DNA from: an uncultured delta proteobacterium
GTDB lineage: Bacteria > Desulfobacterota > Desulfobaccia > Desulfobaccales > 0-14-0-80-60-11
Length of the DNA: 64,000 bases
Direction: 5' to 3'
Assembly (NCBI GenBank): GCA_963812015.1
Contig: CAWETI010000003.1
Coordinates: forward strand, 416,001-480,000
The position numbers and the translations under genes are program-made. A model generated the notes under the pieces. That model was not told where the DNA came from, made no database searches, and was given only the letters and a program-made list of their open reading frames with translations. The number at the start of each line of letters is the position of its first letter. Positions within the stretch are counted from its first letter, which is position 1. Shown piece by piece: positions 1 through 64,000 of the stretch.

Positions 1-2
1 AG

Positions 3-281
3 CTCGGGAGTTATGACCTGTCGGGCTGTGAGATCTACTCCACCAATGAACCCTGCCCCATGTGCTTTGCGGCGATTCACTGGGCCCGCATCGGCCGGCT
101 GATCTTCGGCACTACCATAGAAGAGGTGGCCCGGCTGGGCTTCAACGAGATGGCCATGGACAGCCAGCAGATGCAGACTCTGGGCCGGAGCCCGGTGGTT
201 ATTTATCCCGGCTTTCTGCTGGCCGAATGCCGGCAGCTCCTGACGACGTGGGACCGGATGCCGGGGCGCCAGGTCTATTGA
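3..281 (+). CDS. Nucleoside/guanine deaminase family protein, 5'-truncated by window edge
   Basis: Frame from nt 3 reads LGSYDLSGCEIYSTNEPCPMCFAAIHWARI; PCxxC zinc motif of cytidine-deaminase fold. Confidence 0.85.
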   Translation, partial: LGSYDLSGCEIYSTNEPCPMCFAAIHWARIGRLIFGTTIEEVARLGFNEMAMDSQQMQTLGRSPVVIYPGFLLAECRQLLTTWDRMPGRQVY

Positions 282-340
282 GGGGACACCGGGTCCAGCC
301 GGCCGCCACCCCCCGAGTCCCGGGAAAACTGCCGGCGGTT

Positions 341-480
341 TACTGTCAAGTTGTGCTCATAGAAGTAAGAAAAGGTTCTTTCCGTGGGGGGCACCTGCGT
401 GTGCGCCATCAATCCGGGCGGACACATGGGTCCGCCCCTACATAAAAATATTACCTAGTGGAGCGCAACCTGGTATAAGT
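341..480. repeat. MITE/REP-like palindromic repeat
   Basis: Imperfect terminal IR (caagttgtgctc / gagcgcaacctgg) enclosing REP-like hairpin gggcggacacatgggtccgccccta. Confidence 0.5.
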
Positions 481-590
481 CGGTTTTCCTTTACGCCTGG
501 AGAGAGAATTTGCTAAACTGGCGGCACGCTATGGCCCAAGTACGGGATTCGGCAAGGTCATAGAGTCCACGTGTGGATGGAGGAAAGGTC

Positions 591-1199
591 ATGAACATAA
601 GCGGAGGTGGGAGGCGCGGCTTGCTGATCCTGGCCGGCTGCCTCATGGTGGGTTTAATTTTGGGAGCCGGGGCGAGCGCCCGGGCAGAAAGGAGTCATCC
701 GTTGGTCAAGCTGGAAACGAGTATGGGAGATATCACCCTGGAGTTGTATCCGGACAAGGCCCCGGCTACCGTGGCCAATTTCCTGGAGTATGTCAAAGCG
801 GGATTTTATAACGGCACTATTTTTCACCGGGTCATCAGTACCTTTATGATCCAGGGCGGCGGTTTGGATGCCCAGATGAATAAGAAGGCGACCCGGGCGC
901 CCATCAAAAATGAAGCCGACAACGGCCTGACCAATGACGCCTATACCGTCGCCATGGCCAGGACCAACAACCCGGATTCGGCCACGGCGCAGTTCTTCAT
1001 CAGTGTGGCCAATAACACCTTTCTCAACCACACCGGGAAGACGCCCCAGGGTTGGGGATATGCGGTGTTCGGCAAGGTGGTCAAGGGCCAAGAGGTAGTG
1101 GATAAGATCAAGGCGGCGCCCACCGCCACGCGGGGCGATTGCGAGAATGTGCCCCAGGAGCCGGTAACCATTACCAAGGCCAGCGTGGTGGAGCAATAG
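591..1199 (+). CDS. ppiA: Cyclophilin-type peptidyl-prolyl cis-trans isomerase with signal peptide
   Basis: FYNGTIFHRVI..FMIQGGG, AMART..PDSATAQFFI, GYAVFGKV motifs; N-terminal hydrophobic signal; RBS ggagg before ATG 591. Confidence 0.92.
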   Translation: MNISGGGRRGLLILAGCLMVGLILGAGASARAERSHPLVKLETSMGDITLELYPDKAPATVANFLEYVKAGFYNGTIFHRVISTFMIQGGGLDAQMNKKATRAPIKNEADNGLTNDAYTVAMARTNNPDSATAQFFISVANNTFLNHTGKTPQGWGYAVFGKVVKGQEVVDKIKAAPTATRGDCENVPQEPVTITKASVVEQ

Positions 1200-1209
1200 G
1201 CGCGAGACT
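1033..1209 (+). repeat. 177-bp direct repeat copy 1 (3' end of cyclophilin gene)
   Basis: Identical to 1948-2124 except one substitution (gaggtagtg vs gaggtggtg). Confidence 0.95.
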
Positions 1210-1605
1210 CCTCTTTATATAGATAGTCGCTAACCGTTCCCCTTTTTTTGGGCAGAAAGGAGTTTTCGACTCCAGACCGCTGGGGAAAAACCATGACCGG
1301 CAAATCCAATTAAGCCGAATTCAAAAAAATAATCATCTATTCACCCTTCCATTAACCAGTATTTTTCATCCACAAAAATCAGTGGATTTCCCTATGGTGC
1401 TCTTCACGGGGCACCATTATAATCCGTATCAGAGATAAGAATTATGGAGCTAGATGAATTACCCAAGTCAACCGGGTTGGTCTATTAATTGAATGAATAA
1501 ATTCTATCAAAGAGGTTTATCAATAAAATTTCTCACCGCCAATTAAGCTTTATTAAGAATAAACAAAAATATCTAATTTAACATGTATCGTAAGGAGGCG
1601 ATATT

Positions 1606-1923
1606 ATGATCAACGTTCAGGTAAAAAATAATGTCCATAATATGTTTTATAAGCAAATTGAGCCCAGACATGTGACTATAAAGTTAATGGATGGGGCCAT
1701 TGTAAGGGGTAAGATTAATTTACTTGCCGAATCTACCCAAGATTTTGGGATGATAGATAAGCATGATAATGAGATGGGAATTTTTTATCAAAGAGTGAGC
1801 GATCTCTTTACGGCTGGTCGAAACCCCTTTATAGTGGTGTTCGACGCGACTGCCGATTGTCAGGATAGCAAGGTATTTATCATCAATAAATTAAATATTT
1901 CCTGGGTCGCTCCGGAAGATTAG
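1606..1923 (+). CDS. Small hypothetical protein in AT-rich islet
   Basis: 105 aa ORF, strong RBS aaggagg, lower GC than flanks, lies between the two 177-bp repeats. Confidence 0.75.
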   Translation: MINVQVKNNVHNMFYKQIEPRHVTIKLMDGAIVRGKINLLAESTQDFGMIDKHDNEMGIFYQRVSDLFTAGRNPFIVVFDATADCQDSKVFIINKLNISWVAPED

Positions 1924-1947
1924 AGCAACTTCTCCAGGAACACATCT

Positions 1948-2124
1948 CCGGGAAGACGCCCCAGGGTTGGGGATATGCGGTGTTCGGCAAGGTGGTCAAG
2001 GGCCAAGAGGTGGTGGATAAGATCAAGGCGGCGCCCACCGCCACGCGGGGCGATTGCGAGAATGTGCCCCAGGAGCCGGTAACCATTACCAAGGCCAGCG
2101 TGGTGGAGCAATAGGCGCGAGACT
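1948..2124 (+). repeat. 177-bp direct repeat copy 2 (orphan cyclophilin 3' fragment)
   Basis: Encodes GKTPQGWGYAVFGK...VVEQ* with no start codon. Confidence 0.95.
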
Positions 2125-2147
2125 TCCCCTCTAACAGAGCTAAGAGA

Positions 2148-2330
2148 TATAGCGTTTGCCAAAAATTTCTTCTGATTGCCGGTTTTTTAAATCCCCCTAA
2201 ATCCCCCTTTTTCAAAGGGGGACTTTCAAAGGAATTTCGCTAAGTTCCTCCCTTGGTAAAAGGGAGGGAGGGGGGATTTGGGTTCTTGGAGCATGTGTCA
2301 TAATGGAAAAAACTTTTGGCATTTCCTCTA
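2148..2330. repeat. MITE-like repeat, related inverted copy at 56150-56320
   Basis: Ends atagcgtttgccaaaaattt / aaaaacttttggcatttcct; internal cccctttttcaaaggggg hairpins; same ends in reverse at 56150-56320. Confidence 0.65.
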
Positions 2331-2385
2331 AGTGCAAGGGCGGACCCCCAGGTCCGCCCTTTTTTGGTGGAGGGCAGCCAAGTCT

Positions 2386-3285
2386 TCAGGTGCGGGGCTT
2401 AACCCGGGAACCGTAGCGGTTGGCGTAGACCTGGGTAATTTCGGCGCCGAGGAGAAAAACCTGGGCGGAATAGTAGACCCACATGAGGATAATGGCCAGG
2501 GAACTGGCGGCCCCGTAGGCCGACCGGATGGTGCTGCGGGCCAGATACATGCCGAAGAGGAATTTGCCCAGGGTAAAGAGGATGGCGGTGATGGCCGACC
2601 CGACCCAGACATCGGCCCAGGCGATTTTCACATCGGGGAGAACTTTGTAGACCACGGCGAACAGGAGGGTAATCAGGAGGAAGGATAGGGCGAAATCGCC
2701 CGCCTGGATGAAAAATGGCGGCACCGGCAACAGGTTTTGGAAGAATCGGGTTACCAAGGACAGGACGATGCTGAGGGTGAAGGATAAGACCAGGAGGAGT
2801 CCGACGATCAGGATCATGGCGAATGACAGCAACCGCTCCTTAACCAGATTCCAGAGGGAGGACCTGGAGTTCGGTTTGGCGCCCCACATGATGTTGAGGG
2901 CACGTTTGAGCATGACAAAGGCGCTGGTTGAACCGACCAAGAGGACAGTGATGCCGATGATGCTGGCCCCCAGGCCCGTACCGGGCCGATAGGCGTGTTT
3001 AATCATCATCTTGACGGCGGCCGCCCCTTGGGGCCCGATTAATTCGTGGACCCGCCGTAAGATTTCCCCCTGCATGGTTTTCTCGCCGAGGATAAAGCCG
3101 AAAACGGCAATAACGACGATGAGGAGGGGGGCCAGGGAAAATGTGGTGTAAAAGGCCAGGGCGGCCCCCAGGGTCATGGCCCGGTCTTTGATCCAGTTAT
3201 GGTAAGTCTCGGTGAGAAAACCCCAGGCGGGCCTTACCTGAGGCGGCTTTTTCTGGGGGCCGGACACCGGCGGCTCGTGAGGCAT
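2386..3285 (-). CDS. YihY/virulence factor BrkB family membrane protein
   Basis: GAALAFYTTFSLAP, multiple TM helices, YGAASSLAIILMWVYYSAQVFLLGAE. Confidence 0.9.
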   Translation of the reverse strand: MPHEPPVSGPQKKPPQVRPAWGFLTETYHNWIKDRAMTLGAALAFYTTFSLAPLLIVVIAVFGFILGEKTMQGEILRRVHELIGPQGAAAVKMMIKHAYRPGTGLGASIIGITVLLVGSTSAFVMLKRALNIMWGAKPNSRSSLWNLVKERLLSFAMILIVGLLLVLSFTLSIVLSLVTRFFQNLLPVPPFFIQAGDFALSFLLITLLFAVVYKVLPDVKIAWADVWVGSAITAILFTLGKFLFGMYLARSTIRSAYGAASSLAIILMWVYYSAQVFLLGAEITQVYANRYGSRVKPRT

Positions 3286-3324
3286 GGTGGGGTTACCTTC
3301 CCGGGTTTTGACCCGCTACGGTGC

Positions 3325-3619
3325 TTATGCGCCGATGATTTTCACCAGCACCCGTTTGCGGCGGCTACCGTCAAACTCGCCGTAGAAGATCTGCTCCCAG
3401 GGTCCGAAATCCAGCTTGCCCCGGGTGACGGCCACCACCACCTCCCGCCCCATGATCTGCCGCTTCATATGGGCGTCGGCGTTATCCTCCCCGACGTTGT
3501 GGCGATACTGGGACACGGGGGCGTGGGGGAGCCAGCTTTTCCAGCCAGACCTCGTAGTCGTGATGCAAGCCGGCCTCATCGTCATTGATAAAGACGCTGG
3601 CGGTGATGTGCATGGCATT
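3325..3619 (-). pseudogene. yjbQ: 3' half of split YjbQ/UPF0047 gene (also +1 frameshift in C-run near 3525)
   Basis: [15 protein letters not shown]...[11 protein letters not shown]...[28 protein letters not shown]-terminal half at 44461-44585. Confidence 0.9.
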
Positions 3620-5310
3620 TACTAAGTATATTATCTTTAACCTTTGATTCCTCCCCGAACATCGCAGGGTTGGCATCAAGCATGACCCTCGAAATGCTTG
3701 ATGCCAACTTCCCGTCATCCTTCCTCACATACAGGTCTTCATCCGCCAGCGTGAAGAAGGCCCCGCTCCGGGCCTCCACCCATCCCCTGACGGCCCCCAG
3801 CTTCCCGTAGGCCTCGAATTTGTAGCGCCTGGGCCTTGCCCCCCAGGTCCTGGACATAGATGCCGTAGCGCCGCCCGGCCTCATCCTTGCCGCCGAAGAA
3901 CAGCCTTATGATTTTCTTTTGGTACTCGAAGGGGAGCTGATGCAGGGCGGCGCCGCTTTCCAGATAAGAAAAATTTTGCCGCGCCAAGAGTTGGGCCCAC
4001 ATTTCCCGCCTGTCCTCGATCTCCCGGTCAGTGGGCAGGGTGGCGAGGCGGTATTTAAGACCGGCGATCTGGTCCTTCAAGCCCTTCGACCGGGACTCAA
4101 GCTCGATCACCCTGGGCATTATGCGCTCCATAAATGGGGCAACGTTCTCGGTGGTGCCTATTGCGGTAACGTAGCCCTCAAGCTGCCTCTCCACTTGGGC
4201 CAATTCATCCTGTTTCGATTCCAGATCCTCCTGGTACTTGTCCGCCACCTTCCCCAAAGGGTGCCCGTCGAACACGGCCCGCTGCAGGCTGGCCTTGCTC
4301 CCCAGGGCCAGGTAGAGCTCCTCCAGCACTGCCTTTTCCAAGACGTCGGCGTTGACCTGGTAGCGGGGCCTCTTGGCTCCTTGGTAGGGCTTATAATATC
4401 TTTTGCCCATGGCGTTGCAGGTTCCGGTCAGGGCTTTTCCGGTATCCGCATCGAATATCACCCTGGCGAACAGGTAGGGGTGCTTCTGGCCCTTCTTGTC
4501 CCAGGAATTGCGCTCCCCGGACTTTTTCCTGATGGCCATGATGGTTTCTTCCGGTAGGAGGCGAGGGACCTTGGTAATCACGGTTTCATCTATGCCATGC
4601 CGCTTTGAAACGAACCGTTGCTCCCATTCATCGCCACAGCGGTGGCACAGAATCTTCTGCAGGTTGGAGCCGTTCATGCCATGCGCCGGCCCCAGGTAAT
4701 TCCACGAGTTATCACCCTCAAGATAAAGCCGGGCCAACTTCTGGAGTTTGATATGTTTTTGCTCGTCAATGCCTCAGGCCCCGTTGTTGAAGGTGCGCCC
4801 GTAAGGGAGTTTGCCGGAGGCGGGCTGGCCCCGCTGCGCCCTGTTGATGCGGCTCAGGATGGATTTGTAGGATTGCTGGGAGGAGAAGAACTCAGCTGCT
4901 TCTACGCCTATACCGACCACAAAGGCTTGAACAGGGTCAAACAGGTTTATCTGCCGGGCACCCTCAAAGAACCTGATACCCGATTTTTGTAAGACCCTGA
5001 TGTGCTGCTTAGATTTTCCGTTATCCCGGCTCCACCTGGATAAATCGGCCACCATCACGGCATCGAACTGCCGGGCTTGGGCGTCCGCCATCAGCTGCTC
5101 CAGGATTCCCCTTTCATAATCCGGGGTGGCGTGCTCCTGGCCAGCATACCATTTGAAAACTTCTCCACCCAGGGTTTCTATGGCCCTGGTTAGCTGTTCC
5201 CTCTGGACACGCAGGGATTCCCCCTGGCGCTCTTGGGCTTCCGTGCTGACCCGGATCAGGGGCGCGAAAAGCAACTTTTTTTCCTGGTTTCCGGTGTCCG
5301 GTTTTATCAT
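3582..5310 (-). pseudogene. Large serine recombinase (integrase); in-frame TGA at 4774-4776 and +1 frameshift near 3835
   Basis: RVST catalytic motif, DLSRWSR, PYG, coiled coil; ORFs 5310-4774 and 4737-3739 are in the same frame; C-terminal part continues in ORF 3884-3582. Confidence 0.85.
3596..3642. other. Left att junction (core TT 3618-3619)
   Basis: yjbQ sequence ends at core; element arm 3620-3642 is an imperfect inverted repeat of 44438-44460. Confidence 0.8.
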
Positions 5311-5466
5311 GGGCAGAGCCTCCTATTTAATTTTAACCCGAAACCCGGTTTGGCCCTGGGGAAATATCTCACCTGAACAAACGCCATAACGCCCGCCCGG
5401 CCATCTTCCCCACCAGCCGCCGTTCGATCCGCTTCCCCACGGCCGTGAGGCCTTTCTCAACGGCCC

Positions 5467-5946
5467 CTAAATCTTCCCCTGCATTTTCTGTAAGGACTTT
5501 TGGCAATGGGGGCACCAATCCCCTTGGGAGCCGTCTTCGATATATGCCTTATGCACCTCCCAGCCCCTACATTGAGGACATTGCTTGAGCCTGTCCAGAC
5601 GCTCTTGCAGGGCCTTCTCCACCTGGCGTGCCACGTCCTCGGGGTCGAAGAGGTGTCCGCAAAAGCGACATTTTTGAGCTTCAAGTTTGATCATCTCGGC
5701 ACACATAGAGCATTTCTTGGTCTCCTGGTCTATGGAGATCTCGCCGGCTGAAGCGCCGTTAGCTACCGCAGGGGAGGAGAGGTTGCCCGGCTCGGGTTTG
5801 GGGAGCAGAAGAGCAAAGATTAATCCAAAGGGGCCCAGGAGAAAGCCTAAGGCGAACCAGCCGCAACTACTTCTCCCCTTATTGCTGGCGGCCTCGGTGG
5901 CGGCAACTCCAAAAAGAATCCAGATCACTAAGATTCCAAATATCAT
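5467..5946 (-). CDS. Membrane protein with zinc-ribbon (CxxC) repeats
   Basis: Two N-terminal TM helices (KGRS..GWF.LG.LLGP), four CxxC motifs. Confidence 0.75.
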   Translation of the reverse strand: MIFGILVIWILFGVAATEAASNKGRSSCGWFALGFLLGPFGLIFALLLPKPEPGNLSSPAVANGASAGEISIDQETKKCSMCAEMIKLEAQKCRFCGHLFDPEDVARQVEKALQERLDRLKQCPQCRGWEVHKAYIEDGSQGDWCPHCQKSLQKMQGKI

Positions 5947-5987
5947 AATCCCTCGCAGTGCACCTGGCCGGCCTGCTTTATTGCCGC

Positions 5988-6164
5988 CTATAACTTTTCA
6001 TCTCGCTTTAAAAAGGCCTCCAAGTCGCTTTCCCGCACCCGCCACATGCGGGGTCCAGCCTTCAAGCCCTTCAACCTCCCGGTCCGCAGCCACTCCCTCA
6101 CGGTCTCGACCCTCACTTTGAGAATTTTGGCTGCATCTTCAGGGGTAAGCAGGTTTTCTGTCAT
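5988..6164 (-). CDS. Excisionase-like HTH_17 DNA-binding protein (possible RDF)
   Basis: Manual translation MTENLLTPEDAAKILKVRVETVREWLRTGRLKGLKAGPRMWRVRESDLEAFL; not in ORF track (<60 aa). Confidence 0.85.
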   Translation of the reverse strand: MTENLLTPEDAAKILKVRVETVREWLRTGRLKGLKAGPRMWRVRESDLEAFLKRDEKL

Positions 6165-6504
6165 AACGTCACCTTACATATGTTTATATAATATTATACC
6201 TGTCTATATGGAAAGTAAAAGGTTTTATTGGGGCTGGAAGGGAAAAAAGAGTCGATGACCTTCTGTTGAATTGGCACCCTTGGCGGAGCTTGTTAAAGGC
6301 ACCAAAAAAGAAAAGCGGCCCGGAGGCCGCTGGGGGTAAGGCAAATGACTTAGGCCGTCGGCCTATTTGATCGCCACCAGGAATCCGACAATGATGATAA
6401 GGCTCGAGAGGACGGGAACGAAGCAACCCATGGCCGACCCGAATTTGCGCTGCCGCCCAGACCTGGTTAAAGGTATTCCGATCTTCCGGCTGATTCTCCC
6501 CTTG

Positions 6505-6657
6505 TGACCTGCCCCCAGTAGTTGTACCAAGTTTTAAGTTAGGATGGGGGTCAAGTCAAGCCAGAGATCCTGGCTCCGCTATGCTCCGCCAGGATCTCTG
6601 GCTTGACTTGGCCCCAACTCTAACTTAAGTTCTGGTATAATCCGTGGGGGCAGGCCA
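6505..6657. mobile_element. Palindromic MITE-like unit made of two IS3 right ends fused at a hairpin
   Basis: TGACCTGCCCCC...GGGGGCAGGCCA; left arm is exact reverse complement of 31328-31379. Confidence 0.75.
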
Positions 6658-6718
6658 CTGGGACGAAGCGACAAGGGGTCGGCCGGACGACGCCGGAGGG
6701 GGCGCCGACCGGGCCGGC

Positions 6719-8293
6719 TTAACTGAGAGCACTCGGCGAGGGAGGCTGAAGCTTTGCCGGGGGCCGTGAGGCTGCCTTCGAGGCCGCCGGTTGGGTCACC
6801 TTGACAGAGGCCGAGGTCGATTCGCAACTGGCCCGCTCCTGCCCATCTGACTTTAGGGGTACGGTCAGTATGACCCGGGTAACCTGCCCGGGGGGCGAGT
6901 CGATCTCCATACGGCCGCCGAAATAGTTCAAACGTTCCCGGATGCTGAACAGGCCGAACCCTTCTACTTTGCCGGACGCAGCGGAGAGCTTCTCTGGAGC
7001 AAATCCAACCCCGTCATCCTCCACGACTACCCGTAAATAATTACCGTCCCGGCGCATGCGCACTTTGGCGCAGCTTGCCTGGGCATGCTTGAGCACGTTG
7101 AACAGCAATTCGCGCACCGCCCTGAAGAGAAGCACCCGGACTTCATTATCCAGATCTTTGGAACGATCATCATCCTCGACTTCCACCGCCAGGCCATACT
7201 GCTCCTGCATATGCTCCCCCAGCCATTCCATGGTGGCCTCGAACCCCACATCGTAGAGGATGGGGGGGCTGAGTTCGAAGATCAACGACCGGGTGTATCG
7301 GATTGATTCATCAATCAACTTCCGGATTTCTTCTAGGGGCTTGGCAAAGCTGCGATAGAGAGTCGATCCCTGCATTTTTTCGAATTTGCCCTTGGCCAAT
7401 ACCAGCAACTGGGCAATATGATCGTGGAGCGCCGTAGCCAAGCGGCGCCGTTCCCGTTCTTCGGTCAAAGACAGTTCCGAGGCCAGGGATTGCAGCTGTT
7501 CCTGATAGGTGCGAATCTTTTCCTCGCTCTCCCGTCGTTCGGTAATGTCCTCAAACAAGGCGATGACAAATTGTGGTTTTCCCCCCGCATCCCGCACCAG
7601 GGAAATTGACTGCCGCCCCCAGCCGACCCAGCCGTCTTTACGGACATAGCGGGTCTCCAGCCGACAAACATTCTGTTGCCCCGAGAGCAATTGCTGAAAA
7701 GTCGCCCGGCTCAACTCGGCATTCTCCGTCGGGTTGATCCGGGTGAAGTCCAAGCCGCGCAATTCTTCTGATGCATAACCCAGCATGGCCGACAGAGCCG
7801 GGTTCCCCTCAATTACCTGTCCCCGCTTGTCAATGAGGGCTATGCCGATGGCAGCTTCCCGAATAATGGTCCGGAACCGGGACTCACTTTCCAGCAAGGC
7901 CTTTTCCACCCGCCGCCTTTCGGCAATTTCCTGGCGCATCTCTTGGTTGGCCTTTTCCAGTTCAAAGGTCCGGGCTCCGAGCTTTTCCCCCAATTTGACG
8001 TTTTCCCGGCCAAAATCCCGGATGAGTGTCTGGTATTTCACTAAGATGAGATAGGCACAAATAGTCGCCAGAGCGCAACCCAAAATAGCCAGGTAGACAT
8101 TCGAGAGAACCCCGGCGCTTTGAGGTATAACAACTTCCCTGAATAACTGAAAGAGGGAAAAGGCGATAATTGCCTGCAAACTGACCATAATCACCCAGGT
8201 AACCCAGTTATTGACCGTACCTTCGCCCTTATTGGCACTTTTAGATGCGATCCTGGGAGCCGGTTCACCCTCGAAGATTTTCGCAGAGTTCAT
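6719..8293 (-). CDS. Membrane PAS sensor histidine kinase (NarX/NreB-like, HisKA_3)
   Basis: 2 TM, PAS, EERERRRLATALHD phospho-His box, ELLFNVLKHA, DDGVGF, GFGL. Confidence 0.9.
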   Translation of the reverse strand: MNSAKIFEGEPAPRIASKSANKGEGTVNNWVTWVIMVSLQAIIAFSLFQLFREVVIPQSAGVLSNVYLAILGCALATICAYLILVKYQTLIRDFGRENVKLGEKLGARTFELEKANQEMRQEIAERRRVEKALLESESRFRTIIREAAIGIALIDKRGQVIEGNPALSAMLGYASEELRGLDFTRINPTENAELSRATFQQLLSGQQNVCRLETRYVRKDGWVGWGRQSISLVRDAGGKPQFVIALFEDITERRESEEKIRTYQEQLQSLASELSLTEERERRRLATALHDHIAQLLVLAKGKFEKMQGSTLYRSFAKPLEEIRKLIDESIRYTRSLIFELSPPILYDVGFEATMEWLGEHMQEQYGLAVEVEDDDRSKDLDNEVRVLLFRAVRELLFNVLKHAQASCAKVRMRRDGNYLRVVVEDDGVGFAPEKLSAASGKVEGFGLFSIRERLNYFGGRMEIDSPPGQVTRVILTVPLKSDGQERASCESTSASVKVTQPAASKAASRPPAKLQPPSPSALS

Positions 8294-9415
8294 AGACCAC
8301 CATCCTTTCCCCGTTTGAATATACCTGCAGATTATTACTTTCCAGCCCCTTTACTCTGCCATTTTTGTCCCGAAACGGAATTAGGTATTCCCTGAAACTG
8401 GAGTTCGGAAACCCCTAATTTACTTTGTTAAAATTTTTAGGTGCTCTTCCTGATGACCTGAAGGTGCATTCCTTTCGACCATGGCCTGTCCCGGGGTGTA
8501 GATCGGTCTAAATGCTGATAATGCAGGTCCAGGAGCCACCCTTGCATAAAGAACCGGGTGAGTAAGGAGTTCCGCCCCCGACCAGGCATTTTACGGAGAG
8601 GTTAAGCCTGCGCTCTGGGCGCAATAACCATGGAACCCCTACCCGCACGGGGGTGGGGACAATGGAAGCCCAAAAAAGTCAGAGAAAGCAGGGGGGCCGG
8701 CTAACAAAGAGCACGTACGGCAAAACTATCAAAGCTTTTTGGGAGTACGCAATATAGTGGACATTTAACCAGGCTGTAGGAAAAAGCTCTTTGAATCTGT
8801 CGCGATCATTTTTGAATTGGTAGTATAAAATATTTTATGATTATAGATTATAAGTTATTAAGAATAATAATAATAATAAATAGTTTTAGTATTAGTAATA
8901 GGCTTATGAATATATTGTGGATAGATATAACATATTGCGGGATATTCTTTTTTAATAGTAAATAATATTATACATAATAATGATCTTCAGTAAGGTACCT
9001 TTAGTTATTATAATATAACCATACTGATTAAGGCACCAATAGCTGTCAATACAATTATTTTCCCTCTGAGGATTGCGTTTCCTCCTCACATTATTTCTTC
9101 CATTACCTATTATAAGTTTCATTAAATGAATCATCCTCCAATCAGCTGCCCGATGAGGCCTCGAAATACCTTTCATGTAAGGAAGTTTTTATATAAATTC
9201 ACTTACCTGTGGCAAATAAAAAGATTGATGGATCAATTAACGGTAACATGCTCATTCTCAAAACAGGATTTTCGAACCTCGAAATCATAGTTTCCCTGAT
9301 TCATATCGAAAGTATTTTCCCCTATGCTCGAGAATACGCCCACAAAGAGTACGGAATGATCGAAAAATATTTTGCTCCTCCTGGCGTGGGACGCCATAAT
9401 CTGGAGACACGATTT

Positions 9416-11299
9416 ATGAATGAAAATCAAGCACCAGAAACTATTTATGATGATATGGAAAAGAATGAACTTAAATGGAAGAAGCCCGATAGGCTAGCTC
9501 TAAAGCTTACTCTAATAACATTATTGATCTTTAATCTTATATTTGTATGTCAATTGATCATTCATCATTTATATCAAAATATAAAAATTTCTTATTACGA
9601 TATTATTACAAATATTTACTTATGTATCATAGTCAATATAGCCTCCTGCCTCATACTTTATCGACATCATCAATTGGCTAAACACGTTGAACATGAACTG
9701 GCCAAGAGGTTGCGCTCTGAACAGGCCCTTCAGCAAGTCAAAGGCGTCCTGGAGGAACGGGTGGTGGACCGCACTGCTGATCTGGAACGGGTCAATCAGG
9801 GGTTTGTTCTTGAAATTCTGCAACGGGAACTGGTTGAGGATGAACTAAAAAATGCCCATGACTACCTGGAGAAAATATTTGATAATTCTGCTGATGGAAT
9901 TGGCATAGTTGATCAACGAGGGAATTTCACGAAATGGAATAAGGCTGCAGAAGAGATCTATGGATATAATTCTAAAGAGATGCTGGGTCAACCGGCATTT
10001 AAGCTTTATGCAAATAGCAATGAATTAGATAGAATGTTAACGCAATTGCGTCAGCAAGGATTTATAAGAAATTATGAAATAATTATGATGAAAAAAGACG
10101 GCTCCTTTTTTATAAGTAGTCTTTCTGTTAGATTATTGTATAGCAATGACAATAATGTTATTGGCAGTGTTGCTGTGGCAAGAGATCTAACTGAGATAAA
10201 GAATAATCTGGCCAACCTGGAATTAATTAACGAAAAGCTACAGGGTTTGATCACTGAGTCTGAACATCGCAATCGCCAAATGGCCTTGATCCAGGAAATG
10301 GGTGAGTTTTTGCATGTTTGTCACACCCTTGAAGAAATATATGATGTCTTAGCCCACTTTGCGACAAAATTCTTCCCCGGCTTTACCGGCTCATTGTATA
10401 CGCTGCATGACTCCAGGCACCTTTTTGAAAGGGTGGCTACCTGGGGCGAGATGCAACCTCAGCAGCTAGTGTTCGGCCACGATGAGTGTTGGGCCTTACG
10501 GCGAAGTCAAATCAATTTAGTCGATAGTTCCAAATCTTTTAGGCACTGCCGGCATGTCTCTTCGCCATTATCTCTCGGCTACCTTTGCGTACCCTTGATG
10601 GCCCACGGAGAAGCTTTGGGCATCCTCCATTTGCAACAAGTCTCTCCGCAAGAAGAAGGTCAGATGTATGCCTCCGGCCAGTTAGCCTCGACTGTAGCCG
10701 ACGGGATAGCTTTGGCGTTGGCCAGCATGAAACTCCGCGATACCTTGCGAGACCAAGCCATTCGGGATCCACTTACCGGGTTATTTAATCGTCGTTATAT
10801 TAGCGAGACTTTTGAACGAGAATTAGCAAGGGCTCAACGGCATGGTTTATCTTTGGCGGTGATTATGATCGATCTCGATCAATTTAAAAAATTTAACGAT
10901 ACTTTTGGCCATGACATGGGGGATAAACTGTTAACTATCTTTGGTAATTTTGTCAGAACGACTATTAGGAAGGAAGACCTTGCCTGCCGCTGGGGGGGAG
11001 AAGAATTTTGCTTAATTTTACCGGGAGCCTCGCTGAACGCAGCCCTTGATAAAGCCGAAGAAATACGATTAGGAACAAGGCAACTCAAGGTAGCGAATGA
11101 TCAGTCTCACCGGCCGGTGACTATTTCGATGGGAATCGCCGTATATCCGGAACACGGATCGACAAAAGATGAACTTATTATTGCTGCCGATAAGGCTATG
11201 TACCGCGCTAAAAAAGTGGGCCGGGATCGAGTCGTCCTTGCCCAAAAGATAGAGGGTCATTACCAAGACCATCCCGATCAAATCAGGGCAGTTCAATAG
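9416..11299 (+). CDS. PAS-GAF diguanylate cyclase (start uncertain; open frame from 9209)
   Basis: DPLTGLFNRR, DLDQFKKFND.FGH..GD, RxxD I-site, RWGGEEF. Confidence 0.9.
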   Translation: MNENQAPETIYDDMEKNELKWKKPDRLALKLTLITLLIFNLIFVCQLIIHHLYQNIKISYYDIITNIYLCIIVNIASCLILYRHHQLAKHVEHELAKRLRSEQALQQVKGVLEERVVDRTADLERVNQGFVLEILQRELVEDELKNAHDYLEKIFDNSADGIGIVDQRGNFTKWNKAAEEIYGYNSKEMLGQPAFKLYANSNELDRMLTQLRQQGFIRNYEIIMMKKDGSFFISSLSVRLLYSNDNNVIGSVAVARDLTEIKNNLANLELINEKLQGLITESEHRNRQMALIQEMGEFLHVCHTLEEIYDVLAHFATKFFPGFTGSLYTLHDSRHLFERVATWGEMQPQQLVFGHDECWALRRSQINLVDSSKSFRHCRHVSSPLSLGYLCVPLMAHGEALGILHLQQVSPQEEGQMYASGQLASTVADGIALALASMKLRDTLRDQAIRDPLTGLFNRRYISETFERELARAQRHGLSLAVIMIDLDQFKKFNDTFGHDMGDKLLTIFGNFVRTTIRKEDLACRWGGEEFCLILPGASLNAALDKAEEIRLGTRQLKVANDQSHRPVTISMGIAVYPEHGSTKDELIIAADKAMYRAKKVGRDRVVLAQKIEGHYQDHPDQIRAVQ

Positions 11300-11357
11300 G
11301 AGCTAAATCATCCTCACTTGATTTCAAATAATCTCCCAGTGGAGCATAGGTGATAAA

Positions 11358-12821
11358 ATGGAATTATTAACTAAGCCAAGGACTGGCTGGGAATTACGCA
11401 GCAAGTTATTTGCAGATTTATGTAAATATTCCTTGCATAGCCAAATTAATGAACCATTCAAAAATGCCAATCAAGATTTATCAGTATTAATTGATAGTCT
11501 TCCGGCTGTGGTTTTCAGAGGATATATCGATGGGACGGTGGATTTCTTTGATGAAAAAGTCGAAGAGATGACCGGTTACCCCAGGAAGATATTTATGTCC
11601 CGTCGAAAAAAATGGACCGATTTAATTATCGAAGAAGACCTAATAAAGGTGAAAAATGCATTTACCAAAGCGCTGAAGGGTGACAAATTGTATGTGAGGG
11701 AATATAGAATAAGGACTAAAAAAAGAAAGGTTATTTGGCTCCAGGAGAGAAGCACGATAATATGTAAAGAAGATGGAAAGGTTAAACACATCGTTGGGAT
11801 GTTTTTTGATATTACTCAGCGCAAGCATGCTGAAGAAGAGATTAAAGAAGGGCAGCACTTTCTTACCAGCATCTATACAAGTATTCAGGATGGCATGACT
11901 ATATTGAATTTAGAATTAGGCATAGTCCAGGTCAATCCCACCATGGGGAAATGGTACACTCATGCCCAGCCACTGGTGGGGAAAAAATGCTACCAAGCCT
12001 ATCATGGGCAAGAAATTCCTTGTAGACCCTGTCCTGCCCATCGCACCTTGATAACCGGAGAACCTCATTACGAAATCGTCGCTCGGAAAGATATCCATGG
12101 CAACTGTTTGGGATGGATGGAAGAGTATTCCTACGCCTGGCGCAATAATGGCAACGGCAAGATTAAAGGGGCAATCATCTATGTCCGGGACATAACAGAG
12201 CGAGTCAAATCAACAGATCTGGCTGAAGAAAGTATGAAAAAATTGAAGAAAACGTTAAATGCAACCGTAACCGCTCTGGCAACCACCGTTGAAACGAGAG
12301 ATCCTTATACTGCCGGGCATCAAGGCCGGGTCGCTCAGCTTGCCTGCGCCATCGGTCAAGAAATGGGATTCTCGCAAGATCTGGTGGAAGGGCTGCGGGT
12401 GATGGCCTTCCTGCATGATATAGGAAAGATCGCCATACCCTCAGAAATTCTCTGCAAACCGAGCAAATTAAGTGAATATGAATTCCATATCATTAAAACC
12501 CATCCGATGATCGGTTATGAAATATTGAAAGAGATTGAATTCCCCTGCCAAGTGGCGCAGGTTGTGCTACAACATCACGAGAGGTTAAATGGATCGGGAT
12601 ATCCCTCCGGCCTTTCAAATCAGGATATTCTTTTAGAGGCAAAAATATTGGCGGTCGCGGATGTAACAGAAGCTATGGCTTCTCACCGACCTTACCGGCC
12701 GGCGGTAGGTTTGGAAGAAGCTTTAAAAGAAATTTCGCAAAATAATAATATACTCTACGATCCAGATGTCGCAAAGGCCTGTTTAAGTATTTTTAAGGAA
12801 AAAGATTTCGCTTTCCAGTAA
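11358..12821 (+). CDS. PAS-PAS HD-GYP phosphodiesterase
   Basis: RDPYTAGH, HDIGK, HHERLNGSGYP, HRPYR. Confidence 0.9.
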   Translation: MELLTKPRTGWELRSKLFADLCKYSLHSQINEPFKNANQDLSVLIDSLPAVVFRGYIDGTVDFFDEKVEEMTGYPRKIFMSRRKKWTDLIIEEDLIKVKNAFTKALKGDKLYVREYRIRTKKRKVIWLQERSTIICKEDGKVKHIVGMFFDITQRKHAEEEIKEGQHFLTSIYTSIQDGMTILNLELGIVQVNPTMGKWYTHAQPLVGKKCYQAYHGQEIPCRPCPAHRTLITGEPHYEIVARKDIHGNCLGWMEEYSYAWRNNGNGKIKGAIIYVRDITERVKSTDLAEESMKKLKKTLNATVTALATTVETRDPYTAGHQGRVAQLACAIGQEMGFSQDLVEGLRVMAFLHDIGKIAIPSEILCKPSKLSEYEFHIIKTHPMIGYEILKEIEFPCQVAQVVLQHHERLNGSGYPSGLSNQDILLEAKILAVADVTEAMASHRPYRPAVGLEEALKEISQNNNILYDPDVAKACLSIFKEKDFAFQ

Positions 12822-13537
12822 AATGACCTTTATTTGTAATAGACAAGATGTCATCTGAATGTTAAGAATAAATTGACAAAAAAGCAGCAAAAAACTGACA
12901 CTTGTCGAGCCTTTTCCCATCTGCATTGGTCTCATAGTTCCCGTAGTTCCCATGAATCGCATTTTTCCCATGTCTTAGAGTTATACCACCGGGCCGTGGG
13001 CCTCCACCGGGAAACGCGCTGGGCCGAGAGCCTGAAGCCCTTTACCCAGGCCCCGGAAGTGCGTCCCGGCGACGAGACCTGTCACCTCTGCTCACCCTGG
13101 CCCAGAAGCACCACGCGACCCCCTCGCCCCCGGCTGGGAAGCCGTAACGGTGATGGACAAGAACAACCCACCTGGAAGCGGTGATTTATCTCTTTGCTAT
13201 GGATGCTAATTAACGCTATCTCCACAGGAAACTGATCCGCGCCCACCAGACCCCTCAGATCCCCGAGACCCAGCCATAGCACGAGTTATGTTAATTCACG
13301 TTCCGAATTTTTCTTTCAATGGCTTTCTGACAACCAGCAGAACCAGGCAGATTATTATCCAGGGAGAAATCAGGGTTTCTCTTCCTCAAAATCAGTATTT
13401 GTCCCGATTTCCTCTCATCCGAAAACGTTTTAAATAAAAGACACTTGAAATTACTGCGAATCAAAATGAATTTAGGATAAAAGGTGCGCGGAGCCGTAGG
13501 GGAGGAAATTCAATAAGGGATAAGCTGGGATTAAATT

Positions 13538-13622
13538 AATAGCCTGTAAAGCCAAACCCATCGCGAGGCGGGGACGGAAAGCCACGGGTCTCAATTAAAC
13601 GAGATAGCCGGGTTGCCTGGGA
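13538..13622 (+). ncRNA. c-di-GMP-I (GEMM) riboswitch aptamer
   Basis: GCCAAACCC-GCGA-GGGGACGGAAAGCCACGGGTCTC...GAGATAGCCGGGTTGCC matches GEMM-I consensus; upstream of HD-GYP gene. Confidence 0.85.
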
Positions 13623-13648
13623 CTTTTACAGGTGATCCGGCTTTTTTT
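13607..13648 (+). terminator. Intrinsic terminator (riboswitch expression platform)
   Basis: 13-bp stem gccgggttgcctg/caggtgatccggc followed by T7; overlaps aptamer 3' strand. Confidence 0.75.
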
Positions 13649-13693
13649 AATTTCCAAGGTTTTGGCGGGAGTATGCAACCCAGGAGGTAATTT

Positions 13694-14290
13694 ATGGAGT
13701 CCATTGTAGAAGTGCTTGAGTCTGTCATGGCCGCTCGAGATCCTTACGCCAGTGTCCATCAGCAGCGGGTTACCCAATTATCCTTGGCAATTGCAGAGGA
13801 AATGGGGCTTGAGGAGAAGAGTATCCGCAACTTGGAGATGGCTGCGAGACTGCATGATCTGGGGAAAATCTCGGTCCCGATTAGTATCTTATCAAAGCCG
13901 GGCAAATTGTCAGTCCCCGAAATGGACATGATCAAAGCCCACCCCATGATGGGCACCGAAATGTTGAAAACATTAAAACTTCGTCCTCATACATTTGTAA
14001 CCATAGTTCAGCATCATGAAAGGATAAATGGGTGTGGCTACCCCTTTGGTTTGTCCGGCGAAGATATTCTTCTGGAAGCGAGAATTTTAGGAGTGGCGGA
14101 TGTTGTGGAGGCCATATCTTCTCATCGCTCTTACCGACCTTCCCGGGGGGTGGAGTTGGCTTCAGATGAAATCTTCCAAAATAAAGGCCTACTTTACGAT
14201 CCATCGGTCGTGGATGCTTTTGAAAGACTCTATTCTAAAAATATGTTTGGCAATTTATTGGTAGTCAAAGTTTTCAGTGAAGCTGCATAG
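13694..14290 (+). CDS. Stand-alone HD-GYP phosphodiesterase
   Basis: HDLGK, HHERINGCGYP, HRSYR; RBS ggagg. Confidence 0.9.
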   Translation: MESIVEVLESVMAARDPYASVHQQRVTQLSLAIAEEMGLEEKSIRNLEMAARLHDLGKISVPISILSKPGKLSVPEMDMIKAHPMMGTEMLKTLKLRPHTFVTIVQHHERINGCGYPFGLSGEDILLEARILGVADVVEAISSHRSYRPSRGVELASDEIFQNKGLLYDPSVVDAFERLYSKNMFGNLLVVKVFSEAA

Positions 14291-14437
14291 CTCTATGCTA
14301 AACAGCTTTTGGGAGATCATGATTTATCGAATTGATGGAAATAGCAAGGACAATAGTGAAGGGACTTTTTTGGCAAATTAGCCAGAGGTTTATGATCTAA
14401 TGATTCTAAATAAGCTTTTTGAAAATGGGACAGGAAA

Positions 14438-15232
14438 ATGTCAGACAATCAATTAACTATAAATTTAATGGAAACATTGGAGCGGGTTGATAGCAAGTTG
14501 GATAAGTTGCTTGATAACTCCACTCTTTTAAAAGAAGGTGGTCTCTCCGAAACGGTGGATGCACCTGAAGAAGATTTTTTCGAAGACCTTGATAGCCCTG
14601 AAACTCATCGATCCTCGGTCCAGTCAAAAAATTCCTTGCCGTCCAGAGTCGCGATCTCCATGATGGAAACGGACGCAATTATTCAAAAAGTGGAGAAAAT
14701 AAATCGTGATGCCGAAGTAATGGAGAGAGTGGAAAAGCTTGAGAAACAAAGCCGCAAACTTACGATTCTCGGCGCTATATTCATGACCTTAACGGTTCTG
14801 ATGCTTGGTGTCTTGGCTTTTTTCATGGTTCAAACAAATTATTTGAGCAAAGACGTCTCTTGGGAAGCAAGGCACCGGGTTGATGCTTCCCAGCCCTCTT
14901 TGGGAAAGACTGTTGCCAAAGTTGATGAGCCCAAGCCCGCCGACTCGGATGTCAAAGGTAATCGCCCCCAAATGACTGAGCCTAACCTCAAGGCAAGTGC
15001 TTTAAGGCCTGCAGAACCGGTTGAGTCAACACCAAACCCGGACCAAGCCAAGGCGCCTGCTCCGGGTACCTATGTGGGCTCTATTACTTCCAACAAATAT
15101 CACTATCCCGGCTGTAAATACGCAAAAAAAATTAATCCTCATAAGCTCATAAAATTTTCCTCTGTTCAAGAAGCTCGGGAAAAGGGGTATATTCCCTGCC
15201 CGACCTGCCAGCCACCCCACTCTGATCATTAG
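14438..15232 (+). CDS. Membrane-anchored protein with C-terminal Ada-like zinc-binding domain
   Basis: Coiled coil, TM, Pro-rich linker, YVGS..SNKYHYPGC...GYIPCPTCQP. Confidence 0.8.
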   Translation: MSDNQLTINLMETLERVDSKLDKLLDNSTLLKEGGLSETVDAPEEDFFEDLDSPETHRSSVQSKNSLPSRVAISMMETDAIIQKVEKINRDAEVMERVEKLEKQSRKLTILGAIFMTLTVLMLGVLAFFMVQTNYLSKDVSWEARHRVDASQPSLGKTVAKVDEPKPADSDVKGNRPQMTEPNLKASALRPAEPVESTPNPDQAKAPAPGTYVGSITSNKYHYPGCKYAKKINPHKLIKFSSVQEAREKGYIPCPTCQPPHSDH

Positions 15233-15879
15233 AGATTCGGTAATCGGCCAGATTTTTCAGGGCCCCATAGTATCAGCACTTACCGGCCCCGCTAGCTTTT
15301 GAGCTTTCAGCAATCTATTGAGCGCAGCAAGCTGTCGGCGATCTGCCTCGCGTACTGCTTATTTTTAGATGTTTTCAGAGGATTTTCAATAAAATGCAGG
15401 AGGAGGCCCATAACCATCACCGCTGCAAGTCCTCCCAATAAAAAACTGCCGGCACAGGCTACCAAGTCCATAAATTTCCTCCACCCATGGGTCTTTTCAG
15501 GATGCCTCCAGTTTATGCCCCGAGCCTGGCGCCGGCAATTGGGGAAAACCTTATATCGCTCAGATAAAATCCTAAAACCTGCTTTATCAAACCCTTAGGG
15601 TTGGCATCCTGAAAGCAAAGGAACGCAGGGCGAGGTGAAAGGAATCGGGTCATCAAAGGGGGGACATACCTAAAGGTTTGACAATTTAAGGGGCCAGCCC
15701 TGGGCAGGACATGGTTAGCTACGAGGCTTTGAGTAAATCAAGTGCATTGATCATAACGCATGAATGAAATATTTCCATCGAACTTTATTGATGTGATCAA
15801 AAATAATGGTGAAAACCATAGCTAATTATTTTAACACACAGATGTCAATTAATATTGATGGTTTTGTGGTTTTAGTTAA

Positions 15880-16401
15880 TTAACGCTTGCCGCTACTGCT
15901 TTCCACACCATTTAAAGTTCCTATAGGATCAATACTTAAAATCACCTCTTTTTTTTCGTCATTGTCATCAATACTGAGATATGGTCCTTCGGGTCCGGCA
16001 CTTAAGGTGACACAGTTTTTACCAACTCTATCAGTTATAGATAAACTCGATGAATCTATATTATTTGCCAAAAGGTTGATACGAGGTTTCTTGCCCTGAT
16101 CGTAGAAGACCAGTTCACCCATTGATATACGTAGACAAGGATCTCCATTTTCATAAGCCATAGTTATTTGAGGAGTTCCATTTTTCAATTCCATTTTCAA
16201 TCGAGTAATTCCGTTATTATCCACTAAGCTAATATTTTCTGCAATAATTGCTTTTGGAGGTAAAACTGTTGCTATACTGAACCCTCCTGTACAAAATATC
16301 ATTATTAACAATAAAATAACTATTCTACGCCTGCTTTTATGTTCTTCCAACTTTGCCAACCTTTGAGCTAAAGCCTGTATCGTTAAGCACTCTTCAGTCA
16401 C
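15880..16401 (-). CDS. Hypothetical membrane-anchored beta-repeat protein
   Basis: 173 aa GTG-start ORF with RBS gaggg, one TM, repeated L.D..G..R units. Confidence 0.65.
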   Translation of the reverse strand: MTEECLTIQALAQRLAKLEEHKSRRRIVILLLIMIFCTGGFSIATVLPPKAIIAENISLVDNNGITRLKMELKNGTPQITMAYENGDPCLRISMGELVFYDQGKKPRINLLANNIDSSSLSITDRVGKNCVTLSAGPEGPYLSIDDNDEKKEVILSIDPIGTLNGVESSSGKR

Positions 16402-16800
16402 ATTTTTCTCCCTCTTAAAAAAACTGGAATAAGGGATAGAATAGATCCCATTAGTGCCAAAAACATAAATAAAATCAATTTATTATACTTAGTCGATAAA
16501 TTAACTGGTCCCAACTCCGATATTATTTGACTATCCCAGTTCATGTCAAGGCTAAAATTGGGAGACGTAAAGAAATCGTTTTACCTTTTTCTTTCCAGGT
16601 TAAAATATCAATTTTTTAGGTCGTGGCCATCAAAGCCTCAGGTCAAGTTAATTATCAAATCAAACAAATTAATTGACGTTACAAGAAAAATTTATTAAAA
16701 ATTTAACTAGATAGTGACCAAATGGGATATTGTCAGGCTCGGTGACACGGCTTAAAAATAAAAGTCCGTTAACGAGGAAGGGGCCTAAGGGAGGAAAGAC

Positions 16801-17448
16801 ATGAGCACCAGAGTTCTCATCGCTGACGATCATCAGATTGTGCGGGAAGGTCTCCGTTCCATGCTGGAAAAGGAGCCCGGGATCACGGTGGTAGGGGAAG
16901 CAGACAATGGGCGGACAACGTTGCGGATGGCCCGGGAGTTGACCCCGGATGTAATCATTATGGACGTGTCGATGCCCGATTTAAACGGCATAGAGGCCAC
17001 TCGGCAGATTGTCGCGGAGTTCGGCACCGTCAAGGTTATCGCTCTCTCCATGCATGACGACCGGCGTTTTGTCTTGAACATGCTCAAGGCGGGGGCGAAA
17101 GGTTATATGCTGAAGGATTCCGCTTTTAAAGAGCTGGCAAATGCCATCCGGGTGGTGGTTGCCAACCAAACCTACCTGAGTAGCGAAATTGCTGACATCG
17201 TGGTCAAAGACTACCTTTCCTCTACTACCTCGGGGGAATCCTCAGCTTTCTCCCGGCTGTCTCCCAGAGAGCGGGAAGTCCTACAACTTCTGGCCGAAGG
17301 CAAGACTTCCAACCAAATAGCCGAAAGCCTCCACGTCAGTATAAAGACCGTAGAAACTCATCGCAGCCAGCTCATGGCTAAATTAAATGTCAAAAACATT
17401 GCTACGCTTACCAAGTACGCTATCCGGGAAGGAATAACTATGCCATGA
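16801..17448 (+). CDS. NarL/FixJ-family response regulator (REC + LuxR HTH)
   Basis: [20 protein letters not shown]...[16 protein letters not shown]. Confidence 0.93.
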
Positions 17449-17734
17449 CCTCATAATTTTTTACTATTCGGTGAGATTTTTGATGAGCATTTGAGTTCGT
17501 TGATACCTTTGTACGCCTCGCACAACTCTGGAGGCGGATAGCCGTCCTTAAGAACAAACTTCTGCCGAATTAAGAATTACGGCCTAGCCGAGCTACACCC
17601 CGAAACGTTCCAGACATCACTCCACGTTCACCCTACAATACTATATTGCTTCTCTCCCGAGGCCGGCAAACCTGGACGAAAGTTGGATTGCCGCCATCCG
17701 TTAAGCATAACCGCAAAACCAGCTCGATATTTTA

Positions 17735-18858
17735 TACTAATTTGACATCAAACATATAGTAATGATATATTGGGCAGGGGCTGAAAAAGATGCGCAAACC
17801 TGCCCAGATCGAATCTTGGCTGACGCCGGAAGAATTGTTGTCTTGGCTGAAAGAATCTCCCACGGTTGAGGCATATCAGAAAAGGCTGGTGGTCTGGTTG
17901 ACTTACCTTGGACCTTTTCGTGCCCAGCAACTTGCCGAAATGTTGGGGGTTTCAAAACAAGCCGTTTGGCTGTGGCTGGGGCAATATAATAAACATGGTC
18001 CCCCCGGTTTTGGTCGTAAGGGACGGGGGGGTCGCCGCTGGTCCCTGATCTCTTGGGAGGAAGAATCCGCATTATTGAAATCCTTGGAAAATCGTGCTGT
18101 CGAGGGGCAGTTGCTCACCGCCAAGCAACTACTCCCCGAAGTGTCCCAGGCAGTAGGCCATGAGGTTTCCCTGGGATATGTCTATGCCCTCTTAAGGCGC
18201 CACCGTTGGCGGAAATTGGGACCTCGCCCGCGTCATGTCAAGGCAAAACGTGAGATCCAAGAAGAATTTAAAAAAAACTGCCCGGCCTCATCAGCGAAGA
18301 AATAGCGGCTGCTCCACCAGGCATGCCGATACGCCTTTTATTCCAGGATGAAGGTCGCTTCGGACGCATCAGTGATCTTAGGCGATGTTGGGCGCCTTTG
18401 CCATCTCGACCGATAGTGGGGCATCAAGTGATCCGGGAATACGTCTACGCCATGACCGTCGTAAGCCCTCAGGACGGACGTCTTTCTTCCCTCATCATGC
18501 CTTGGGTCAATGCGGAAACCATGTCACTTTTTCTCGCTCATACCGAGCAAACCTTTGCCGGGGACTTCTGTTTAATGCTGCTTGATGGGGCAGGATGGCA
18601 CCGTGCTAAAGAATTGCGTGTACCGGCCACCATCAAACTTATTCCTCTGCCGCCTTATAGCCCGGAACTCAACCCCGTAGAACATATCTGGGAATATCTG
18701 AGGGAAAATGCCTTCAAAATTTTCTCCCTACATTCCCTGGATGAGGTGGTTGATATTCTTTCAGATGGATTATGCTTCTTATCCCAACAACCGGAAATCG
18801 TACGCTCCATGACCAACTTCGATTGGCTTAATACTCTATGTTTGACGTGTAATTAGTA
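17735..18858 (+). mobile_element. IS630-family insertion sequence
   Basis: IRs tactaatttgacatcaaacata / tatgtttgacgtgtaattagta with TA ends; transposase inside. Confidence 0.88.
17790..18856 (+). CDS. IS630 transposase, two ORFs joined by probable -1 frameshift at A9 (~18270-18278)
   Basis: HTH ORF plus FQDEGRFG...LDGAGWH...YSPELNPVEHIW DDE domain. Confidence 0.88.
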
Positions 18859-19077
18859 TTAAAAGCCACGGTTGAATCCCATAAATTGGCAAAGACCATG
18901 GTCTTTGGATTCAGCAGAATCAGGTAGAGCTTTATCAATTCGTCCATGGAATGTGCTTGCTGATATGAAAATCAGGTTTTTCGTAGCGACAATATCTATT
19001 CTCCCTATTGAATCAATTAACTCCATAAGATTTAATGGAAATCTATTGATTAAATAAATAGATTTCCGGAGGAATGC

Positions 19078-19743
19078 ATGAGCCTCAAAGTTCTGATTGC
19101 CGATGATCATCGGATTATCCGAGAGGGTCTTCGGGAAATGCTCGAAAAAGAGCCTGATATCAAGGTGGTGGGGGAGGCGGCGGATGGCCGGATGGCGCAG
19201 CGGCTGGCTCGCGATTTAACCCCTGATGTAGTTGTCATGGATGTAAACATGCGGGAATTAAATGGTATCGAGGCCACTCGCCAAATTGCGGCCGAGGGGC
19301 GCGGGGTAAAAATCATTGCTCTTTCCATGCATGAAGATCGGCGTTTTGTTTTGAACATGCTCAAGGCGGGGGCGTCTGGTTATATGCTGAAGGATGATGC
19401 ATTTAGGAATTTAGCTAAGGCGGTCCGGATGGTGGTAGCTCATAAAACCTATCTTAGCCATGAGATCTCCGAGCTCTTGGAAAACGAGTGCCGGACATTG
19501 TCCGCCACCCTGGAATCTGGAGATTTTCAATTACTCACGTGCAGAGAACGGGAAGTCCTCCAACTGATTGCCGAAGGCCAGACTTCCCATCAAATTGCTG
19601 ACCATCTCCACATCAGTATAAAGACCGTAGAAACTCATCGTGGCCAGCTCTTCGCGAAATTAAAGATCAAGGGCGTTGCTGAACTGACCAAATACGCCAT
19701 CCGCGAGGGGTTGACCTCTGCACAATCTTGCCATAGGGACTAA
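19078..19743 (+). CDS. NarL/FixJ-family response regulator, paralog of 16801-17448
   Basis: IADDH, MDVNM, REREVL...[10 protein letters not shown]. Confidence 0.93.
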   Translation: MSLKVLIADDHRIIREGLREMLEKEPDIKVVGEAADGRMAQRLARDLTPDVVVMDVNMRELNGIEATRQIAAEGRGVKIIALSMHEDRRFVLNMLKAGASGYMLKDDAFRNLAKAVRMVVAHKTYLSHEISELLENECRTLSATLESGDFQLLTCREREVLQLIAEGQTSHQIADHLHISIKTVETHRGQLFAKLKIKGVAELTKYAIREGLTSAQSCHRD

Positions 19744-19966
19744 CGACCTTTGCCAGGGACAAAAGGTTGGCGTCGCTGGCCCCCAGGCATCTTGTCACTA
19801 GCGCAGTTGCTAAAAAGTCAAGTAATTGAAGGTAGACTCGGCATAGCGAAAGTTGCCCTATGGGAGCCTCATTTCTTGGTGAGTCAGGGTTTTATCCCAC
19901 GAAAAACCATAGATCTCCGGGTTTTTTTTGAGGACAATCACCATAGATTCGTCCTTGAATGAAAAA

Positions 19967-20758
19967 ATGTCCGAGAATCAGCAGTCAAAAGATTTGATGG
20001 CAAAATTGACCCAGGTTGATAGTAAATTGGAGGCCATCAATAGTCTCCTGGCCGATAAAGCTTCTCTCGACCGGCAGGCGCCGACGGCTCCGGATTCAGC
20101 CGATGCAGAGAACCCGGGCAACCCGATCCCAGGGTCCTTGGAAGATGCCGATAACGAGGAAGCTTCCCGCTCTTGGGCTCAGTCGAAAAATCCCTTGCCG
20201 CGCCGAGCCGCCATCACCGCATCGGAAGCCGAAAGTATTTTTCAAAGGGTGGAAAAGATCAATCGTGATGCAGAAATCTTGGAGAGGGTGGAAAGGCTGG
20301 AGAGGCAAAACCGCAAAATTACCCTTCTTGGTTCTCTGTTCATGACGTTCATGGTTCTGGTGCTTGCCGTCTTTACGGTCTTAATGTTTCAAGCCAACCT
20401 CTGGAGCAAGGGCGCCGGGCTGCAAGCTTCTCAAGGGGGCGAACCTCTCAAACAACCCCCAGCTCAGGAGAAGGCTGCCAAGGTAGATGAGCCCAAGCCT
20501 ACCGAGCCCGTTGTCAAAGTTACTGAGCCCAAACCAGCCGAGTCCATGAAGCCGGTCAGTGATGCCAAGCCCGCCAAGGTGATTCCTCCCGTAAAATACG
20601 TGGGTTCCATCACCTCCAACAAATACCATTATCCTAACTGCAAATGGGCGGCCGAAATCAACCCCAAAAAGCTCCGCACCTTCTCCTCCGTTAAAGAAGC
20701 TCGGGAACAGGGTTATATCCCATGTCCAACCTGCGGGCCGCCGCACCATGATCCTTAG
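19967..20758 (+). CDS. Membrane-anchored Ada-like zinc-binding protein, paralog of 14438-15232
   Basis: Shared VEKINRDAE..ERVE.LE.Q motif, TM, C-terminal KYHYPNC...GYIPCPTC. Confidence 0.8.
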   Translation: MSENQQSKDLMAKLTQVDSKLEAINSLLADKASLDRQAPTAPDSADAENPGNPIPGSLEDADNEEASRSWAQSKNPLPRRAAITASEAESIFQRVEKINRDAEILERVERLERQNRKITLLGSLFMTFMVLVLAVFTVLMFQANLWSKGAGLQASQGGEPLKQPPAQEKAAKVDEPKPTEPVVKVTEPKPAESMKPVSDAKPAKVIPPVKYVGSITSNKYHYPNCKWAAEINPKKLRTFSSVKEAREQGYIPCPTCGPPHHDP

Positions 20759-20858
20759 CAGGGCTGTTCTCAGGCAAAAACTTTAGAGCGCCTGAAGTTT
20801 CAACACCCGCCGACGGTAAAATTTCTTGTGGCTCCTGCAATTCCGGCAAGGCCTCTAA

Positions 20859-22484
20859 CCCGGATTATTCACGAAAAGTTCTTAAAAAAGGAAAGGGTAT
20901 CTGCTAAGATGCTGTAGTCGCTAAACAATCAGCTTCTCAGGCGGGATACCCTTTGAATACAGTCTGCCATAACCAGCTCACCTTTGAAAGCCTTTTTTCC
21001 AAGGAAGTCATCGCCGATTTTGAGGGCGGCCGGATCACCTCGGATGCCGGTGGTCTGCTCCTCCGGGAGTTGGACCAACGCTATCGCCTTACCGAGAAAG
21101 CCGCCCGGTGTCTTCATGATCCCCGTGATTCCCGCAAGGTCAAACACGGCCTTCTGGCCCTGGTGCGGCAGCGCCTGTTCGCCATTGCCCAGGGCTATGA
21201 AGATAACAACGATGCCGCGGCCTTGGCCCGGGACCCCGCGTTCAAGATTATGGCCGGCAAGGCTCCAGAGAGTGCTGCGGACCTGGCCTCCCAGCCCACG
21301 CTCTCCCGCTTCGAAAACCAGATGACCACCAAAGACCTGCGCCGGCTCTCGGACTGGTTTCTTGACCTGTACCTTAAAACCCATCCCGGCCCCCGGAAGG
21401 TGATCGTCCTGGACATGGACGCCACCGATGACCCGACCCACGGGCAGCAACAACTCAGCTTCTTCCACGGCTATTACGAAGAGCATATGTATCACCCGCT
21501 CCTCGTCTTCGACGGGCGCACCGGCTTTCCCCTGGCCGCGGTGCTGCGTTCGGGCAACACCCACGCCTCCAATGGTGCCCTGGCAGTGCTGAAGCGATTG
21601 ATTAAGAAGCTGAAAAAAGCCTATCCCGAGGCCCTGATCCTCTTCCGGGCGGATGCCGGCTTTGCCGTTCCCGCGCTCTACCGCTATCTGGAGCGGCAGG
21701 AAATCCGCTACGTCATCGGCTTCATCACCAACAGCCGGGTCTTGGCCCAAACCGCCACGCTCCTGTTAAAAGCGCAACGGCAGTACCAGGAAACGGGAGA
21801 GAAACAGCGGCTCTTCACTTCTTTCAGCTACCAGGCGGAGTCTTGGACCCGGCCCCGCCGCATCATCGCCAAGGTGGAATATGCCCATCTTGGCTCCAAT
21901 CAACGCTTTGTGGTCACTAACCTGATTCGTAACCCCCAGTTTGTCTACGACGACATCTATGTGCTCCGGGGCGACGTAGAAAACCGCATCAAGGAACTGA
22001 AGCTGGAACTCAAGGCCGACCGCTTGAGCTGCCACCGCTTCCTGGCCAACCAGTTTCGGCTTCTGCACGCCGCCTACTGCCTGTTTTGGCTGTTGCGCCA
22101 CCTCCTCCAGGGCACGGAACTGGCCACGGCCCAAGTCAATACCCTCCGCCTCAAGCTCTTGAAGATCGGCGCCCGCATCCGGGAGACCAGTCGCCGCATC
22201 TGGGTGCATCTGGCCTCGGGATATCCTTACCGCGACCTGTTGGCCCTGGTGTTGCAAAACTTGCGGGCCAGTCCCGGTTAATCGCACTACCCTCAGCTAG
22301 TCCACCGGCAACCGGGGGAGAGGTGCGCCCAAAATTAGCCCTGACACTGCATCCCCCAGGGCTTTTGCCGGAAAATATTACCTTGAGGCCCTTTCATCCT
22401 GCTCTCAGCCTGCCCCGCCGCCTGCAACACCTCCAAAAAACTCCATGAAAATGGCCATCTCATCTCGCTTATGAATAATGCGGG
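20859..22484 (+). mobile_element. IS1380-family insertion sequence
   Basis: IRs cccggattattcac / atgaataatgcggg; transposase 20953-22281. Confidence 0.85.
20953..22281 (+). CDS. IS1380 transposase
   Basis: DFEGGRITSDAG, LASQPTLSRFEN, DMDATDDP.HG.QQ, RADAGF, RGDVENRIKELK. Confidence 0.92.
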   Translation: MNTVCHNQLTFESLFSKEVIADFEGGRITSDAGGLLLRELDQRYRLTEKAARCLHDPRDSRKVKHGLLALVRQRLFAIAQGYEDNNDAAALARDPAFKIMAGKAPESAADLASQPTLSRFENQMTTKDLRRLSDWFLDLYLKTHPGPRKVIVLDMDATDDPTHGQQQLSFFHGYYEEHMYHPLLVFDGRTGFPLAAVLRSGNTHASNGALAVLKRLIKKLKKAYPEALILFRADAGFAVPALYRYLERQEIRYVIGFITNSRVLAQTATLLLKAQRQYQETGEKQRLFTSFSYQAESWTRPRRIIAKVEYAHLGSNQRFVVTNLIRNPQFVYDDIYVLRGDVENRIKELKLELKADRLSCHRFLANQFRLLHAAYCLFWLLRHLLQGTELATAQVNTLRLKLLKIGARIRETSRRIWVHLASGYPYRDLLALVLQNLRASPG

Positions 22485-22716
22485 CTAGGATAGCCTAAAC
22501 TGTATCCTGTCAACCTGAACTCGAAAACATTCAGAATGATCCTTAGGAACGCTCTAATAGGAGCGATTCGAAATATGTGAACCCAGCAAACCTTATTAAA
22601 ATGGTGAGGTAACAATTTGACCCACACTGATGATCCCTGAATTAAATTTCCCTTGACAATCAACATATACCTGTATAATGATTACACCTATGTAATTTTA
22701 AATCAAATGGTGAGAT

Positions 22717-23337
22717 ATGGCTTTTGGCAAAAAAGACGTAGTCGCTTTAACTGGACTTACCTATCGGCAAGTTGACCACTGGGCAACGACTGGCGTGGTC
22801 AGACCCTCGATTAAAACTGCAGCTGGCAAGGGTAGCCGGCGAGAATATTCCTTCCAGGATCTGGTGCAACTACGCGTCGCGAAGGCCCTGAGAGATGGCG
22901 GGATTAGTTTCCAAAAGATCCGCAAGGCCCTCTCTTGGCTGAGAAGGCATTTTCCGGAGAAAAAGTCGCCCTTGGCGGAACTCAGACTGGTTACCGATGG
23001 CGCCAATATTTTTATCGTGGACCGCAATCTGGAGAAGATTGTGGACTCGCTCAAGCAGGGGCAACTGGTCTTTTCTCTGGCTCTGGGGGAAATCATCGAA
23101 GGATTAAAGGGAGAACTTAAGAAACTCGCCATTCCCAGTGAAGAAAAGGTCTGGGTTGAAGACCGACAGTTCACCGTAATCCTCACTCCCGACCTGGTAG
23201 ATGGTTTCTTTACGGCGGAGTGCAGGGAGATCCCGAACTCCAACTTTCAAGGCGAGACGGAACAAAAAGCGTTAGATAACATCCTGGAGTTTTTAGAGGA
23301 ACGAGTGAGAAAAGGGCTAAGAGCCGAACAATTATAG
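22717..23337 (+). CDS. MerR-family HTH regulator with C-terminal HicB-like domain
   Basis: GLTYRQVDHW...G.GSRREYSFQDL; C-term FTAECREIP...QGETEQKALDNI. Confidence 0.75.
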   Translation: MAFGKKDVVALTGLTYRQVDHWATTGVVRPSIKTAAGKGSRREYSFQDLVQLRVAKALRDGGISFQKIRKALSWLRRHFPEKKSPLAELRLVTDGANIFIVDRNLEKIVDSLKQGQLVFSLALGEIIEGLKGELKKLAIPSEEKVWVEDRQFTVILTPDLVDGFFTAECREIPNSNFQGETEQKALDNILEFLEERVRKGLRAEQL

Positions 23338-23667
23338 ATAAAAAATTATGCCACCTAATCAGCGAGCCGGGTGGCACGATTGGGCTGAAATAAGGAGGTG
23401 AAGCCATCATGCTCACAGGCGTCATAATCGGGCTACTGACGGGTCTTGTCGTCGGGTATTTTGCCTGCTCCTTCATGGTATGTGGAAAGAGTGCTCACCG
23501 CATGATGGAACAAAAATTGGCAAACTTGGAATGAATAAATCAGGGAAATCCTCAATGCCGGGGTCAGGGATCGCCTGGACCTTATCGGTAACCTCACCGG
23601 CCCAGGGTCTCTGCGGTTGACGACCTGAAGCCTGGCGAGATGAAACGACGGTGGAAAAGGAGATGTC

Positions 23668-24237
23668 ATGGAGGCCTTCATTCAGGTGCTGGAATCGACA
23701 ATTGCGGCCCGGGACCCATATACCGTTGATCATCAGCGTCGGGTAAGCCAGATAGCCTGTAAAATCGGCGGGGAGATGGGACTTTCCGAGGACCGCCTCC
23801 ACGATCTGCGGATGGCCGGCATGCTACACGACCTGGGCAAGATCGCCATCCCCACCGAACTGCTTTCCAAGTCAGGGAAACTGACCACCCTGGAGTTCGC
23901 CCTGATTAAAACCCACCCTCAGGTGGCCTTCAACATCCTGGCACCCATCACCCTGCCGGGCCACACTGTCATGATTATTCTGCAACATCACGAACGGGTG
24001 AATGGCTCCGGCTATCCCCAGGGTCTGAAAAGGAATAAAATCCTCCTGGAAGCCAGGATACTGGGCGTGGCCGATGTGATGGAGGCCATGTGCTCCCACC
24101 GTCCTTACCGCTCCTCCCTGGGGCTGGCGGAAACCCTGGATGAACTTACCCGGAACCAAGGGATTCTCTATGATGTTGCCGTCGTGGAAACCTGCCTGAA
24201 ACTCCATGGGCCAGACCTGCCAGCCCCCCTGGCTTGA
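23668..24237 (+). CDS. Stand-alone HD-GYP phosphodiesterase
   Basis: RDPYT..H, HDLGK, HHERVNGSGYP, HRPYR. Confidence 0.9.
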   Translation: MEAFIQVLESTIAARDPYTVDHQRRVSQIACKIGGEMGLSEDRLHDLRMAGMLHDLGKIAIPTELLSKSGKLTTLEFALIKTHPQVAFNILAPITLPGHTVMIILQHHERVNGSGYPQGLKRNKILLEARILGVADVMEAMCSHRPYRSSLGLAETLDELTRNQGILYDVAVVETCLKLHGPDLPAPLA

Positions 24238-24238
24238 G

Positions 24239-24290
24239 ACTTGACCCCCACTCCAACTTAAAACTTGGCACAACCGCTGGGGGCAGGTCA
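24239..24290 (+). mobile_element. Solo IS3 right-end remnant
   Basis: acttgacccccactccaacttaaaacttggcacaaccgctgggggcaggtca, similar to 31328-31379. Confidence 0.75.
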
Positions 24291-24390
24291 GGGCAGGAGT
24301 CCATCCACCCTGCCAAGACCCCACTTTTGCTGGATTTTTCATGTGGGGCCTCTTGGCCTCCTCGTAACCGTCAGCCATTTTTCTTAAACG

Positions 24391-25191
24391 TCAGCGGGCC
24401 AAGTGACTCACAAAATCGAGTAACTTTTCCTTTTCCTCCTCAACCTGCTTGGCCTCGTCTTCCAGGATAATGACCTGATTCTTTCCCAACCTCTTGGCTT
24501 CGTATAAGGCTTGGTCCGCCCTTTCGATAAAGCTAATGCTGGTTTCGCCTGGCTGATATGCGGCCACGCCGAAACTGGCGGTCAACCTGGCACCGCAGTC
24601 AGGGAAGGTTATCTCCTCCAACCGACGCCGGAGACGCTCACCCAAAAGGGTTGCTTCCTTGGCGCTGATGCCTGGGAGCATCATAATAAATTCTTCTCCG
24701 CCCCAGCGCGCGATCAAGTCCTCCTGCCGGCTATCCTCCACCAAGAGGATGGCAAAAGCCTGGAGCACCTGGTCCCCCGCGTTATGACCAAAGGTATCGT
24801 TGATGGACTTGAAGTCGTCCAGGTCGGCCATGATGATGGACAGGGGAGTCTGGTGCCTCTGAGCAAAGGGCATGGCGCCGCCCAGGCTCTCCACGAAGAT
24901 ACGACGGTTGGCGATGCCCGTCAACGAGTCCGTATACATCAAAGTAATGATACGGTCATGAGCTATCCGCAGGCGGTTGAAACAACAAATAATCCCCCCC
25001 AGGACCAGAACCCACAAGAAACCATGCACCCAGCAGAGGGCCACGGCAGTCTCTGGCCACTGCTGGGCCAGGTTCCACCAAAGGGACGCCGCCACCACTG
25101 CGGTCCACAAGGCCAGGAGCGCCCAGGCATAGTAATTGAGGCGGGAGACCTCTCCGCAGCTGGCAATGTGCTGATTCATGATAGGTTGCAC
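24391..25191 (-). CDS. Membrane diguanylate cyclase
   Basis: 2 TM, DSLTGIANRR, DLDDFKSIND.FGH.AGD, RxxD, RWGGEEF. Confidence 0.9.
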   Translation of the reverse strand: MQPIMNQHIASCGEVSRLNYYAWALLALWTAVVAASLWWNLAQQWPETAVALCWVHGFLWVLVLGGIICCFNRLRIAHDRIITLMYTDSLTGIANRRIFVESLGGAMPFAQRHQTPLSIIMADLDDFKSINDTFGHNAGDQVLQAFAILLVEDSRQEDLIARWGGEEFIMMLPGISAKEATLLGERLRRRLEEITFPDCGARLTASFGVAAYQPGETSISFIERADQALYEAKRLGKNQVIILEDEAKQVEEEKEKLLDFVSHLAR

Positions 25192-25651
25192 CTTTGATCC
25201 TTGGGTAACTATGTTGCGACCTTAAGCCGCGGCATCATCTGGAGTGTAATATGCCTGACCAGGGCCAATCTGAAAATCAGGACTTACCCGGATTTTGGTC
25301 TGGGGGTTACAGGGTTCTTAAGGGGGGGATAGCTGTATTTGTAGGGAGTGCGGCGGGAAATACCAGCCATGGTAAGCTGGCCAAGGCCGCCAGGATCCTG
25401 GTCTTGCCAAGCTCAACGGTTCGGTTTTGGCTGCGACAGGTCTGGCGATCTTTTCTGGGCAAAGTCAAGATGGTTCAGGGGAATCGGTGTTCGCCCTTTT
25501 TCTCCATCACAACGCCACCTCGATCAGGGAGTCCCGAGGGACCTGGTGACTTTGCCTTCCTCACCACCCAGTCAGACCAAATCCGTCAACGGGGCCGGTA
25601 TCAATAACCATGCCCATGGAGCCCTGTTCGACAGGACCTTCTCAGCCGCGG

Positions 25652-27601
25652 CTACTTCTTCTCGGGGGCCTCGTCCTGGTTGATGGTTTGGGGGTGGATG
25701 GCAGGATGGTTTTTGAAAGGCTGGTACAGGGGGTCGCCGATGAGGATCTGCATCCAGGACACCTGGGGAACGGTGAGGAACTATACCTCCAACAGGGAGA
25801 GTTTCCCGGTCATGAGTAAGGGAAAAAACTGGTCCGGAAGGGGAAAGGAATGCAGGTAGGGTTCCGCCACCGGCCCCAGGGTGGCGGCCACCCCTTCCTC
25901 CAGCATGCGCTTGCACCACACCTTACTGCCCCAGCGCTTGAGCGTGGTCGCCTCGGCACTGGCCACGTGATAACCCACCGCGCCTTTGTTCCACGTAAAG
26001 GCGGGCACGTAGTTGGCCAGAGAGTACCAGCCGCAATAGAGCGCCGCATTGGGGCAGGACCCCGGGGGAAATACCGCCGGATTCTTATCCAGGACCACCT
26101 TTATATCAGAGTTTTTTTTCATCACCTCAGAGAGGTGGAGCAGATGTTGGTCAAACCAGACGTAGTTACCGGATTCTGCTTTGCCGGTAAGCCCCCGGGC
26201 GTCGATGTAAAAGACGCCGGTTAAGCCCGTTTGTTCCACTTCCAGGGCGTCATCCACCAGGCGCCGGGCAATGGCCGGGGTTGGCCCGTCCAGGCGGCCC
26301 ACCATCAAGGTCCTGGCCCTGACCCGGTCTATACCCGGCATGCGGTTATAGCTGAGATTAAAGGGGTTGGGCAGCCATCCGGCCTTTTGGTAGGGCCCGG
26401 CCATGATCAGGGTCATTTCACTGTCCACCGCCGCCATGCTCTGGGGCTTGCCATACAGTTGTTGGGCCTCATACCAAAATATCAGTTCCCCCAGGAGGCC
26501 ATTGGTAAAGCGAATGGCCGATGCGGTCCCCTGAGCAGTGTTCGGCAAGATGCCGCGAAACACCCCCGCTTCTCTGTCTTCCGGCTTGACGGATTGCAGT
26601 CCCAGAAGTTCTCTTAATTGGTTTGCCCGGCGCGGGCTTCGCCCCCGGGCCATTTGGGCCATCAAGGCTCGGGCCTCCGGAGAGGTTCCCTCCAGTTCCA
26701 TTAAGATGAACGAAATCTCGGCCCGGGTCGCCTCTGCCGCCGGGGTGGCCGGTTGCTTGTCGAGCCATTCATGCCCCTGCACCAGGGATTCCCGACATTT
26801 TTTGATCAATTCCCGCGTGGGGTAGGTCAACCGGGGCGGGGAGGTCACTCCCCCCGTCAGCCGGACCAGTTGGTGGACCAGTTGCAGCGCTTGGGCTTGA
26901 TATTCCTTGACCCTGGTGGATGCCATGGACCTCAGCTCCATTTCGGGTCCGGTAAGGGGGGTTGCCTTTACCCTCAGGGGGATCCCATAAACCAGCAGGA
27001 TGGCCGGGCTAGTGCCCTGGGCCTTTGACAGCTCCACCCTCGCCTTGACCGGGGGGACCAATTTCGCATCATAGTCCCGGCGGGACATGTCCTCCGTGGC
27101 CGGGACATCGACTCCCACCAAGTTACCGGCCGGCACCTTTCTTTTGCTGGCATAATAGGAGGCCACGGCCTGGCTCTCGGGCAGGTTGCGATTGAAGACT
27201 ATGACTAGGTCAGGGGCCGATAAGGCCTGAGACACCGAAGGGATAAATAACCATGCCATCAGCAGGAAAAATGCCATCCAGCCGGGTTTGGCGAAGGGAC
27301 GCAGGATTTGAGTTCGCCTCACGGGTTCCCGGCGCCTTAAAGTCTGTCGGCGGGGTGATTTACGGCGATTAGGAAAATGGGACATAAGGATAATTTTCTC
27401 TCGCTTGCCGACAACCGAAGCCCTTTTTGCCGCAAGAGCCCCGGGCCGGACTAGCTGCGGCCCGGACTGATGACTGACATTTTCATAACCATCTAAACCG
27501 AGATTATGCCCCAGTCCGACTGTTCCTGATCCAAGATGAAAGGTTATCGGCCCTTTTAAGGGTTTTCCCCGACTGAATGCCGGAATATAGCCCCGCTCCA
27601 C
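25652..27601 (-). pseudogene. TIGR03790-like exported protein with in-frame TAG at 25781-25783 (true start probably ~27280-27385)
   Basis: VASYYASKR.VP..NL, AAVDSE, GRLDGP, YCGWY, GPVAEPYL; after the TAG the frame continues SWMQILIGDPLYQPF to stop at 25652. Confidence 0.75.
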
Positions 27602-28400
27602 TGGAATCTAGGTGAGCATGGTGGAGTCGATAAAATATACAATAATTGCAGATCTCAGATCTAAGAAAAATAATTCCTCCGTATCTATGAGCAATAATCC
27701 AAAACTAATAGTTTTATGGAGTATCAATTCCAGCCCCGCAACGCCCGTTCATGGATGGTAAGCCTAGAGTCGGAGGCCACATGCTCATACCATCTCCAGG
27801 CCTGGTCAAAAACTCTAAGCCCAAACTTGGTCAGCCCTTTTTAAAGCAATGCAACCAAGGGTGAAAGTCCGCGTAACTTGCCATCTCTTTCACTTATACC
27901 GCACCCGGTTTTCTGCACACAATGATTTATTGAGCTGCCCAGGCGAGTGAGGCTTGGGCGAACCACTGCGCCCGGGCCTGACCCCGCTCCGCCTTTTTCA
28001 CCAGCCATCCTGCCCCCAGCCAGAAAATCCCACGGCCCACCGTTTCTGCTTACACCGGGCGGCGGGCCGGTCGGTGACCGCCACGCCTGGAATCGGCGCG
28101 TTATTTAAAAACGCTGATCAGGTTAACCAGGAGAAACCTGGATAGTAGGGTTGCGACGAAAAAATCAGTATTTCCCCCCCTGATCAATCAGTACTTATCG
28201 GGATTTTCAGCCTAGGAATAAAGTTTTACCTATAAGGCAGGTTAGAGGTGGTTAGGATTCAGCCAGAGAAAGAATGGCCTGGTTGCAGCGGGAAAAGCCC
28301 CGGAAAAAATAAAATTAAACAATAAGCTCCAGGTCTTTTATAGGCGAAGAAGCATTGACCGCTTATCAAAACCCGTCTACCACGAGCGCATAAGAGGTTT

Positions 28401-28688
28401 ATGGCAATGGGAGATCTTATTTCGGCAGAACTACAGTTCTTACGTAAATATTTGATCAAAAGGTTGAATAACAGCGAATATATAATTACATTTGAGGAAA
28501 TGGTGACTTTAATTGCCCTAGTCAACGATTGCTTAAAAGCTGGGCCCGGCTCTATTTTCGATTTACTCTCTGCCTTGCATACTAAAAAGATGGATTTGTA
28601 TATCACAAAGTTCATTCTCCTTAGAAATCATTTGGTTAATAATAACCGCGATCTTAATTTTCTTGAATATTATCAGCAGAGTAGATAA
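28401..28688 (+). CDS. Hypothetical protein
   Basis: 95 aa ORF with RBS aagagg; no recognisable motif. Confidence 0.4.
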
Positions 28689-28780
28689 AATTGTCGATAA
28701 TTTATTAGAATATATGACCTGCCCCCCAAAAACTGATCCACATGTTAAGTTAGAGTGGTGGATCGAATGGAGGCAGAGAG

Positions 28781-29985
28781 ATGAGCAAGAAGCGGTTTAC
28801 TCCGGAGCAGATCATTGGGAAGCTTCGGGAAGCAGAGGTGGCCCTGGCACAGGGGGAGACGGTGAGCCAGGTTTGCCGAACCCTGGGCATTTCCGAACAG
28901 ACTTTCTATCGTTGGCGCCGGGAGTATGGTGGTTTAAAGGTAGAACAGGCCAAGCGGCTCAAGGCTCTGGAGCAAGAGAATACCCGGCTGAGACGGGCGG
29001 TATCGGATCTCACCCTGGACAAGCTGATCCTCCAGGAGGCGGCAAGGGGAAACTTCTAAGCCCGACCCGTCGCCGGCAATGCATCGAGCATATCCGGAAG
29101 GCTCTACCGGTGTCGGAACGCCGTGTCTGCGGGGTGATTGGGCAACCGCGTGCGACCCAGCGTTACCAAGCTACCGAGCCTGATGACGAGGTGGGGCTGA
29201 CTGCTGCTATCATTGGCTATGCCACCAGGTATGGGCGATACGGCTATCGCCGCATCCTGGCGTTTTTGCGAAGTGACGGCTGGTTGGTGAACCATAAGAG
29301 AATGGAACGAATCTGGGGACAGGAGGGGCTGAAGGTGCCCCAGAAGCAGCCCAAGCGGAGCAGATTGTGGTTAACCGATGGATCTTGTGTTCGTCTCCGG
29401 CCCTGCTGGCCGAACCATGTTTGGTCCTACGACTTCGTGATGGCGCGGACCCACGATGGCAAGGCTTTCCGTATGCTCACCATCATTGATGAGTACACGC
29501 GGGAATGCCTGGCCATCGAGGTATCCCGGCGTTTTGATGCAGATGCGGTGTTATATCGGTTGACGGAGCTGTTTGTGTCACGGCGCCCGCCAGACTATAT
29601 CCGATCGGACAACGGGCCTGAGTTTACGGCCAGGGCAGTTCGGGAGTGGTTAAGCCGAGTAGGGGTCAAAACGCTCTACATTGAACCTGGCAGTCCTTGG
29701 GAGAACGGTTACAACGAGAGCTTCAATGGAAAGTTGCGGGATGAGTTGCTCAACGGGGAGATTTTCTATACCCTGAAGGAGGCCCAGATCCTGATAGAGC
29801 GCTGGCGGTGGGAATACAATACGGTAAGGCCTCACAGTGCCTTGGGGTATCGACCACCCGCACCCGAGGCCATCGCCGTGACCCCCAGAGATCCTGGCTA
29901 CGCTATGCTCCGCCAGGATCTCTGGCTTGACTTGATGGTCTGCTCCCCGAAAACTGGACCATTCAAAATGAGAGAATTTTGCTAA
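28781..29985 (+). CDS. IS3 transposase OrfA/OrfB (-1 frameshift near 29050)
   Basis: [45 protein letters not shown]. Confidence 0.9.
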
Positions 29986-31328
29986 GATGAAAATATCTGG
30001 CAAGGAGGATTTTCTCGATGAAGCGGTCCCGATTTACCGACCAGCAGATTGCCTTTGCCCTGCAGCAGGCCGAGCAGGGGACCCAGGTGGCCGAGGTCAC
30101 CCGCAAGATGGGGGTTAGCGAGCAGACCTTTTACCGCTGGAAAAAGAAGTATGGGGGCCTGATGCCCTCCGAGGTCCGCAAGCTCCGGCAACTCGAAGAG
30201 GAGAATGCCCGGCTGCGCCGGCTGGTGGCGGATCTGTCCCTGGACAAGGAAATGCTCCAGGAGGTAATCCGAAAAAAGCTCTGAAGCCTGCCCAGGTACG
30301 GGCCACGGTGGAGCTTTTGCGCACCTGTTACCAGGTGAGCATCCGGCGGGCCTCCCAGACGCTTCCCGGCCCGCGTTCCACCCTGTATTACCGGTCCCGC
30401 AAACCTGAGCAGGCACCCCTGAGACACCGGATCAAGGAGATTGCCACCGTCCGGGTGCGCTATGGCTACCGGCGGATTCACACCCTCCTGCAACGAGAAG
30501 GCTGGGGGGTCAACCACAAACGAGTTTATCGGCTTTATTGCCTGGAAGGTTTGCAGATGCGCCACAAGCCTCCCCGGCGCCGGGTCAGCGCCAAGTTGCG
30601 AGATGACCGCACCGATGCCATCCGACCCAACCAGTGCTGGTCCATGGATTTTATGGCCGATGAGCTCTTTGATGGCCGGCGCCTTCGGCTCTTAACGATA
30701 GTGGATAACTTTAGCCGTGTTAGTCCGTTTATCGGGGTAGGATTCAGCTATAAGGGCTATGATGTGGTCTCGGCTCTAAACCTGGCGATGGCCCAATATG
30801 GGGTGCCGGAGTGCATCCGGGTGGACAACGGCCCGGAGTTCATCTCCAAAGAAGTTGACCTGTGGGCTTACGCTTACGGCGTGGTCCTGGACTTCTCCCG
30901 GCCGGGAAAGCCCACGGACAACGCCTTCATCGAATCGTTCAACAGCCGTTTTCGGCAAGAATGCCTGAATGAGCACTGGTTTTTGAGCCTGGAGGATGCT
31001 ACAGAGAAGATCGAAGCTTGGCGGGGCCACTACAACGAGCAGCGGCCGCACAGTAGCTTGGGGTATCAATCGCCAGTGGAGTATCTCTCGGGGGCTCTGC
31101 CCCCACCCCCCGGGAGTTTATCGCTTTGGGGGAATCTGGAGGGGCAGGAACCAGAAAGGCAGAACCCATAAGGCTCTGCCCCTCCGTCATCCACCCGCCT
31201 CGGCGCTCAGGTTGCTCTCCAGCAGGGCCCTATCCTCCGGGCGGGCAAGAAGAATATACCATGACCCCTTAAGGTGGAAAAAGCGAATTTGTCTCATTCA
31301 AAATGGTCCAAATTTGGGGGCATCTCCA
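29936..31328 (+). mobile_element. Nested IS3-family element with 5-bp TSD CTTGA
   Basis: IRs TGGTCTGCTCCCCGAAAACTGGACCATT / AATGGTCCAAATTTGGGGGCATCTCCA; CTTGA at 29931-29935 and 31329-31333. Confidence 0.9.
30018..31171 (+). CDS. IS3 transposase OrfA (30018-30284)/OrfB, A6G frameshift
   Basis: MKRSRFTDQQI; WSMDF, VDNGPEF, PGKPTDNAFIESFN. Confidence 0.9.
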
Positions 31329-31765
31329 CTTGACCCCCATCCTAACTTAAAACTTGGTACAACTACTGGGGGCAGGTCAAAAGTTCCTCCGCTCGAACGG
31401 GAAATTCCTGGATTATTACTTGATAGAGTAAGCAGGTACCAATATTATATCAATTAGGAAATCCCTAATTTCGCAATTCGAAACGACTATTTTCATATGA
31501 TCATTTTGACCATTTAACAAAAAATTTCGGTATGCCGCTGATTGGGAGATCGCATTTAGCGATATTTTAACGATCGCGGCTATCTTGCCACTAGCAAACC
31601 TTCTCAAAAATTCTGAAGAGGTGCAGATATAATCCCTATCTCGAAAAGAGAAATAAGGTCAGGCTTCCGCATTTAAACCTGGCACCCTTCATGGCATCAG
31701 AAAAACTACCGGATTTGGATAGAAGGCCGCCCGCGTGTAAAGGTTAAATGAATTTTTCCGAATTT

Positions 31766-32158
31766 TTAAAAATTATATTGTAATGTGCCGGATAAACCTC
31801 GAGGTGCGGGCTGGGAGACAGAGGGTTGGGGTTGCGCATAAGGAATCCCAATGACTGGAGCAACGGGTGCGACATAGGCAACCGGCGGTGGTCCTCCATA
31901 AACTCGACCTACATAATGGGGGTTGTATGGCCCCCTATAGGAGCGCCGGAAATCCTTATAGTGACCGTCAAACCCATGAGGCCTTGGGCCATGCCAGCCA
32001 TAGGCATTCCCATGGGGGTGGTCATATGGTCGATAAGGATCGGCTTGGGCGCTCAGGGAGTTTAAGGCCAGGATAAGGCCCATCATTAGGATAACGCTAA
32101 ACCATCTACTTAGGTTCATTGGCTTACCCTCCGGAATAATTTTGCAACCTGGATTCAC
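31766..32158 (-). CDS. Small exported Pro/His/Tyr-rich protein
   Basis: Signal peptide (..LSAQA), HPHGNAYGWHG, Pro-rich tail. Confidence 0.65.
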   Translation of the reverse strand: MNPGCKIIPEGKPMNLSRWFSVILMMGLILALNSLSAQADPYRPYDHPHGNAYGWHGPRPHGFDGHYKDFRRSYRGPYNPHYVGRVYGGPPPVAYVAPVAPVIGIPYAQPQPSVSQPAPRGLSGTLQYNF

Positions 32159-32950
32159 TAATTAGAAAAGAGTCGGTCGGAAAGTGTTAAGAGAGATTAT
32201 TTGTTTTATGGTAAGTAATTAATATTCATTACCCAAGATTGCTAAGACCGAAATCTCATGGAATTCGTAATAGTTAAGATTTAAACCTATAGAAAAGTAT
32301 CCTGCTCATCACCCTTCCATGGTCATTATAACCATAGGAAAATGGTCATTTCGTGCATCTGACCCATTGATCCGGTCTCGGGAGCAGGCATCCTGTTTGA
32401 AACCAACCTCATCAACTATTACGAAACCAATTAACCAGGACCCTTAAGGCGAAAGGTAAGGTTCGCCATTTCCCTGCCTTTTTTGTTGCCAACATGGAAT
32501 TAGTTGATATCTCCTATGTGCAAAGGTCAAGATAGCCGAGGTCGGGCGGCGTCCGGGTAGAATTCAAACCAGTCTCCTATTCGTGGTTCCCCGCTCAGGT
32601 GGGAGCGTTCTATAACTTGCCAGAACCGAGGCTTCCCAAAAACTTTAAAAAATTAGCGATATAATCCGCCTATCGAAATAGGGGATTGACAGTTCCATCT
32701 CCAGGATATCTCTATTGACGCATGAGAGCTCCCAGGTAAAACGATAACCCCAGACATTAACTTCCTCCCGTGCACCACGCCACCAGTGTCTTCCTCGGGG
32801 TTTTGGTCGTGCGTCAGCATTAATCTGGCCGGGGGGATAAAAAAATTGATTTTAAGGAATTTTTGTGCTTCATTACTATATGTCTGTTGGGCTCGGAAGG
32901 GAAAAGTGGTAACTTTGATTAATAACAAAACTAATTGGGAGAGATTACCA

Positions 32951-33211
32951 ATGGAATCGATGCACCCACGGAAGAACAACAAGTATCCGTACGTGATTAT
33001 TCTCCTGGTTGGATTGTTTCTCGGTGCGGCCATCCCCCTGGCGTATGGCAATCAACCACACATGGATAATGCTCTGCATCATCTCCAGGCCGCCAGGGTC
33101 GCGTTGGAAAAAGCGACCCCGAATAAAGGGGGCCATAGAGAACGAGCCATTCAGTTGATCGACCAGGCCATCAACCAGGTGCGGGAAGGAATCCGATTTG
33201 CCGGACACTAG
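32951..33211 (+). CDS. Small exported helical protein
   Basis: Signal peptide then QPHMDNAL..LQ.A...LE.A..NKGGHR.RAI.L. Confidence 0.7.
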   Translation: MESMHPRKNNKYPYVIILLVGLFLGAAIPLAYGNQPHMDNALHHLQAARVALEKATPNKGGHRERAIQLIDQAINQVREGIRFAGH

Positions 33212-33262
33212 TCCATCTCTCTTTACAGAGGACCCGGACTAACACTTCGACGGCTATAACGG

Positions 33263-33297
33263 CAAGGGGCATTCTGTTTGAACCAGAATGCCCCTTG
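33263..33297. terminator. Stem-loop, probable terminator
   Basis: caaggggcattctg / cagaatgccccttg 14-bp perfect stem after ORF 32951-33211. Confidence 0.55.
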
Positions 33298-33505
33298 AAG
33301 TTGTCCGCCACCTTCAAGAAAATCAGCCTATCCAACTAAATATAATACAAAAGTTACTGTAAGAGCCTTCACTACCCTTCGCTAAATTATAGATGTGCAA
33401 GAATAGCGGCTATCTTGCTAAAACTAAAAAATATCCCCAAGGCACAGAAAATTTTGTATATGATTCGAATATCGAATGTGGGGTAAGCAAAGGAGGCTCT
33501 CCACC

Positions 33506-33736
33506 ATGCCTAAGTTGAGAATAATTCTTTTTATTTATGCAATTGTGGCCTTTGTGGGTTGTGGATTAGCAGATATCCCAGCCCAAAACCGAGCCATTGA
33601 GGAAGAGAATATGCGGGTTTATGACATATATCAATCTTATATGAGGAGCATGAACGAACAACGCGAGGAAACCGGCCTAACTCCCGAGAGGATCAAATCT
33701 TTTGAGGAATGGAAGGGATCTCCGGGCACCCAATAA
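33506..33736 (+). CDS. Small lipoprotein
   Basis: RBS aggagg; lipobox FVGC after hydrophobic stretch. Confidence 0.65.
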   Translation: MPKLRIILFIYAIVAFVGCGLADIPAQNRAIEEENMRVYDIYQSYMRSMNEQREETGLTPERIKSFEEWKGSPGTQ

Positions 33737-33918
33737 TGATGACTTTCCAAGGATATAACTTCATTCAGATTATTAAAATATAGATATGGCCTGAATATGG
33801 AAGGTTTTTGGCTTCCTGATAAGTGTCGGATCATAGATGCTATGAAAGGTTCCTTAAGTAAGCCTCTTGGTATAAAAGTGGAGTTCCTCAAGAAAAAAAC
33901 AGGAAAAGGAGGCTTACC

Positions 33919-35070
33919 ATGGACCACAAGCAGGGAAACCAGGGTCGAGAACAGAGCGCCCAGGTGCCGGTTTTGTACGTCGCCTTCGAACTGGCTAACA
34001 GCACCTGGAAGATGGCGTGCACCGATGGCAGCAAGTTGCGGCATCTCACCGTGACTGCTGGGGACCTGGCCCAAGTCCAAAGAGCGATTATCGGAGCCAA
34101 GCGGCATTTCGGTATGGGGGACAAGGTGCACACGGTGAGCTGTTATGAGGCCGGACGTGACGGTTTTTGGCTGCACCGGTATTTGCACAGCTGCGGGATA
34201 GACAATGTGGTGGTGGACTCTGCCAGCCTGGAAGTGAACCGGCGGTTGCGGAGGGCGAAAACCGACCGGGTCGATGCGGGGAAACTATTGAGCATGCTGC
34301 TCCGCTATCACGGCGGGGAGAAGCACCTGTGGCGGGTGGTGCGGGTGCCGAGCCGGGAGGATGAGGACGCCAGGCATTTACACCGGGAATTGGAGGCCTT
34401 GAAGAGCGAGCGGACCCGGCACCGCAACCGGATCCATGGGATTTTGATTCAACAAGGGCTGCGTGTCAGCAACCCGAGCACGAAAAAGTTTGTCAAGGAG
34501 TTGGAACTCATGCGCACCTGGGAAGGCCGGGAATTGCCAGCCGAGATGAAGGTGCGGCTGGTACGGGTGCATGAACGGCTACGCATGGTGGAGGAGCAGA
34601 TCAGCGGCCTGGCAAAAGAGAAAACGCAGCTTCTTAAAGTAGAGAACGCCAGGATGGCGCAAGTGGCCCAGCTCCTGAGGCTGCCCGGGATCGGCCCGGT
34701 AAGTTCCTGGACCTTCGTCATGGAGTTTTTCGGCTGGCGCCGTTTTCGGAACCGCCGGGAAGTGGCCGCCCTGGCGGGCCTGACCTCTACCCCTTACGAC
34801 AGCGGCAAGAGGTTGCGAGAACAAGGGATCAGTAAAGCGGGTAACCGGAGGGTGCGCACCCTGGCCATTGAGATCGCCTGGGCCTGGCTGCGGTTTCAAC
34901 CCCGAAGCAAGTTAAGCCGGTGGTTCCTGGAAAGGTTTGCCGCTGGCGGGAGCCGCATGCGACGCATCGGCATCGTGGCCCTGGCCCGGCGGCTGCTCAT
35001 CGATCTGTGGCGTTTTCTGGAGTACGGGGTGGTCCCGGAAGGAGCCCAGGTAAGGCCACTGGCAATTTAA
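33919..35070 (+). CDS. IS110-family recombinase/transposase
   Basis: RuvC-like YVAFEL, YEAG, AKTDRVDA; C-terminal PGIG, GLT..PYDSG, ISKAGN, VALARRL. Confidence 0.92.
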   Translation: MDHKQGNQGREQSAQVPVLYVAFELANSTWKMACTDGSKLRHLTVTAGDLAQVQRAIIGAKRHFGMGDKVHTVSCYEAGRDGFWLHRYLHSCGIDNVVVDSASLEVNRRLRRAKTDRVDAGKLLSMLLRYHGGEKHLWRVVRVPSREDEDARHLHRELEALKSERTRHRNRIHGILIQQGLRVSNPSTKKFVKELELMRTWEGRELPAEMKVRLVRVHERLRMVEEQISGLAKEKTQLLKVENARMAQVAQLLRLPGIGPVSSWTFVMEFFGWRRFRNRREVAALAGLTSTPYDSGKRLREQGISKAGNRRVRTLAIEIAWAWLRFQPRSKLSRWFLERFAAGGSRMRRIGIVALARRLLIDLWRFLEYGVVPEGAQVRPLAI

Positions 35071-35095
35071 CCCAGAATACGGAGTTGATGTAGAA

Positions 35096-35294
35096 GTTTT
35101 GGTTGGTGAAGTCGCCCGTGTAACTGCTGGGTGCTCTTGAGTCACCGTTTTCATAGAGTGGGCGCTTCAGCAATCGGTTCCCCGCAGCGCAACCCCGCGC
35201 ATGCAGCATGCGGTGCCTGACTAAGAGTCAGCACGGATAGAAGCTTGATGGGGGCTTTGGCCCCATCGATTTACCGGAACCAACCAACCAAAAC
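35096..35294 (+). ncRNA. Predicted bridge RNA / seekRNA of the IS1111-group element
   Basis: Closing stem gttttggttggt/accaaccaaaac; two hairpin-capped internal loops whose strands match target flanks and donor junction. Confidence 0.75.
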
Positions 35295-35623
35295 GGCTCA
35301 CAGGTCTCTAACAAAAATTGCCTAGGAGGATAGCTCTCTTCGCCTCGGTCTGAGGTTTTTAGCATGCCCCGTCGAGGTGTCAAGGTTTCCCTGCGGCGCC
35401 CTGCGACCTTGACACCTCTTCCTGGGCATGCGGCTGGGGAAGCAGGCCGACGGCGAAGGGATGGCCTTTTGACCTCGGGCTCAGGGATGGAGGTTTAACT
35501 GCCCGGAAGACAAAAAAGGCTTGACAAGAGGAACCCACATAGAAGCAGTTATCGAGAGTTCTAAAGGCGGGTTCTGCCCTTGAGAAAACCTTTTCCTGCT
35601 CATCTCCCTGCCTCCCGTCGATC

Positions 35624-36070
35624 TGGTCTGTTCCCGAAAACTGGACCATTCATAATAAGAAAATTTTGCTAAGATAAACCGATCTGGCAAGTAGGATTTT
35701 CTTGATGAAACGGTCCCGGTTTACCGATCAACAGATTGCCTTTGCCCTGCAGCAGGCTGAGCAGGGGACCCAGGGGCTGAGGTCACCCGCAAGATGGGGA
35801 TTAGCGAGCCAGACCTTTTACCGGTGGAAGAAGAAGTTTGGGGGCCTAATGCCTTCGGAGGTCCGCAAGCTCCGGCAGCTGGAGGAGGAGAACGCCCGGC
35901 TGGGCCGGCTGGTGGCGGATCTGTCCCTGGATAAAGAAATGCTCCAGGAGGTGATCCGAAAAAAGCTCTGAAGCGTGCCCAGGTGCGGGCCACGGTGGAG
36001 CTTTTGCGCACCTATTAACAGGTGAGCATCCGGCGGGCGACCCAGACTCTATCCGGCTCCCGCTCCACCC
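35624..36070 (+). pseudogene. Truncated copy of the nested-type IS3 (left end, degraded orfA, start of orfB)
   Basis: Close match to 29936-30385 with indels and a stop; no right end. Confidence 0.85.
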
Positions 36071-36285
36071 TTCCTGTATATGAATAAATAGTTGCTAAGG
36101 CCTACCCCCTTGATTTCCATATGGTCAAAATGATCATACGCGAATGGTCATTAGGTTTATAGACTTTCCTCCCTTCTTGTCTCATTCTAATAATCTGGCG
36201 CGAAAGCCTCGATTTTGTTTTTTGGGGTTCTCCGTGTCTTTTAAGCCTAAAACGGAGTTAGTCCAAGAAGGCGAAGGAAAACTAA

Positions 36286-37062
36286 ATGGCCCGAAAGATT
36301 ATAACAGTTGCCTTAGTGTTTATCCTCGCAGCTTCCCTATCCGGCTGTGCCACCGAAGGCTATTATTCATCGGGACGATCCGCTGCTGGTGGAGCCATGG
36401 AGCAAAAAGATCCTATTTATGAGGAATTGGCTGAACATGGAAGGATGACGACAGGACAGATAACTATTGTTTATGGCGTGCCATGTGTAGAAGTTATGCT
36501 GAAGAGTGGTGAAAGCATAATGACATTTGTCTATTCCATACCTTCTTTAAAGAAAAAATCTCTTATTGTTCAGGACAGGATTGCTCTCCTTAATAAAACG
36601 CACTATCTATTGATCGTGAATGGTTCCGGTAACATCAGCACCTATAAGGACAAAATATTCGTGCCGCTCGACTATTCGATCGAGCCGAAAATTCTGCCGG
36701 AATTTTTGCCTGGTGCGGCCAATCATGAAAAGTACATTCTGATAGATCGCCGCCAGCAATATCTCGGCCTTTATGAACGGGGAAATTTGAAATACTGTTA
36801 TCCAATTTCTTCCGGAATCAAGAATTCGACGCCTTTAAAAAAATTCGTGGTTAATTATATGGATGAAGTTCATCACTCCAGTAAATATGAACAGGCGCCC
36901 ATGGATCATGCACTGAATATTGGCAAGGATTATTTCATTCATGAAGGAATAGTTCCTGGATATCCCGCATCCCACGGCTGTATCCGGGTGTTTCCCCTTC
37001 ATGCCCGTTTTCTTTTTTATCAGTGGGCCAAGCCGGGAATTCCCGGGAAAATTATAGGTTGA
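36286..37062 (+). CDS. L,D-transpeptidase (YkuD) family lipoprotein
   Basis: Lipobox LSGC; PISSG, STP, FIHEG...ASHGCIR. Confidence 0.85.
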   Translation: MARKIITVALVFILAASLSGCATEGYYSSGRSAAGGAMEQKDPIYEELAEHGRMTTGQITIVYGVPCVEVMLKSGESIMTFVYSIPSLKKKSLIVQDRIALLNKTHYLLIVNGSGNISTYKDKIFVPLDYSIEPKILPEFLPGAANHEKYILIDRRQQYLGLYERGNLKYCYPISSGIKNSTPLKKFVVNYMDEVHHSSKYEQAPMDHALNIGKDYFIHEGIVPGYPASHGCIRVFPLHARFLFYQWAKPGIPGKIIG

Positions 37063-37280
37063 GTCCGTTGCAAAACGGAATCTTCCTGGCGTTGAGGATT
37101 TTCGAGCAGGTCGTTTTATCTTGAGGAGATTGGCGCGTTAGGACGGAAATGTGCCCCATTTCAAGCTTCATATCTACTTCTATATCAAACTCATCCCAGA
37201 GCACAATTTCGATCTTTTTCAAGTTAATTCTCCCATTTGTAATTCGGCCTCGACGATGAGCACTATCTAAGAATAATAAG

Positions 37281-37598
37281 TTATGAATGGCATGAGGCTT
37301 TATATTCGGTGAGCCCTAAGCCCTTGGCGTTCAATGTGATTAACTTCGGAGAATTGAGAACCGTGCGCATCAATTTTTTAGCGCAGTCCCCGGCCCGCAA
37401 GGCATCCTGCAGATTTTTCTTTGCCTGGTCCAGATTGTCCCCTTCTTGCAATACTGTAAGAGCTAACTGCACCTGCCATAGCATCGCCATAAAGTTGTTG
37501 CCAAAGGAATCCAAGGTCCAATTCAGCTGTTGAAACGAGGACTCCGTCTCTTTTTTTCCATTCCTTCGATCTCGGATGTTATAAGTGTCATTCTGCAT
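37281..37598 (-). CDS. Stand-alone HisKA/DHp-like protein lacking phospho-His
   Basis: TLDSFGNNFMAMLWQVQLAL...A..A...AKKLMRTVL resembles IAHDFNNIL.AILG..ELAL; RBS ggagg. Confidence 0.55.
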   Translation of the reverse strand: MQNDTYNIRDRRNGKKETESSFQQLNWTLDSFGNNFMAMLWQVQLALTVLQEGDNLDQAKKNLQDALRAGDCAKKLMRTVLNSPKLITLNAKGLGLTEYKASCHS

Positions 37599-37766
37599 GG
37601 CTTAATCCTCCAAATGGCGTAGCAAAGAACCTCATTCAAGATTTGTTGAACAAACTGTAATCTTTTCTTATAAAAATGATATTAGGAATCCCCTGATATG
37701 TGTTGCACGAAATGACCATATTGCTATGGTCAAAATGTTCATGGAAATTTTGATGGCCTGAAGAAT

Positions 37767-37831
37767 TGTCCTGCCCCCAAAAACTGATCAACAAGTTATG
37801 GTAGATTAGCGGATCGAAGGGAGGCAGGTCA
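37767..37831. mobile_element. 65-bp IS3 deletion scar
   Basis: IS3 left end tgtcctgcccccaaaaactgatc fused to ...ggcaggtca. Confidence 0.65.
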
Positions 37832-37991
37832 AAAGGGCATTTCAGAATAGCGACTATCTTGCCATTATCAGCACAACCCAAAAGGTTGCGATATGATCTG
37901 CATAACGACAGAGGTTTCGCAGGGCTGGGGAACTCTATGGATCAGGGATGGAAAAATCTGAAGGCAGCGGACCAGTTATTTTTGTGCGTTT

Positions 37992-39527
37992 TCAACGTTG
38001 ATCCTTTTTCATCTCCTGCGGAACCCCGCCGTAATTTTTGGTGGTGGTTACCAGACCTTTCGAGCCGGTGATATGGTATCGGACCTCCGGTCCCCGGTTG
38101 CTGGCCCGTTCGGTGAGCCGGGCGGCCAGCTCCTTGTAATAGTAGAAAAGGCCCAGGCCGTCCCCCTGGCCCTGGCCCCCCGCCAGAACCAAAGCGCCGC
38201 AGGCGGAATTCGCCACGTCGTCATGCCCGGCCGGGCCGTGGGTTATCATGTCCTTGCCCATGGGCCGCACCCGCCGCTCCAGGCCAAGCAATTCCGAGAG
38301 CAAAGCCTGGTCGTCCAGCAGCTCCACCTGGCCCCTGGTGAACAGGGGCAGGGCCTCCAGGAAGATCTGCGACCTGTCCCTTACCGAGCTCCGATAGTCA
38401 ATGCCGTGCTCCCGGAATGCCGAGACGACCCACTCGGCCGCGTACTTGTCCCCCGTCACTTGAGAGCATTTGAACTCCTTGAGCACCTGGGCATATTCGG
38501 CCACCACCTCACCCGGATTGAAGGGGGGGACCCGCCGCCGGATCACGTCCAAAACAATTTGGCCATCGGCTTCACGGTGCGCCAGGCCCAGGGTGAAGCT
38601 ATCCTGGCGGCCCCCGGAGGGGGCTGCGAAGCCGAAGTACCGCAAACCTTCCTTTGGCGGCAGCTCTCGCCGACCATGAACGACCAGGGGCTCCAGGGTC
38701 TCGATGTCCAGGAACCCCGAAATGTCGTCCCGGAACAGGGCCAGGTACTCGGTCTTGGCGCTTGCGTGGTCCTCAGCCAGTGCCTGCTGCACCACTTCCG
38801 CGGACAGGGTCGGGTTCATGGTCCGGGTGGCCGCCTGCCAGACCAGGACCCGCCCGTCCTTGCCGTAGTAGCGGGAGAATGCCTCCCACATGACACCCTG
38901 TTTGGCGTAGGGTGAGCTTATGGCGATCAATGGCCCACCAGTGGTGGCAAGGCCGGGGCGCAGACTCCGCAAGATCTCCTTGCCGGGGTCCCTGCCCTCC
39001 ACTCTCCAGAAACTTGCTTCTTCCAGAATCACTGCCAACAGGGTGTATCCACGAACGGCCGCCGTGGAGCATGTCAGAATCTTGATGCTCACCCGGTTCT
39101 TCAGCCTTATCTCCTGGGCCAGGTCCGCCTCCACCATGCCCGCCAGGATGGGGGAAAGGCGGAATATCTCCCGGCAATATGAAATGATTATGCCGGCCTG
39201 CTCCCGGTCGTTGGCGATCACGGCCACCAGGCCGATCTCGCCGGGGGCCAAGACGGCCGTATCGGCAAAGGCCGCACTGAAGCAGGCCGTAGCCGCCGTG
39301 ATCCGGGACTTGCCGCCCCGCCTCCCCACTATGAAGTAGACCTCCCCGGCAGGGCCTTGTGGGGCCGCTTGCCGCCCCGTGCATCTCTGATAGAGGGGGA
39401 GGTCAATGTCTGCCAGGGGGAGGCCGTAGGCGGCCTTTAGAGCCGTCCTCCAGGGCTGCCAGGGTGCGAGGTCTGGGAACCCCGCCCCTATCAAATTTCT
39501 GTCTCCAATGGCTTGAATTATATTCAT
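37992..39527 (-). CDS. Terminase large subunit-like protein
   Basis: Walker A GRRGGKS, LEEASFW, ISSP, C-terminal GDKY, HDD nuclease residues. Confidence 0.8.
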   Translation of the reverse strand: MNIIQAIGDRNLIGAGFPDLAPWQPWRTALKAAYGLPLADIDLPLYQRCTGRQAAPQGPAGEVYFIVGRRGGKSRITAATACFSAAFADTAVLAPGEIGLVAVIANDREQAGIIISYCREIFRLSPILAGMVEADLAQEIRLKNRVSIKILTCSTAAVRGYTLLAVILEEASFWRVEGRDPGKEILRSLRPGLATTGGPLIAISSPYAKQGVMWEAFSRYYGKDGRVLVWQAATRTMNPTLSAEVVQQALAEDHASAKTEYLALFRDDISGFLDIETLEPLVVHGRRELPPKEGLRYFGFAAPSGGRQDSFTLGLAHREADGQIVLDVIRRRVPPFNPGEVVAEYAQVLKEFKCSQVTGDKYAAEWVVSAFREHGIDYRSSVRDRSQIFLEALPLFTRGQVELLDDQALLSELLGLERRVRPMGKDMITHGPAGHDDVANSACGALVLAGGQGQGDGLGLFYYYKELAARLTERASNRGPEVRYHITGSKGLVTTTKNYGGVPQEMKKDQR

Positions 39528-39594
39528 TGTCTCCCCAGCAATGCCTTTTTATGGGGTCGGGGCGTATCGCTTGAAATCGGACCCGAAACGGGGT

Positions 39595-40218
39595 TTAAAG
39601 ACAGGGTCCGCCGGCCGATTTCATGGCCTCCATACCCCGTTTCCTGCCCTCTGCGAAAGAGGCCATTTGCTCCGGGCTCAAGGGGCGCCCCCTCCTGGCT
39701 ATCCTGGCCCCGGCCAGTTCGCAGACCTGCTCCAAGACCGCAGCCGGGAAACGGATTTCCTTTCCCAGGCGCTCATCCGTCTCGAGGGCCTGCTTGGCTT
39801 CCCTCACCCCGGCCTGAACCTTCGCGGCCGTCTGGGTCGTGGTCAACAAGGCGAAGGATTTCTCTGCCTCGTCGTAAAGATGGATCACCCCGCCGTTCTC
39901 GCAGATGATCCATTCGTACCAATGGAGCTGACCTTTTTTGAATTGAGGTTGCTCGCAAACGAAGGCAGGGTCGAGTCCCATGTGGTATCGGTAGCGGGTT
40001 AGTTTGGCGATCGTGAACGGCCCGGCCCAGTCCTTCTCCAGGATTCTTTTCCATTGGTAATGCGCCGGTGCCTTCCCTTCCGAGACTATCATCAGCACGA
40101 CGCCGCCCACATTGGCCTTGCCCGGCAAGCTGTCCATGATGTCTCCTGCATTTTTCCCCACCAATAAAAAAAAGCCCCGCAACGGCATTGCTGCCAGAAA
40201 GCGGGGCCTCTTGGCCAC
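39595..40218 (-). CDS. Hypothetical protein (start possibly 40137)
   Basis: Long ORF with coding-like composition, co-oriented with terminase. Confidence 0.6.
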   Translation of the reverse strand: MAKRPRFLAAMPLRGFFLLVGKNAGDIMDSLPGKANVGGVVLMIVSEGKAPAHYQWKRILEKDWAGPFTIAKLTRYRYHMGLDPAFVCEQPQFKKGQLHWYEWIICENGGVIHLYDEAEKSFALLTTTQTAAKVQAGVREAKQALETDERLGKEIRFPAAVLEQVCELAGARIARRGRPLSPEQMASFAEGRKRGMEAMKSAGGPCL

Positions 40219-40369
40219 ACCTTGCAGATTTATTTTGGGTTACTTGATTCCTAGACTCTTTAGTGTCCACCTCACGATATTGATGATTGCGCCGTAAAGG
40301 TCGGGGGCTATGTCCCTGATCTTGAAAAGGGCAGCGGCAAGTTCATTTTCGGTCATTTTCGGCCTGCCT

Positions 40370-40404
40370 TATTTTTAGGAAAATATATTATTTTCCTAAA
40401 AATA
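40370..40404. promoter_or_regulatory. Perfect AT-rich palindrome upstream of tyrosine recombinase (candidate recombination/operator site)
   Basis: tatttttaggaaaata-tat-tattttcctaaaaata, 16-bp arms. Confidence 0.5.
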
Positions 40405-40474
40405 CTGTCCTTTTCCTTTATCTTTTCCTTAATTTATTATATATTTTCATTAAAATAAATGGGGGGCCAAGACC

Positions 40475-41095
40475 ATGGGACAGTACAAAATCACCCGTGA
40501 CAAGTTCCTTTCCACCGATGAAGTCAAGCGGCTCTTGAAGGTCTGCGAGGAGCAGGCCGACCTCGACTTGCTCAAGGGGCGGCAGACTTGGGTCACCCGG
40601 CATATGCTGGTGGCCCTGGCCCTGCGTAGCGGCCTCAGGGTGGGCGAGATCGCCGCCCTCAAGATCGGGGACATCCACCTGGGAGGACGAGAAACCTATA
40701 TCAGTGTTAGGCGCGGCAAAGGGGACAAGCCCAGGGATGTTTTTTTCAACGGGTCGCTGGTCAAACCCTTGAAGCGGTACATCGACATCAAGGCCAAGAC
40801 CTGGAAGCAGCCTGTCAGCCTGGGTGATTCCCTTTTCTCTCATGGGGAGGGAAAGCCCTTCACCACCATGGCCCTGTACTTCAGCTTCAAGAAGGCCTTG
40901 GAGAAGGCCGGGCTGCCCCTGCATCACACAATCCACCATGCCCGTCATACCTTCGCCACGCATTTGCTGGCTGACACGGGAAACCTCAAATTCGTGCAAA
41001 AACAGCTTGGTCACGAAAACATCGCCCACACCGCTCTCTACGCAGACATCCTCCCGGAGCAGCGGCAGGCCCTGGCCGACAAATTGAGCATTTAG
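40475..41095 (+). CDS. Tyrosine recombinase (catalytic domain only, resolvase-like)
   Basis: SGLRVGE, GKGDKPR, HHARHTFA, LGH....TALY. Confidence 0.9.
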   Translation: MGQYKITRDKFLSTDEVKRLLKVCEEQADLDLLKGRQTWVTRHMLVALALRSGLRVGEIAALKIGDIHLGGRETYISVRRGKGDKPRDVFFNGSLVKPLKRYIDIKAKTWKQPVSLGDSLFSHGEGKPFTTMALYFSFKKALEKAGLPLHHTIHHARHTFATHLLADTGNLKFVQKQLGHENIAHTALYADILPEQRQALADKLSI

Positions 41096-41106
41096 AGATG
41101 ATTGCA

Positions 41107-41595
41107 TCATTCACCTTTACCCTGGCCCACGGCCTCTACCGACACAATTTGGCCGGATTTTAGGGCGTCCAGGTATTCTTGCAGGCTGGGGGCCTTCTCC
41201 GGGAGCTGCCCATCTTTCGCCAAGGCGCTCATTGCCATAATGTCCGCCCTAATGCTGTTGCAGAGCATCAAATAATCTTTCTCCGTCCCGGCCCCCAGCT
41301 CCACCTTACCCCCCAGCAGCGCCGCCTCGTAGGACGCCGCGCGGATCAGCTTGACGGCGCACCGCTGGGCCAATAGCTGGGCCGGGCCGGGCGCCGGCTC
41401 CTTGTGGCCTTCCAATAACAGTTCCGTGGCCCGCCTCAGGACTTGCGCCAGCCGCGTACGGCCGTCTATGTCGTGGCGCTCCAGGGCCATATACAGGCCG
41501 TGCTTCACCTTTCGCAGGGGTTTGGGAAACAAGGAGTAAGGGCTTTTGGGCCTTTTCCTATCATTTCCCGGTTTATCGTTTGAATCATCTTTCAT
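41107..41595 (-). CDS. Hypothetical protein, possible terminase small subunit
   Basis: KHG motif, helical, upstream of and co-oriented with TerL. Confidence 0.45.
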   Translation of the reverse strand: MKDDSNDKPGNDRKRPKSPYSLFPKPLRKVKHGLYMALERHDIDGRTRLAQVLRRATELLLEGHKEPAPGPAQLLAQRCAVKLIRAASYEAALLGGKVELGAGTEKDYLMLCNSIRADIMAMSALAKDGQLPEKAPSLQEYLDALKSGQIVSVEAVGQGKGE

Positions 41596-41628
41596 ATCAG
41601 TCAGTTATCCTATATTGGGCGATGATTG

Positions 41629-41940
41629 CTAACCCCTTATCAGGGGGCCTGGGCATGGGGTGGCCTCAGCCCGCTCCGTATATCCCTTTCTCAACTGGTT
41701 TGGGGGCATCTCAAAGATGCGCTCCAAAACTTCCCACACATGATAATGGGTCCCCATGGCCACGGTCTCCCAGCCTGTGGCCTTCCCCTCCAAGGCATGG
41801 GCCTAGTGAAAACGAAGGCTTTCCTCCAGGGTTGCTATGTGGCCCTGGCGCTGCGCACTCGAATACTCGCCGACCCAGATATGCCTGGCCTCATATTCCC
41901 CCCAGGTTTCGTCTGGCAGCATTGGAGAGTGTTTAGTCAT
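41629..41940 (-). pseudogene. Hypothetical ORF with in-frame TAG at 41803-41805
   Basis: RBS ggaggaaagg; 45 codons, TAG, then 57 more open codons. Confidence 0.45.
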
Positions 41941-42288
41941 TTCCTTTCCTCCAGCCTTATTCACGCCCCGGCCGCCAATATGATTATCTCGGGGGGGTGG
42001 GGGGTGATTGATTGTCTTTTTAAAAACCTCCCCTGGACCCCAAAAAGCTTTTCGAGGCCGTATAGGGGACGAAGTCCCCTCTAGTGCACCGAAGACAGGA
42101 AAACATAAATGGCACTGGACCGAAGGGACAGGGCATTGTTTTCCTGTCGAAGGTGCACTCGTTCATGGGTTATAATGGGGGACCCCATCCTGAGGATCGT
42201 TATATACGCAGTTAGCAATATCCAATGTTTTCATTAGGTTACCCTATCAAAGATTATTTTCGGTAGCCTGCCGGAAATAATCTTTGGT

Positions 42289-43268
42289 CTAACCGAAAAT
42301 AATATTATTTTCGGTGGCCTGCCGAATATGATGTGAGGTCCTCTTGTCGCCCCCCACCTTGAATTCCCTCAAGATGGCCTTCCAATGGGGGGTATCCTTG
42401 ACGAAGGTCTGTTTCCTCCTCCTGGCGCCCCCCGCCGTCTGCTTGAACTCGATCCATGTCCCGATGGCGTAAATCTTCTGTCCCCGGCCCCCGTGCCCCT
42501 TCTCCCGCCCATGTCCCAGATGACGCCGACCCTGCACAACCCCTGGAGGGTCTTCTGGAGGATCGACCCATTAATGCGTTTTTTCAGGGCCTTGGCGTAG
42601 TCCATCGTGAACAGCACGAGGTGTCGCCGCATCCTCGGCGGCACCAAGCCCTCCCTCCTCAGGTCAAACCAGCGGTCCTCCTGCCGCGCCCGGAGTTGGG
42701 CGATGTCCGGGTATCCCTCAATGGGCTCGGGGTCGGGCTCGGGGTGATCCTCAGTCAGGTCCTTATGCCTGACGGATTTTCTCGGGCACAGGGCCTCCAG
42801 GCGGATGCTTTCCTCGTAGGGCGTCAGTTCGGTCAAAATGAAATTCATGATCTGACTCAGCTTGGTTCGCTGAAGCCTCCTGTCAATTTTTGGGTCGTCC
42901 AACACCCAGCGCGGCGGCCACTTCTCATCTTTCCCCTTCGGCTGGCTTCTCCGGAGCTTTTCCCGCTCAGCCTCGGCCTGGGCAATGATTGACTGTTGTC
43001 TATTCTCTTCCTGCCTGATAAAGGCATTAAGGCGGTGGGTGATGAATTTGCCCCGGTCTTTGGCTTCTTCCGGCTCGGGGTATCTATCCCAGGCCTCCAC
43101 ACAGGCGTCGTGAAATGGCTGGTAAAGAAAGTCTGCATACTGGAACCCCAGGTGGCAAATCGTGCCCTGCCTACAGCCCTCCTTGACGGGGCAGTGCCCA
43201 CACCAGGGGTTCCTGGGATTAAATTGCAGCCTGAAATATTGGCAAGATTCATTTTTTTTCCGTTCCAT
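42289..43268 (-). pseudogene. Hypothetical (possible replication) protein with frameshift near 42500
   Basis: N-terminal Cys cluster; C-terminus continues in ORF 42537-42289; repeats and hairpins immediately downstream. Confidence 0.45.
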
Positions 43269-43367
43269 TTGGCGCCCCTCCTATGGGCAAAAAATCGCGG
43301 ACGACGGGGGCGATAGGAGCGCCCCCGCTTGACCTTGTTGCAACAAGGCGTCCGGGAAACTTTGTAA

Positions 43368-43574
43368 TCATCGTGCGAACAAATCCCGGGGCTCCAAGTT
43401 GAAAACCTTGCCCAGGGCCTCGGCCTCCCCCGGCTTCGGGACAAGGCCACGTTCCAGCATCGAAATCTTTACTTGGCTGATCGGCGTCCCGGCCAGCTTG
43501 GCCAGCTCCGCAACAGTAGTTTGGTTAAGTCCCCTCACAACTCTTTCATGTTTCAGCCGACTTATCTGCATCAT
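43368..43574 (-). CDS. XRE/Cro-like HTH regulator
   Basis: LK.ER..RGLNQ..VA......ISQ..ISMLERG. Confidence 0.8.
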   Translation of the reverse strand: MMQISRLKHERVVRGLNQTTVAELAKLAGTPISQVKISMLERGLVPKPGEAEALGKVFNLEPRDLFAR

Positions 43575-43831
43575 TGTTGCCCTCCATAATCCCGCCGATA
43601 AACAAACTGCCCCGTCGAAGTAGCATTTCTGCTAAACCGGGCGGGGCAGTTTGCCAAGCCGTTCTGATTCAATTTTACGTTACTCCCTTTATAATATATT
43701 TTTAAGCCAAAATAAAGAAAAAAATATATAAAAATGCATCATTATTTAATAACCCCGGGTCTTGTTCATTCTTGTTTTTGCTTCTCGATGGTTCGGCCCT
43801 CTTAATTACATTGCAGGGGGAAGGCCACCTC

Positions 43832-44332
43832 TTAACTAAGATATTCCCGATCTACCGGGCATTCGCCTTCCTCACCCTTGACCCAGATCGTCCAGGAAAA
43901 TTGGTCCCGTGTGCTGTAATCGGTTATTTTGATTGGCATCCTGCCGTCCGGGTCTTTCACTCCGACCACTGGATCCAAGCTGTCGCCCACCCAGTTGTAA
44001 TCCATCAGGGCGACCATCCTGATCGGAAAAAGTTCGATCGCCGCATACCAGTGCCACTCGCTGACCATGAAAACGTCCCCGTGCTCGGAGCCGATAACCA
44101 ATTCGCTCATGGCCTCTAAGGCGTCCCCGAATGCCCGGCAGACGACGAATGGGTCGTCCTCCAGGTCTTGCCTGGTGATGCCCAGTTGGGCGTTTATCCG
44201 AGCAAAAAATTTCCTCATGTCCAGCTCGCGGAGTTCCTCGGGAGTTGGCAGCCGGTCCTTCTTCTCATCAACGATGTACATCTTGCCGTCGCTCATAAAT
44301 TCCTCAGGTTTTTTCAGCAACAAAAAAATCAA
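43832..44332 (-). CDS. Hypothetical protein at element end (start possibly 44296)
   Basis: 166 aa acidic ORF. Confidence 0.6.
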   Translation of the reverse strand: MIFLLLKKPEEFMSDGKMYIVDEKKDRLPTPEELRELDMRKFFARINAQLGITRQDLEDDPFVVCRAFGDALEAMSELVIGSEHGDVFMVSEWHWYAAIELFPIRMVALMDYNWVGDSLDPVVGVKDPDGRMPIKITDYSTRDQFSWTIWVKGEEGECPVDREYLS

Positions 44333-44437
44333 GCCGTGGAGATCTTCGGGGTTTGGTCATCGTTCAAAATTTGTTTCTGGCGGCAGTTTTGGAGAGAGCG
44401 GACTTCGCCTTTGAGCCGGAAGGGGATTATCCTTGAA

Positions 44438-44485
44438 GGGTAAAGTTCATATAAATTGCCTTGACCAGGACGAGGCCTTCGGTGA
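44438..44485. other. Right att junction (core TT 44461-44462)
   Basis: yjbQ homology stops at GLVLV|; arm 44438-44460 pairs with 3620-3642. Confidence 0.8.
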
Positions 44486-44585
44486 TGCCGCTGTCGGCGA
44501 GGCACTGTTGCACCTGGGGGGTGATATTGATGAAGGCCCGGCGGCCGGGGACTTGAAACCAGAGTTCTTGACGGTAGCTTTGCAT
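44461..44585 (-). pseudogene. yjbQ: 5' half of split yjbQ
   Basis: [41 protein letters not shown], typical YjbQ N-terminus. Confidence 0.9.
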
Positions 44586-44734
44586 GGCCCTTTCCGTGGT
44601 GGTTTTTTCCCTTGAAAGTGCCACAGGGCCACGCAGGTGTCAAGGGCGGGGGGGAGTCAGGGTGATGCGACCCCGGCCTGGGATACTCGGAGCAGCACTG
44701 GATTAGCTTCACCCCCTACCCAGCCCTCCCTTTA

Positions 44735-44789
44735 AGGGGGCAGGGGGCAGGGGGCAGGGGGCAGGGGGCAGGGGGCAGGGGGCAGGGGG
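44735..44789 (+). repeat. (AGGGGGC)7.9 tandem repeat
   Basis: Eight G5 tracts at 7-bp period. Confidence 0.95.
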
Positions 44790-44838
44790 ATGAAGCCTCT
44801 TTAAGGCCCCGATGAATAATGAGCTATCCTAGGCGATA

Positions 44839-45114
44839 TTATTTTTTTGGGGCTCCGGCGGGGCTGGGTTCAGGGGTGACCCCTTCTTCCTGCATTTTTT
44901 TCAGGTACTTTTCGGGATTTTTGTTGAACTCCGCATCGCAACCCTTGCAGCAAAAATAAATGCGTTTGCCCTGGTAGTCGGCATAGACGTTCTTGTCAAT
45001 GGTGCCGCCCAATACCGGGCAGACCGTCTGGGGTTTGGGGTCGGCGGCCCAGAGGCCCCCGGCGGCAAAGGCCGTGAGGGTCAGGGCCAGGAACAATGCC
45101 TTAAATTTCTTCAC
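44839..45114 (-). CDS. Exported YHS-domain protein
   Basis: Signal peptide, CPV.G, YQGKRIYFCCKGC...F..NPEKY. Confidence 0.85.
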   Translation of the reverse strand: MKKFKALFLALTLTAFAAGGLWAADPKPQTVCPVLGGTIDKNVYADYQGKRIYFCCKGCDAEFNKNPEKYLKKMQEEGVTPEPSPAGAPKK

Positions 45115-45387
45115 AAGAATCTCCTTATGGGGTGTTCAAGGGTTCACATCATGTGGATAAAATTGTGTACATGCAAGGCCGGATTGTCAAGGTTGGGCGG
45201 GGGAGGCCAGGAGAAAAATAGTTTGTCACTGAATGGAGGCGTGAGGAAGCATTATGGGTTTAGGTGGGCTTAATTAACTTTTCCCCGAAAGTTAATCAAT
45301 TACCTACCCACTTGCGGATATATAGCAGCTAGCAAAACTTGATTGCCACTGAATTCCAGGGAGGCCTTTTAGTCTGGAATAGGAGAC

Positions 45388-45800
45388 CTATCCCTCCTCC
45401 GGCCCAGTCAGAATCTTAACTTCAGGAATGGATTTAAGGTACAGGTCGCGTTGGGGAAACGGCAATTCTATGCCATGATCCCGGAACCGCTGCCAGATGC
45501 CCCAGAGGAGATCGCTCTTTAGGGAATCAACGCCATTTTGGGGATCGTTGAGCCACACTCGCAGTTCGGGGTCGACGCTATTATCTCCGAACCCCTCCAA
45601 AAAGTAAGCGGGCCTGGGGTCCGTCAGGACCCGTGGGGAACTCGCCGCGGCTTCCAATATCAAGTCGCGGGCTTTTTCCAAATCGGAGGCATAGGAGACG
45701 CCAACCGGCAGACCAATACAGACGAGATTGTTGGAATAGGACCAATTAATCACTTCGCTGGTTACCAGATTTTCATTGGGAATGAGGTGCTCCGTGCCAT
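45388..45800 (-). pseudogene. C-terminal fragment of MscS mechanosensitive channel
   Basis: IPNENL.T.EVINWS, VGVSY.SD, FGDNS, GIELPFPQRD; TM region missing. Confidence 0.8.
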
Positions 45801-45907
45801 TAATTTGCGCCGGAGGGGACGGATAGAATCAGCTAATCTAAGCCCGAAAGGCGACATGAAATCGCGCCCTGGCGATTATGATTGTGCGCCGCTACATGGA
45901 GCAATTT

Positions 45908-47017
45908 CTAAAACGAATATGCCAAGCCGGCAGTGGCTCCGTGAAAAAACACGCCGGAGCTGCTAACGCCAAGTGCGTGCACGATATCCGGCTGAGTCGT
46001 ATAAGTTTCCTGGATCTGTCCAGGTGCCAAAGCAACGCCTTCGAGCCAGAGAGCTTCGTAACCGACCTTAAGCCCAAGCCCCTTGCTAACCTGATATTTG
46101 CACTGCAAGCCGATTTCGCCAACGAAGGCGGCGTGGTTAGTCGTGGTGGACGACGGTCTCAAGACCTTATAGATGCTGACTCCGGTTGACTCTTCGGCGT
46201 TGTTGACATAAGCCCCGGCCTTTATCAGTCCGTTAATCGAAAAGCGACCACGCTCCCATATTTTTCCATCGGCACCGATCTGGAGACCATAAAGATTGTT
46301 AGTCGTACTTGTATTCCAGAAAGGCTTAAACCCTTCTAAGGGTACTAATGAACCCTGAAGATTTTCAGACAGTTGGACCCAACGGAATCCGGCCAGCAAG
46401 GTTAGGCGGCTATAAGGATTCCACCGCACGTTGAGCTCTGCATTATAAAGTTTTGTATCGTAGTCCCATGCCATTGCCTGGTATGAATGATCTTGAGTTT
46501 GGAGAAAGCCGCCAGGAGCTCTCATCACCAGCCAGTCCGGCGGATTGTCGGGCACAACGCTTCTGGAGCTGCTCCAGCCGGCGGTCTGAAAATACAACAT
46601 TTCCAAATCGTAGCCGGAATCACCGTGGCGAATCACGTCTATTCGCCCTCCAGCGGAAAAGCCTTGTCGAAAATTGTTGCTGTTGAGAGCTTCCGTGCCG
46701 GGGGTGATGGACAGGTTGGGGAGCGGCACGGTGCCCGGCACTCGTTCAACGAGGGTTCGATTTACGCTGCCGATTCGGTCCAAGATGATGGCGTCGGCTG
46801 AGACAGTCCATCGCGGAGGGGCACCCTGCGACTGGTCAACCGGCACCTGGGAAAACGACGGGGGCGAATCTTTACTATCCGCCGATTTGCCTGTTGAATT
46901 CTCTTGGTCTCCCGCTGAGGCAGTTATCGATAGGAATAGCATAGCGACCATAGCACAGAGGAAATAGATGGCGATCAACAGATGTCTATTACGAAATGAG
47001 CTAAAAAGAGTGCTCAT
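45908..47017 (-). CDS. Putative outer-membrane beta-barrel protein
   Basis: Signal peptide, alternating beta strands (N.LYG.QIG), C-terminal aromatic YSF. Confidence 0.7.
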   Translation of the reverse strand: MSTLFSSFRNRHLLIAIYFLCAMVAMLFLSITASAGDQENSTGKSADSKDSPPSFSQVPVDQSQGAPPRWTVSADAIILDRIGSVNRTLVERVPGTVPLPNLSITPGTEALNSNNFRQGFSAGGRIDVIRHGDSGYDLEMLYFQTAGWSSSRSVVPDNPPDWLVMRAPGGFLQTQDHSYQAMAWDYDTKLYNAELNVRWNPYSRLTLLAGFRWVQLSENLQGSLVPLEGFKPFWNTSTTNNLYGLQIGADGKIWERGRFSINGLIKAGAYVNNAEESTGVSIYKVLRPSSTTTNHAAFVGEIGLQCKYQVSKGLGLKVGYEALWLEGVALAPGQIQETYTTQPDIVHALGVSSSGVFFHGATAGLAYSF

Positions 47018-47359
47018 GGTTTTACCCTTCAGCTAATTGATTGAATTATAGTAGTCTTTCCGATCTGTTTACTAACTGGACAATTGACAACAAATTGTCC
47101 AGTTCTACAAAGGCAATCTAAGTTGTGCTGCGCTATGTAGGCCGAAAACTTCCTGTGCCACTCGTGGAGCAGCCCCGCCTCCTTAAAGATTTTGCAATCA
47201 TCCCACACTTCGGCATACATTTCTAAAATTCACATTGCCACAAGGAAAGGGGATTGTCAAGAAAGGGGACCTTTGGCCAAAAGTCCGGTGCTCATTAACT
47301 TTTATAAAAAAAATTAATCGAAATTAAATAATTATTCTTAGGATTTATCCATCGCGAGC

Positions 47360-49108
47360 CTAATATTTAGATGGTTCATCAGAATCCTTAAGGTCCAAAG
47401 CGCCGGATTTTTTGAGGGCGGCGAGGCCGCCCTGGAGGTTGACGGCGTTGGTGAGGCCGGCGGTTTCCAGTTGGCGGAGGGCTTCGTAGGAGCGGACCCC
47501 GGAGTTGCAAACCACCAGGAGGCGTTTGTCCGGGGGAATTTCCTGGAAGCGGTGTTTGAGGGTTTCCTGGGGAATGTTGAGCCAGCGGTGGCCGAAGAGG
47601 TCGATATAGGGGGCGGCGTTGGCGGCGCCCCGGACGTCCAGGCAGATGGTGTCGCCGGCCTGGTCGGTCAAGGAGCATTGTTCGAATTCGGCGACCTCGA
47701 TGGTGCGGTTGTAGCCGTCCAGGATGTTTTCCAGGGTGTTGGCCACGGCGTTGACGATATCCAGGGCGGCGGCAAAGGGCGGGGCGTAGGCCACTTCCAG
47801 GTTGGACAGATCGCTGAGGTCGGCCTTGAAGGGCAGGAGGGCGGCGATGCTGTTGATGCGGCCCACCAGGGCGTCGCCGTTGTGGCTGAGGCCCTGGGCC
47901 CCCAGGAGGCGGCGGGTCTTTTTATCCACCACCAAATGCAGGTACATGAGGTCCTGGGTGGGATAGAAGTGGGCCCGGTCGGCCTGGATCACCAGGGCCG
48001 CCACCGCGTCAAAGCCCTCCCGCAGGGCGGCGGCGAGGTTGAGGCCAGCGCCGGCGATGGCCATCTCGAAGGTTTTCAGGGTGAAGGAGCCGACGATGCC
48101 GTTGAAGGTGGCGGAGCCCCCGGCCAAATTGGTGCCGATGACCCGGCCCTGACGGTTGGCCAGGGAGCCGGAGGGGAAATAGGCGGATTTGCCGGTGATG
48201 AGGTGGTGGTTGTCGATGCAGTCGCCGCCGGCGTATATGTGGGGATCGGAGGTCTGGAGGCGGCGGTTGACTATGATGCCGCCGTCGGGGGAGACCAGGA
48301 GGCCGGCCTGGCGGGCCAACTCGGTATTAGGGATGGCCCCCACCGCGGTAATGACCAGGTCGGCAGGTAGGATTTCTTGTCCGGTGACTACTTCAAGGGC
48401 ATGATCGTCCCCGGCGTGGGGCCGGATTTCCCGGACGGTTGCCGCCAGGTGCAGAGCGATGTCCTTATCCCGGAGATGCCTGGCCACCATGCGGGCCAGG
48501 CCGGGCTCCAGGAAGTCGGGGAGGACCTGGGGGGTGACCTCCACCAGGGTGGTGGTAAGGCCCCAGAGGTCGCTGACGGCCTCGGCCATCTCAACGCCGA
48601 TGGCTCCGGCGCCGATGATGACGACGCGGCCCACTTCGCCTTTGGCGATGCGGTCCCGGACGGCCATGGCGGCGGAGAGATTGGCGACGCTCATGACCCC
48701 GGGGAGATCGGCGCCGGGTACGGGCAGGGGGCGGGGGCGGCTGCCGGTGGCCAGAACCAGTTCGTCATAGGGGAGGTCTTCCTCCCGGCCGGATTCCAGG
48801 TCCCGGAGGCGCACCAGTTTTTGATCCCGATCAATGGCCAGGGCCCGGGTGCGGGTCCTGACCCGGACGTCTTTGGCGCCGTCAAAAAATTCCGGGGTTC
48901 GGAGCATGTGGAAGCTGGTGCTCATCAACTCTTTGATATCGCTGAGATCCCCGGAGATATAGTAGGGAATGCCGCAGCCGCCGTAGGAGATGTATTCGCC
49001 CTGGTCCACCATGGTGACTTCAAAGTCGGGGCGGAGGCGTTTCAGGCGGCAGGCCACCTTGGGGCCCAGGGCCACGGCCCCGATGATGACGACGCGTTTA
49101 GATTGCAT
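47360..49108 (-). CDS. FAD-dependent CoA-disulfide/persulfide reductase-like protein with C-terminal rhodanese domain
   Basis: SYGGCGIPY, LVLATG, GAGAIG.E, YAGGD, YAPPF, CNSGVRS. Confidence 0.88.
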   Translation of the reverse strand: MQSKRVVIIGAVALGPKVACRLKRLRPDFEVTMVDQGEYISYGGCGIPYYISGDLSDIKELMSTSFHMLRTPEFFDGAKDVRVRTRTRALAIDRDQKLVRLRDLESGREEDLPYDELVLATGSRPRPLPVPGADLPGVMSVANLSAAMAVRDRIAKGEVGRVVIIGAGAIGVEMAEAVSDLWGLTTTLVEVTPQVLPDFLEPGLARMVARHLRDKDIALHLAATVREIRPHAGDDHALEVVTGQEILPADLVITAVGAIPNTELARQAGLLVSPDGGIIVNRRLQTSDPHIYAGGDCIDNHHLITGKSAYFPSGSLANRQGRVIGTNLAGGSATFNGIVGSFTLKTFEMAIAGAGLNLAAALREGFDAVAALVIQADRAHFYPTQDLMYLHLVVDKKTRRLLGAQGLSHNGDALVGRINSIAALLPFKADLSDLSNLEVAYAPPFAAALDIVNAVANTLENILDGYNRTIEVAEFEQCSLTDQAGDTICLDVRGAANAAPYIDLFGHRWLNIPQETLKHRFQEIPPDKRLLVVCNSGVRSYEALRQLETAGLTNAVNLQGGLAALKKSGALDLKDSDEPSKY

Positions 49109-49244
49109 GCGGTTTCCTCTGAATGGCTAAGCTTGGGCCGCTAGTGGTGTGCAGTGCGCACCCTAGGGAAACTACGAAAACTTGGGCCATTATGAAAATT
49201 TTGTCACGCCAAGGCGCAAAGACGCCAAGGCGCCAAGAATCAGA

Positions 49245-50270
49245 TTATTTTTCCGGCGCATCGGATTGGTCCGGAGTTTTATGGGAGCCGTTGCAAGTCA
49301 GGGTGTCGGCGCGCCAGAGGCGCTGCATACTGAGGCCGGCGCGGCGGTGGTCGCAGGACTCGAGGCCGCAGATGGGGCACTCCGGTTCCATGCAGGGGTC
49401 GGCATGAATGAGGATGTCGGCCTGACCCGCAAAATAATCGTTAAGGATCTTTTCCAGTTTTTTGACTTCATCATGGCTCGCATCCAGGGAGAGGTCCCGG
49501 GGCAGGATGAGATGGAAGTCGATGAAGACATGGGCGCCGGCCCGGCGGGCCCGGAGTTGATGGATGTCGATCCACATGGGTCGGCGGTTATCGGCGATGA
49601 CCCGGCAGATTTCTTCCAGAAGCTCGGGGTCGGATGTGTCCATGAGACCGGCCGCAGACTGGTGGACCAGCCGGGCCCCGGTGACGAGGATATTGAAGGC
49701 CACCAGAAAAGCCACGGCGCCGTCCAGCCAGTTCCAGCCGGTGAAGTAAACGCCCACCAGACCCAGGACCACCCCGGCCGTGGTGTAGACATCGGTGAGG
49801 ACGTGTTTGCCGTCGGCGATGAGGACGATGGATTTGGTGCGGCGGCCCACCATCACCAGAAACAAGCCCAGGATGAGATTCACCAGGGCGGCGCCCAGGA
49901 TGAGGAGGGTGCCCTTTTCCAGCCTGGCGATGGCCTGGGGGTGGAGGAGACGGGGCCAGGCCTCGTAGAAAATCGCCAGGGCGGCCAGGATAATGAGGGC
50001 GCCTTCAAAGCCGGCGGAGAAATATTCGACCTTGCCGTGGCCGTAAGGATGAGAGGGGTCGGGGCTCTTGGCGGCGATGATGATGCTGCCCAGGGCGAAG
50101 CCGGCGGCCACCACGTTGATGATGGATTCCAGGGCATCGGAGAGGATGGCGGCGGAATCGGTGAGATAGAAGGCGATGAACTTCACGGCCATCAAGCCCG
50201 CGCCGATGAGCAGGGAGGCGGAGATGGCCAGGATATGGTTGCGAAAGGTGGTATTTTTCTGGGAGTTCAT
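49245..50270 (-). CDS. Cation diffusion facilitator family transporter
   Basis: SDALES, HPYGHGKVEY, ADGKH..TD, IHADP. Confidence 0.9.
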   Translation of the reverse strand: MNSQKNTTFRNHILAISASLLIGAGLMAVKFIAFYLTDSAAILSDALESIINVVAAGFALGSIIIAAKSPDPSHPYGHGKVEYFSAGFEGALIILAALAIFYEAWPRLLHPQAIARLEKGTLLILGAALVNLILGLFLVMVGRRTKSIVLIADGKHVLTDVYTTAGVVLGLVGVYFTGWNWLDGAVAFLVAFNILVTGARLVHQSAAGLMDTSDPELLEEICRVIADNRRPMWIDIHQLRARRAGAHVFIDFHLILPRDLSLDASHDEVKKLEKILNDYFAGQADILIHADPCMEPECPICGLESCDHRRAGLSMQRLWRADTLTCNGSHKTPDQSDAPEK

Positions 50271-50465
50271 GGAGCGTCAAGTTAGGGTTATAGAGATGCC
50301 TTTTCCAATGAATATACTTTTCCAGCGGAGCAATCAAGGCCAATATTCCCGTCCTGCACCTGGAAAAATGGGGTAGGTTGACTCGCGTTCCTCTGGTATA
50401 TACAGTAAAGAACATATCATTTACTCATTAAATAACGAGATCGGAAGATTGGAGGGAGCAATGAT

Positions 50466-50660
50466 ATGAAGATATCCATCGAGTTATCCCAGGAGCAGGC
50501 CAGAATTTTTCAAAGCACGGCCGAACGGCTCGGTTTAAGCCCGGAAGAATTGGCGCGGGCCGGTCTTGCGGATATGTTGGGAATTTTTCAGGAGGATTTT
50601 CAAAAAGCCGCGGAATACGTGCTGCAGAAAAACCAGGAACTGTATCGGCGGCTTAGTTGA
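50466..50660 (+). CDS. Putative antitoxin (partner of Doc)
   Basis: 64 aa, C-terminal KN.ELY.RL, overlaps toxin start. Confidence 0.75.
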   Translation: MKISIELSQEQARIFQSTAERLGLSPEELARAGLADMLGIFQEDFQKAAEYVLQKNQELYRRLS

Positions 50661-51049
50661 TACGGTATTTGACGTTGGGAGAGGTTCTTGAACTGCACCG
50701 CCGAATTATTATACAGACAGGCGGTACCTCTGGAGTGCGTAACCTTGCCGGGTTAGAGTCGGCTCTGGCCCAGCCCCGCGTAACATTTGCAGGACGAGAT
50801 TTGTATCCTTCTCTGGCAGCAAAGGCCGCGGCTCTGTGCTTCTTCGTGGTCCAAAACCATCCATTTATTGATGGCAACAAGCGCTGCGGTCATGCCGCAA
50901 TGGAGACTTTCCTGGCGTTGAATGGCAAAGAGATCGAGTCTTCGGTAGATGAGGTCGAACAGGTTATTTTACAAGTGGCCTCTGGGAAATTATCTTTAGA
51001 GAAGTTAGCCTCCTGGGTATTAGAGCATATGAGCGATGTAAAGTTTTGA
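50657..51049 (+). CDS. Doc/Fic family toxin
   Basis: LESAL.QP, HPFIDGNKR. Confidence 0.9.
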   Translation: MIRYLTLGEVLELHRRIIIQTGGTSGVRNLAGLESALAQPRVTFAGRDLYPSLAAKAAALCFFVVQNHPFIDGNKRCGHAAMETFLALNGKEIESSVDEVEQVILQVASGKLSLEKLASWVLEHMSDVKF

Positions 51050-51080
51050 GAAGCACGCGGTGAGCGTCATGACTGAGTAA

Positions 51081-51404
51081 CTACTGGTGAAAATGGATAA
51101 AGATATTCTCCCTTTCAAAAACCCCCTTCAAAAGTATCTCATCACGACCTGGTGAAAAGAAGGTTTGCAGGTCGAACTCCTCTTCCGGAAACCAATCGGT
51201 CTCGAGAGTTAATCCGGACTCCCTTTGGCGGATGATCACGTGGCCTTCGTCCGCCTCCTCCAGGGGCCAGGCGAGATAGAGGCTAAAGCTCAAGGAATCC
51301 GGGGTGCGGCTCATGGTGGATTTCTTGGCTTCCCAGATTTCATACTTGGGATCGCCAAAGCCGGAGAGCCAATACAGGGTAATATAGTCGAGGCCGTCAA
51401 ACAT
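51081..51404 (-). CDS. Hypothetical protein
   Basis: 107 aa ORF downstream of frdB. Confidence 0.55.
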   Translation of the reverse strand: MFDGLDYITLYWLSGFGDPKYEIWEAKKSTMSRTPDSLSFSLYLAWPLEEADEGHVIIRQRESGLTLETDWFPEEEFDLQTFFSPGRDEILLKGVFERENIFIHFHQ

Positions 51405-51444
51405 GGGAGTCTAAAGCCCTAAGATGCCGGGGCGCTGATGGCGC

Positions 51445-52185
51445 TTACTTGCACCTGGCGCACTTGAGGGCCATTTGGGCCATTTTGCGGCGGACGAAGG
51501 CCAGCTGGCCCTGGAGGGGAATCTCCATGGGGCAGAGGTCGTCGCAGGCCATGAGGCCGATGCAACCGAAGACGCCCTCATCGGTGCCCACCACGTCGAA
51601 GTACTGGGCCGTGGGGCGCTCATCCCGGGGGTCGATCATGAAGCGGGCGATGCGGTTCAAGAAGGCGGCGCCCATGAAGTCGGCCCGCATGTTGGCGGTG
51701 GCGCAAGCGCCGATGCAGCAGCCGCATTCGATGCAGCGCTCATTTTCGTAAATCGCCAGGGCGGTGGGGTTGTCCATGCGCTCCTCGATGGACTTGGGGT
51801 CGAAGACCTTGTCGGTGTGAATCCAGGCCTCGGTGCGCACGTTGAGGTAGCGGAACCAGACGCCGGTGTCCACGGAGAGGTCACCCACCAGTTTGAAGAT
51901 CGGCAGGGGCATGAGGGTGATCTTGTCCGGCATAGCCTGGGTCAGGGTCTTGCAGGCCAACCCCGGCCGGCCGTTGATGAGCATGGCGCAGGAGCCGCAG
52001 ATGGCCGCCCGGCAGACAAAGTCGAACATCAGGGAGGGGTCCTGCTCCTCCCGGAGGCGGTTCAGGGCGATGAAGAGACTCATGCCCATGGTTTCCTCCA
52101 GCTGATATTCCTGCATCCGGGGAGGAATTTCGGGGGTGGTGGGATTGTACCGAAAAATAGAGAAGGTAAGGAGTCGTTCGGCCAT
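51445..52185 (-). CDS. frdB: Fumarate reductase/succinate dehydrogenase iron-sulfur subunit
   Basis: CRAAICGSC, CIECGCC..AC, C.....C...CP. Confidence 0.93.
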   Translation of the reverse strand: MAERLLTFSIFRYNPTTPEIPPRMQEYQLEETMGMSLFIALNRLREEQDPSLMFDFVCRAAICGSCAMLINGRPGLACKTLTQAMPDKITLMPLPIFKLVGDLSVDTGVWFRYLNVRTEAWIHTDKVFDPKSIEERMDNPTALAIYENERCIECGCCIGACATANMRADFMGAAFLNRIARFMIDPRDERPTAQYFDVVGTDEGVFGCIGLMACDDLCPMEIPLQGQLAFVRRKMAQMALKCARCK

Positions 52186-52267
52186 GATAAAAATCCTTTG
52201 GTGTTATGGAGATTGGGGGAGGGGGCTAAGGGCTTTTCGTAAGTGCCCTTACCCCCTCCCCCAAAAA

Positions 52268-54085
52268 CTAATCGCCCTTTTCTATAGGCATTTCGCCGTA
52301 GCCTCGGGAGCCCGGGGGCAGTTCGGTGATGTTCACCGGCTCGTACTGGAGGTCGGGCATGGGGGCGCCGGGTTTCCAGTAGGCCAGGGTACGTTTCAGC
52401 CAATTGTCGTCGTCCCGCCGGGGGAAGTCCTCACGGTAGTGGCTGCCCCGGGATTCGGTGCGCTGCAAGGCGCCGTAGGAGATGCACAGGGCCAGGCGGA
52501 GCATGCCGGGGAGGCGGAGGGCGGCCAGGAGTTCAGGGTTGGGCCCCAGGCCGCTGGAGCGCAGCCGGACCTGCAGGGACCGCGCATACAGGCCCTGAAG
52601 GGTGGTCACCGCTTCCTGGAGGGCGTCATGGTTGCGGAAGATGCCCACGTTGCGGGTGAGGGTTTCTTCCATCTGGCGCCGCAGGGAGTAGGCGTCTTCG
52701 GAGCCGTTTTTGCGGCTGCGGAGGTCGGCCAGGCGCTGGGCCTGGGCGGCCATGGCGTCTTCCACCAGGGAGAAGGGGAACATCAGGGACTGTTCCTGAG
52801 CAAATTCAGTTACCCGTTCTCCTACCACCATGCCGGCGACGATGGTTTCGGCCAGGGAGTTGCCGCCCAGGCGGTTGAAGCCGTGCAGGTCCCAACAGGC
52901 GGCTTCGCCGGCGGCAAAGAGACCCTTCAAGCCATAGACCTCGCCGTTCTTGTTGGTGCGCACGCCGCCCATGGAGTAGTGCTGGGTGGGCCGCACCGGG
53001 ATGAGGGCTTCCACGCAGTCGATGCCCAGGAAATTTTGGCAGATGGTATGGACTTCCCGGAGGTTGGTGCAGATGTGCTCCGGGCCCAGGTGGCGGATAT
53101 CCAGCCAGAGGTGGGGGCCGTAGGGGCTGTCCACGCCGAATCCCTGGCGGATATGGTGCAGCATCCAGCGGCTGACCACGTCCCGGGAGGCGATTTCTTT
53201 TTTCACCGGCTCATAATCGGGCATGAAGCGATGGAGATTTTTATCCAGGAGGATGCCGCCGTCTCCCCGGCAGCCCTCGGTGACCAGGATGGCGGCGGGG
53301 ACGATGCCGGTGGGGTGAAACTGCACCGCCTCCATGTTGCCCAGGGGCACCACGCCGGTGTCCAGGGCGATGGACATGCCGGTGCCTTCATTGATGACGG
53401 CGTTGGTGGAGACGCCATACATGCGCCCGTAGCCGCCGGTGGCGATGACCGTGGCCTTGGCCAGGTAGGGGCGGAGTTCGCCGGTGCGCAAGTCCATGGT
53501 GACCGCGCCGCAGCAGGTGTCGCCGTTTTGGATCAGGCTGATGGCTTCGCAACGATCATGCACCGTCACCCCCAGCTTCACCACCACGGAATCCATGGCG
53601 TACTGGAGGACGTGGCCGGTGCCGTCGGCGGCGAAGCAGGTGCGCCACTTGGCGGTGCCGCCAAACTGGCGCTGGGCGATGAGGCCGGCCTTCTCCTGGA
53701 GATCCTCGATCTCGGTGCCGTCGGGGAGAGTTCTCTTGCCAGGGATGACCCGGGACCAGGGCACGCCCCAATAGGAAAGCTGGCGCACGGCCACGGGAGC
53801 CAGTTCGCAGAAAAGCCGGGCCACTTCCTGGTCACAGCCCCAGTCGGAGCCTTTGACCGTATCGGCAAAGTGAATGTCGGCACTGTCACCGTAGCCCTCG
53901 GCCACGTTCCCCAGGGACGCCTGCATGCCCCCCTGGGCGGCGGTGCTGTGGGAGCGGCGGGGCGGCACCAGGCTCAAGATCGTGACACTGTGGCCGTTCA
54001 TGGCGGCTTCGATGGCCACCCGTTCGCCGGCTAAGCCGGCCCCGATGACCAGGACATCTGATATGTGTGCGTCGGACCAGTTCAT
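52268..54085 (-). CDS. frdA: Fumarate reductase flavoprotein subunit
   Basis: GAGLAG, SHSTAAQGG, QFHPT, EGCRGDGG, HYSMGG, HGFNRLGGNSL, ESRG.H. Confidence 0.95.
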   Translation of the reverse strand: MNWSDAHISDVLVIGAGLAGERVAIEAAMNGHSVTILSLVPPRRSHSTAAQGGMQASLGNVAEGYGDSADIHFADTVKGSDWGCDQEVARLFCELAPVAVRQLSYWGVPWSRVIPGKRTLPDGTEIEDLQEKAGLIAQRQFGGTAKWRTCFAADGTGHVLQYAMDSVVVKLGVTVHDRCEAISLIQNGDTCCGAVTMDLRTGELRPYLAKATVIATGGYGRMYGVSTNAVINEGTGMSIALDTGVVPLGNMEAVQFHPTGIVPAAILVTEGCRGDGGILLDKNLHRFMPDYEPVKKEIASRDVVSRWMLHHIRQGFGVDSPYGPHLWLDIRHLGPEHICTNLREVHTICQNFLGIDCVEALIPVRPTQHYSMGGVRTNKNGEVYGLKGLFAAGEAACWDLHGFNRLGGNSLAETIVAGMVVGERVTEFAQEQSLMFPFSLVEDAMAAQAQRLADLRSRKNGSEDAYSLRRQMEETLTRNVGIFRNHDALQEAVTTLQGLYARSLQVRLRSSGLGPNPELLAALRLPGMLRLALCISYGALQRTESRGSHYREDFPRRDDDNWLKRTLAYWKPGAPMPDLQYEPVNITELPPGSRGYGEMPIEKGD

Positions 54086-54741
54086 GACAGACCTTTGGGA
54101 ATGTTACGGAAATAGAAGACCAACAGGGTCAGGAAGCCCAACCCCACGAGGCCGATGGTGGCGTAGACCAGGTAAGCAGTGAATTTGCGCCGGTGAATCC
54201 AGCTCCACTTCACCAGGATACGGTATAGGCCCACCATGGCATGGATTTCGCCGGCCACGATCAGGAGGACAAAGTTGGAGAAGTAGCCTCCCTGAATCCG
54301 GGCGGCGCTGGTGGCGGCCGAGATGGGCCAGGTGACCAGGACGCTCCAGATGTGGGTGGAGGCCAGGACCAGGATGATCAGGCCGGTAAGGATCTGGACG
54401 CCCCAGGCCCAGGTATCCAGATGGGCCAGGCGGCGGGAATGCTGCACGAAGACGCGCATCTCCTGGAACTTCCAGGGAGCCTTGCGTAGCGCCACCAAGC
54501 CGTGGACCATGATGGCCAAGATGACGAGGGCAATACCCACATAGGAGATATAGTACTCATCCATGCGGGCGGAATCCCGGTTGAAGGCGTCAACCCCGAG
54601 AATGATGCTGGAAACCGCAAAGAGATGGAACTGGATAAACCCGAGCAAGATCAGGCCGGTGGTCAGTTCCAAGAGTTCCATGCGGGCTTCCAGCTTAGGA
54701 CTTTTAGCCAGAAGTTTTTGTAAAATCACGGGAGCACTCAC
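54082..54741 (-). CDS. frdC: Fumarate reductase cytochrome b membrane anchor
   Basis: 5 TM helices with conserved His; H...GLYR...KW; upstream of frdA. Confidence 0.88.
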   Translation of the reverse strand: MSAPVILQKLLAKSPKLEARMELLELTTGLILLGFIQFHLFAVSSIILGVDAFNRDSARMDEYYISYVGIALVILAIMVHGLVALRKAPWKFQEMRVFVQHSRRLAHLDTWAWGVQILTGLIILVLASTHIWSVLVTWPISAATSAARIQGGYFSNFVLLIVAGEIHAMVGLYRILVKWSWIHRRKFTAYLVYATIGLVGLGFLTLLVFYFRNIPKGLS

Positions 54742-55258
54742 TTAAGTTAAATGTGAAATTCTTAGCAAGCTCAGATTTTAACTATATTTGAGGGAAAAAT
54801 CATTGTCAAAGATTTTCTCCCCAGGGGGGACAAGGGGCCGGGAGGTGAGAACAATTGCCTCGGCAAGCAGCGTCCAACCCTGGCTGCGGCCACGAGCCCT
54901 TTTGGTCAGGCCCAGAGTGAGAACTTTTGGGCTGATCATTAGAGGACTTTAACAATGGGTTTTCCGAGTTAGTGGCCAAATTTTATCAGGCGGGCCGGGG
55001 CCGGCAAATCAGATAATTGATGATTTCCTTGTCAAAAGTTTTCTTACACAGGGGATATTGGCCGGGGAGTCCTTGGTGGGCACAGCAGGCGGTGGTCCTC
55101 TATGTTATTGGCAAGAAAAGATTCTTCGCTGCGCTCAGAATGACCAACTGGCGCAAAAAGAGGTTTTGAACGGGGTTATAGAGTCTGATGCCAGCGGGTT
55201 TGGGATGGCATCGGGAGCGAGTTGGGCGGGGCGACGCCAGCCAAGTTCCTTCAGCTTT

Positions 55259-56086
55259 TCAGGCGGAGGGAAACCAGAAGGCCAGACCGATGATGAGGGC
55301 GGCCAGAAGGAGGCGGTAGACCGCGAAGGGGATGAAGGTGTGGCGCTGGAGAAAGCGCAGCAGGTACTTGATGGTGAGGTAGCTGGAGATCACCGCGGCC
55401 AGGAACCCGAGGGTGGCGGGAAGGAGGGGGAGGGTCCCGGCGGGCTCATGGAGCCACTTGGGGATGTGGTGGAGGCCGGCGCCGGCGATGATGGGGGTGC
55501 ACATCAAAAAGGAGAAATGGGCGGCGGAACGGCGGTTGAAGCCTAAAAACAGGCCGGTGGTCATGGTGATGCCGCTTCGGGAAACTCCGGGCATGATGGC
55601 GAGGGCCTGGGAGAGCCCGATGAGCACGGCGTCTTTCAAGGTGATCTGGTCCAGGCGGCGGCGATGCCGGGCCAGGATTTCGCCCAGGATCAGCAGCAAC
55701 CCCACGGCGCCCAGGAGAATGGCGATGCGGGTCGGCTCCCGGAAGATGGTTTCGGCTTTCTTTTCCAGCAGCACCCCAGCCAGGGCCCCGGGGATGGTGG
55801 CAATGATGAGAAAAAAGAGCATCTTGCGCTCAGGGCGGTTGTACCGGGACGGGGAGATGAAGGCGTGGGCCATGTCCAGCCAATCCTGGTAGAAGTAGGC
55901 CACCAGAGCCACGAGGGTGCCGAGGTGGAGGAGGATGTCGAAGCCCAGGCCGCCGGCAGTTACGTGGAGATAGTGCTCCAAAAGGGCCAGGTGGCCGGAA
56001 CTGGAAACAGGCAGGAACTCGGTGATACCCTGGACGACGCCGAGCAGGAGGGCGATGAGGGGGTGCATAATTGGGGAATGTATCAC
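55259..56086 (-). CDS. uppP: Undecaprenyl-diphosphate phosphatase
   Basis: QGITEFLPVSSSGH, PGVSRSG.T, F..YR. Confidence 0.95.
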   Translation of the reverse strand: MIHSPIMHPLIALLLGVVQGITEFLPVSSSGHLALLEHYLHVTAGGLGFDILLHLGTLVALVAYFYQDWLDMAHAFISPSRYNRPERKMLFFLIIATIPGALAGVLLEKKAETIFREPTRIAILLGAVGLLLILGEILARHRRRLDQITLKDAVLIGLSQALAIMPGVSRSGITMTTGLFLGFNRRSAAHFSFLMCTPIIAGAGLHHIPKWLHEPAGTLPLLPATLGFLAAVISSYLTIKYLLRFLQRHTFIPFAVYRLLLAALIIGLAFWFPSA

Positions 56087-56149
56087 GGGAACTAGCCGCA
56101 GGCAATCTGAAAGGTGGCTGCCAAGGAAAAGATTGCAGGTTGTGAGGTA

Positions 56150-56320
56150 TAGGGAATGCCAAAAGTTTTTTCTGTTATCGGCAATGCTGCAAAAGCCAAA
56201 ATCCCCCCTAACCCCCCTTTGTCAAATGGGGGGACATTGCGGAATCATTTGAAAAGACCCCCTTTGCAAAAAGGGGATTTAAAAATCAGCGAGCGGAATG
56301 AATTTGTGACAAACGCTATT
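56150..56320. repeat. MITE-like repeat, inverted relative of 2148-2330
   Basis: agggaatgccaaaagtttt ... aatttgtgacaaacgctat ends; C/G-run hairpins. Confidence 0.65.
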
Positions 56321-56507
56321 AGGTGGAGGAGACGAATGGCGGTGCGGTTTCGGTGGGGCGCGGCCCAGGCTGAGAGCCTGCGCCACCGGGTATTGGGGGA
56401 GCGACCGGATAAAATTTGCCCTCAAGAAAATTTTGGCAAGAGGCTCAAACGATAAGAAAATTTTCCTGGGGCCGCCCGGCAAATCACCCTGCCACGGGCA
56501 GGGACGA

Positions 56508-57425
56508 TTATGGCGACTTGGCCACGGTGACGGTGACGGTGGCGGGGCGGGAGCCCAGGAGGCTGACGCCGCCGGGCAATTCTGCGGAGACGTTGAGGCG
56601 GTGACGGCCAGGGGACAGATTCCGGGTGTCCACCCGGGCCTTGAGGTCGTCGGGCGTGAGTTCTTGGACCAGGGGCCAGGGGCCTTTAATGACAAGGTTG
56701 ACCAGGGCCGGCGTGACTTTGGCCGGTTGGGGGTCGGCGAGTACGGTAACCCCGGAAAAAGTCCGGGTAAGGGTTTTGGGGCCGATCTGGATGTCCGCCA
56801 GGATGGGGACCGGCTCTTTCAAGGCCAGGTGAAAGTTCTTGAAATCCAGGTCCGTGGCGATGATGGTGTGTTCCTTGAGGTGGGACAGGTCGATGGGGAG
56901 GGTGGGAATAAAATTCAACTCGGCCAGTTCCGAGTAAGGCCCTTTCACCATTACCTGGACCGGCCGGATTTGGACGCTGATGACCTCGTAGCCTTCGGGA
57001 GGTTTGTTGTCCAGGATGGGCTTGACGGGCAGGGTTTGGGTCATGGTGGCGGCTAAGGTCAGGTTGATGGGATTGGGTTGGATGCGAATGACCTGGACCC
57101 CCCGGGGAAAGGAAAAGCTGTTGGGGCCGAGAGAGAAGGTGTGACGGCCGCTCTTATAGCCGGTCAAGTCCATGGTCTGGGTGAGGCGGGTCTGGGAGAG
57201 ATTATTGACAATGGAGCGGGGGCCGACCACCCGGACCTGGATGGCCGGGGGCACCTCGTTGATGGCCATGAGATTTTTGTGCAGGTTGGCCAGCTCCAGG
57301 GCCATGGTGATAGTGGTCTCGGTGCGTTCCTCACCGCTGACGGTGAACCAGAGGGCAATGGCCAGTAGGAGGGAAAAGAGTTTCAGGAGCCTATGGCGTT
57401 TTAACGTACCGAACCAGCTTTTCAA
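56508..57425 (-). CDS. cdaR: CdaR/YbbR-family regulator
   Basis: N-terminal TM LK.FSL.LA..LW, repeated YbbR domains; overlaps cdaA. Confidence 0.82.
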   Translation of the reverse strand: MKSWFGTLKRHRLLKLFSLLLAIALWFTVSGEERTETTITMALELANLHKNLMAINEVPPAIQVRVVGPRSIVNNLSQTRLTQTMDLTGYKSGRHTFSLGPNSFSFPRGVQVIRIQPNPINLTLAATMTQTLPVKPILDNKPPEGYEVISVQIRPVQVMVKGPYSELAELNFIPTLPIDLSHLKEHTIIATDLDFKNFHLALKEPVPILADIQIGPKTLTRTFSGVTVLADPQPAKVTPALVNLVIKGPWPLVQELTPDDLKARVDTRNLSPGRHRLNVSAELPGGVSLLGSRPATVTVTVAKSP

Positions 57426-58194
57426 TCCAGTTTCCTTTATGATTAGCCGGAGTTTCCAGCAGGTCCCTGAGGGCCTGACGCAGTTGCAGCCGGGTAAGAT
57501 CGCGTCGCAGTTTTCCCCCGTAGGCCAGGGAGATCTGCCCGGAGGTTTCGGAAACCACCAGGGCCAGGGCATCGCTCTGCTCGGAGACCCCGACTGCGGC
57601 CCGATGGCGGGTGCCCAGAGTGGGGTCCAGGTCGGGATTGCGGGACAGGGGCATCAGGCAGCCGGCGGCCAAGGCCCGGTCCCCCTGGAGGATAACGGCG
57701 CCGTCATGGGTGGGATTGTGGGGCCAGAACAGAGCGACCAGCAACTCCTTGGTGACCAGGGCGTCCAGCTTGATGGCTCGTTCGAGAAAATCCGACAGGC
57801 CGATATAGCGCTCCATGACGATGAGGGCGCCGATGCGGCGGCTGGCCAGGGTGTCGGCGGCATCGCATACTTCTTCAACGGTGAGGGGGGCCTGGAGGCC
57901 GCCAGGGGTCAGGGCCTTTTTGCCCATGCTACTGAGAAACCGGCGGATATCGGCCTGGAAGAGAATGATGACAATGAGCACAAAGCTCTTGACGATGATG
58001 CCCAGGAGCCATTCCAGGGTAAAAAACTCCAATTGGCGGGCCACCACATAGGCGATGAACAGGAGGAAGAGCCCGGCCAGGACCTGGGTGGCCTGGGTGC
58101 CGCGCAGCACCAGCACTATCTGATAAATGATGATGGCCACCAGGATGATATCCACACCATCCTGCCAGCGCAGGTTGCCTAGAAATTGCCACAT
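57391..58194 (-). CDS. cdaA: Diadenylate cyclase CdaA/DacA
   Basis: 3 TM, HDGAV, GTRHRAA, VSE.SG. Confidence 0.93.
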   Translation of the reverse strand: MWQFLGNLRWQDGVDIILVAIIIYQIVLVLRGTQATQVLAGLFLLFIAYVVARQLEFFTLEWLLGIIVKSFVLIVIILFQADIRRFLSSMGKKALTPGGLQAPLTVEEVCDAADTLASRRIGALIVMERYIGLSDFLERAIKLDALVTKELLVALFWPHNPTHDGAVILQGDRALAAGCLMPLSRNPDLDPTLGTRHRAAVGVSEQSDALALVVSETSGQISLAYGGKLRRDLTRLQLRQALRDLLETPANHKGNWIEKLVRYVKTP

Positions 58195-58368
58195 GGTCGG
58201 AGCGAGGGCGAATCCTTTCCGGAGATGGCAGGTGATCCGGGGGCGAAGGCATACTGGCCCCTCCGGTCATCTCCAACTTAATCCTTTTGAAGGGTTCAAG
58301 CCAGGAAATGTTAAGAGCGTCAGTAAAAAAAATCCGCCGGCGGTACGGGACACCTGGGCCGGGAGCTT

Positions 58369-58489
58369 TTATGCCAAGTTGCCGTCAAACAAGTAATAAT
58401 CAGCATGGTAAGGGCGGTTCGCGAACCGCCCCTACAGGGGTTGCTATCATAAAGTCATAATTAGCTTTTTGACGGCAACTTGGTAGTAA
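58369..58489. repeat. MITE-like element enclosing a REP hairpin
   Basis: IR ccaagttgccgtcaaa / tttgacggcaacttgg; inner agggcggttcgcgaaccgccc. Confidence 0.65.
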
Positions 58490-58620
58490 TATTTCCAGGA
58501 GTTAGTATAAATTTCGCCTCCCCTGTTTTAAAGGGGGGGAATAACTGCGTCGGCTGATGAGACGCTTACTTTGAGATCCTTCGCTTCGCTCAGGATGACA
58601 AAAAACCGTGATTCGGTAGC

Positions 58621-59517
58621 CTAACGAGGAGCCGTGCCGGCCGGGGCTGCGCGAATCGCCTCCAGCACGGCCAGGAACTGGCGGGCATAGGCCACGTTAT
58701 GGGTGCGGACGATGCGGGCGCCGCGCATCACCGCCACGGCCAGGGCCGCCAGGGAGCCGAGGTCCCGTTCTTCGCCGGCGGGGAGGTCCAGGATATGCCC
58801 GATGAAGGCTTTCCGGGAGGCTCCCACCAGGATGGGGGCGCCTAAATCCAGGAAAACATCCAGGTGGTTCAAGATCTCCAGGTTGTGTCGCCAGGTTTTG
58901 CCAAATCCGATCCCGGGGTCCAGGACCAGCAGATCGGCGGGGAGGCCCTGGGAGACGGCGAAGTCCAGACGTTCCCGGAAGAAGTCGTGGACCTCCCCCA
59001 GCAGGTCATCATAATGGGGTTGCCGCTGCATGTCCCGGGGGGTGCCCTGCATGTGCATCAGGACCACCGGCGCTTGCAGCTCCGCAGCCAGGGGGGCCAT
59101 ATCCGGGTCGAAGCGGAGGGCGCTGATGTCATTGATCAGGGTGGCTCCCGCCTTGAGGGCGGCCCGGGCCACCGGGGCCTTGTAGGTGTCGATGGAGATG
59201 GGGACGGGAATTTCGGGGGTCAGGGTCTCGATGACCGGCAGGACGCGGCGGAGTTCCTCATCCAGGGAAACGGGATCGGCAAAAGGCCGGGTGGATTCGC
59301 CGCCGATATCCAGGATGTCGGCCCCGGCCGCCACCAGGGCCCGGGCCTGGGCCAGGGCCGCGGCATGATCAAAGAAGCGGCCGCCGTCGGCAAAGGAGTC
59401 GGGGGTGACATTGAGCACCCCCATAATCAGGGGGCGGGAGGCAGCCAGCAGCGCCGTCCAAACATGACGGCGCTCCGGAATCCCCGCAAGGCCGGAGGGG
59501 TGCGTCAGGCCCGACAT
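58621..59517 (-). CDS. folP: Dihydropteroate synthase
   Basis: MGVLNVTPDSF.DGG, GGESTRP, DPGIGFGK, SRK. Confidence 0.95.
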   Translation of the reverse strand: MSGLTHPSGLAGIPERRHVWTALLAASRPLIMGVLNVTPDSFADGGRFFDHAAALAQARALVAAGADILDIGGESTRPFADPVSLDEELRRVLPVIETLTPEIPVPISIDTYKAPVARAALKAGATLINDISALRFDPDMAPLAAELQAPVVLMHMQGTPRDMQRQPHYDDLLGEVHDFFRERLDFAVSQGLPADLLVLDPGIGFGKTWRHNLEILNHLDVFLDLGAPILVGASRKAFIGHILDLPAGEERDLGSLAALAVAVMRGARIVRTHNVAYARQFLAVLEAIRAAPAGTAPR

Positions 59518-59519
59518 GC

Positions 59520-61394
59520 TTACGCCTGCTGGAGGCCGAGGGGTAGTTGGGGGGCGATTTCCGGGGTTTCCGGAGGTTCGGCCGGCTGCTTAAAGGAGTC
59601 CAATATCCGGTCGATTTCGGGGCTGTCCAGGGTCTCCTTTTCCAGGAGGGCCTGGGCCAGGGCTTCCAATTGGGCCCGATGGGTGGTCAGCAGATCCCGG
59701 GCTTGATTATAAGAATTGAAGACCAGGTTCTTAATGGCGTGGTCGATGACCCGGGCGGTCTCCTCACTGAAATCCTTGGCCTGGGAAATCTCCCGGCCCA
59801 GGAAGATGTGTTCGTCCCGTTTCCCAAAGGTAACGGGGCCCAACTCGTCGCTCATGCCCCAATTGCACACCATCTTGCGGGCCAAATCGGTGGCCCGTTC
59901 CAGGTCATTGCCGGCCCCGGTGGTGAAATGCTGGAAGACCAGTTGTTCGGCGGCCCGGCCCCCCAACAGAACCGTCAGGACATCGACGAGATACTCTTTG
60001 GGATAGGTGTGCCGTTCATCCAGGGGCAATTGCTGGGTGAGCCCCAGGGCCCGCCCCCGGGGGATGATGGTGACCTTATGGATGGGGTCGGCGCCCGGAG
60101 TGCATTTGGCCACCAGGGTATGGCCGGCCTCGTGATAGGCGGTGTTGAGGCGTTCCCGTTCAGTCAAGATGAGGCTGCGGCGTTCCGTGCCCATGAGGAC
60201 CTTATCTTTGGCCTGTTCGAAGTCGGGCATGGTGAGCGCGTCACTGCCGCGGCGAGCGGCGAACAGGGCGGCTTCGTTGGCCAGGTTCTCGAGGTCGGCG
60301 CCGGAAAATCCGGGGGTCCCCCGGGCCAAGATGGACAGGTCCACCGTGTCGGCCAGGGGAGTGCGGCGGGTATGAACTTTGAGGATGGCTTCCCGCCCCT
60401 TGAGGTCGGGGATGGGGACCACCACCTGGCGGTCGAAGCGGCCGGGCCGCAGCAGGGCGGGGTCCAGGACGTCCGGGCGGTTGGTGGCGGCGATGAGGAT
60501 AACCCCTTCATTGGCCTCAAAGCCGTCCATCTCGACCAGGAGTTGATTCAAGGTTTGTTCCCGCTCATCGTGGCCGCCGCCCAAACCGGCGCCCCGATGA
60601 CGGCCGACGGCATCAATTTCATCGATAAAGATGATGCACGGGGCGCTCTTCTTGCCCTGGATGAACAGGTCCCGCACCCGGGCGGCGCCGACGCCCACAA
60701 ACATCTCGACGAAATCGGAGCCGCTGATGCTGAAGAAGGGCACGCCCGCTTCTCCGGCGATGGCCCGGGCCAGGAGGGTTTTGCCGGTGCCCGGGGCGCC
60801 CACGAGAAGAACCCCTTTGGGAATGCGGCCCCCCAGACGGGTGAACCTCTTGGGATCTTTGAGGAAATCGATGATCTCGGACACCTCTTCCTTGGCTTCC
60901 TCGATGCCGGCCACATCAGCGAAAGTGATCTTGACGGTATTTTCGGTCATGAGGCGGGCCCGACTTTTGCCGAAGGACATAGCTTTACCGCCGCCGGACT
61001 GCATCTGGCGCATGAAGAAGATCCAGATGCCCACCAGGACCAACATGGGCAGCCAGGAGATCAGCAGGGTGGTGTACCAGGGAGAATCATCCTTGGGCTT
61101 GGCGGTGATCTCGACCTTCTTGGCCTGGAGGAGCTTGATCAGATCCGGGTCGGTGGGGGCGTAACTCTTAAAGGCCTTGCCCTCTTCCATTTCGCCGTTG
61201 ATTTCATCGCCCTGGAGAGTGACCTTTTTGACTTTGTCACCCTTCACCAGATCGATAAATTTGCTGTAATTGATGGTGGCCTTGCCCCGGGCGTGCTCCA
61301 CGCTGTTGAAGTAATTGAACAGGAAGATCATTACCAGGGTGATGAGCAACCACAGGGCGATATTCTTGTAAAATGGGCTCAAACGGTTATTCAT
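59520..61394 (-). CDS. ftsH: ATP-dependent zinc metalloprotease FtsH
   Basis: 2 [27 protein letters not shown]. Confidence 0.97.
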
Positions 61395-61624
61395 TGGGTC
61401 CTTAAACGCAGGCAAACGCCAGAGAAATTTCAATTATATAGATTTTACCCTACATATTTTACGTTTCATGGGGGAAAAATGCAAGGTGAATTGTGAGGTT
61501 GGCTTAATTGGGGCGGGGGAGAGAGCCAGGGCCCCAGGCTGCACGCCTTCCCCCTGCTGAAGGGAAAGGCCCGGGCCTGGGGCCGGTGGGGGTCATAATC
61601 AACCCGGTGGGCGGTTAAGAGGGC

Positions 61625-61810
61625 CTAAAACTTCTCTCCCGGAAACAGACTGGCCAGGCTTTCCCGGGGGATGCGCCAGGGGCTGCGGCCCCACTTGACT
61701 CCGGCGATCCGGCCGTCACGCATCATCCGGTAGACGGTACGCCGGGAAATAACCAGGATCGCGGCCGCCTCATCCGGCCGAAAAAACCGCTTTTGGTGTA
61801 ATAATTCCAT
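61625..61810 (-). CDS. HTH_17/excisionase-like DNA-binding protein
   Basis: FRPDEAA.IL.ISRRTVYR...G......WRIP. Confidence 0.8.
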   Translation of the reverse strand: MELLHQKRFFRPDEAAAILVISRRTVYRMMRDGRIAGVKWGRSPWRIPRESLASLFPGEKF

Positions 61811-62031
61811 CTTTCAGCCTCCCTGCTGTTTTAGATTGCTCTTCCTTAAGGGTTTTGAGGTTCTTGAGATGCAAGGGGCACGCCAGGTTGCGGCGGCTAA
61901 GGATTAAAGGAAGAAACAAGCATCGTTGGTGGGCTTGAGGACACGGCGGCCGGGCCAGGCGCTTCATGGTTTCGGGCGACCCGGCGGGTCGCCCCTGCAA
62001 GCCATTTCAAAACCTGGATTGATGGAGAATG

Positions 62032-62108
62032 GTCATTCTGAGCGTAGCAAAGAATCTCGTGGTTTTAATAAGTTGAGATCCTTCACTCCGTTCAGGATGA
62101 CAAAAAAG
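62032..62108. repeat. Palindromic dispersed repeat (half copies at ~55120 and ~58573)
   Basis: gtcattctgagcgtagcaaagaatctc ... gagatccttcactccgttcaggatgac. Confidence 0.65.
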
Positions 62109-62623
62109 CAGGTTTTGAAATAGCTTCTAGGGGTCACATCCCCAAGGCAATCCCTTCACGACACGCAAGCATAACTGATTGAATTCGCCCGGGAGGCCCA
62201 TCAGCAGATTACTTTACCCCCCACTATTAGCGGGATTTTCGCCCTTTACCCCTAGAGATTGGGAAAATCCCCCTAGACCGGTTGCACCGGGCGTGGCGCC
62301 TGGTATCCTACCCTTCCCGTCAGGCTGCCGGGGCCGATGATTATTGGGCGCCCCAGTGGTTTTTCCCTGAGCCGACCCCCAAGCCGGAGGTCGGCCGCCT
62401 GAAGCAGTGCACGAAAGAGGCCAAGGACCGCGGCTGGGCCTACCCATGCGGCCTGAAGCCGGGGGAATCGCGCCGCCATGATGATGCCATGGGCACGGTG
62501 TGGTTTGGGTCCTTGGCGGCCGGCAAACCGCAGGATATGGGACAGGAGGAGACAGGTGTCTTACGGGTTGCACGAATCTTGAAAGGGGTTAGAGGCACTG
62601 TGCCAAAAAAGGGAGGCAAGGCA

Positions 62624-62797
62624 ATGACGCAAGACCGTCTGATGAGACCCAGGGAAGTGGCCAACCGGCTGGCGGTGTCCAGATCCACGGTGTACCGCTG
62701 GTTTTGGGAGGGTAAGCTCAAGGGCGTCAAGATCACCGGGGGTACGGTCAGAATCCTGGAGAGCGCCATGAGGGATAAGATGGCCGAGATTTATTAA
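62624..62797 (+). CDS. HTH_17/excisionase-like DNA-binding protein
   Basis: MTQDRLMRPREVANRLAVSRSTVYRW..EGKL.G; RBS ggagg. Confidence 0.8.
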   Translation: MTQDRLMRPREVANRLAVSRSTVYRWFWEGKLKGVKITGGTVRILESAMRDKMAEIY

Positions 62798-63060
62798 GGC
62801 GAACAGCGAGGTGATCAGACAGAGGCAAGATCGAACCGAGCGGCGGGGAAGCGCGGTCAAAGCCATCAGAAAAAGGGGTGCTGAGGATAGAGATTAAACC
62901 GGGCCGGCCCGGCAAGGCTCGGGGTGATTGCAGATGCGGGGGCAGAACAGGGGCCGCGGCTTTTATTTATTTTTTTTTTAAGAGGAGCAATGAGAGCTGA
63001 AGGACAACTGTTCCAGGCGTGCTGGAGATTAACCGGACTTTGTCGTATATCCAGGCAACC

Positions 63061-63531
63061 ATGACAGCGATCAGAAGCAGACCGAGGCGGGGAAAACGGG
63101 AACTTTATTGGGAGGACGCTCAATCACTTTTTCTGGCGGGCAAGGGACTGGAAGAAATTCGGCAGTTGCTGCCGGTGGCCCTCTCGACCTTAAAGCAGTG
63201 GCACCAAGAAGGACAGTGGGAAGAAAAAAGGCGGCAGGTACCGGTATCCCCCCGTTGGTTGGGTGAGGCTTTAAAGGGGGTCCTGAGGGAAAAGGCCGGC
63301 CGGCTCATCGTTAAAGGCGATCTGAAAACGACGGAGCTGGATGAAATCACCAAGCTGGTGACCCTCCTGGACCGCCTGTGCAGCCAGGGATGGGACATGC
63401 GGGCGGCGGCCTTGGAAGTGATGGACCGGTTCATTGAATTTTTGCGAGGCTGGGTGAAGGATCAGGAGGAATTGAAGCGGATTTCGTTCCGGGTCCAGGA
63501 GTTTTTCCGGCAACTGGAAGAAGAGACCTGA
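63061..63531 (+). CDS. Phage-type HTH protein, probable small terminase (Mu-like, DUF1804-like)
   Basis: A..LF..G..L.EI...L.V...TL..W...G.W..KR; directly upstream of terminase. Confidence 0.65.
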   Translation: MTAIRSRPRRGKRELYWEDAQSLFLAGKGLEEIRQLLPVALSTLKQWHQEGQWEEKRRQVPVSPRWLGEALKGVLREKAGRLIVKGDLKTTELDEITKLVTLLDRLCSQGWDMRAAALEVMDRFIEFLRGWVKDQEELKRISFRVQEFFRQLEEET

Positions 63532-63633
63532 TCCGGGGTTCAGCCGAGGGCGGGGCGCAGGGCGCCCCCACAAGGTATCGAATGATTTTGACGGCGGGCA
63601 CGGAGGCCCGCGCCACTGGCACAAGGACGTACC

Positions 63634-64000
63634 ATGACCTTAAACAAGAAGTTGACCAAAAGTGAGTTTCGCCAGCGGGCCGATAAGATCCTGATGCGTC
63701 TGTCTTTGGAAGTAACGCCCTTTTGGGAGGACAGCGAAGACAGGCGCAAGCAGCGATTGGAGCGGGCCGCAGCGGACCCCTTATATTTCTGCCGCACTTA
63801 TCTGCCTCATTATTTTGCCCACGCGCCGGCGCCTTTCCACCATGAATTGGTGCAGATGCTGGAGCAGCGGGACGGCGAAGCGGTGACGCCCACGGCGGTG
63901 GCCGCGCCCCGGGAGTTTGCCAAAACCACGGTCTGCACCTTTGGATACGTTCTCCATCAAATCTGCCACCGAAGACGGCATTTCATTCTGATCGGCAGCG
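63634..64000 (+). CDS. Mu-like terminase large subunit, truncated by window edge
   Basis: Manual translation ...YFCRTYLPHYF...FH...AAPREFAKT...FILIGS (Walker A variant). Confidence 0.75.
   Translation, partial: MTLNKKLTKSEFRQRADKILMRLSLEVTPFWEDSEDRRKQRLERAAADPLYFCRTYLPHYFAHAPAPFHHELVQMLEQRDGEAVTPTAVAAPREFAKTTVCTFGYVLHQICHRRRHFILIGS

Follow-up and report, generated by a model that had tools for sequence, protein, structure and literature searches.

A 40.8-kb island in yjbQ, probably inserted by its own, now broken, large serine recombinase

Introduction

In the window, by which we mean the whole 64,000-nucleotide stretch of DNA analysed here, the yjbQ gene (UPF0047) of a sediment bacterium is split at codon 42 by a 40.8-kb mobile island. 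The locus raises the question of what inserted the island and whether its excision could restore the gene. Host coding sequences are also split by SPbeta (recombinase SprA, target spsM) and skin (SpoIVCA, sigK), which share the large serine recombinase fold. Both are excised in a developmental programme that restores the host gene, and a developmental switch such as skin is expected to be fixed in its lineage.

Results

The yjbQ junction

The AA cores at 3618-3619 and 44461-44462 enclose 40,841 bp of element. This 2-bp core is common to both ends (TT on the plus strand, AA on the minus strand). Other core registers were ruled out, as three shifted pairs had no common dinucleotide. The features at the junctions are listed below.

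44463 to 44585, minus strand: yjbQ 5' half, 41 codons, last residues GLVLV, in agreement with intact orthologues of the genus
44438 to 44485, minus strand: attL, comprising the host arm, the AA core (44462-44461) and an element arm
3595 to 3642, minus strand: attR, comprising an element arm, the AA core (3619-3618) and the host arm, within the integrase 3' end
3325 to 3619, minus strand: yjbQ 3' half, first residues NAMHITASV at 3619, extra base in the C run 3525-3529
3582 to 5310, minus strand: large serine recombinase pseudogene, whose final frame passes the att core to a stop (3582-3584) within the yjbQ C-half
44329 to 44460, minus strand: distal element end, reading on in the integrase frame for 43 codons to a stop, contiguous with the integrase gene only in the circle; PFRLKG at 44424-44407

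The original prediction placed the halves at 44585-44461 and 3619-3325, meeting at the shared 2-bp core, and we reproduced both the coordinates and the in-frame junction. The crossover itself keeps the yjbQ frame when the halves are rejoined. Beyond the junction, the predicted in-frame gene does not hold up: the 295-nt C-half carries a +1 frameshift in the C run, missed earlier, so that the rejoined yjbQ stops after 86 codons instead of 138 and excision would yield a product of only 86 residues.

A search of relatives, which had been proposed as a check, found an intact yjbQ orthologue in 13 of the 17 other genus genomes, with both flanking genes within the 3-kb locus in six of these 13. The window gene is identical to the 13 orthologues at 121-129 of 138 residues, whereas the other yjbQ genes of its own genome share only 42% and 29% identity with the C-half. 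A mix-up of paralogues was thereby ruled out, and the halves belong to one gene, as had been supposed. An independent 6.3-kb element in genome G008 occupies the identical yjbQ core. Sequencing runs X2-X4 cover small shares of the stretch only; they show intact yjbQ of other organisms and hold no habitat evidence. Run X3 contains a 24-base joint between 3616 and 4378.

The integrase and its breaks

The integrase is a large serine recombinase. Its catalytic domain matches PF00239 (E 1.9e-14), and R20, V21 and S22 are invariant across 36 sequences. The closest solved sequence is the TP901-1 integrase, and phrog_95 spans residues 4-441 of the window protein. The intact homologue L062, when modelled (mean pLDDT 82.7), resembles the SPbeta, phiC31, Bxb1 and LI integrase structures, with 9y66 and 9dxh as the top matches. 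By these matches, the catalytic domain is followed by putative recombinase, zinc-ribbon-type and coiled-coil domains; PF07508 gave no match in the intact homologues, and PF13408 matched weakly, below the cut-off.

The reading frame is unbroken in relatives and broken in the window copy. An in-frame TGA (4774-4776) replaces W179, which is invariant in 35 homologues, and a +1 frameshift lies near 3834-3844. Among integrase columns conserved at 90% or more, two are changed in the window copy, against 0-4 in seven intact homologues. Because few conserved residues are altered, we infer that the three breaks, namely these two and the frameshift in yjbQ, are recent. A promoter scan of 3300-6500 returned 0 sites.

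We then weighed the reliability of the breaks. A 2,564-bp contig of run X1 (possibly the source sample; depth about 7) matches 3374-5937 with 0 differences and 0 gaps, and the three breaks are thus present in these data as well. Although two of the breaks each consist of one added base within or next to a short one-base run, and run X1, whose library type is not on record, may underlie the assembly, the base-by-base identity of an independently assembled contig makes it improbable that all three are sequencing or assembly errors in an element that is intact and mobile. The genome completeness of 99.86% also speaks against widespread frameshifts, and the third break, a base substitution, falls on an invariant tryptophan.

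The genome contains two PF00239 matches, both broken. The second lacks profile positions 1-71 and begins behind an rve-type insertion sequence copy. A helper recombinase acting in trans was ruled out, since the genome search revealed no serine recombinase with an unbroken frame.

The att sites

When the element ends were joined, 15 of 23 positions were symmetric (17 of 25), including 13 of the outer 16. The inverted-repeat figures of the original prediction were therefore recovered on recomputation, and shuffled sequences rarely match them: 15/23 was reached by 74 of 200,000 composition-matched shuffles, as well as by 23 of 200,000 random window pairs. The symmetry of the host site was 7/23. 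In all nine complete elements, attP symmetry (11-17/23) exceeded attB symmetry (7-9/23), a pattern that bears out the earlier description of a serine-integrase element with a 2-bp crossover and a symmetric attP, here facing an asymmetric attB. A symmetry scan of 23 loci lacking the yjbQ junction singled out only L062 (17/23) and L065 (15/23). The attP junction predicted from L063 is identical, letter by letter across 62 bases, to the sequence of L062, which is the attP-joined form of the element. As read from the sequences, the integrase and its att sites form a candidate pair, with recombination predicted.

Spread and targets of the family

The window element is one member of a wide family of large serine recombinases that target yjbQ. 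Of 74 integrase clusters, 43 sit at yjbQ codon 42, in both orientations, and three at the equivalent place of a yjbQ paralogue. No yjbQ junction is seen in the other 28, of which seven are cut by contig ends and the others may use other sites. A serine recombinase overlaps the junction in 46 of 46 yjbQ-junction clusters. At least 11 of these 46 bring along an intact copy of yjbQ, located immediately upstream of the integrase gene, so that the gene is replaced without excision. Carriers of the integrase are sporadic, at 3 of 83 genomes of the order and 3 of 401 of the phylum; two further genome sets gave 1/21 and 1/27, and the genome_contigs and viral_contigs sets held one locus and two loci, respectively.

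An att site inside the integrase gene

In the integrated state, the crossover lies 11 codons upstream of the integrase stop. Therefore, integration swaps a 43-residue end encoded by the element for an 11-residue end, which is translated from yjbQ in a different frame. The integrase frame crosses the junction into host DNA in the window (after the frameshift) and in 8/8 other complete elements, and a yjbQ-derived tail pattern ends 52 of 114 full-length homologues by a regular expression that gave at least one false positive. The alternative tail, PFxLxG, is conserved, and only the circle would encode it. The original prediction was right in assigning a serine integrase with a candidate att pair, and it overlooked both the position of the att site within the integrase 3' end and the family-wide target.

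AlphaFold left the tail of the L062 protein unstructured, with pLDDT <50 across residues 506-577. Because few alignment rows (L062, P0092 and perhaps P0104) had the circle-type tail, this is weak evidence either way. A region search with the L062 C-terminus returned four proteins, all already known.

Other contents of the island

The remaining features of the element are as follows.

43832 to 44296, minus strand: ORF of about 154 aa, no family (profile-scanned as 43832-44332)
42369 to 43268, minus strand: 299-aa ORF without a family or an ESM Atlas match
41107 to 41595, minus strand: likely terminase small subunit, a lead only (ESM Atlas score of 0.94 against a cluster in which 56% of members have Terminase_4; no Pfam or PHROG match)
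40475 to 41095, plus strand: 206-aa small tyrosine recombinase made up of the catalytic domain alone (PF00589, E 1.5e-32)
37992 to 39527, minus strand: terminase large subunit (phrog_2, E 1e-16; relatives in 3/85 family loci)
6500 to 37850 (approximate limits): cargo of about 31 kb with a PAS histidine kinase, two GGDEF proteins, three HD-domain proteins, two LuxR-type response regulators, a MerR-type regulator, a YkuD protein and transposases of the DDE_3, DDE_Tnp_1_4, rve (two) and IS110 types
5988 to 6164, minus strand: HTH_17 excisionase-like protein, 58 aa (PF12728, E 2e-15; TIGR01764)
5467 to 5946, minus strand: membrane protein with a zinc-ribbon-like domain

The GC fraction of the cargo is 0.498, compared with 0.587 in the right flank, and 13,302 of the 40,841 element bases are copied elsewhere in the genome (>=80% identity, >=300 bp). 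The HTH_17 protein is a candidate regulator or directionality factor on the basis of its domain matches. An HTH_17 gene is also present upstream of the integrase in G008, there immediately next to it, and phmmer matched the window protein weakly in only four near-identical loci of 85.

The capsid, portal and tail genes expected of a prophage gave no match among 51 ORFs scanned with Pfam and 23 scanned with PHROGs; the only phage-type match was terminase. PICI-type elements have an integrase, an AlpA-type regulator, a primase-replicase and packaging redirection; the island has the terminase pair and the HTH protein, and no primase or replicase was identified. Nor was any conjugation gene identified in the element.

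Discussion

Taken together, these results make it very probable that the island was inserted at the AA core in yjbQ codon 42 by its own large serine recombinase, since broken twice, and that it is now fixed, with yjbQ decaying alongside. Because of the two breaks in the integrase, the island is likely stuck in the chromosome. A circle of about 10 kb, with the integrase, the HTH protein, the terminase pair and the small tyrosine recombinase, would have recombined its attP with the yjbQ attB at the 2-bp core. On integration the integrase would have exchanged its own end for the yjbQ-read one, as the sequence of both junctions indicates. Either before or after integration, the stretch from terL to the integrase would have gained signalling genes and insertion sequences amounting to about 31 kb. 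The nonsense codon and frameshift in the integrase and the frameshift in the yjbQ C-half, all visible in the sequence, would have come later, probably recently. Excision likely still occurs in intact relatives.

The original prediction likened the island to gene-interrupting elements such as skin and SPbeta, which can act as switches; in a working switch of that kind, excision would restore yjbQ under some condition. A precise, in-frame junction would suit such a switch. So would the state of the yjbQ C-half elsewhere: at all 25 other loci it lacks stops and frameshifts, being full length at 13 and still open where the contig ends at 12, an observation that fits young insertions equally well. 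However, the integrase is broken twice, the genome search revealed no intact serine recombinase, and the restored yjbQ would be frameshifted; the proposal is thus unsupported here, and if the three breaks are real it is refuted for the window copy. We regard it as very unlikely also in view of the sporadic occurrence of the integrase within the order, unlike a lineage-fixed developmental switch, of the replacement yjbQ genes brought by family members, and of the other yjbQ genes that this genome retains. Run X1 showed neither a loose end nor a joint at 3616-3620 among the matches listed, in contigs, which drop rare variants. Movement by the small tyrosine recombinase instead is just as hard to credit: it is intact and 12 of 85 family loci contain relatives of it, but a 2-bp shared core with a symmetric element site is in keeping with serine chemistry, the serine recombinase overlaps the family junctions, the same tyrosine recombinase recurs in a second island of the genome, in comM beside a different serine recombinase, and no ORF of the G008 element was identified as a tyrosine recombinase.

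Insertion by the island's own serine recombinase, with att inside the integrase gene, has precedents in the rumA ICEs, Goe14 and DsiB, compared here with the available portions of the sources. In the streptococcal ICEs that occupy rumA and have one serine integrase, att likewise lies inside the integrase gene, a short direct repeat (2-21 bp) lies within a host coding gene, and the 3' ends are exchanged reciprocally, changing the frame in both proteins (Ambroset et al. 2016, PMC4701971). Our element differs in its target, in that no conjugation gene was identified and in its broken integrase, and its family differs in using both orientations and having a conserved circle-only tail. In the Bacillus phage Goe14 (vB_BsuS-Goe14), found in spoVK, the serine integrase gene likewise carries attP within the part encoding its C-terminus, and integration shortens the protein; the authors speculate on a regulatory role (bioRxiv 10.1101/2021.11.22.469490). 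Goe14 is a full SPbeta-like phage, its integrase is shortened by 131 residues and a new 97-aa ORF results, whereas the window element swaps 43 residues for 11 and gave no match to a virion gene. DsiB, from the ssrA islands of Dehalococcoides, is a serine integrase of ~540 aa on non-phage islands, with a 3' end that always overlaps the att site and a variable host-supplied tail (McMurdie et al. 2011, PMC3146451). It differs in its tmRNA gene target and six-gene integration module, and the available text describes no conserved circle tail. The integrase of myxophage Mx8 also contains attP and has a short-tailed, reportedly less active integrated form; it is a phage tyrosine recombinase in which 112 residues are replaced by 13 (cited in PMC4701971). 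As for SPbeta and skin, the window copy would not restore its host gene.

In non-pandemic Vibrio cholerae, yjbQ is the insertion site of 20-26 kb islands in three strains, and the figure text mentions a recombinase (PMC12082036). None of the papers listed by our literature searches linked yjbQ to an integrase, and the window integrase/att pair was not found in print. Durrant et al. (PMC10083194) gave no match to yjbQ in the main text or in eight supplementary files, whose tables mostly lack target gene names and were searched with long cells truncated, and the PMC12884075 supplement and PMC13626063 main text gave 0 matches.

We tentatively suggest that the yjbQ-targeting family might control itself. 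The circle form of the integrase would end in PFxLxG and integration would remove this tail; the two forms may be unequally active or favour different directions, with the tail serving as an on/off or directionality device encoded in cis. A change of the attP core from AA to TT might let lineages reverse their orientation, and a replacement yjbQ with an altered target codon might be present in some of them. That integration changes integrase activity is raised in the available portions of three papers, where it is untested for a serine integrase. The circle-only tail offers a simple two-protein test of whether integration alters the integrase's own activity. It is also relevant to tool builders, as an integrase cloned from the integrated form is the host-tailed version. 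For tests of the family, the intact members G008/L123 and L063/L062 are better material than the window copy.

For this genome the significance is modest: a likely fixed island has knocked out one of several yjbQ genes, and its cargo adds c-di-GMP and two-component signalling genes. The family provides many natural pairs of large serine recombinases and att sites, which are mapped exactly and share one conserved target, used in either of two orientations. Its intact complete elements of 6-11 kb are suited to studies of core-dinucleotide polarity and site specificity.

Structure of the split yjbQ gene

The window contains an island (the element) inside yjbQ. The two junctions have the same dinucleotide core, which reads AA on the minus strand, and the cores are separated by 40,841 bp. 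Re-derivation from the window sequence returned the same coordinates and counts for the split gene as the original prediction. The features are as follows.

44463-44585, minus strand: N-terminal half of yjbQ (N-half)
295 nt, starting at 3619, minus strand: C-terminal half of yjbQ (C-half)
attR side: integrase, followed by a membrane protein and an HTH_17 excisionase-like gene
attL side: two ORFs that match no family, a probable small terminase subunit (as a lead only), then a small tyrosine recombinase and the terminase large subunit

The element ends match as inverted repeats at 15 of 23 positions and at 13 of the outer 16, as previously claimed. Of 200,000 shuffles of the arms, 74 reached 15/23, as did 23 of 200,000 random window pairs. 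Symmetry of the host site (attB) was 7/23. The predicted in-frame rejoining held for the junction coordinates and failed for the full-length reading, as a frameshift in the C-half had been overlooked: one additional base in the C run at 3525-3529 means that the rejoined yjbQ ends after 86 codons. The split yjbQ is real and precisely mapped, and this copy is broken.

A check across the genus confirmed that the halves are one gene, not different paralogues, as yjbQ is intact in 13 of 17 other genomes. It is split in G008, its C-half lies at a contig start in G009, and the other two gave no yjbQ match at E 1e-25. In six of the 13 genomes with intact yjbQ, the 3-kb locus also contained both neighbours, a YHS gene upstream and a BrkB family gene downstream. 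Taken together, the window halves share 121-129 of 138 residues with the 13 orthologues; the other yjbQ genes of G000, the genome containing the window, reached only 42% and 29% identity with the C-half. Contigs from other organisms in metagenome runs X2 and X4 diverge from the window at 3616, with letters resembling the N-half end. The same paralogous yjbQ match appeared with equal scores at G000:C1:19582-19920, on a small contig, and at C3:2189904-2190242, at the contig end; this is possibly a redundant assembly piece, and the genome contamination estimate is 5.72. YjbQ has low thiamine phosphate synthase activity and its physiological function is unknown, according to passages of PMC3010111 and PMC3091646.

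Breaks in the integrase

The integrase starts at 5310 and has a TGA at 4774-4776, where 35 of 35 aligned homologues show tryptophan, and a +1 frameshift near 3834-3844. We consider it highly probable that a large serine recombinase (LSR) integrated the element and that later breaks fixed it: LSR-driven integration would have occurred at the AA core of yjbQ, and the breaks, arising afterwards, would have held the element in place.

Assembly errors are an improbable source of the three breaks. G000 comprises 3.96 Mb in 6 contigs (99.86% complete), with the window at C3:416001-480000, and in the best-matching run, X1 (a freshwater sediment metagenome, 0.93 of sampled words, which may be the source sample), a 2,564-bp contig is identical to the window, without gaps, over 3374-5937, a comparison that covers the 3618 junction side. 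It is therefore improbable that the breaks are mistakes peculiar to this assembly. That the element is a working switch in G000 is very hard to credit.

Under integration followed by breakage, the breaks look recent, because few conserved positions have changed: two in highly conserved integrase columns (0-4 in seven intact homologues) and one at otherwise invariant yjbQ positions (0-2 in orthologues). None of 25 other loci has a stop or frameshift in the C-half, which makes decay exceptional. In the integrase alignment (A1), the window's clade lacks, at window ~4370-4440, a zinc-ribbon cysteine pair present in locus L062.

Target site and orientation in the integrase family

Of 7,998 candidates scored, 345 were relatives of the integrase, with identities of up to 75-76%; one, 72% identical, is labelled Desulfobaccales. 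Together with the Deltaproteobacteria and Syntrophales labels on cluster relatives of one host protein, this points to a host that is probably a member of Desulfobacterota. A profile search gave 762 cluster representatives at E 1e-30, part of them not yjbQ-specific. A metagenome scan confirmed 191 relatives, of which 80 were kept; with five genome loci and the window, these 86 loci formed 74 clusters at 95% identity. The same yjbQ codon was targeted in 43 of the 74 clusters, 19 in the window's orientation (window counted) and 24 in the opposite one. Three clusters were at the equivalent place of a yjbQ paralogue with a TA core, and 28 had no yjbQ junction, seven of these ending at contig ends. 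Loci L064, L066 and L067 form a small clade at the paralogous yjbQ, at the equivalent codon, whose palindromic TA core is used in both orientations. Carriers were rare among genomes (3/83 in the order, 3/401 sampled in the phylum).

In a tree of the 68 clusters that remained after six short rows were left out of the 74, well-supported branches require at least nine changes per orientation label; since unlabelled rows are included among these changes, several orientation flips are shown and their number is not. The core sets polarity in serine integrases. Read in the integrase direction, opposite-orientation elements have TT at the core, which matches this expectation.

Symmetry of attP exceeded that of attB in all nine complete elements. 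The attP junction predicted from L063 was present in L062 at 62 of 62 bases, and, by this sequence match, one assembly contains the joined attP form, either circular or in tandem. The structural model of the L062 integrase resembles solved large serine integrases.

At least 11 of 46 junction clusters have an intact yjbQ immediately upstream of the integrase; the window element has no intact copy of its own. Among 11 intact copies near the integrase (L063, L068, L069, L070, L072, L075, L079, L082, L084, L088 and L096), the alanine codon that follows the core is GCC in 3, compared with 20 of the 24 targets that were hit (Fisher p 0.002). Such copies may be immune to the integrase of their own element, or the deficit may come from nothing more than base composition and common ancestry.

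The closest relative of the G008 integrase (L053-L056; path about 0.24) has no yjbQ junction; after 11677 in L053, its stop faces what, judged by eye from a sequence motif, may be an ammonium transporter gene at its 3' end. The 6.3-kb G008 element encodes another serine recombinase, a small one, together with an HTH_17 gene directly upstream of its integrase (L123:3794-4471), an arrangement like the DsiA/DsiB pair.

None of the literature searched describes a family of serine integrases, or an att pair, for yjbQ; the family may be listed in Mageeney et al. 2020 or in the complete TIGER and LSR databases. Term searches found no such pair in the matched parts of PMC10083194 (text and supplementary files), the PMC12884075 supplement and PMC13626063. 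Passages of PMC12082036 and its preprint name yjbQ as an island insertion site in three Vibrio cholerae strains, and neither an att site nor an enzyme type was found for these islands in those passages or in the supplement terms.

An att site within the integrase gene

When the frame is followed beyond the frameshift, the window integrase continues through the core and stops 11 codons into yjbQ DNA; joined as a circle, it would extend 43 codons into the far element end. From the coordinates, its length is ~575 residues integrated and 607 in the circle form. The frame also crosses the core in all eight other complete elements. In this the window family is like the serine integrases with an att site in their own 3' end described in sections on rumA ICEs (PMC4701971), phage Goe14 (bioRxiv 10.1101/2021.11.22.469490) and DsiB (PMC3146451). 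Mx8 and SSV1 are tyrosine examples of an att site in the integrase gene (cited in parts of PMC4701971 and PMC5861418).

In 10 of 11 distal arms, no open frame is longer than that of the integrase. The motif P[FL]xLxG, defined after most arms had been inspected, occurs in the integrase frame in 7 of 11 arms with varied synonymous codons, is absent from L080, L085, L094 and L113, and arose in shuffled arms in at most 13 of 20,000 trials. The only fresh tests were G028, whose element ends lie on separate contigs and pair with poor symmetry (7/25), and 130 new full-length proteins, six of which have the motif within the last 70 residues, versus 0 of 6,500 protein-body windows. The tail readable only in the circle is unstructured in the model (pLDDT <50), which counts against a structural role. 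A function for this tail is a tentative suggestion.

Cargo and transfer modules

The attR-side and attL-side modules sum to ~9.5 kb, and the eight other complete elements span 6.3-11.3 kb. Signalling genes and transposases lie in the middle 31 kb of the window element. Of its 40,841 bases in all, 13,302 are closely matched by sequence at other places in the genome. An IS110-type element (33833-35549) and a 900-bp cargo stretch (19959-20858) have copies elsewhere at 100% and 99.9% identity, respectively, indicating recent exchange. A ~100-bp repeat with inverted ends (6504-6620), with related short copies near 24230, 28715, 29890, 31330 and 33770, recurs in the cargo and at many places in the genome; it resembles the end of an rve-type insertion sequence.

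A second island of ~26 kb splits comM (G000:C3, about 994,450-1,020,660; partly locus L127) and shares the terminase and tyrosine-recombinase module with window 37858-41666 at 94%. Its serine recombinase, which lacks the catalytic start and lies behind an insertion sequence, also terminates inside host DNA; it and the window integrase are the only two PF00239 matches in G000. The comM halves gave no clean rejoining at the junction.

No capsid, portal or tail family was matched by 51 ORFs searched against Pfam and 23 against PHROGs. Terminase genes without virion genes suggest the use of a helper phage, by which intact elements of this family may transfer from cell to cell.

Follow-up and report, generated by a model that had tools for sequence, protein, structure and literature searches.

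An EEDD-type IS110-family element of the ISRel9/ISGdi7 clade and its predicted right-end bridge RNA, a probable mirror image of IS621

Bridge and Seek RNAs of IS110-Family Elements

The closest described systems are the bridge recombinases of IS621 and ISCro4 (PMC11208160, PMC11208158, PMC13626964; PDB 8wt6, 9t56). A guide design rule for IS621 is printed in the supplement of PMC11208160, and the order of strand cleavage and exchange in the IS621-type mechanism is treated in PMC11208158 and PMC13626964. In IS621, handshake guides that follow each second guide pair with the non-cognate strand after exchange of the first strand (PMC11208158, PMC13626964), and this pairing favours insertion over excision (PMC13626964). 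Right-end bridge or seek RNAs with the guide order found in the present element have already been described for IS1111 elements (PMC11187229, PMC11208160), 93% of which are predicted to carry a bridge RNA, located at the right end and with its donor guides in multi-loops (PMC11208160). The donor-binding loop of IS1111 elements, and whether the reversed guide order reflects a different mechanism, were left as questions in the seekRNA paper (PMC11187229), and the bridge-RNA paper proposed that the RNA has moved between ends (PMC11208160). Further related work is given in 10.1101/2025.05.14.653916, PMC13604230, 10.1101/2024.06.21.599552 and 10.64898/2026.01.12.699009. The literature passages that deal with handshake pairing, the donor loop and strand exchange in IS1111 elements state neither a mirrored geometry nor a handshake by a right-end RNA, although the figures and supplements of these sources may show it.

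The locus described here is a variant of this known type of RNA-guided recombinase, not a new kind. Very probably it is an intact member of the ISRel9/ISGdi7 clade of the IS110 family that has moved recently and that carries a two-loop right-end bridge RNA whose geometry is that of IS621 in mirror image.

The Element and Its Copies

The element spans positions 33835-35545 of the window (the whole 64-kb stretch of DNA that was analysed) and comprises 1,709 bp with an AG core (Table 1). A second copy in the same genome (G000:C3:892183-890476) matches it at 100% identity across the 1,707 bp that separate the cores and is flanked by GAGATAT-AG-CAGTAAC. Uninterrupted paralogues of the target repeat match both flanks without the element, at 82% over 125 bp and 76% over 124 bp. 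The crossover is placed within AG because of these two independent facts, the second copy with its different flanks and the empty paralogues. They bear out the AG core of the original prediction, made from the letters of the window; both junction sequences given there are found as stated. As is usual for the IS110 family, a short core is common to the ends and the target, and neither a target duplication nor terminal inverted repeats are found. The non-coding ends measure 82 bp on the left and 473 bp on the right, against a clade median of 390 bp for the right end. Identical copies occupy several guide-matching sites, two in this genome and five and two in other genomes, the five lying at five such sites in a single genome. 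Judged from its sequence, this is an intact jumping gene that has moved recently. The passenger hairpin in the right end is present only in a few close relatives.

Table 1. Coordinates of the element, its predicted RNA and the flanking target, in window positions
Feature	Position	Strand	Support
Left target flank; end of a repeated element with 35 genome matches, into which the IS is inserted	33780..33834	+	
Left copy of the core, AG (minus strand: CT)	33835..33836	+	copy 2, paralogues, IS621 comparison
Left end, short; starts with the right-donor bases ATGCT	33837..33918	+	
Imperfect sub-terminal repeat ATG-AAA-GGTTCCT, within the left end	33842-33854	+	
IS110-family recombinase, 383 aa	33919..35070	+	Pfam, NF033542, alignment, structure model
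Predicted bridge/seek RNA; 12-bp enclosing helix 35096-35107/35283-35294	35096..35294	+	fold
First target guide (7 + core), 9 nt; pairs with the top strand of core and right target	35120..35128	+	covariation
Second target guide (5 + core), 7 nt; pairs with the bottom strand of left target and core	35150..35156	+	covariation
Handshake positions of the target loop, AG in this element and AT in most of the clade; agree with the first left-end bases	35157..35158	+	
First donor guide AGCAT	35205..35209	+	covariation with left end
Second donor guide ATAGAAG, equal to the last five right-end bases plus core	35237..35243	+	
Donor-loop handshake base C; tracks the first right-target base across the clade	35244..35244	+	
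Passenger hairpin, right end; 13-bp perfect arms 35374-35386/35406-35418	35362..35431	.	
-35 box TTGACA of the predicted circle-junction promoter; 18-nt spacer to GATGCT	35521..35526	+	
Right sub-terminal repeat AGGAACC-CA-CAT plus 3-bp extension AGA	35529..35543	+	
Core AG, right copy	35544..35545	+	
Right target flank CAGTTAT	35546..35552	+	

The Recombinase

Both PF01548 (RuvC-like N-terminal) and PF02371 (Tnp) score over their Pfam cut-offs in the predicted protein, and the model NF033542, "IS110 family RNA-guided transposase", reaches 195 bits against a cut-off of 140. Residues E24, E77, D116, D119 and S295 align with D11, E60, D102, D105 and S241 of IS621. The first RuvC-like acidic residue is thus Glu24, within YVAFEL as had been read from the translation, and the literal DEDD tetrad of the family is replaced by EEDD. 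This motif is regarded as a variant and not as loss of the site because four acidic residues are present. Glutamate occupies position 24 in 120/120 close proteins and in 105/107 locus proteins, in which the other four catalytic residues are kept. In a structure model (pLDDT 81.5), E24 sits where the first strand ends, and the fold of the model finds its best matches in IS621 and ISCro4 (E 2e-12). The EEDD enzyme is presumably active, an argument drawn from the identical copies at several guide-matching sites. At E <= 1e-20, at least 8,000 protein clusters are retrieved, not all of which necessarily fall within the clade. A literature search for EEDD together with IS110, bridge RNA or transposase gave no match. 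The host genome also carries other IS110 genes, of the DEDD type; a plasmid DNA search with another IS110 of this genome returned no named reference.

The Predicted Bridge RNA and Its Guides

The computed fold of the right-end RNA contains the enclosing helix together with the loop stem and two inner hairpins that had been drawn from the letters alone, at z = -2.98, with 1/200 shuffles as stable. The guide words of the original prediction are likewise found in place, TAACTGCT at 35121, TCATAG at 35151, AGCAT at 35205 and ATAGAAG at 35237. The two target guides can be refined to lengths of 9 and 7 nt (35120-35128 and 35150-35156), and the order called "bottom-strand guide first" means that the first guide pairs with the top strand. 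When 35071-35520 was dinucleotide-shuffled 3,000 times, no shuffle contained all four guide words and none had both target guides 20-45 nt apart, although AGCAT alone is a weak word, occurring in 855 of the 3,000. The first donor guide does not include the core; CT follows it in 3/56 homologues. The only Rfam match in the window is a c-di-GMP riboswitch, and no Rfam family covers the RNA.

The fit of the guides to the occupied sites is imperfect. The 14-mer that they spell agrees with the target of the first copy at 12/14 positions and with that of the second at only 10/14, where two bases left of the core are matched. In the genome, no site lies within one mismatch of this 14-mer and 17 lie within two, 7 of these in the target repeat.

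Covariation across the Clade

Searches of genomes, metagenomes and the element's own class yielded 123 homologous loci after removal of 5 integrase and 9 duplicate loci. Of these, 93 gave a left end, 88 a right end and 102 the RNA region. The end-finding patterns were derived from the element ends only and not from the target guides; one locus (L015), with its left end missing and a spurious pattern match, is excluded from all left-end counts. The RNA region was long enough in 99/102 (3 were too short), and 77 remained below 85% identity once 22 redundant regions had been dropped. Covariation was sought without anchoring, by scanning all RNA columns against all flank positions, with 30 permutations as the null, in which the largest excess was 0.21-0.25.

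Left-target positions -1 to -5 are identical to RNA positions 35154 to 35150 at frequencies of 1.00, 0.90, 0.88, 0.66 and 0.63 (n = 59), versus expected values of 0.40, 0.31, 0.28, 0.25 and 0.23. Right-target positions +2 to +6 are complementary to 35126 to 35121, with an excess of 0.29-0.40 in the best cells (n = 65), and the signal of this first target guide is spread over two diagonals because its register varies. On the donor side, left-end position +3 is complementary to 35207 (0.86 versus 0.37 expected) and +2 to 35208 (0.93 versus 0.65). The right-end bases, which form the left donor, show no covariation above the null with any RNA column because they and the second donor guide are invariant; the latter was also used as an anchor. 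When own and other pairings are compared, the counts are 40/64 versus 8.5%, 45/58 versus 8.8% and, in a third comparison, 21/43 versus 12.1%. In the scaffold, compensatory changes occur in 12/16 consensus pairs across 47 sequences, aligned from the 74 RNA regions available, and both guide regions are unpaired.

Both target guides and the first donor guide therefore covary in 59-65 non-redundant homologues, which upholds the overall guide reading. Flanks of homologues that failed to match their own loops had been named beforehand as evidence that would count against it; what is found is covariation of the guides with their own target and left end. The element accordingly has the two-loop non-coding end of an IS110-family member, with guides that covary with target and donor and a second donor guide that is invariant.

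Handshake Bases

The strongest right-target signal in the scan lies at 35244, the base after the second donor guide, which equals the first right-target base at 0.91 versus 0.44 expected. The two are identical in 59/65 cases, and 4/6 misses are G-U compatible. The tracked base is assigned to the target because it varies among the five identical copies in one genome. The second donor-loop handshake position, nearly always T, shows no tracking of the target. In the target loop, A (52) or G (6) directly follows the second guide in 58/58 cases, opposite the invariant first A of the left end, and the next base matches the left end in 41/58. Cognate pairing at the handshake positions is seen in only 2/59 and 5/64. 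On a tree of 63 of the 65 proteins (2 were left out), base 35244 and the first right-target base each change 12 times and the pair changes jointly 13 times; the corresponding test finds 8 independent pairs, none opposite, with a median p of ~0.008. The base after each second guide would thus pair with non-cognate DNA beside the core, as in IS621-type elements, and the covariation supports a working donor loop with handshake bases in the clade.

Among named IS1111 elements, the donor-loop guide together with the base that follows it is the same as the integrated right junction in IS4321, in IS5708 and in one IS4321-like copy, the junction of which (L144) was read by eye, the automatic pick being the wrong repeat; none was picked for ISShdy1. 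The handshake base is a wobble in one named-reference case and fails in ISEc11 and in one ISCARN28-like element, so that the six named cases provide a hint, not a test, of the rule.

Relationship to IS1111 Elements

The original prediction had assigned the element to the IS1111 group, an assignment with which its layout and the catalogue label of its relatives agree and with which its sub-terminal repeats and tree position do not. Measured against the strict definition (PMC11187229), the long non-coding region lies downstream of the gene, the match to the top strand lies 5' of that to the bottom strand, and the 7-bp left and 3-bp right extensions are present as AGATGCT-ATG and CAT-AGA, which in the homologues are partly built in by the search patterns. 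The first two of these features and the placement of the 7+3 extensions outside ATG/CAT are those of ISEc11, IS4321, ISKpn4 and ISPa11 (PMC11187229). In addition, the element resembles IS1111 seekRNA elements in its predicted junction promoter, and IS4321 in being inserted into the end of another mobile element.

The sub-terminal repeats, in contrast to the 11-13 bp of IS1111 elements, are short and imperfect: they agree at 6/13 positions ungapped (10 with a one-base offset, by eye), and in the clade they consist of a 3-4 bp run, ATG/CAT plus 0-1 base, in 45/50 elements and reach 10/13 or better in 5/50. The recombinase likewise differs, at 383 versus 330-350 aa and with EEDD in place of DEDD, and shows only ~25-28% identity to IS1111 seekRNA elements in local matches. 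It belongs to a separate Glu clade (support 99-100), apart from both IS621 and the clade of ISEc11, IS4321, IS5708 and ISShdy1 (support 99), in two small, midpoint-rooted trees with long branches. The G(R/L)DGFW, RAKTD and IAW/LAW-WLR motifs ally it with ISRel9, ISGdi7, ISMno25, ISSph11, ISAzs35 and ISMno20, ISfinder relatives that were compared by their printed alignment rows alone, in which the first acidic residue is gapped out. The supplements of PMC11208160 and PMC11187229 both contain ISRel9-group entries, four of which carry the label IS1111 in the source data of the latter. A protein from a Bradyrhizobium plasmid shares these motifs and falls within the Glu clade, and its locus has the same right-end loop and handshake base. 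Literature searches returned no experimental or RNA-level description of ISRel9-group entries and none that pairs ISRel9 with IS110.

This comparison bears on a seekRNA-type reading, in which the target loop alone would function as a short processed RNA while the protein recognises the ends and the donor-loop matches are a by-product. Short target-loop RNAs of 70-100 nt dominate and suffice in ISEc11, and for this element and its kin such an RNA by itself supported movement (PMC11187229); the second donor guide of the present clade, being invariant, is a match beyond the reach of the covariation test. A by-product, however, would not be expected to covary, as the first donor guide does with the left end and base 35244 does with the target on independent branches, and the sub-terminal repeat available for recognition by the protein is only ATG/CAT plus 0-1 base in 45/50 elements. 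The seekRNA-type reading is therefore considered unlikely for this clade.

A Probable Mirror Image of IS621

For the comparison with IS621, two copies of that element were used, whose flanks are nested insertions, so that only the donor, RNA and protein were compared; a frameshifted copy was omitted. When the present element is read on the minus strand, its core is CT, as in IS621, and the donor is identical to that of IS621 from an E. coli genome at 11/14 positions, versus 4/14 unflipped. Across the clade the donor agrees with IS621 at 10-12/14 positions in 50/50 elements when flipped and at 3-5/14 when unflipped, a contrast partly built in by the end-finding patterns. Applied to the flipped sites, the IS621 design rule predicts 28/35 guide bases (8/9, 6/7, 1/2, 5/8, 7/7 and 1/2), and the two RNAs have similar scaffold words about their target guides. 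Since CT lies on the strand with which the second guide pairs, and this is the minus (template) strand of the gene, the system is read as having IS621 geometry with an inverted site. We infer that the IS1111-type order, with the top-strand match first, is what the IS621 arrangement becomes when the recombination site is turned round relative to gene and RNA. The covariation map points to a geometry common to IS110-type and IS1111-type guides.

The likeness to IS621 and ISCro4 extends to the domain layout, the fold and one-to-one correspondence of the catalytic positions; to the two guide loops with their 7+2 and 5+2+2 layout and similar scaffold words; and to the CT core on the second-guide-paired strand, the handshake bases, the junction promoter (predicted here) and the use of a repeat as target. 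The differences are also clear. The RNA follows the gene here and precedes it there, the recombination site is inverted relative to the gene, and Glu stands at the position of Asp11. The protein has 383 aa, versus 326, with ~20% identity in the structural alignment. The first donor guide omits the core, the second is contiguous and lacks the 2-nt bulge, and the donor loop lies in a multi-branch structure.

By analogy with IS621, a recombinase tetramer would bind target and donor through the two loops, and serine 295 would attack the DNA next to an Mg2+ site formed by E24, E77, D116 and D119. Cleavage and exchange would begin with the strand to which each loop's second guide pairs, which in this element implies that the minus strand would be cut first, and the handshake bases would then pair with the incoming partner strand, favouring insertion. 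We consider it probable that the reversed guide order is only a mirror image, that the same rule covers at least some canonical IS1111 elements (IS4321 and IS5708), and that the very large EEDD clade carries out this putative chemistry.

The bridge RNA could also be real and the chemistry something other than a plain mirror of IS621, with 35244 serving excision or copy-out, by helping the donor loop bind the integrated right junction, or with another strand order. A post-exchange handshake and binding of the junction leave the same trace in sequence, because the second donor guide, once extended, also has the sequence of the integrated right junction. A copy-out, single-strand route and direct transfer have been reported for CazIS110-1 (10.1101/2025.10.25.684509), and Glu in place of Asp may reshape the metal site. 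Against this, the two extra bases agree with the IS621 handshake in position, strand and reciprocity once the DNA is flipped, and such pairing in IS621 promotes insertion at the expense of excision (PMC13626964); a departure of this kind from the mirrored geometry is thus quite improbable. That the Glu24 protein is catalytically impaired and moved in trans by another IS110 recombinase, for which the essential, Mg2+-coordinating D11 of IS621 (PMC11208158) and the other DEDD-type genes of the genome might be cited, or that the guide matches arose by chance, is scarcely credible given the conservation of Glu and of the other four catalytic residues, the identical copies at several guide-matching sites, and the exclusion of chance by shuffles and permutations.

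If the mirrored geometry holds, the IS621 design rules could be used directly, on the other strand, for thousands more recombinases, and it makes the sharp prediction that cleavage begins on the minus strand. With its guides fully mapped, this deep clade, in which one catalytic residue is altered, offers candidates for programmable recombination. The element itself adds another member to the IS110 family, and both its class and the idea of right-end guides are already in print.

Circle Junction and Expression

As in IS621, the element would be expected to leave as a circle, whose joined ends would form a promoter of the form TTGACA-(17-18)-GAT(G/A)(C/A)T that would transcribe the recombinase and then the RNA. 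The left end supplies the predicted -10 element, and the -35/-10 spacing is 17-18 in 47/50 reconstructed junctions. A plus-strand scan of the linear element found no promoter upstream of either the gene or the RNA. Among assembled contigs from 4 sequencing runs, no joint of right end to left end is listed. The stretch is present in one of 20 runs listed and has a share of 0.05 in two RNA runs, in which the contigs are only those of relatives at 85-99% identity.

The Target Repeat

A weight-matrix scan of the genome finds 35 copies of the target repeat, of which 26/35 continue with CAG after the core position and 2/35 with the left end of this element family. The repeat occurs in forms of ~100 and 218 bp with a fixed far end and is present in 42/69 genomes of the host family. 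Examination of 19 loci turned up a full-length form of ~1,044 bp, with a tyrosine-recombinase gene, in one relative; the host genome has a broken one. To judge from these copies, a small tyrosine-recombinase element and its miniature derivatives provide the target at their end, to which the guide would be set in this host family. Within the class, 16 matches to the left-end pattern are found, 5 of them clearly at the end of the target repeat as read by eye. The second copy of the element sits in another repeat with the same last bases.

An integron attC target, as used by the attC-targeting IS1111 elements ISKpn4 and ISPst6, was considered and rejected: the genome has no integron integrase over the cut-off, and 12 copies of the repeat folded as DNA give no consistent attC-type hairpin.

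In three genomes, copies of the repeat carry 3 extra bases (AAG) exactly at the insertion point, versus 157 plain copies. These AAG copies look like scars of imprecise loss through the CATAG common to the target and the right end. One similar AAG-type site is present in the host genome.

Core mismatches and insertion-point variants

In IS4321 (locus L139), an IS4321-like copy (L144), and a further locus (L141), reading by eye finds the donor, formed by the joined IS ends, and the target to differ at the second core position. At that position the second donor guide, likewise read by eye, carries the base of the target in all three, as expected if pairing comes after strand exchange.

Three additional bases, AAG, are present at the IS insertion point in target-repeat copies from other genomes (L168, L169, and L170) and in one copy in the source genome (G000:C3 near 882161, minus strand). 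A pattern search of 83 genomes returned three matches to repeat copies with this insert versus 157 plain copies. The AAG may be a scar left by imprecise excision of the IS element.

Both IS621 copies fetched from E. coli (L196 and L197) lie directly after a partial copy of the IS621 RNA region, and the site of insertion seems in each case to be the left end of IS621 itself. The hit ranking favored copies placed in this way.

Target repeats and related elements

The target repeat is the terminal part of an element of ~1,044 bp that contains a tyrosine-recombinase gene (window 33780-33836; L150; G000:C2 about 302470-303516), and miniature forms of this element, about 100 and 218 bp in length, also occur. 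The second IS copy in the source genome lies in a second repeat family, the terminal bases of which are the same as those of the first (G000:C3 about 892185-892330); at G000:C2:826410, this family is joined to the end of the first repeat. The passenger hairpin of the IS right end (window 35362-35431) is found in loci L006 and L011 and is absent from most homologues, others of which have unrelated hairpins in its place.

Repeats, remnants, and neighboring features of the IS element
Feature	Location	Remark
c-di-GMP-I-GGC riboswitch	window 13543-13621	over Rfam cut-off
Several IS3-type transposase genes and fragments	window 28663-31171 and 35630-36000	reading of ORFs
511-aa ORF, small ORFs, 206-aa tyrosine recombinase	window 37992-41595	
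Second repeat family, further copies	G000:C2 292186-292313 and 1105151-1105277	
Remnant of related element, left end	G000:C2:328305-328480	at IS position of target repeat
Remnant of related element, right end	G000:C3:885252-885463	

The 511-aa ORF, which presumably resembles a terminase large subunit, has no match in Pfam or NCBIfam, and the segment containing it is possibly a satellite or prophage remnant. IS3-type genes or fragments occur on both sides of the region, one of them adjoining the right side of the IS element.
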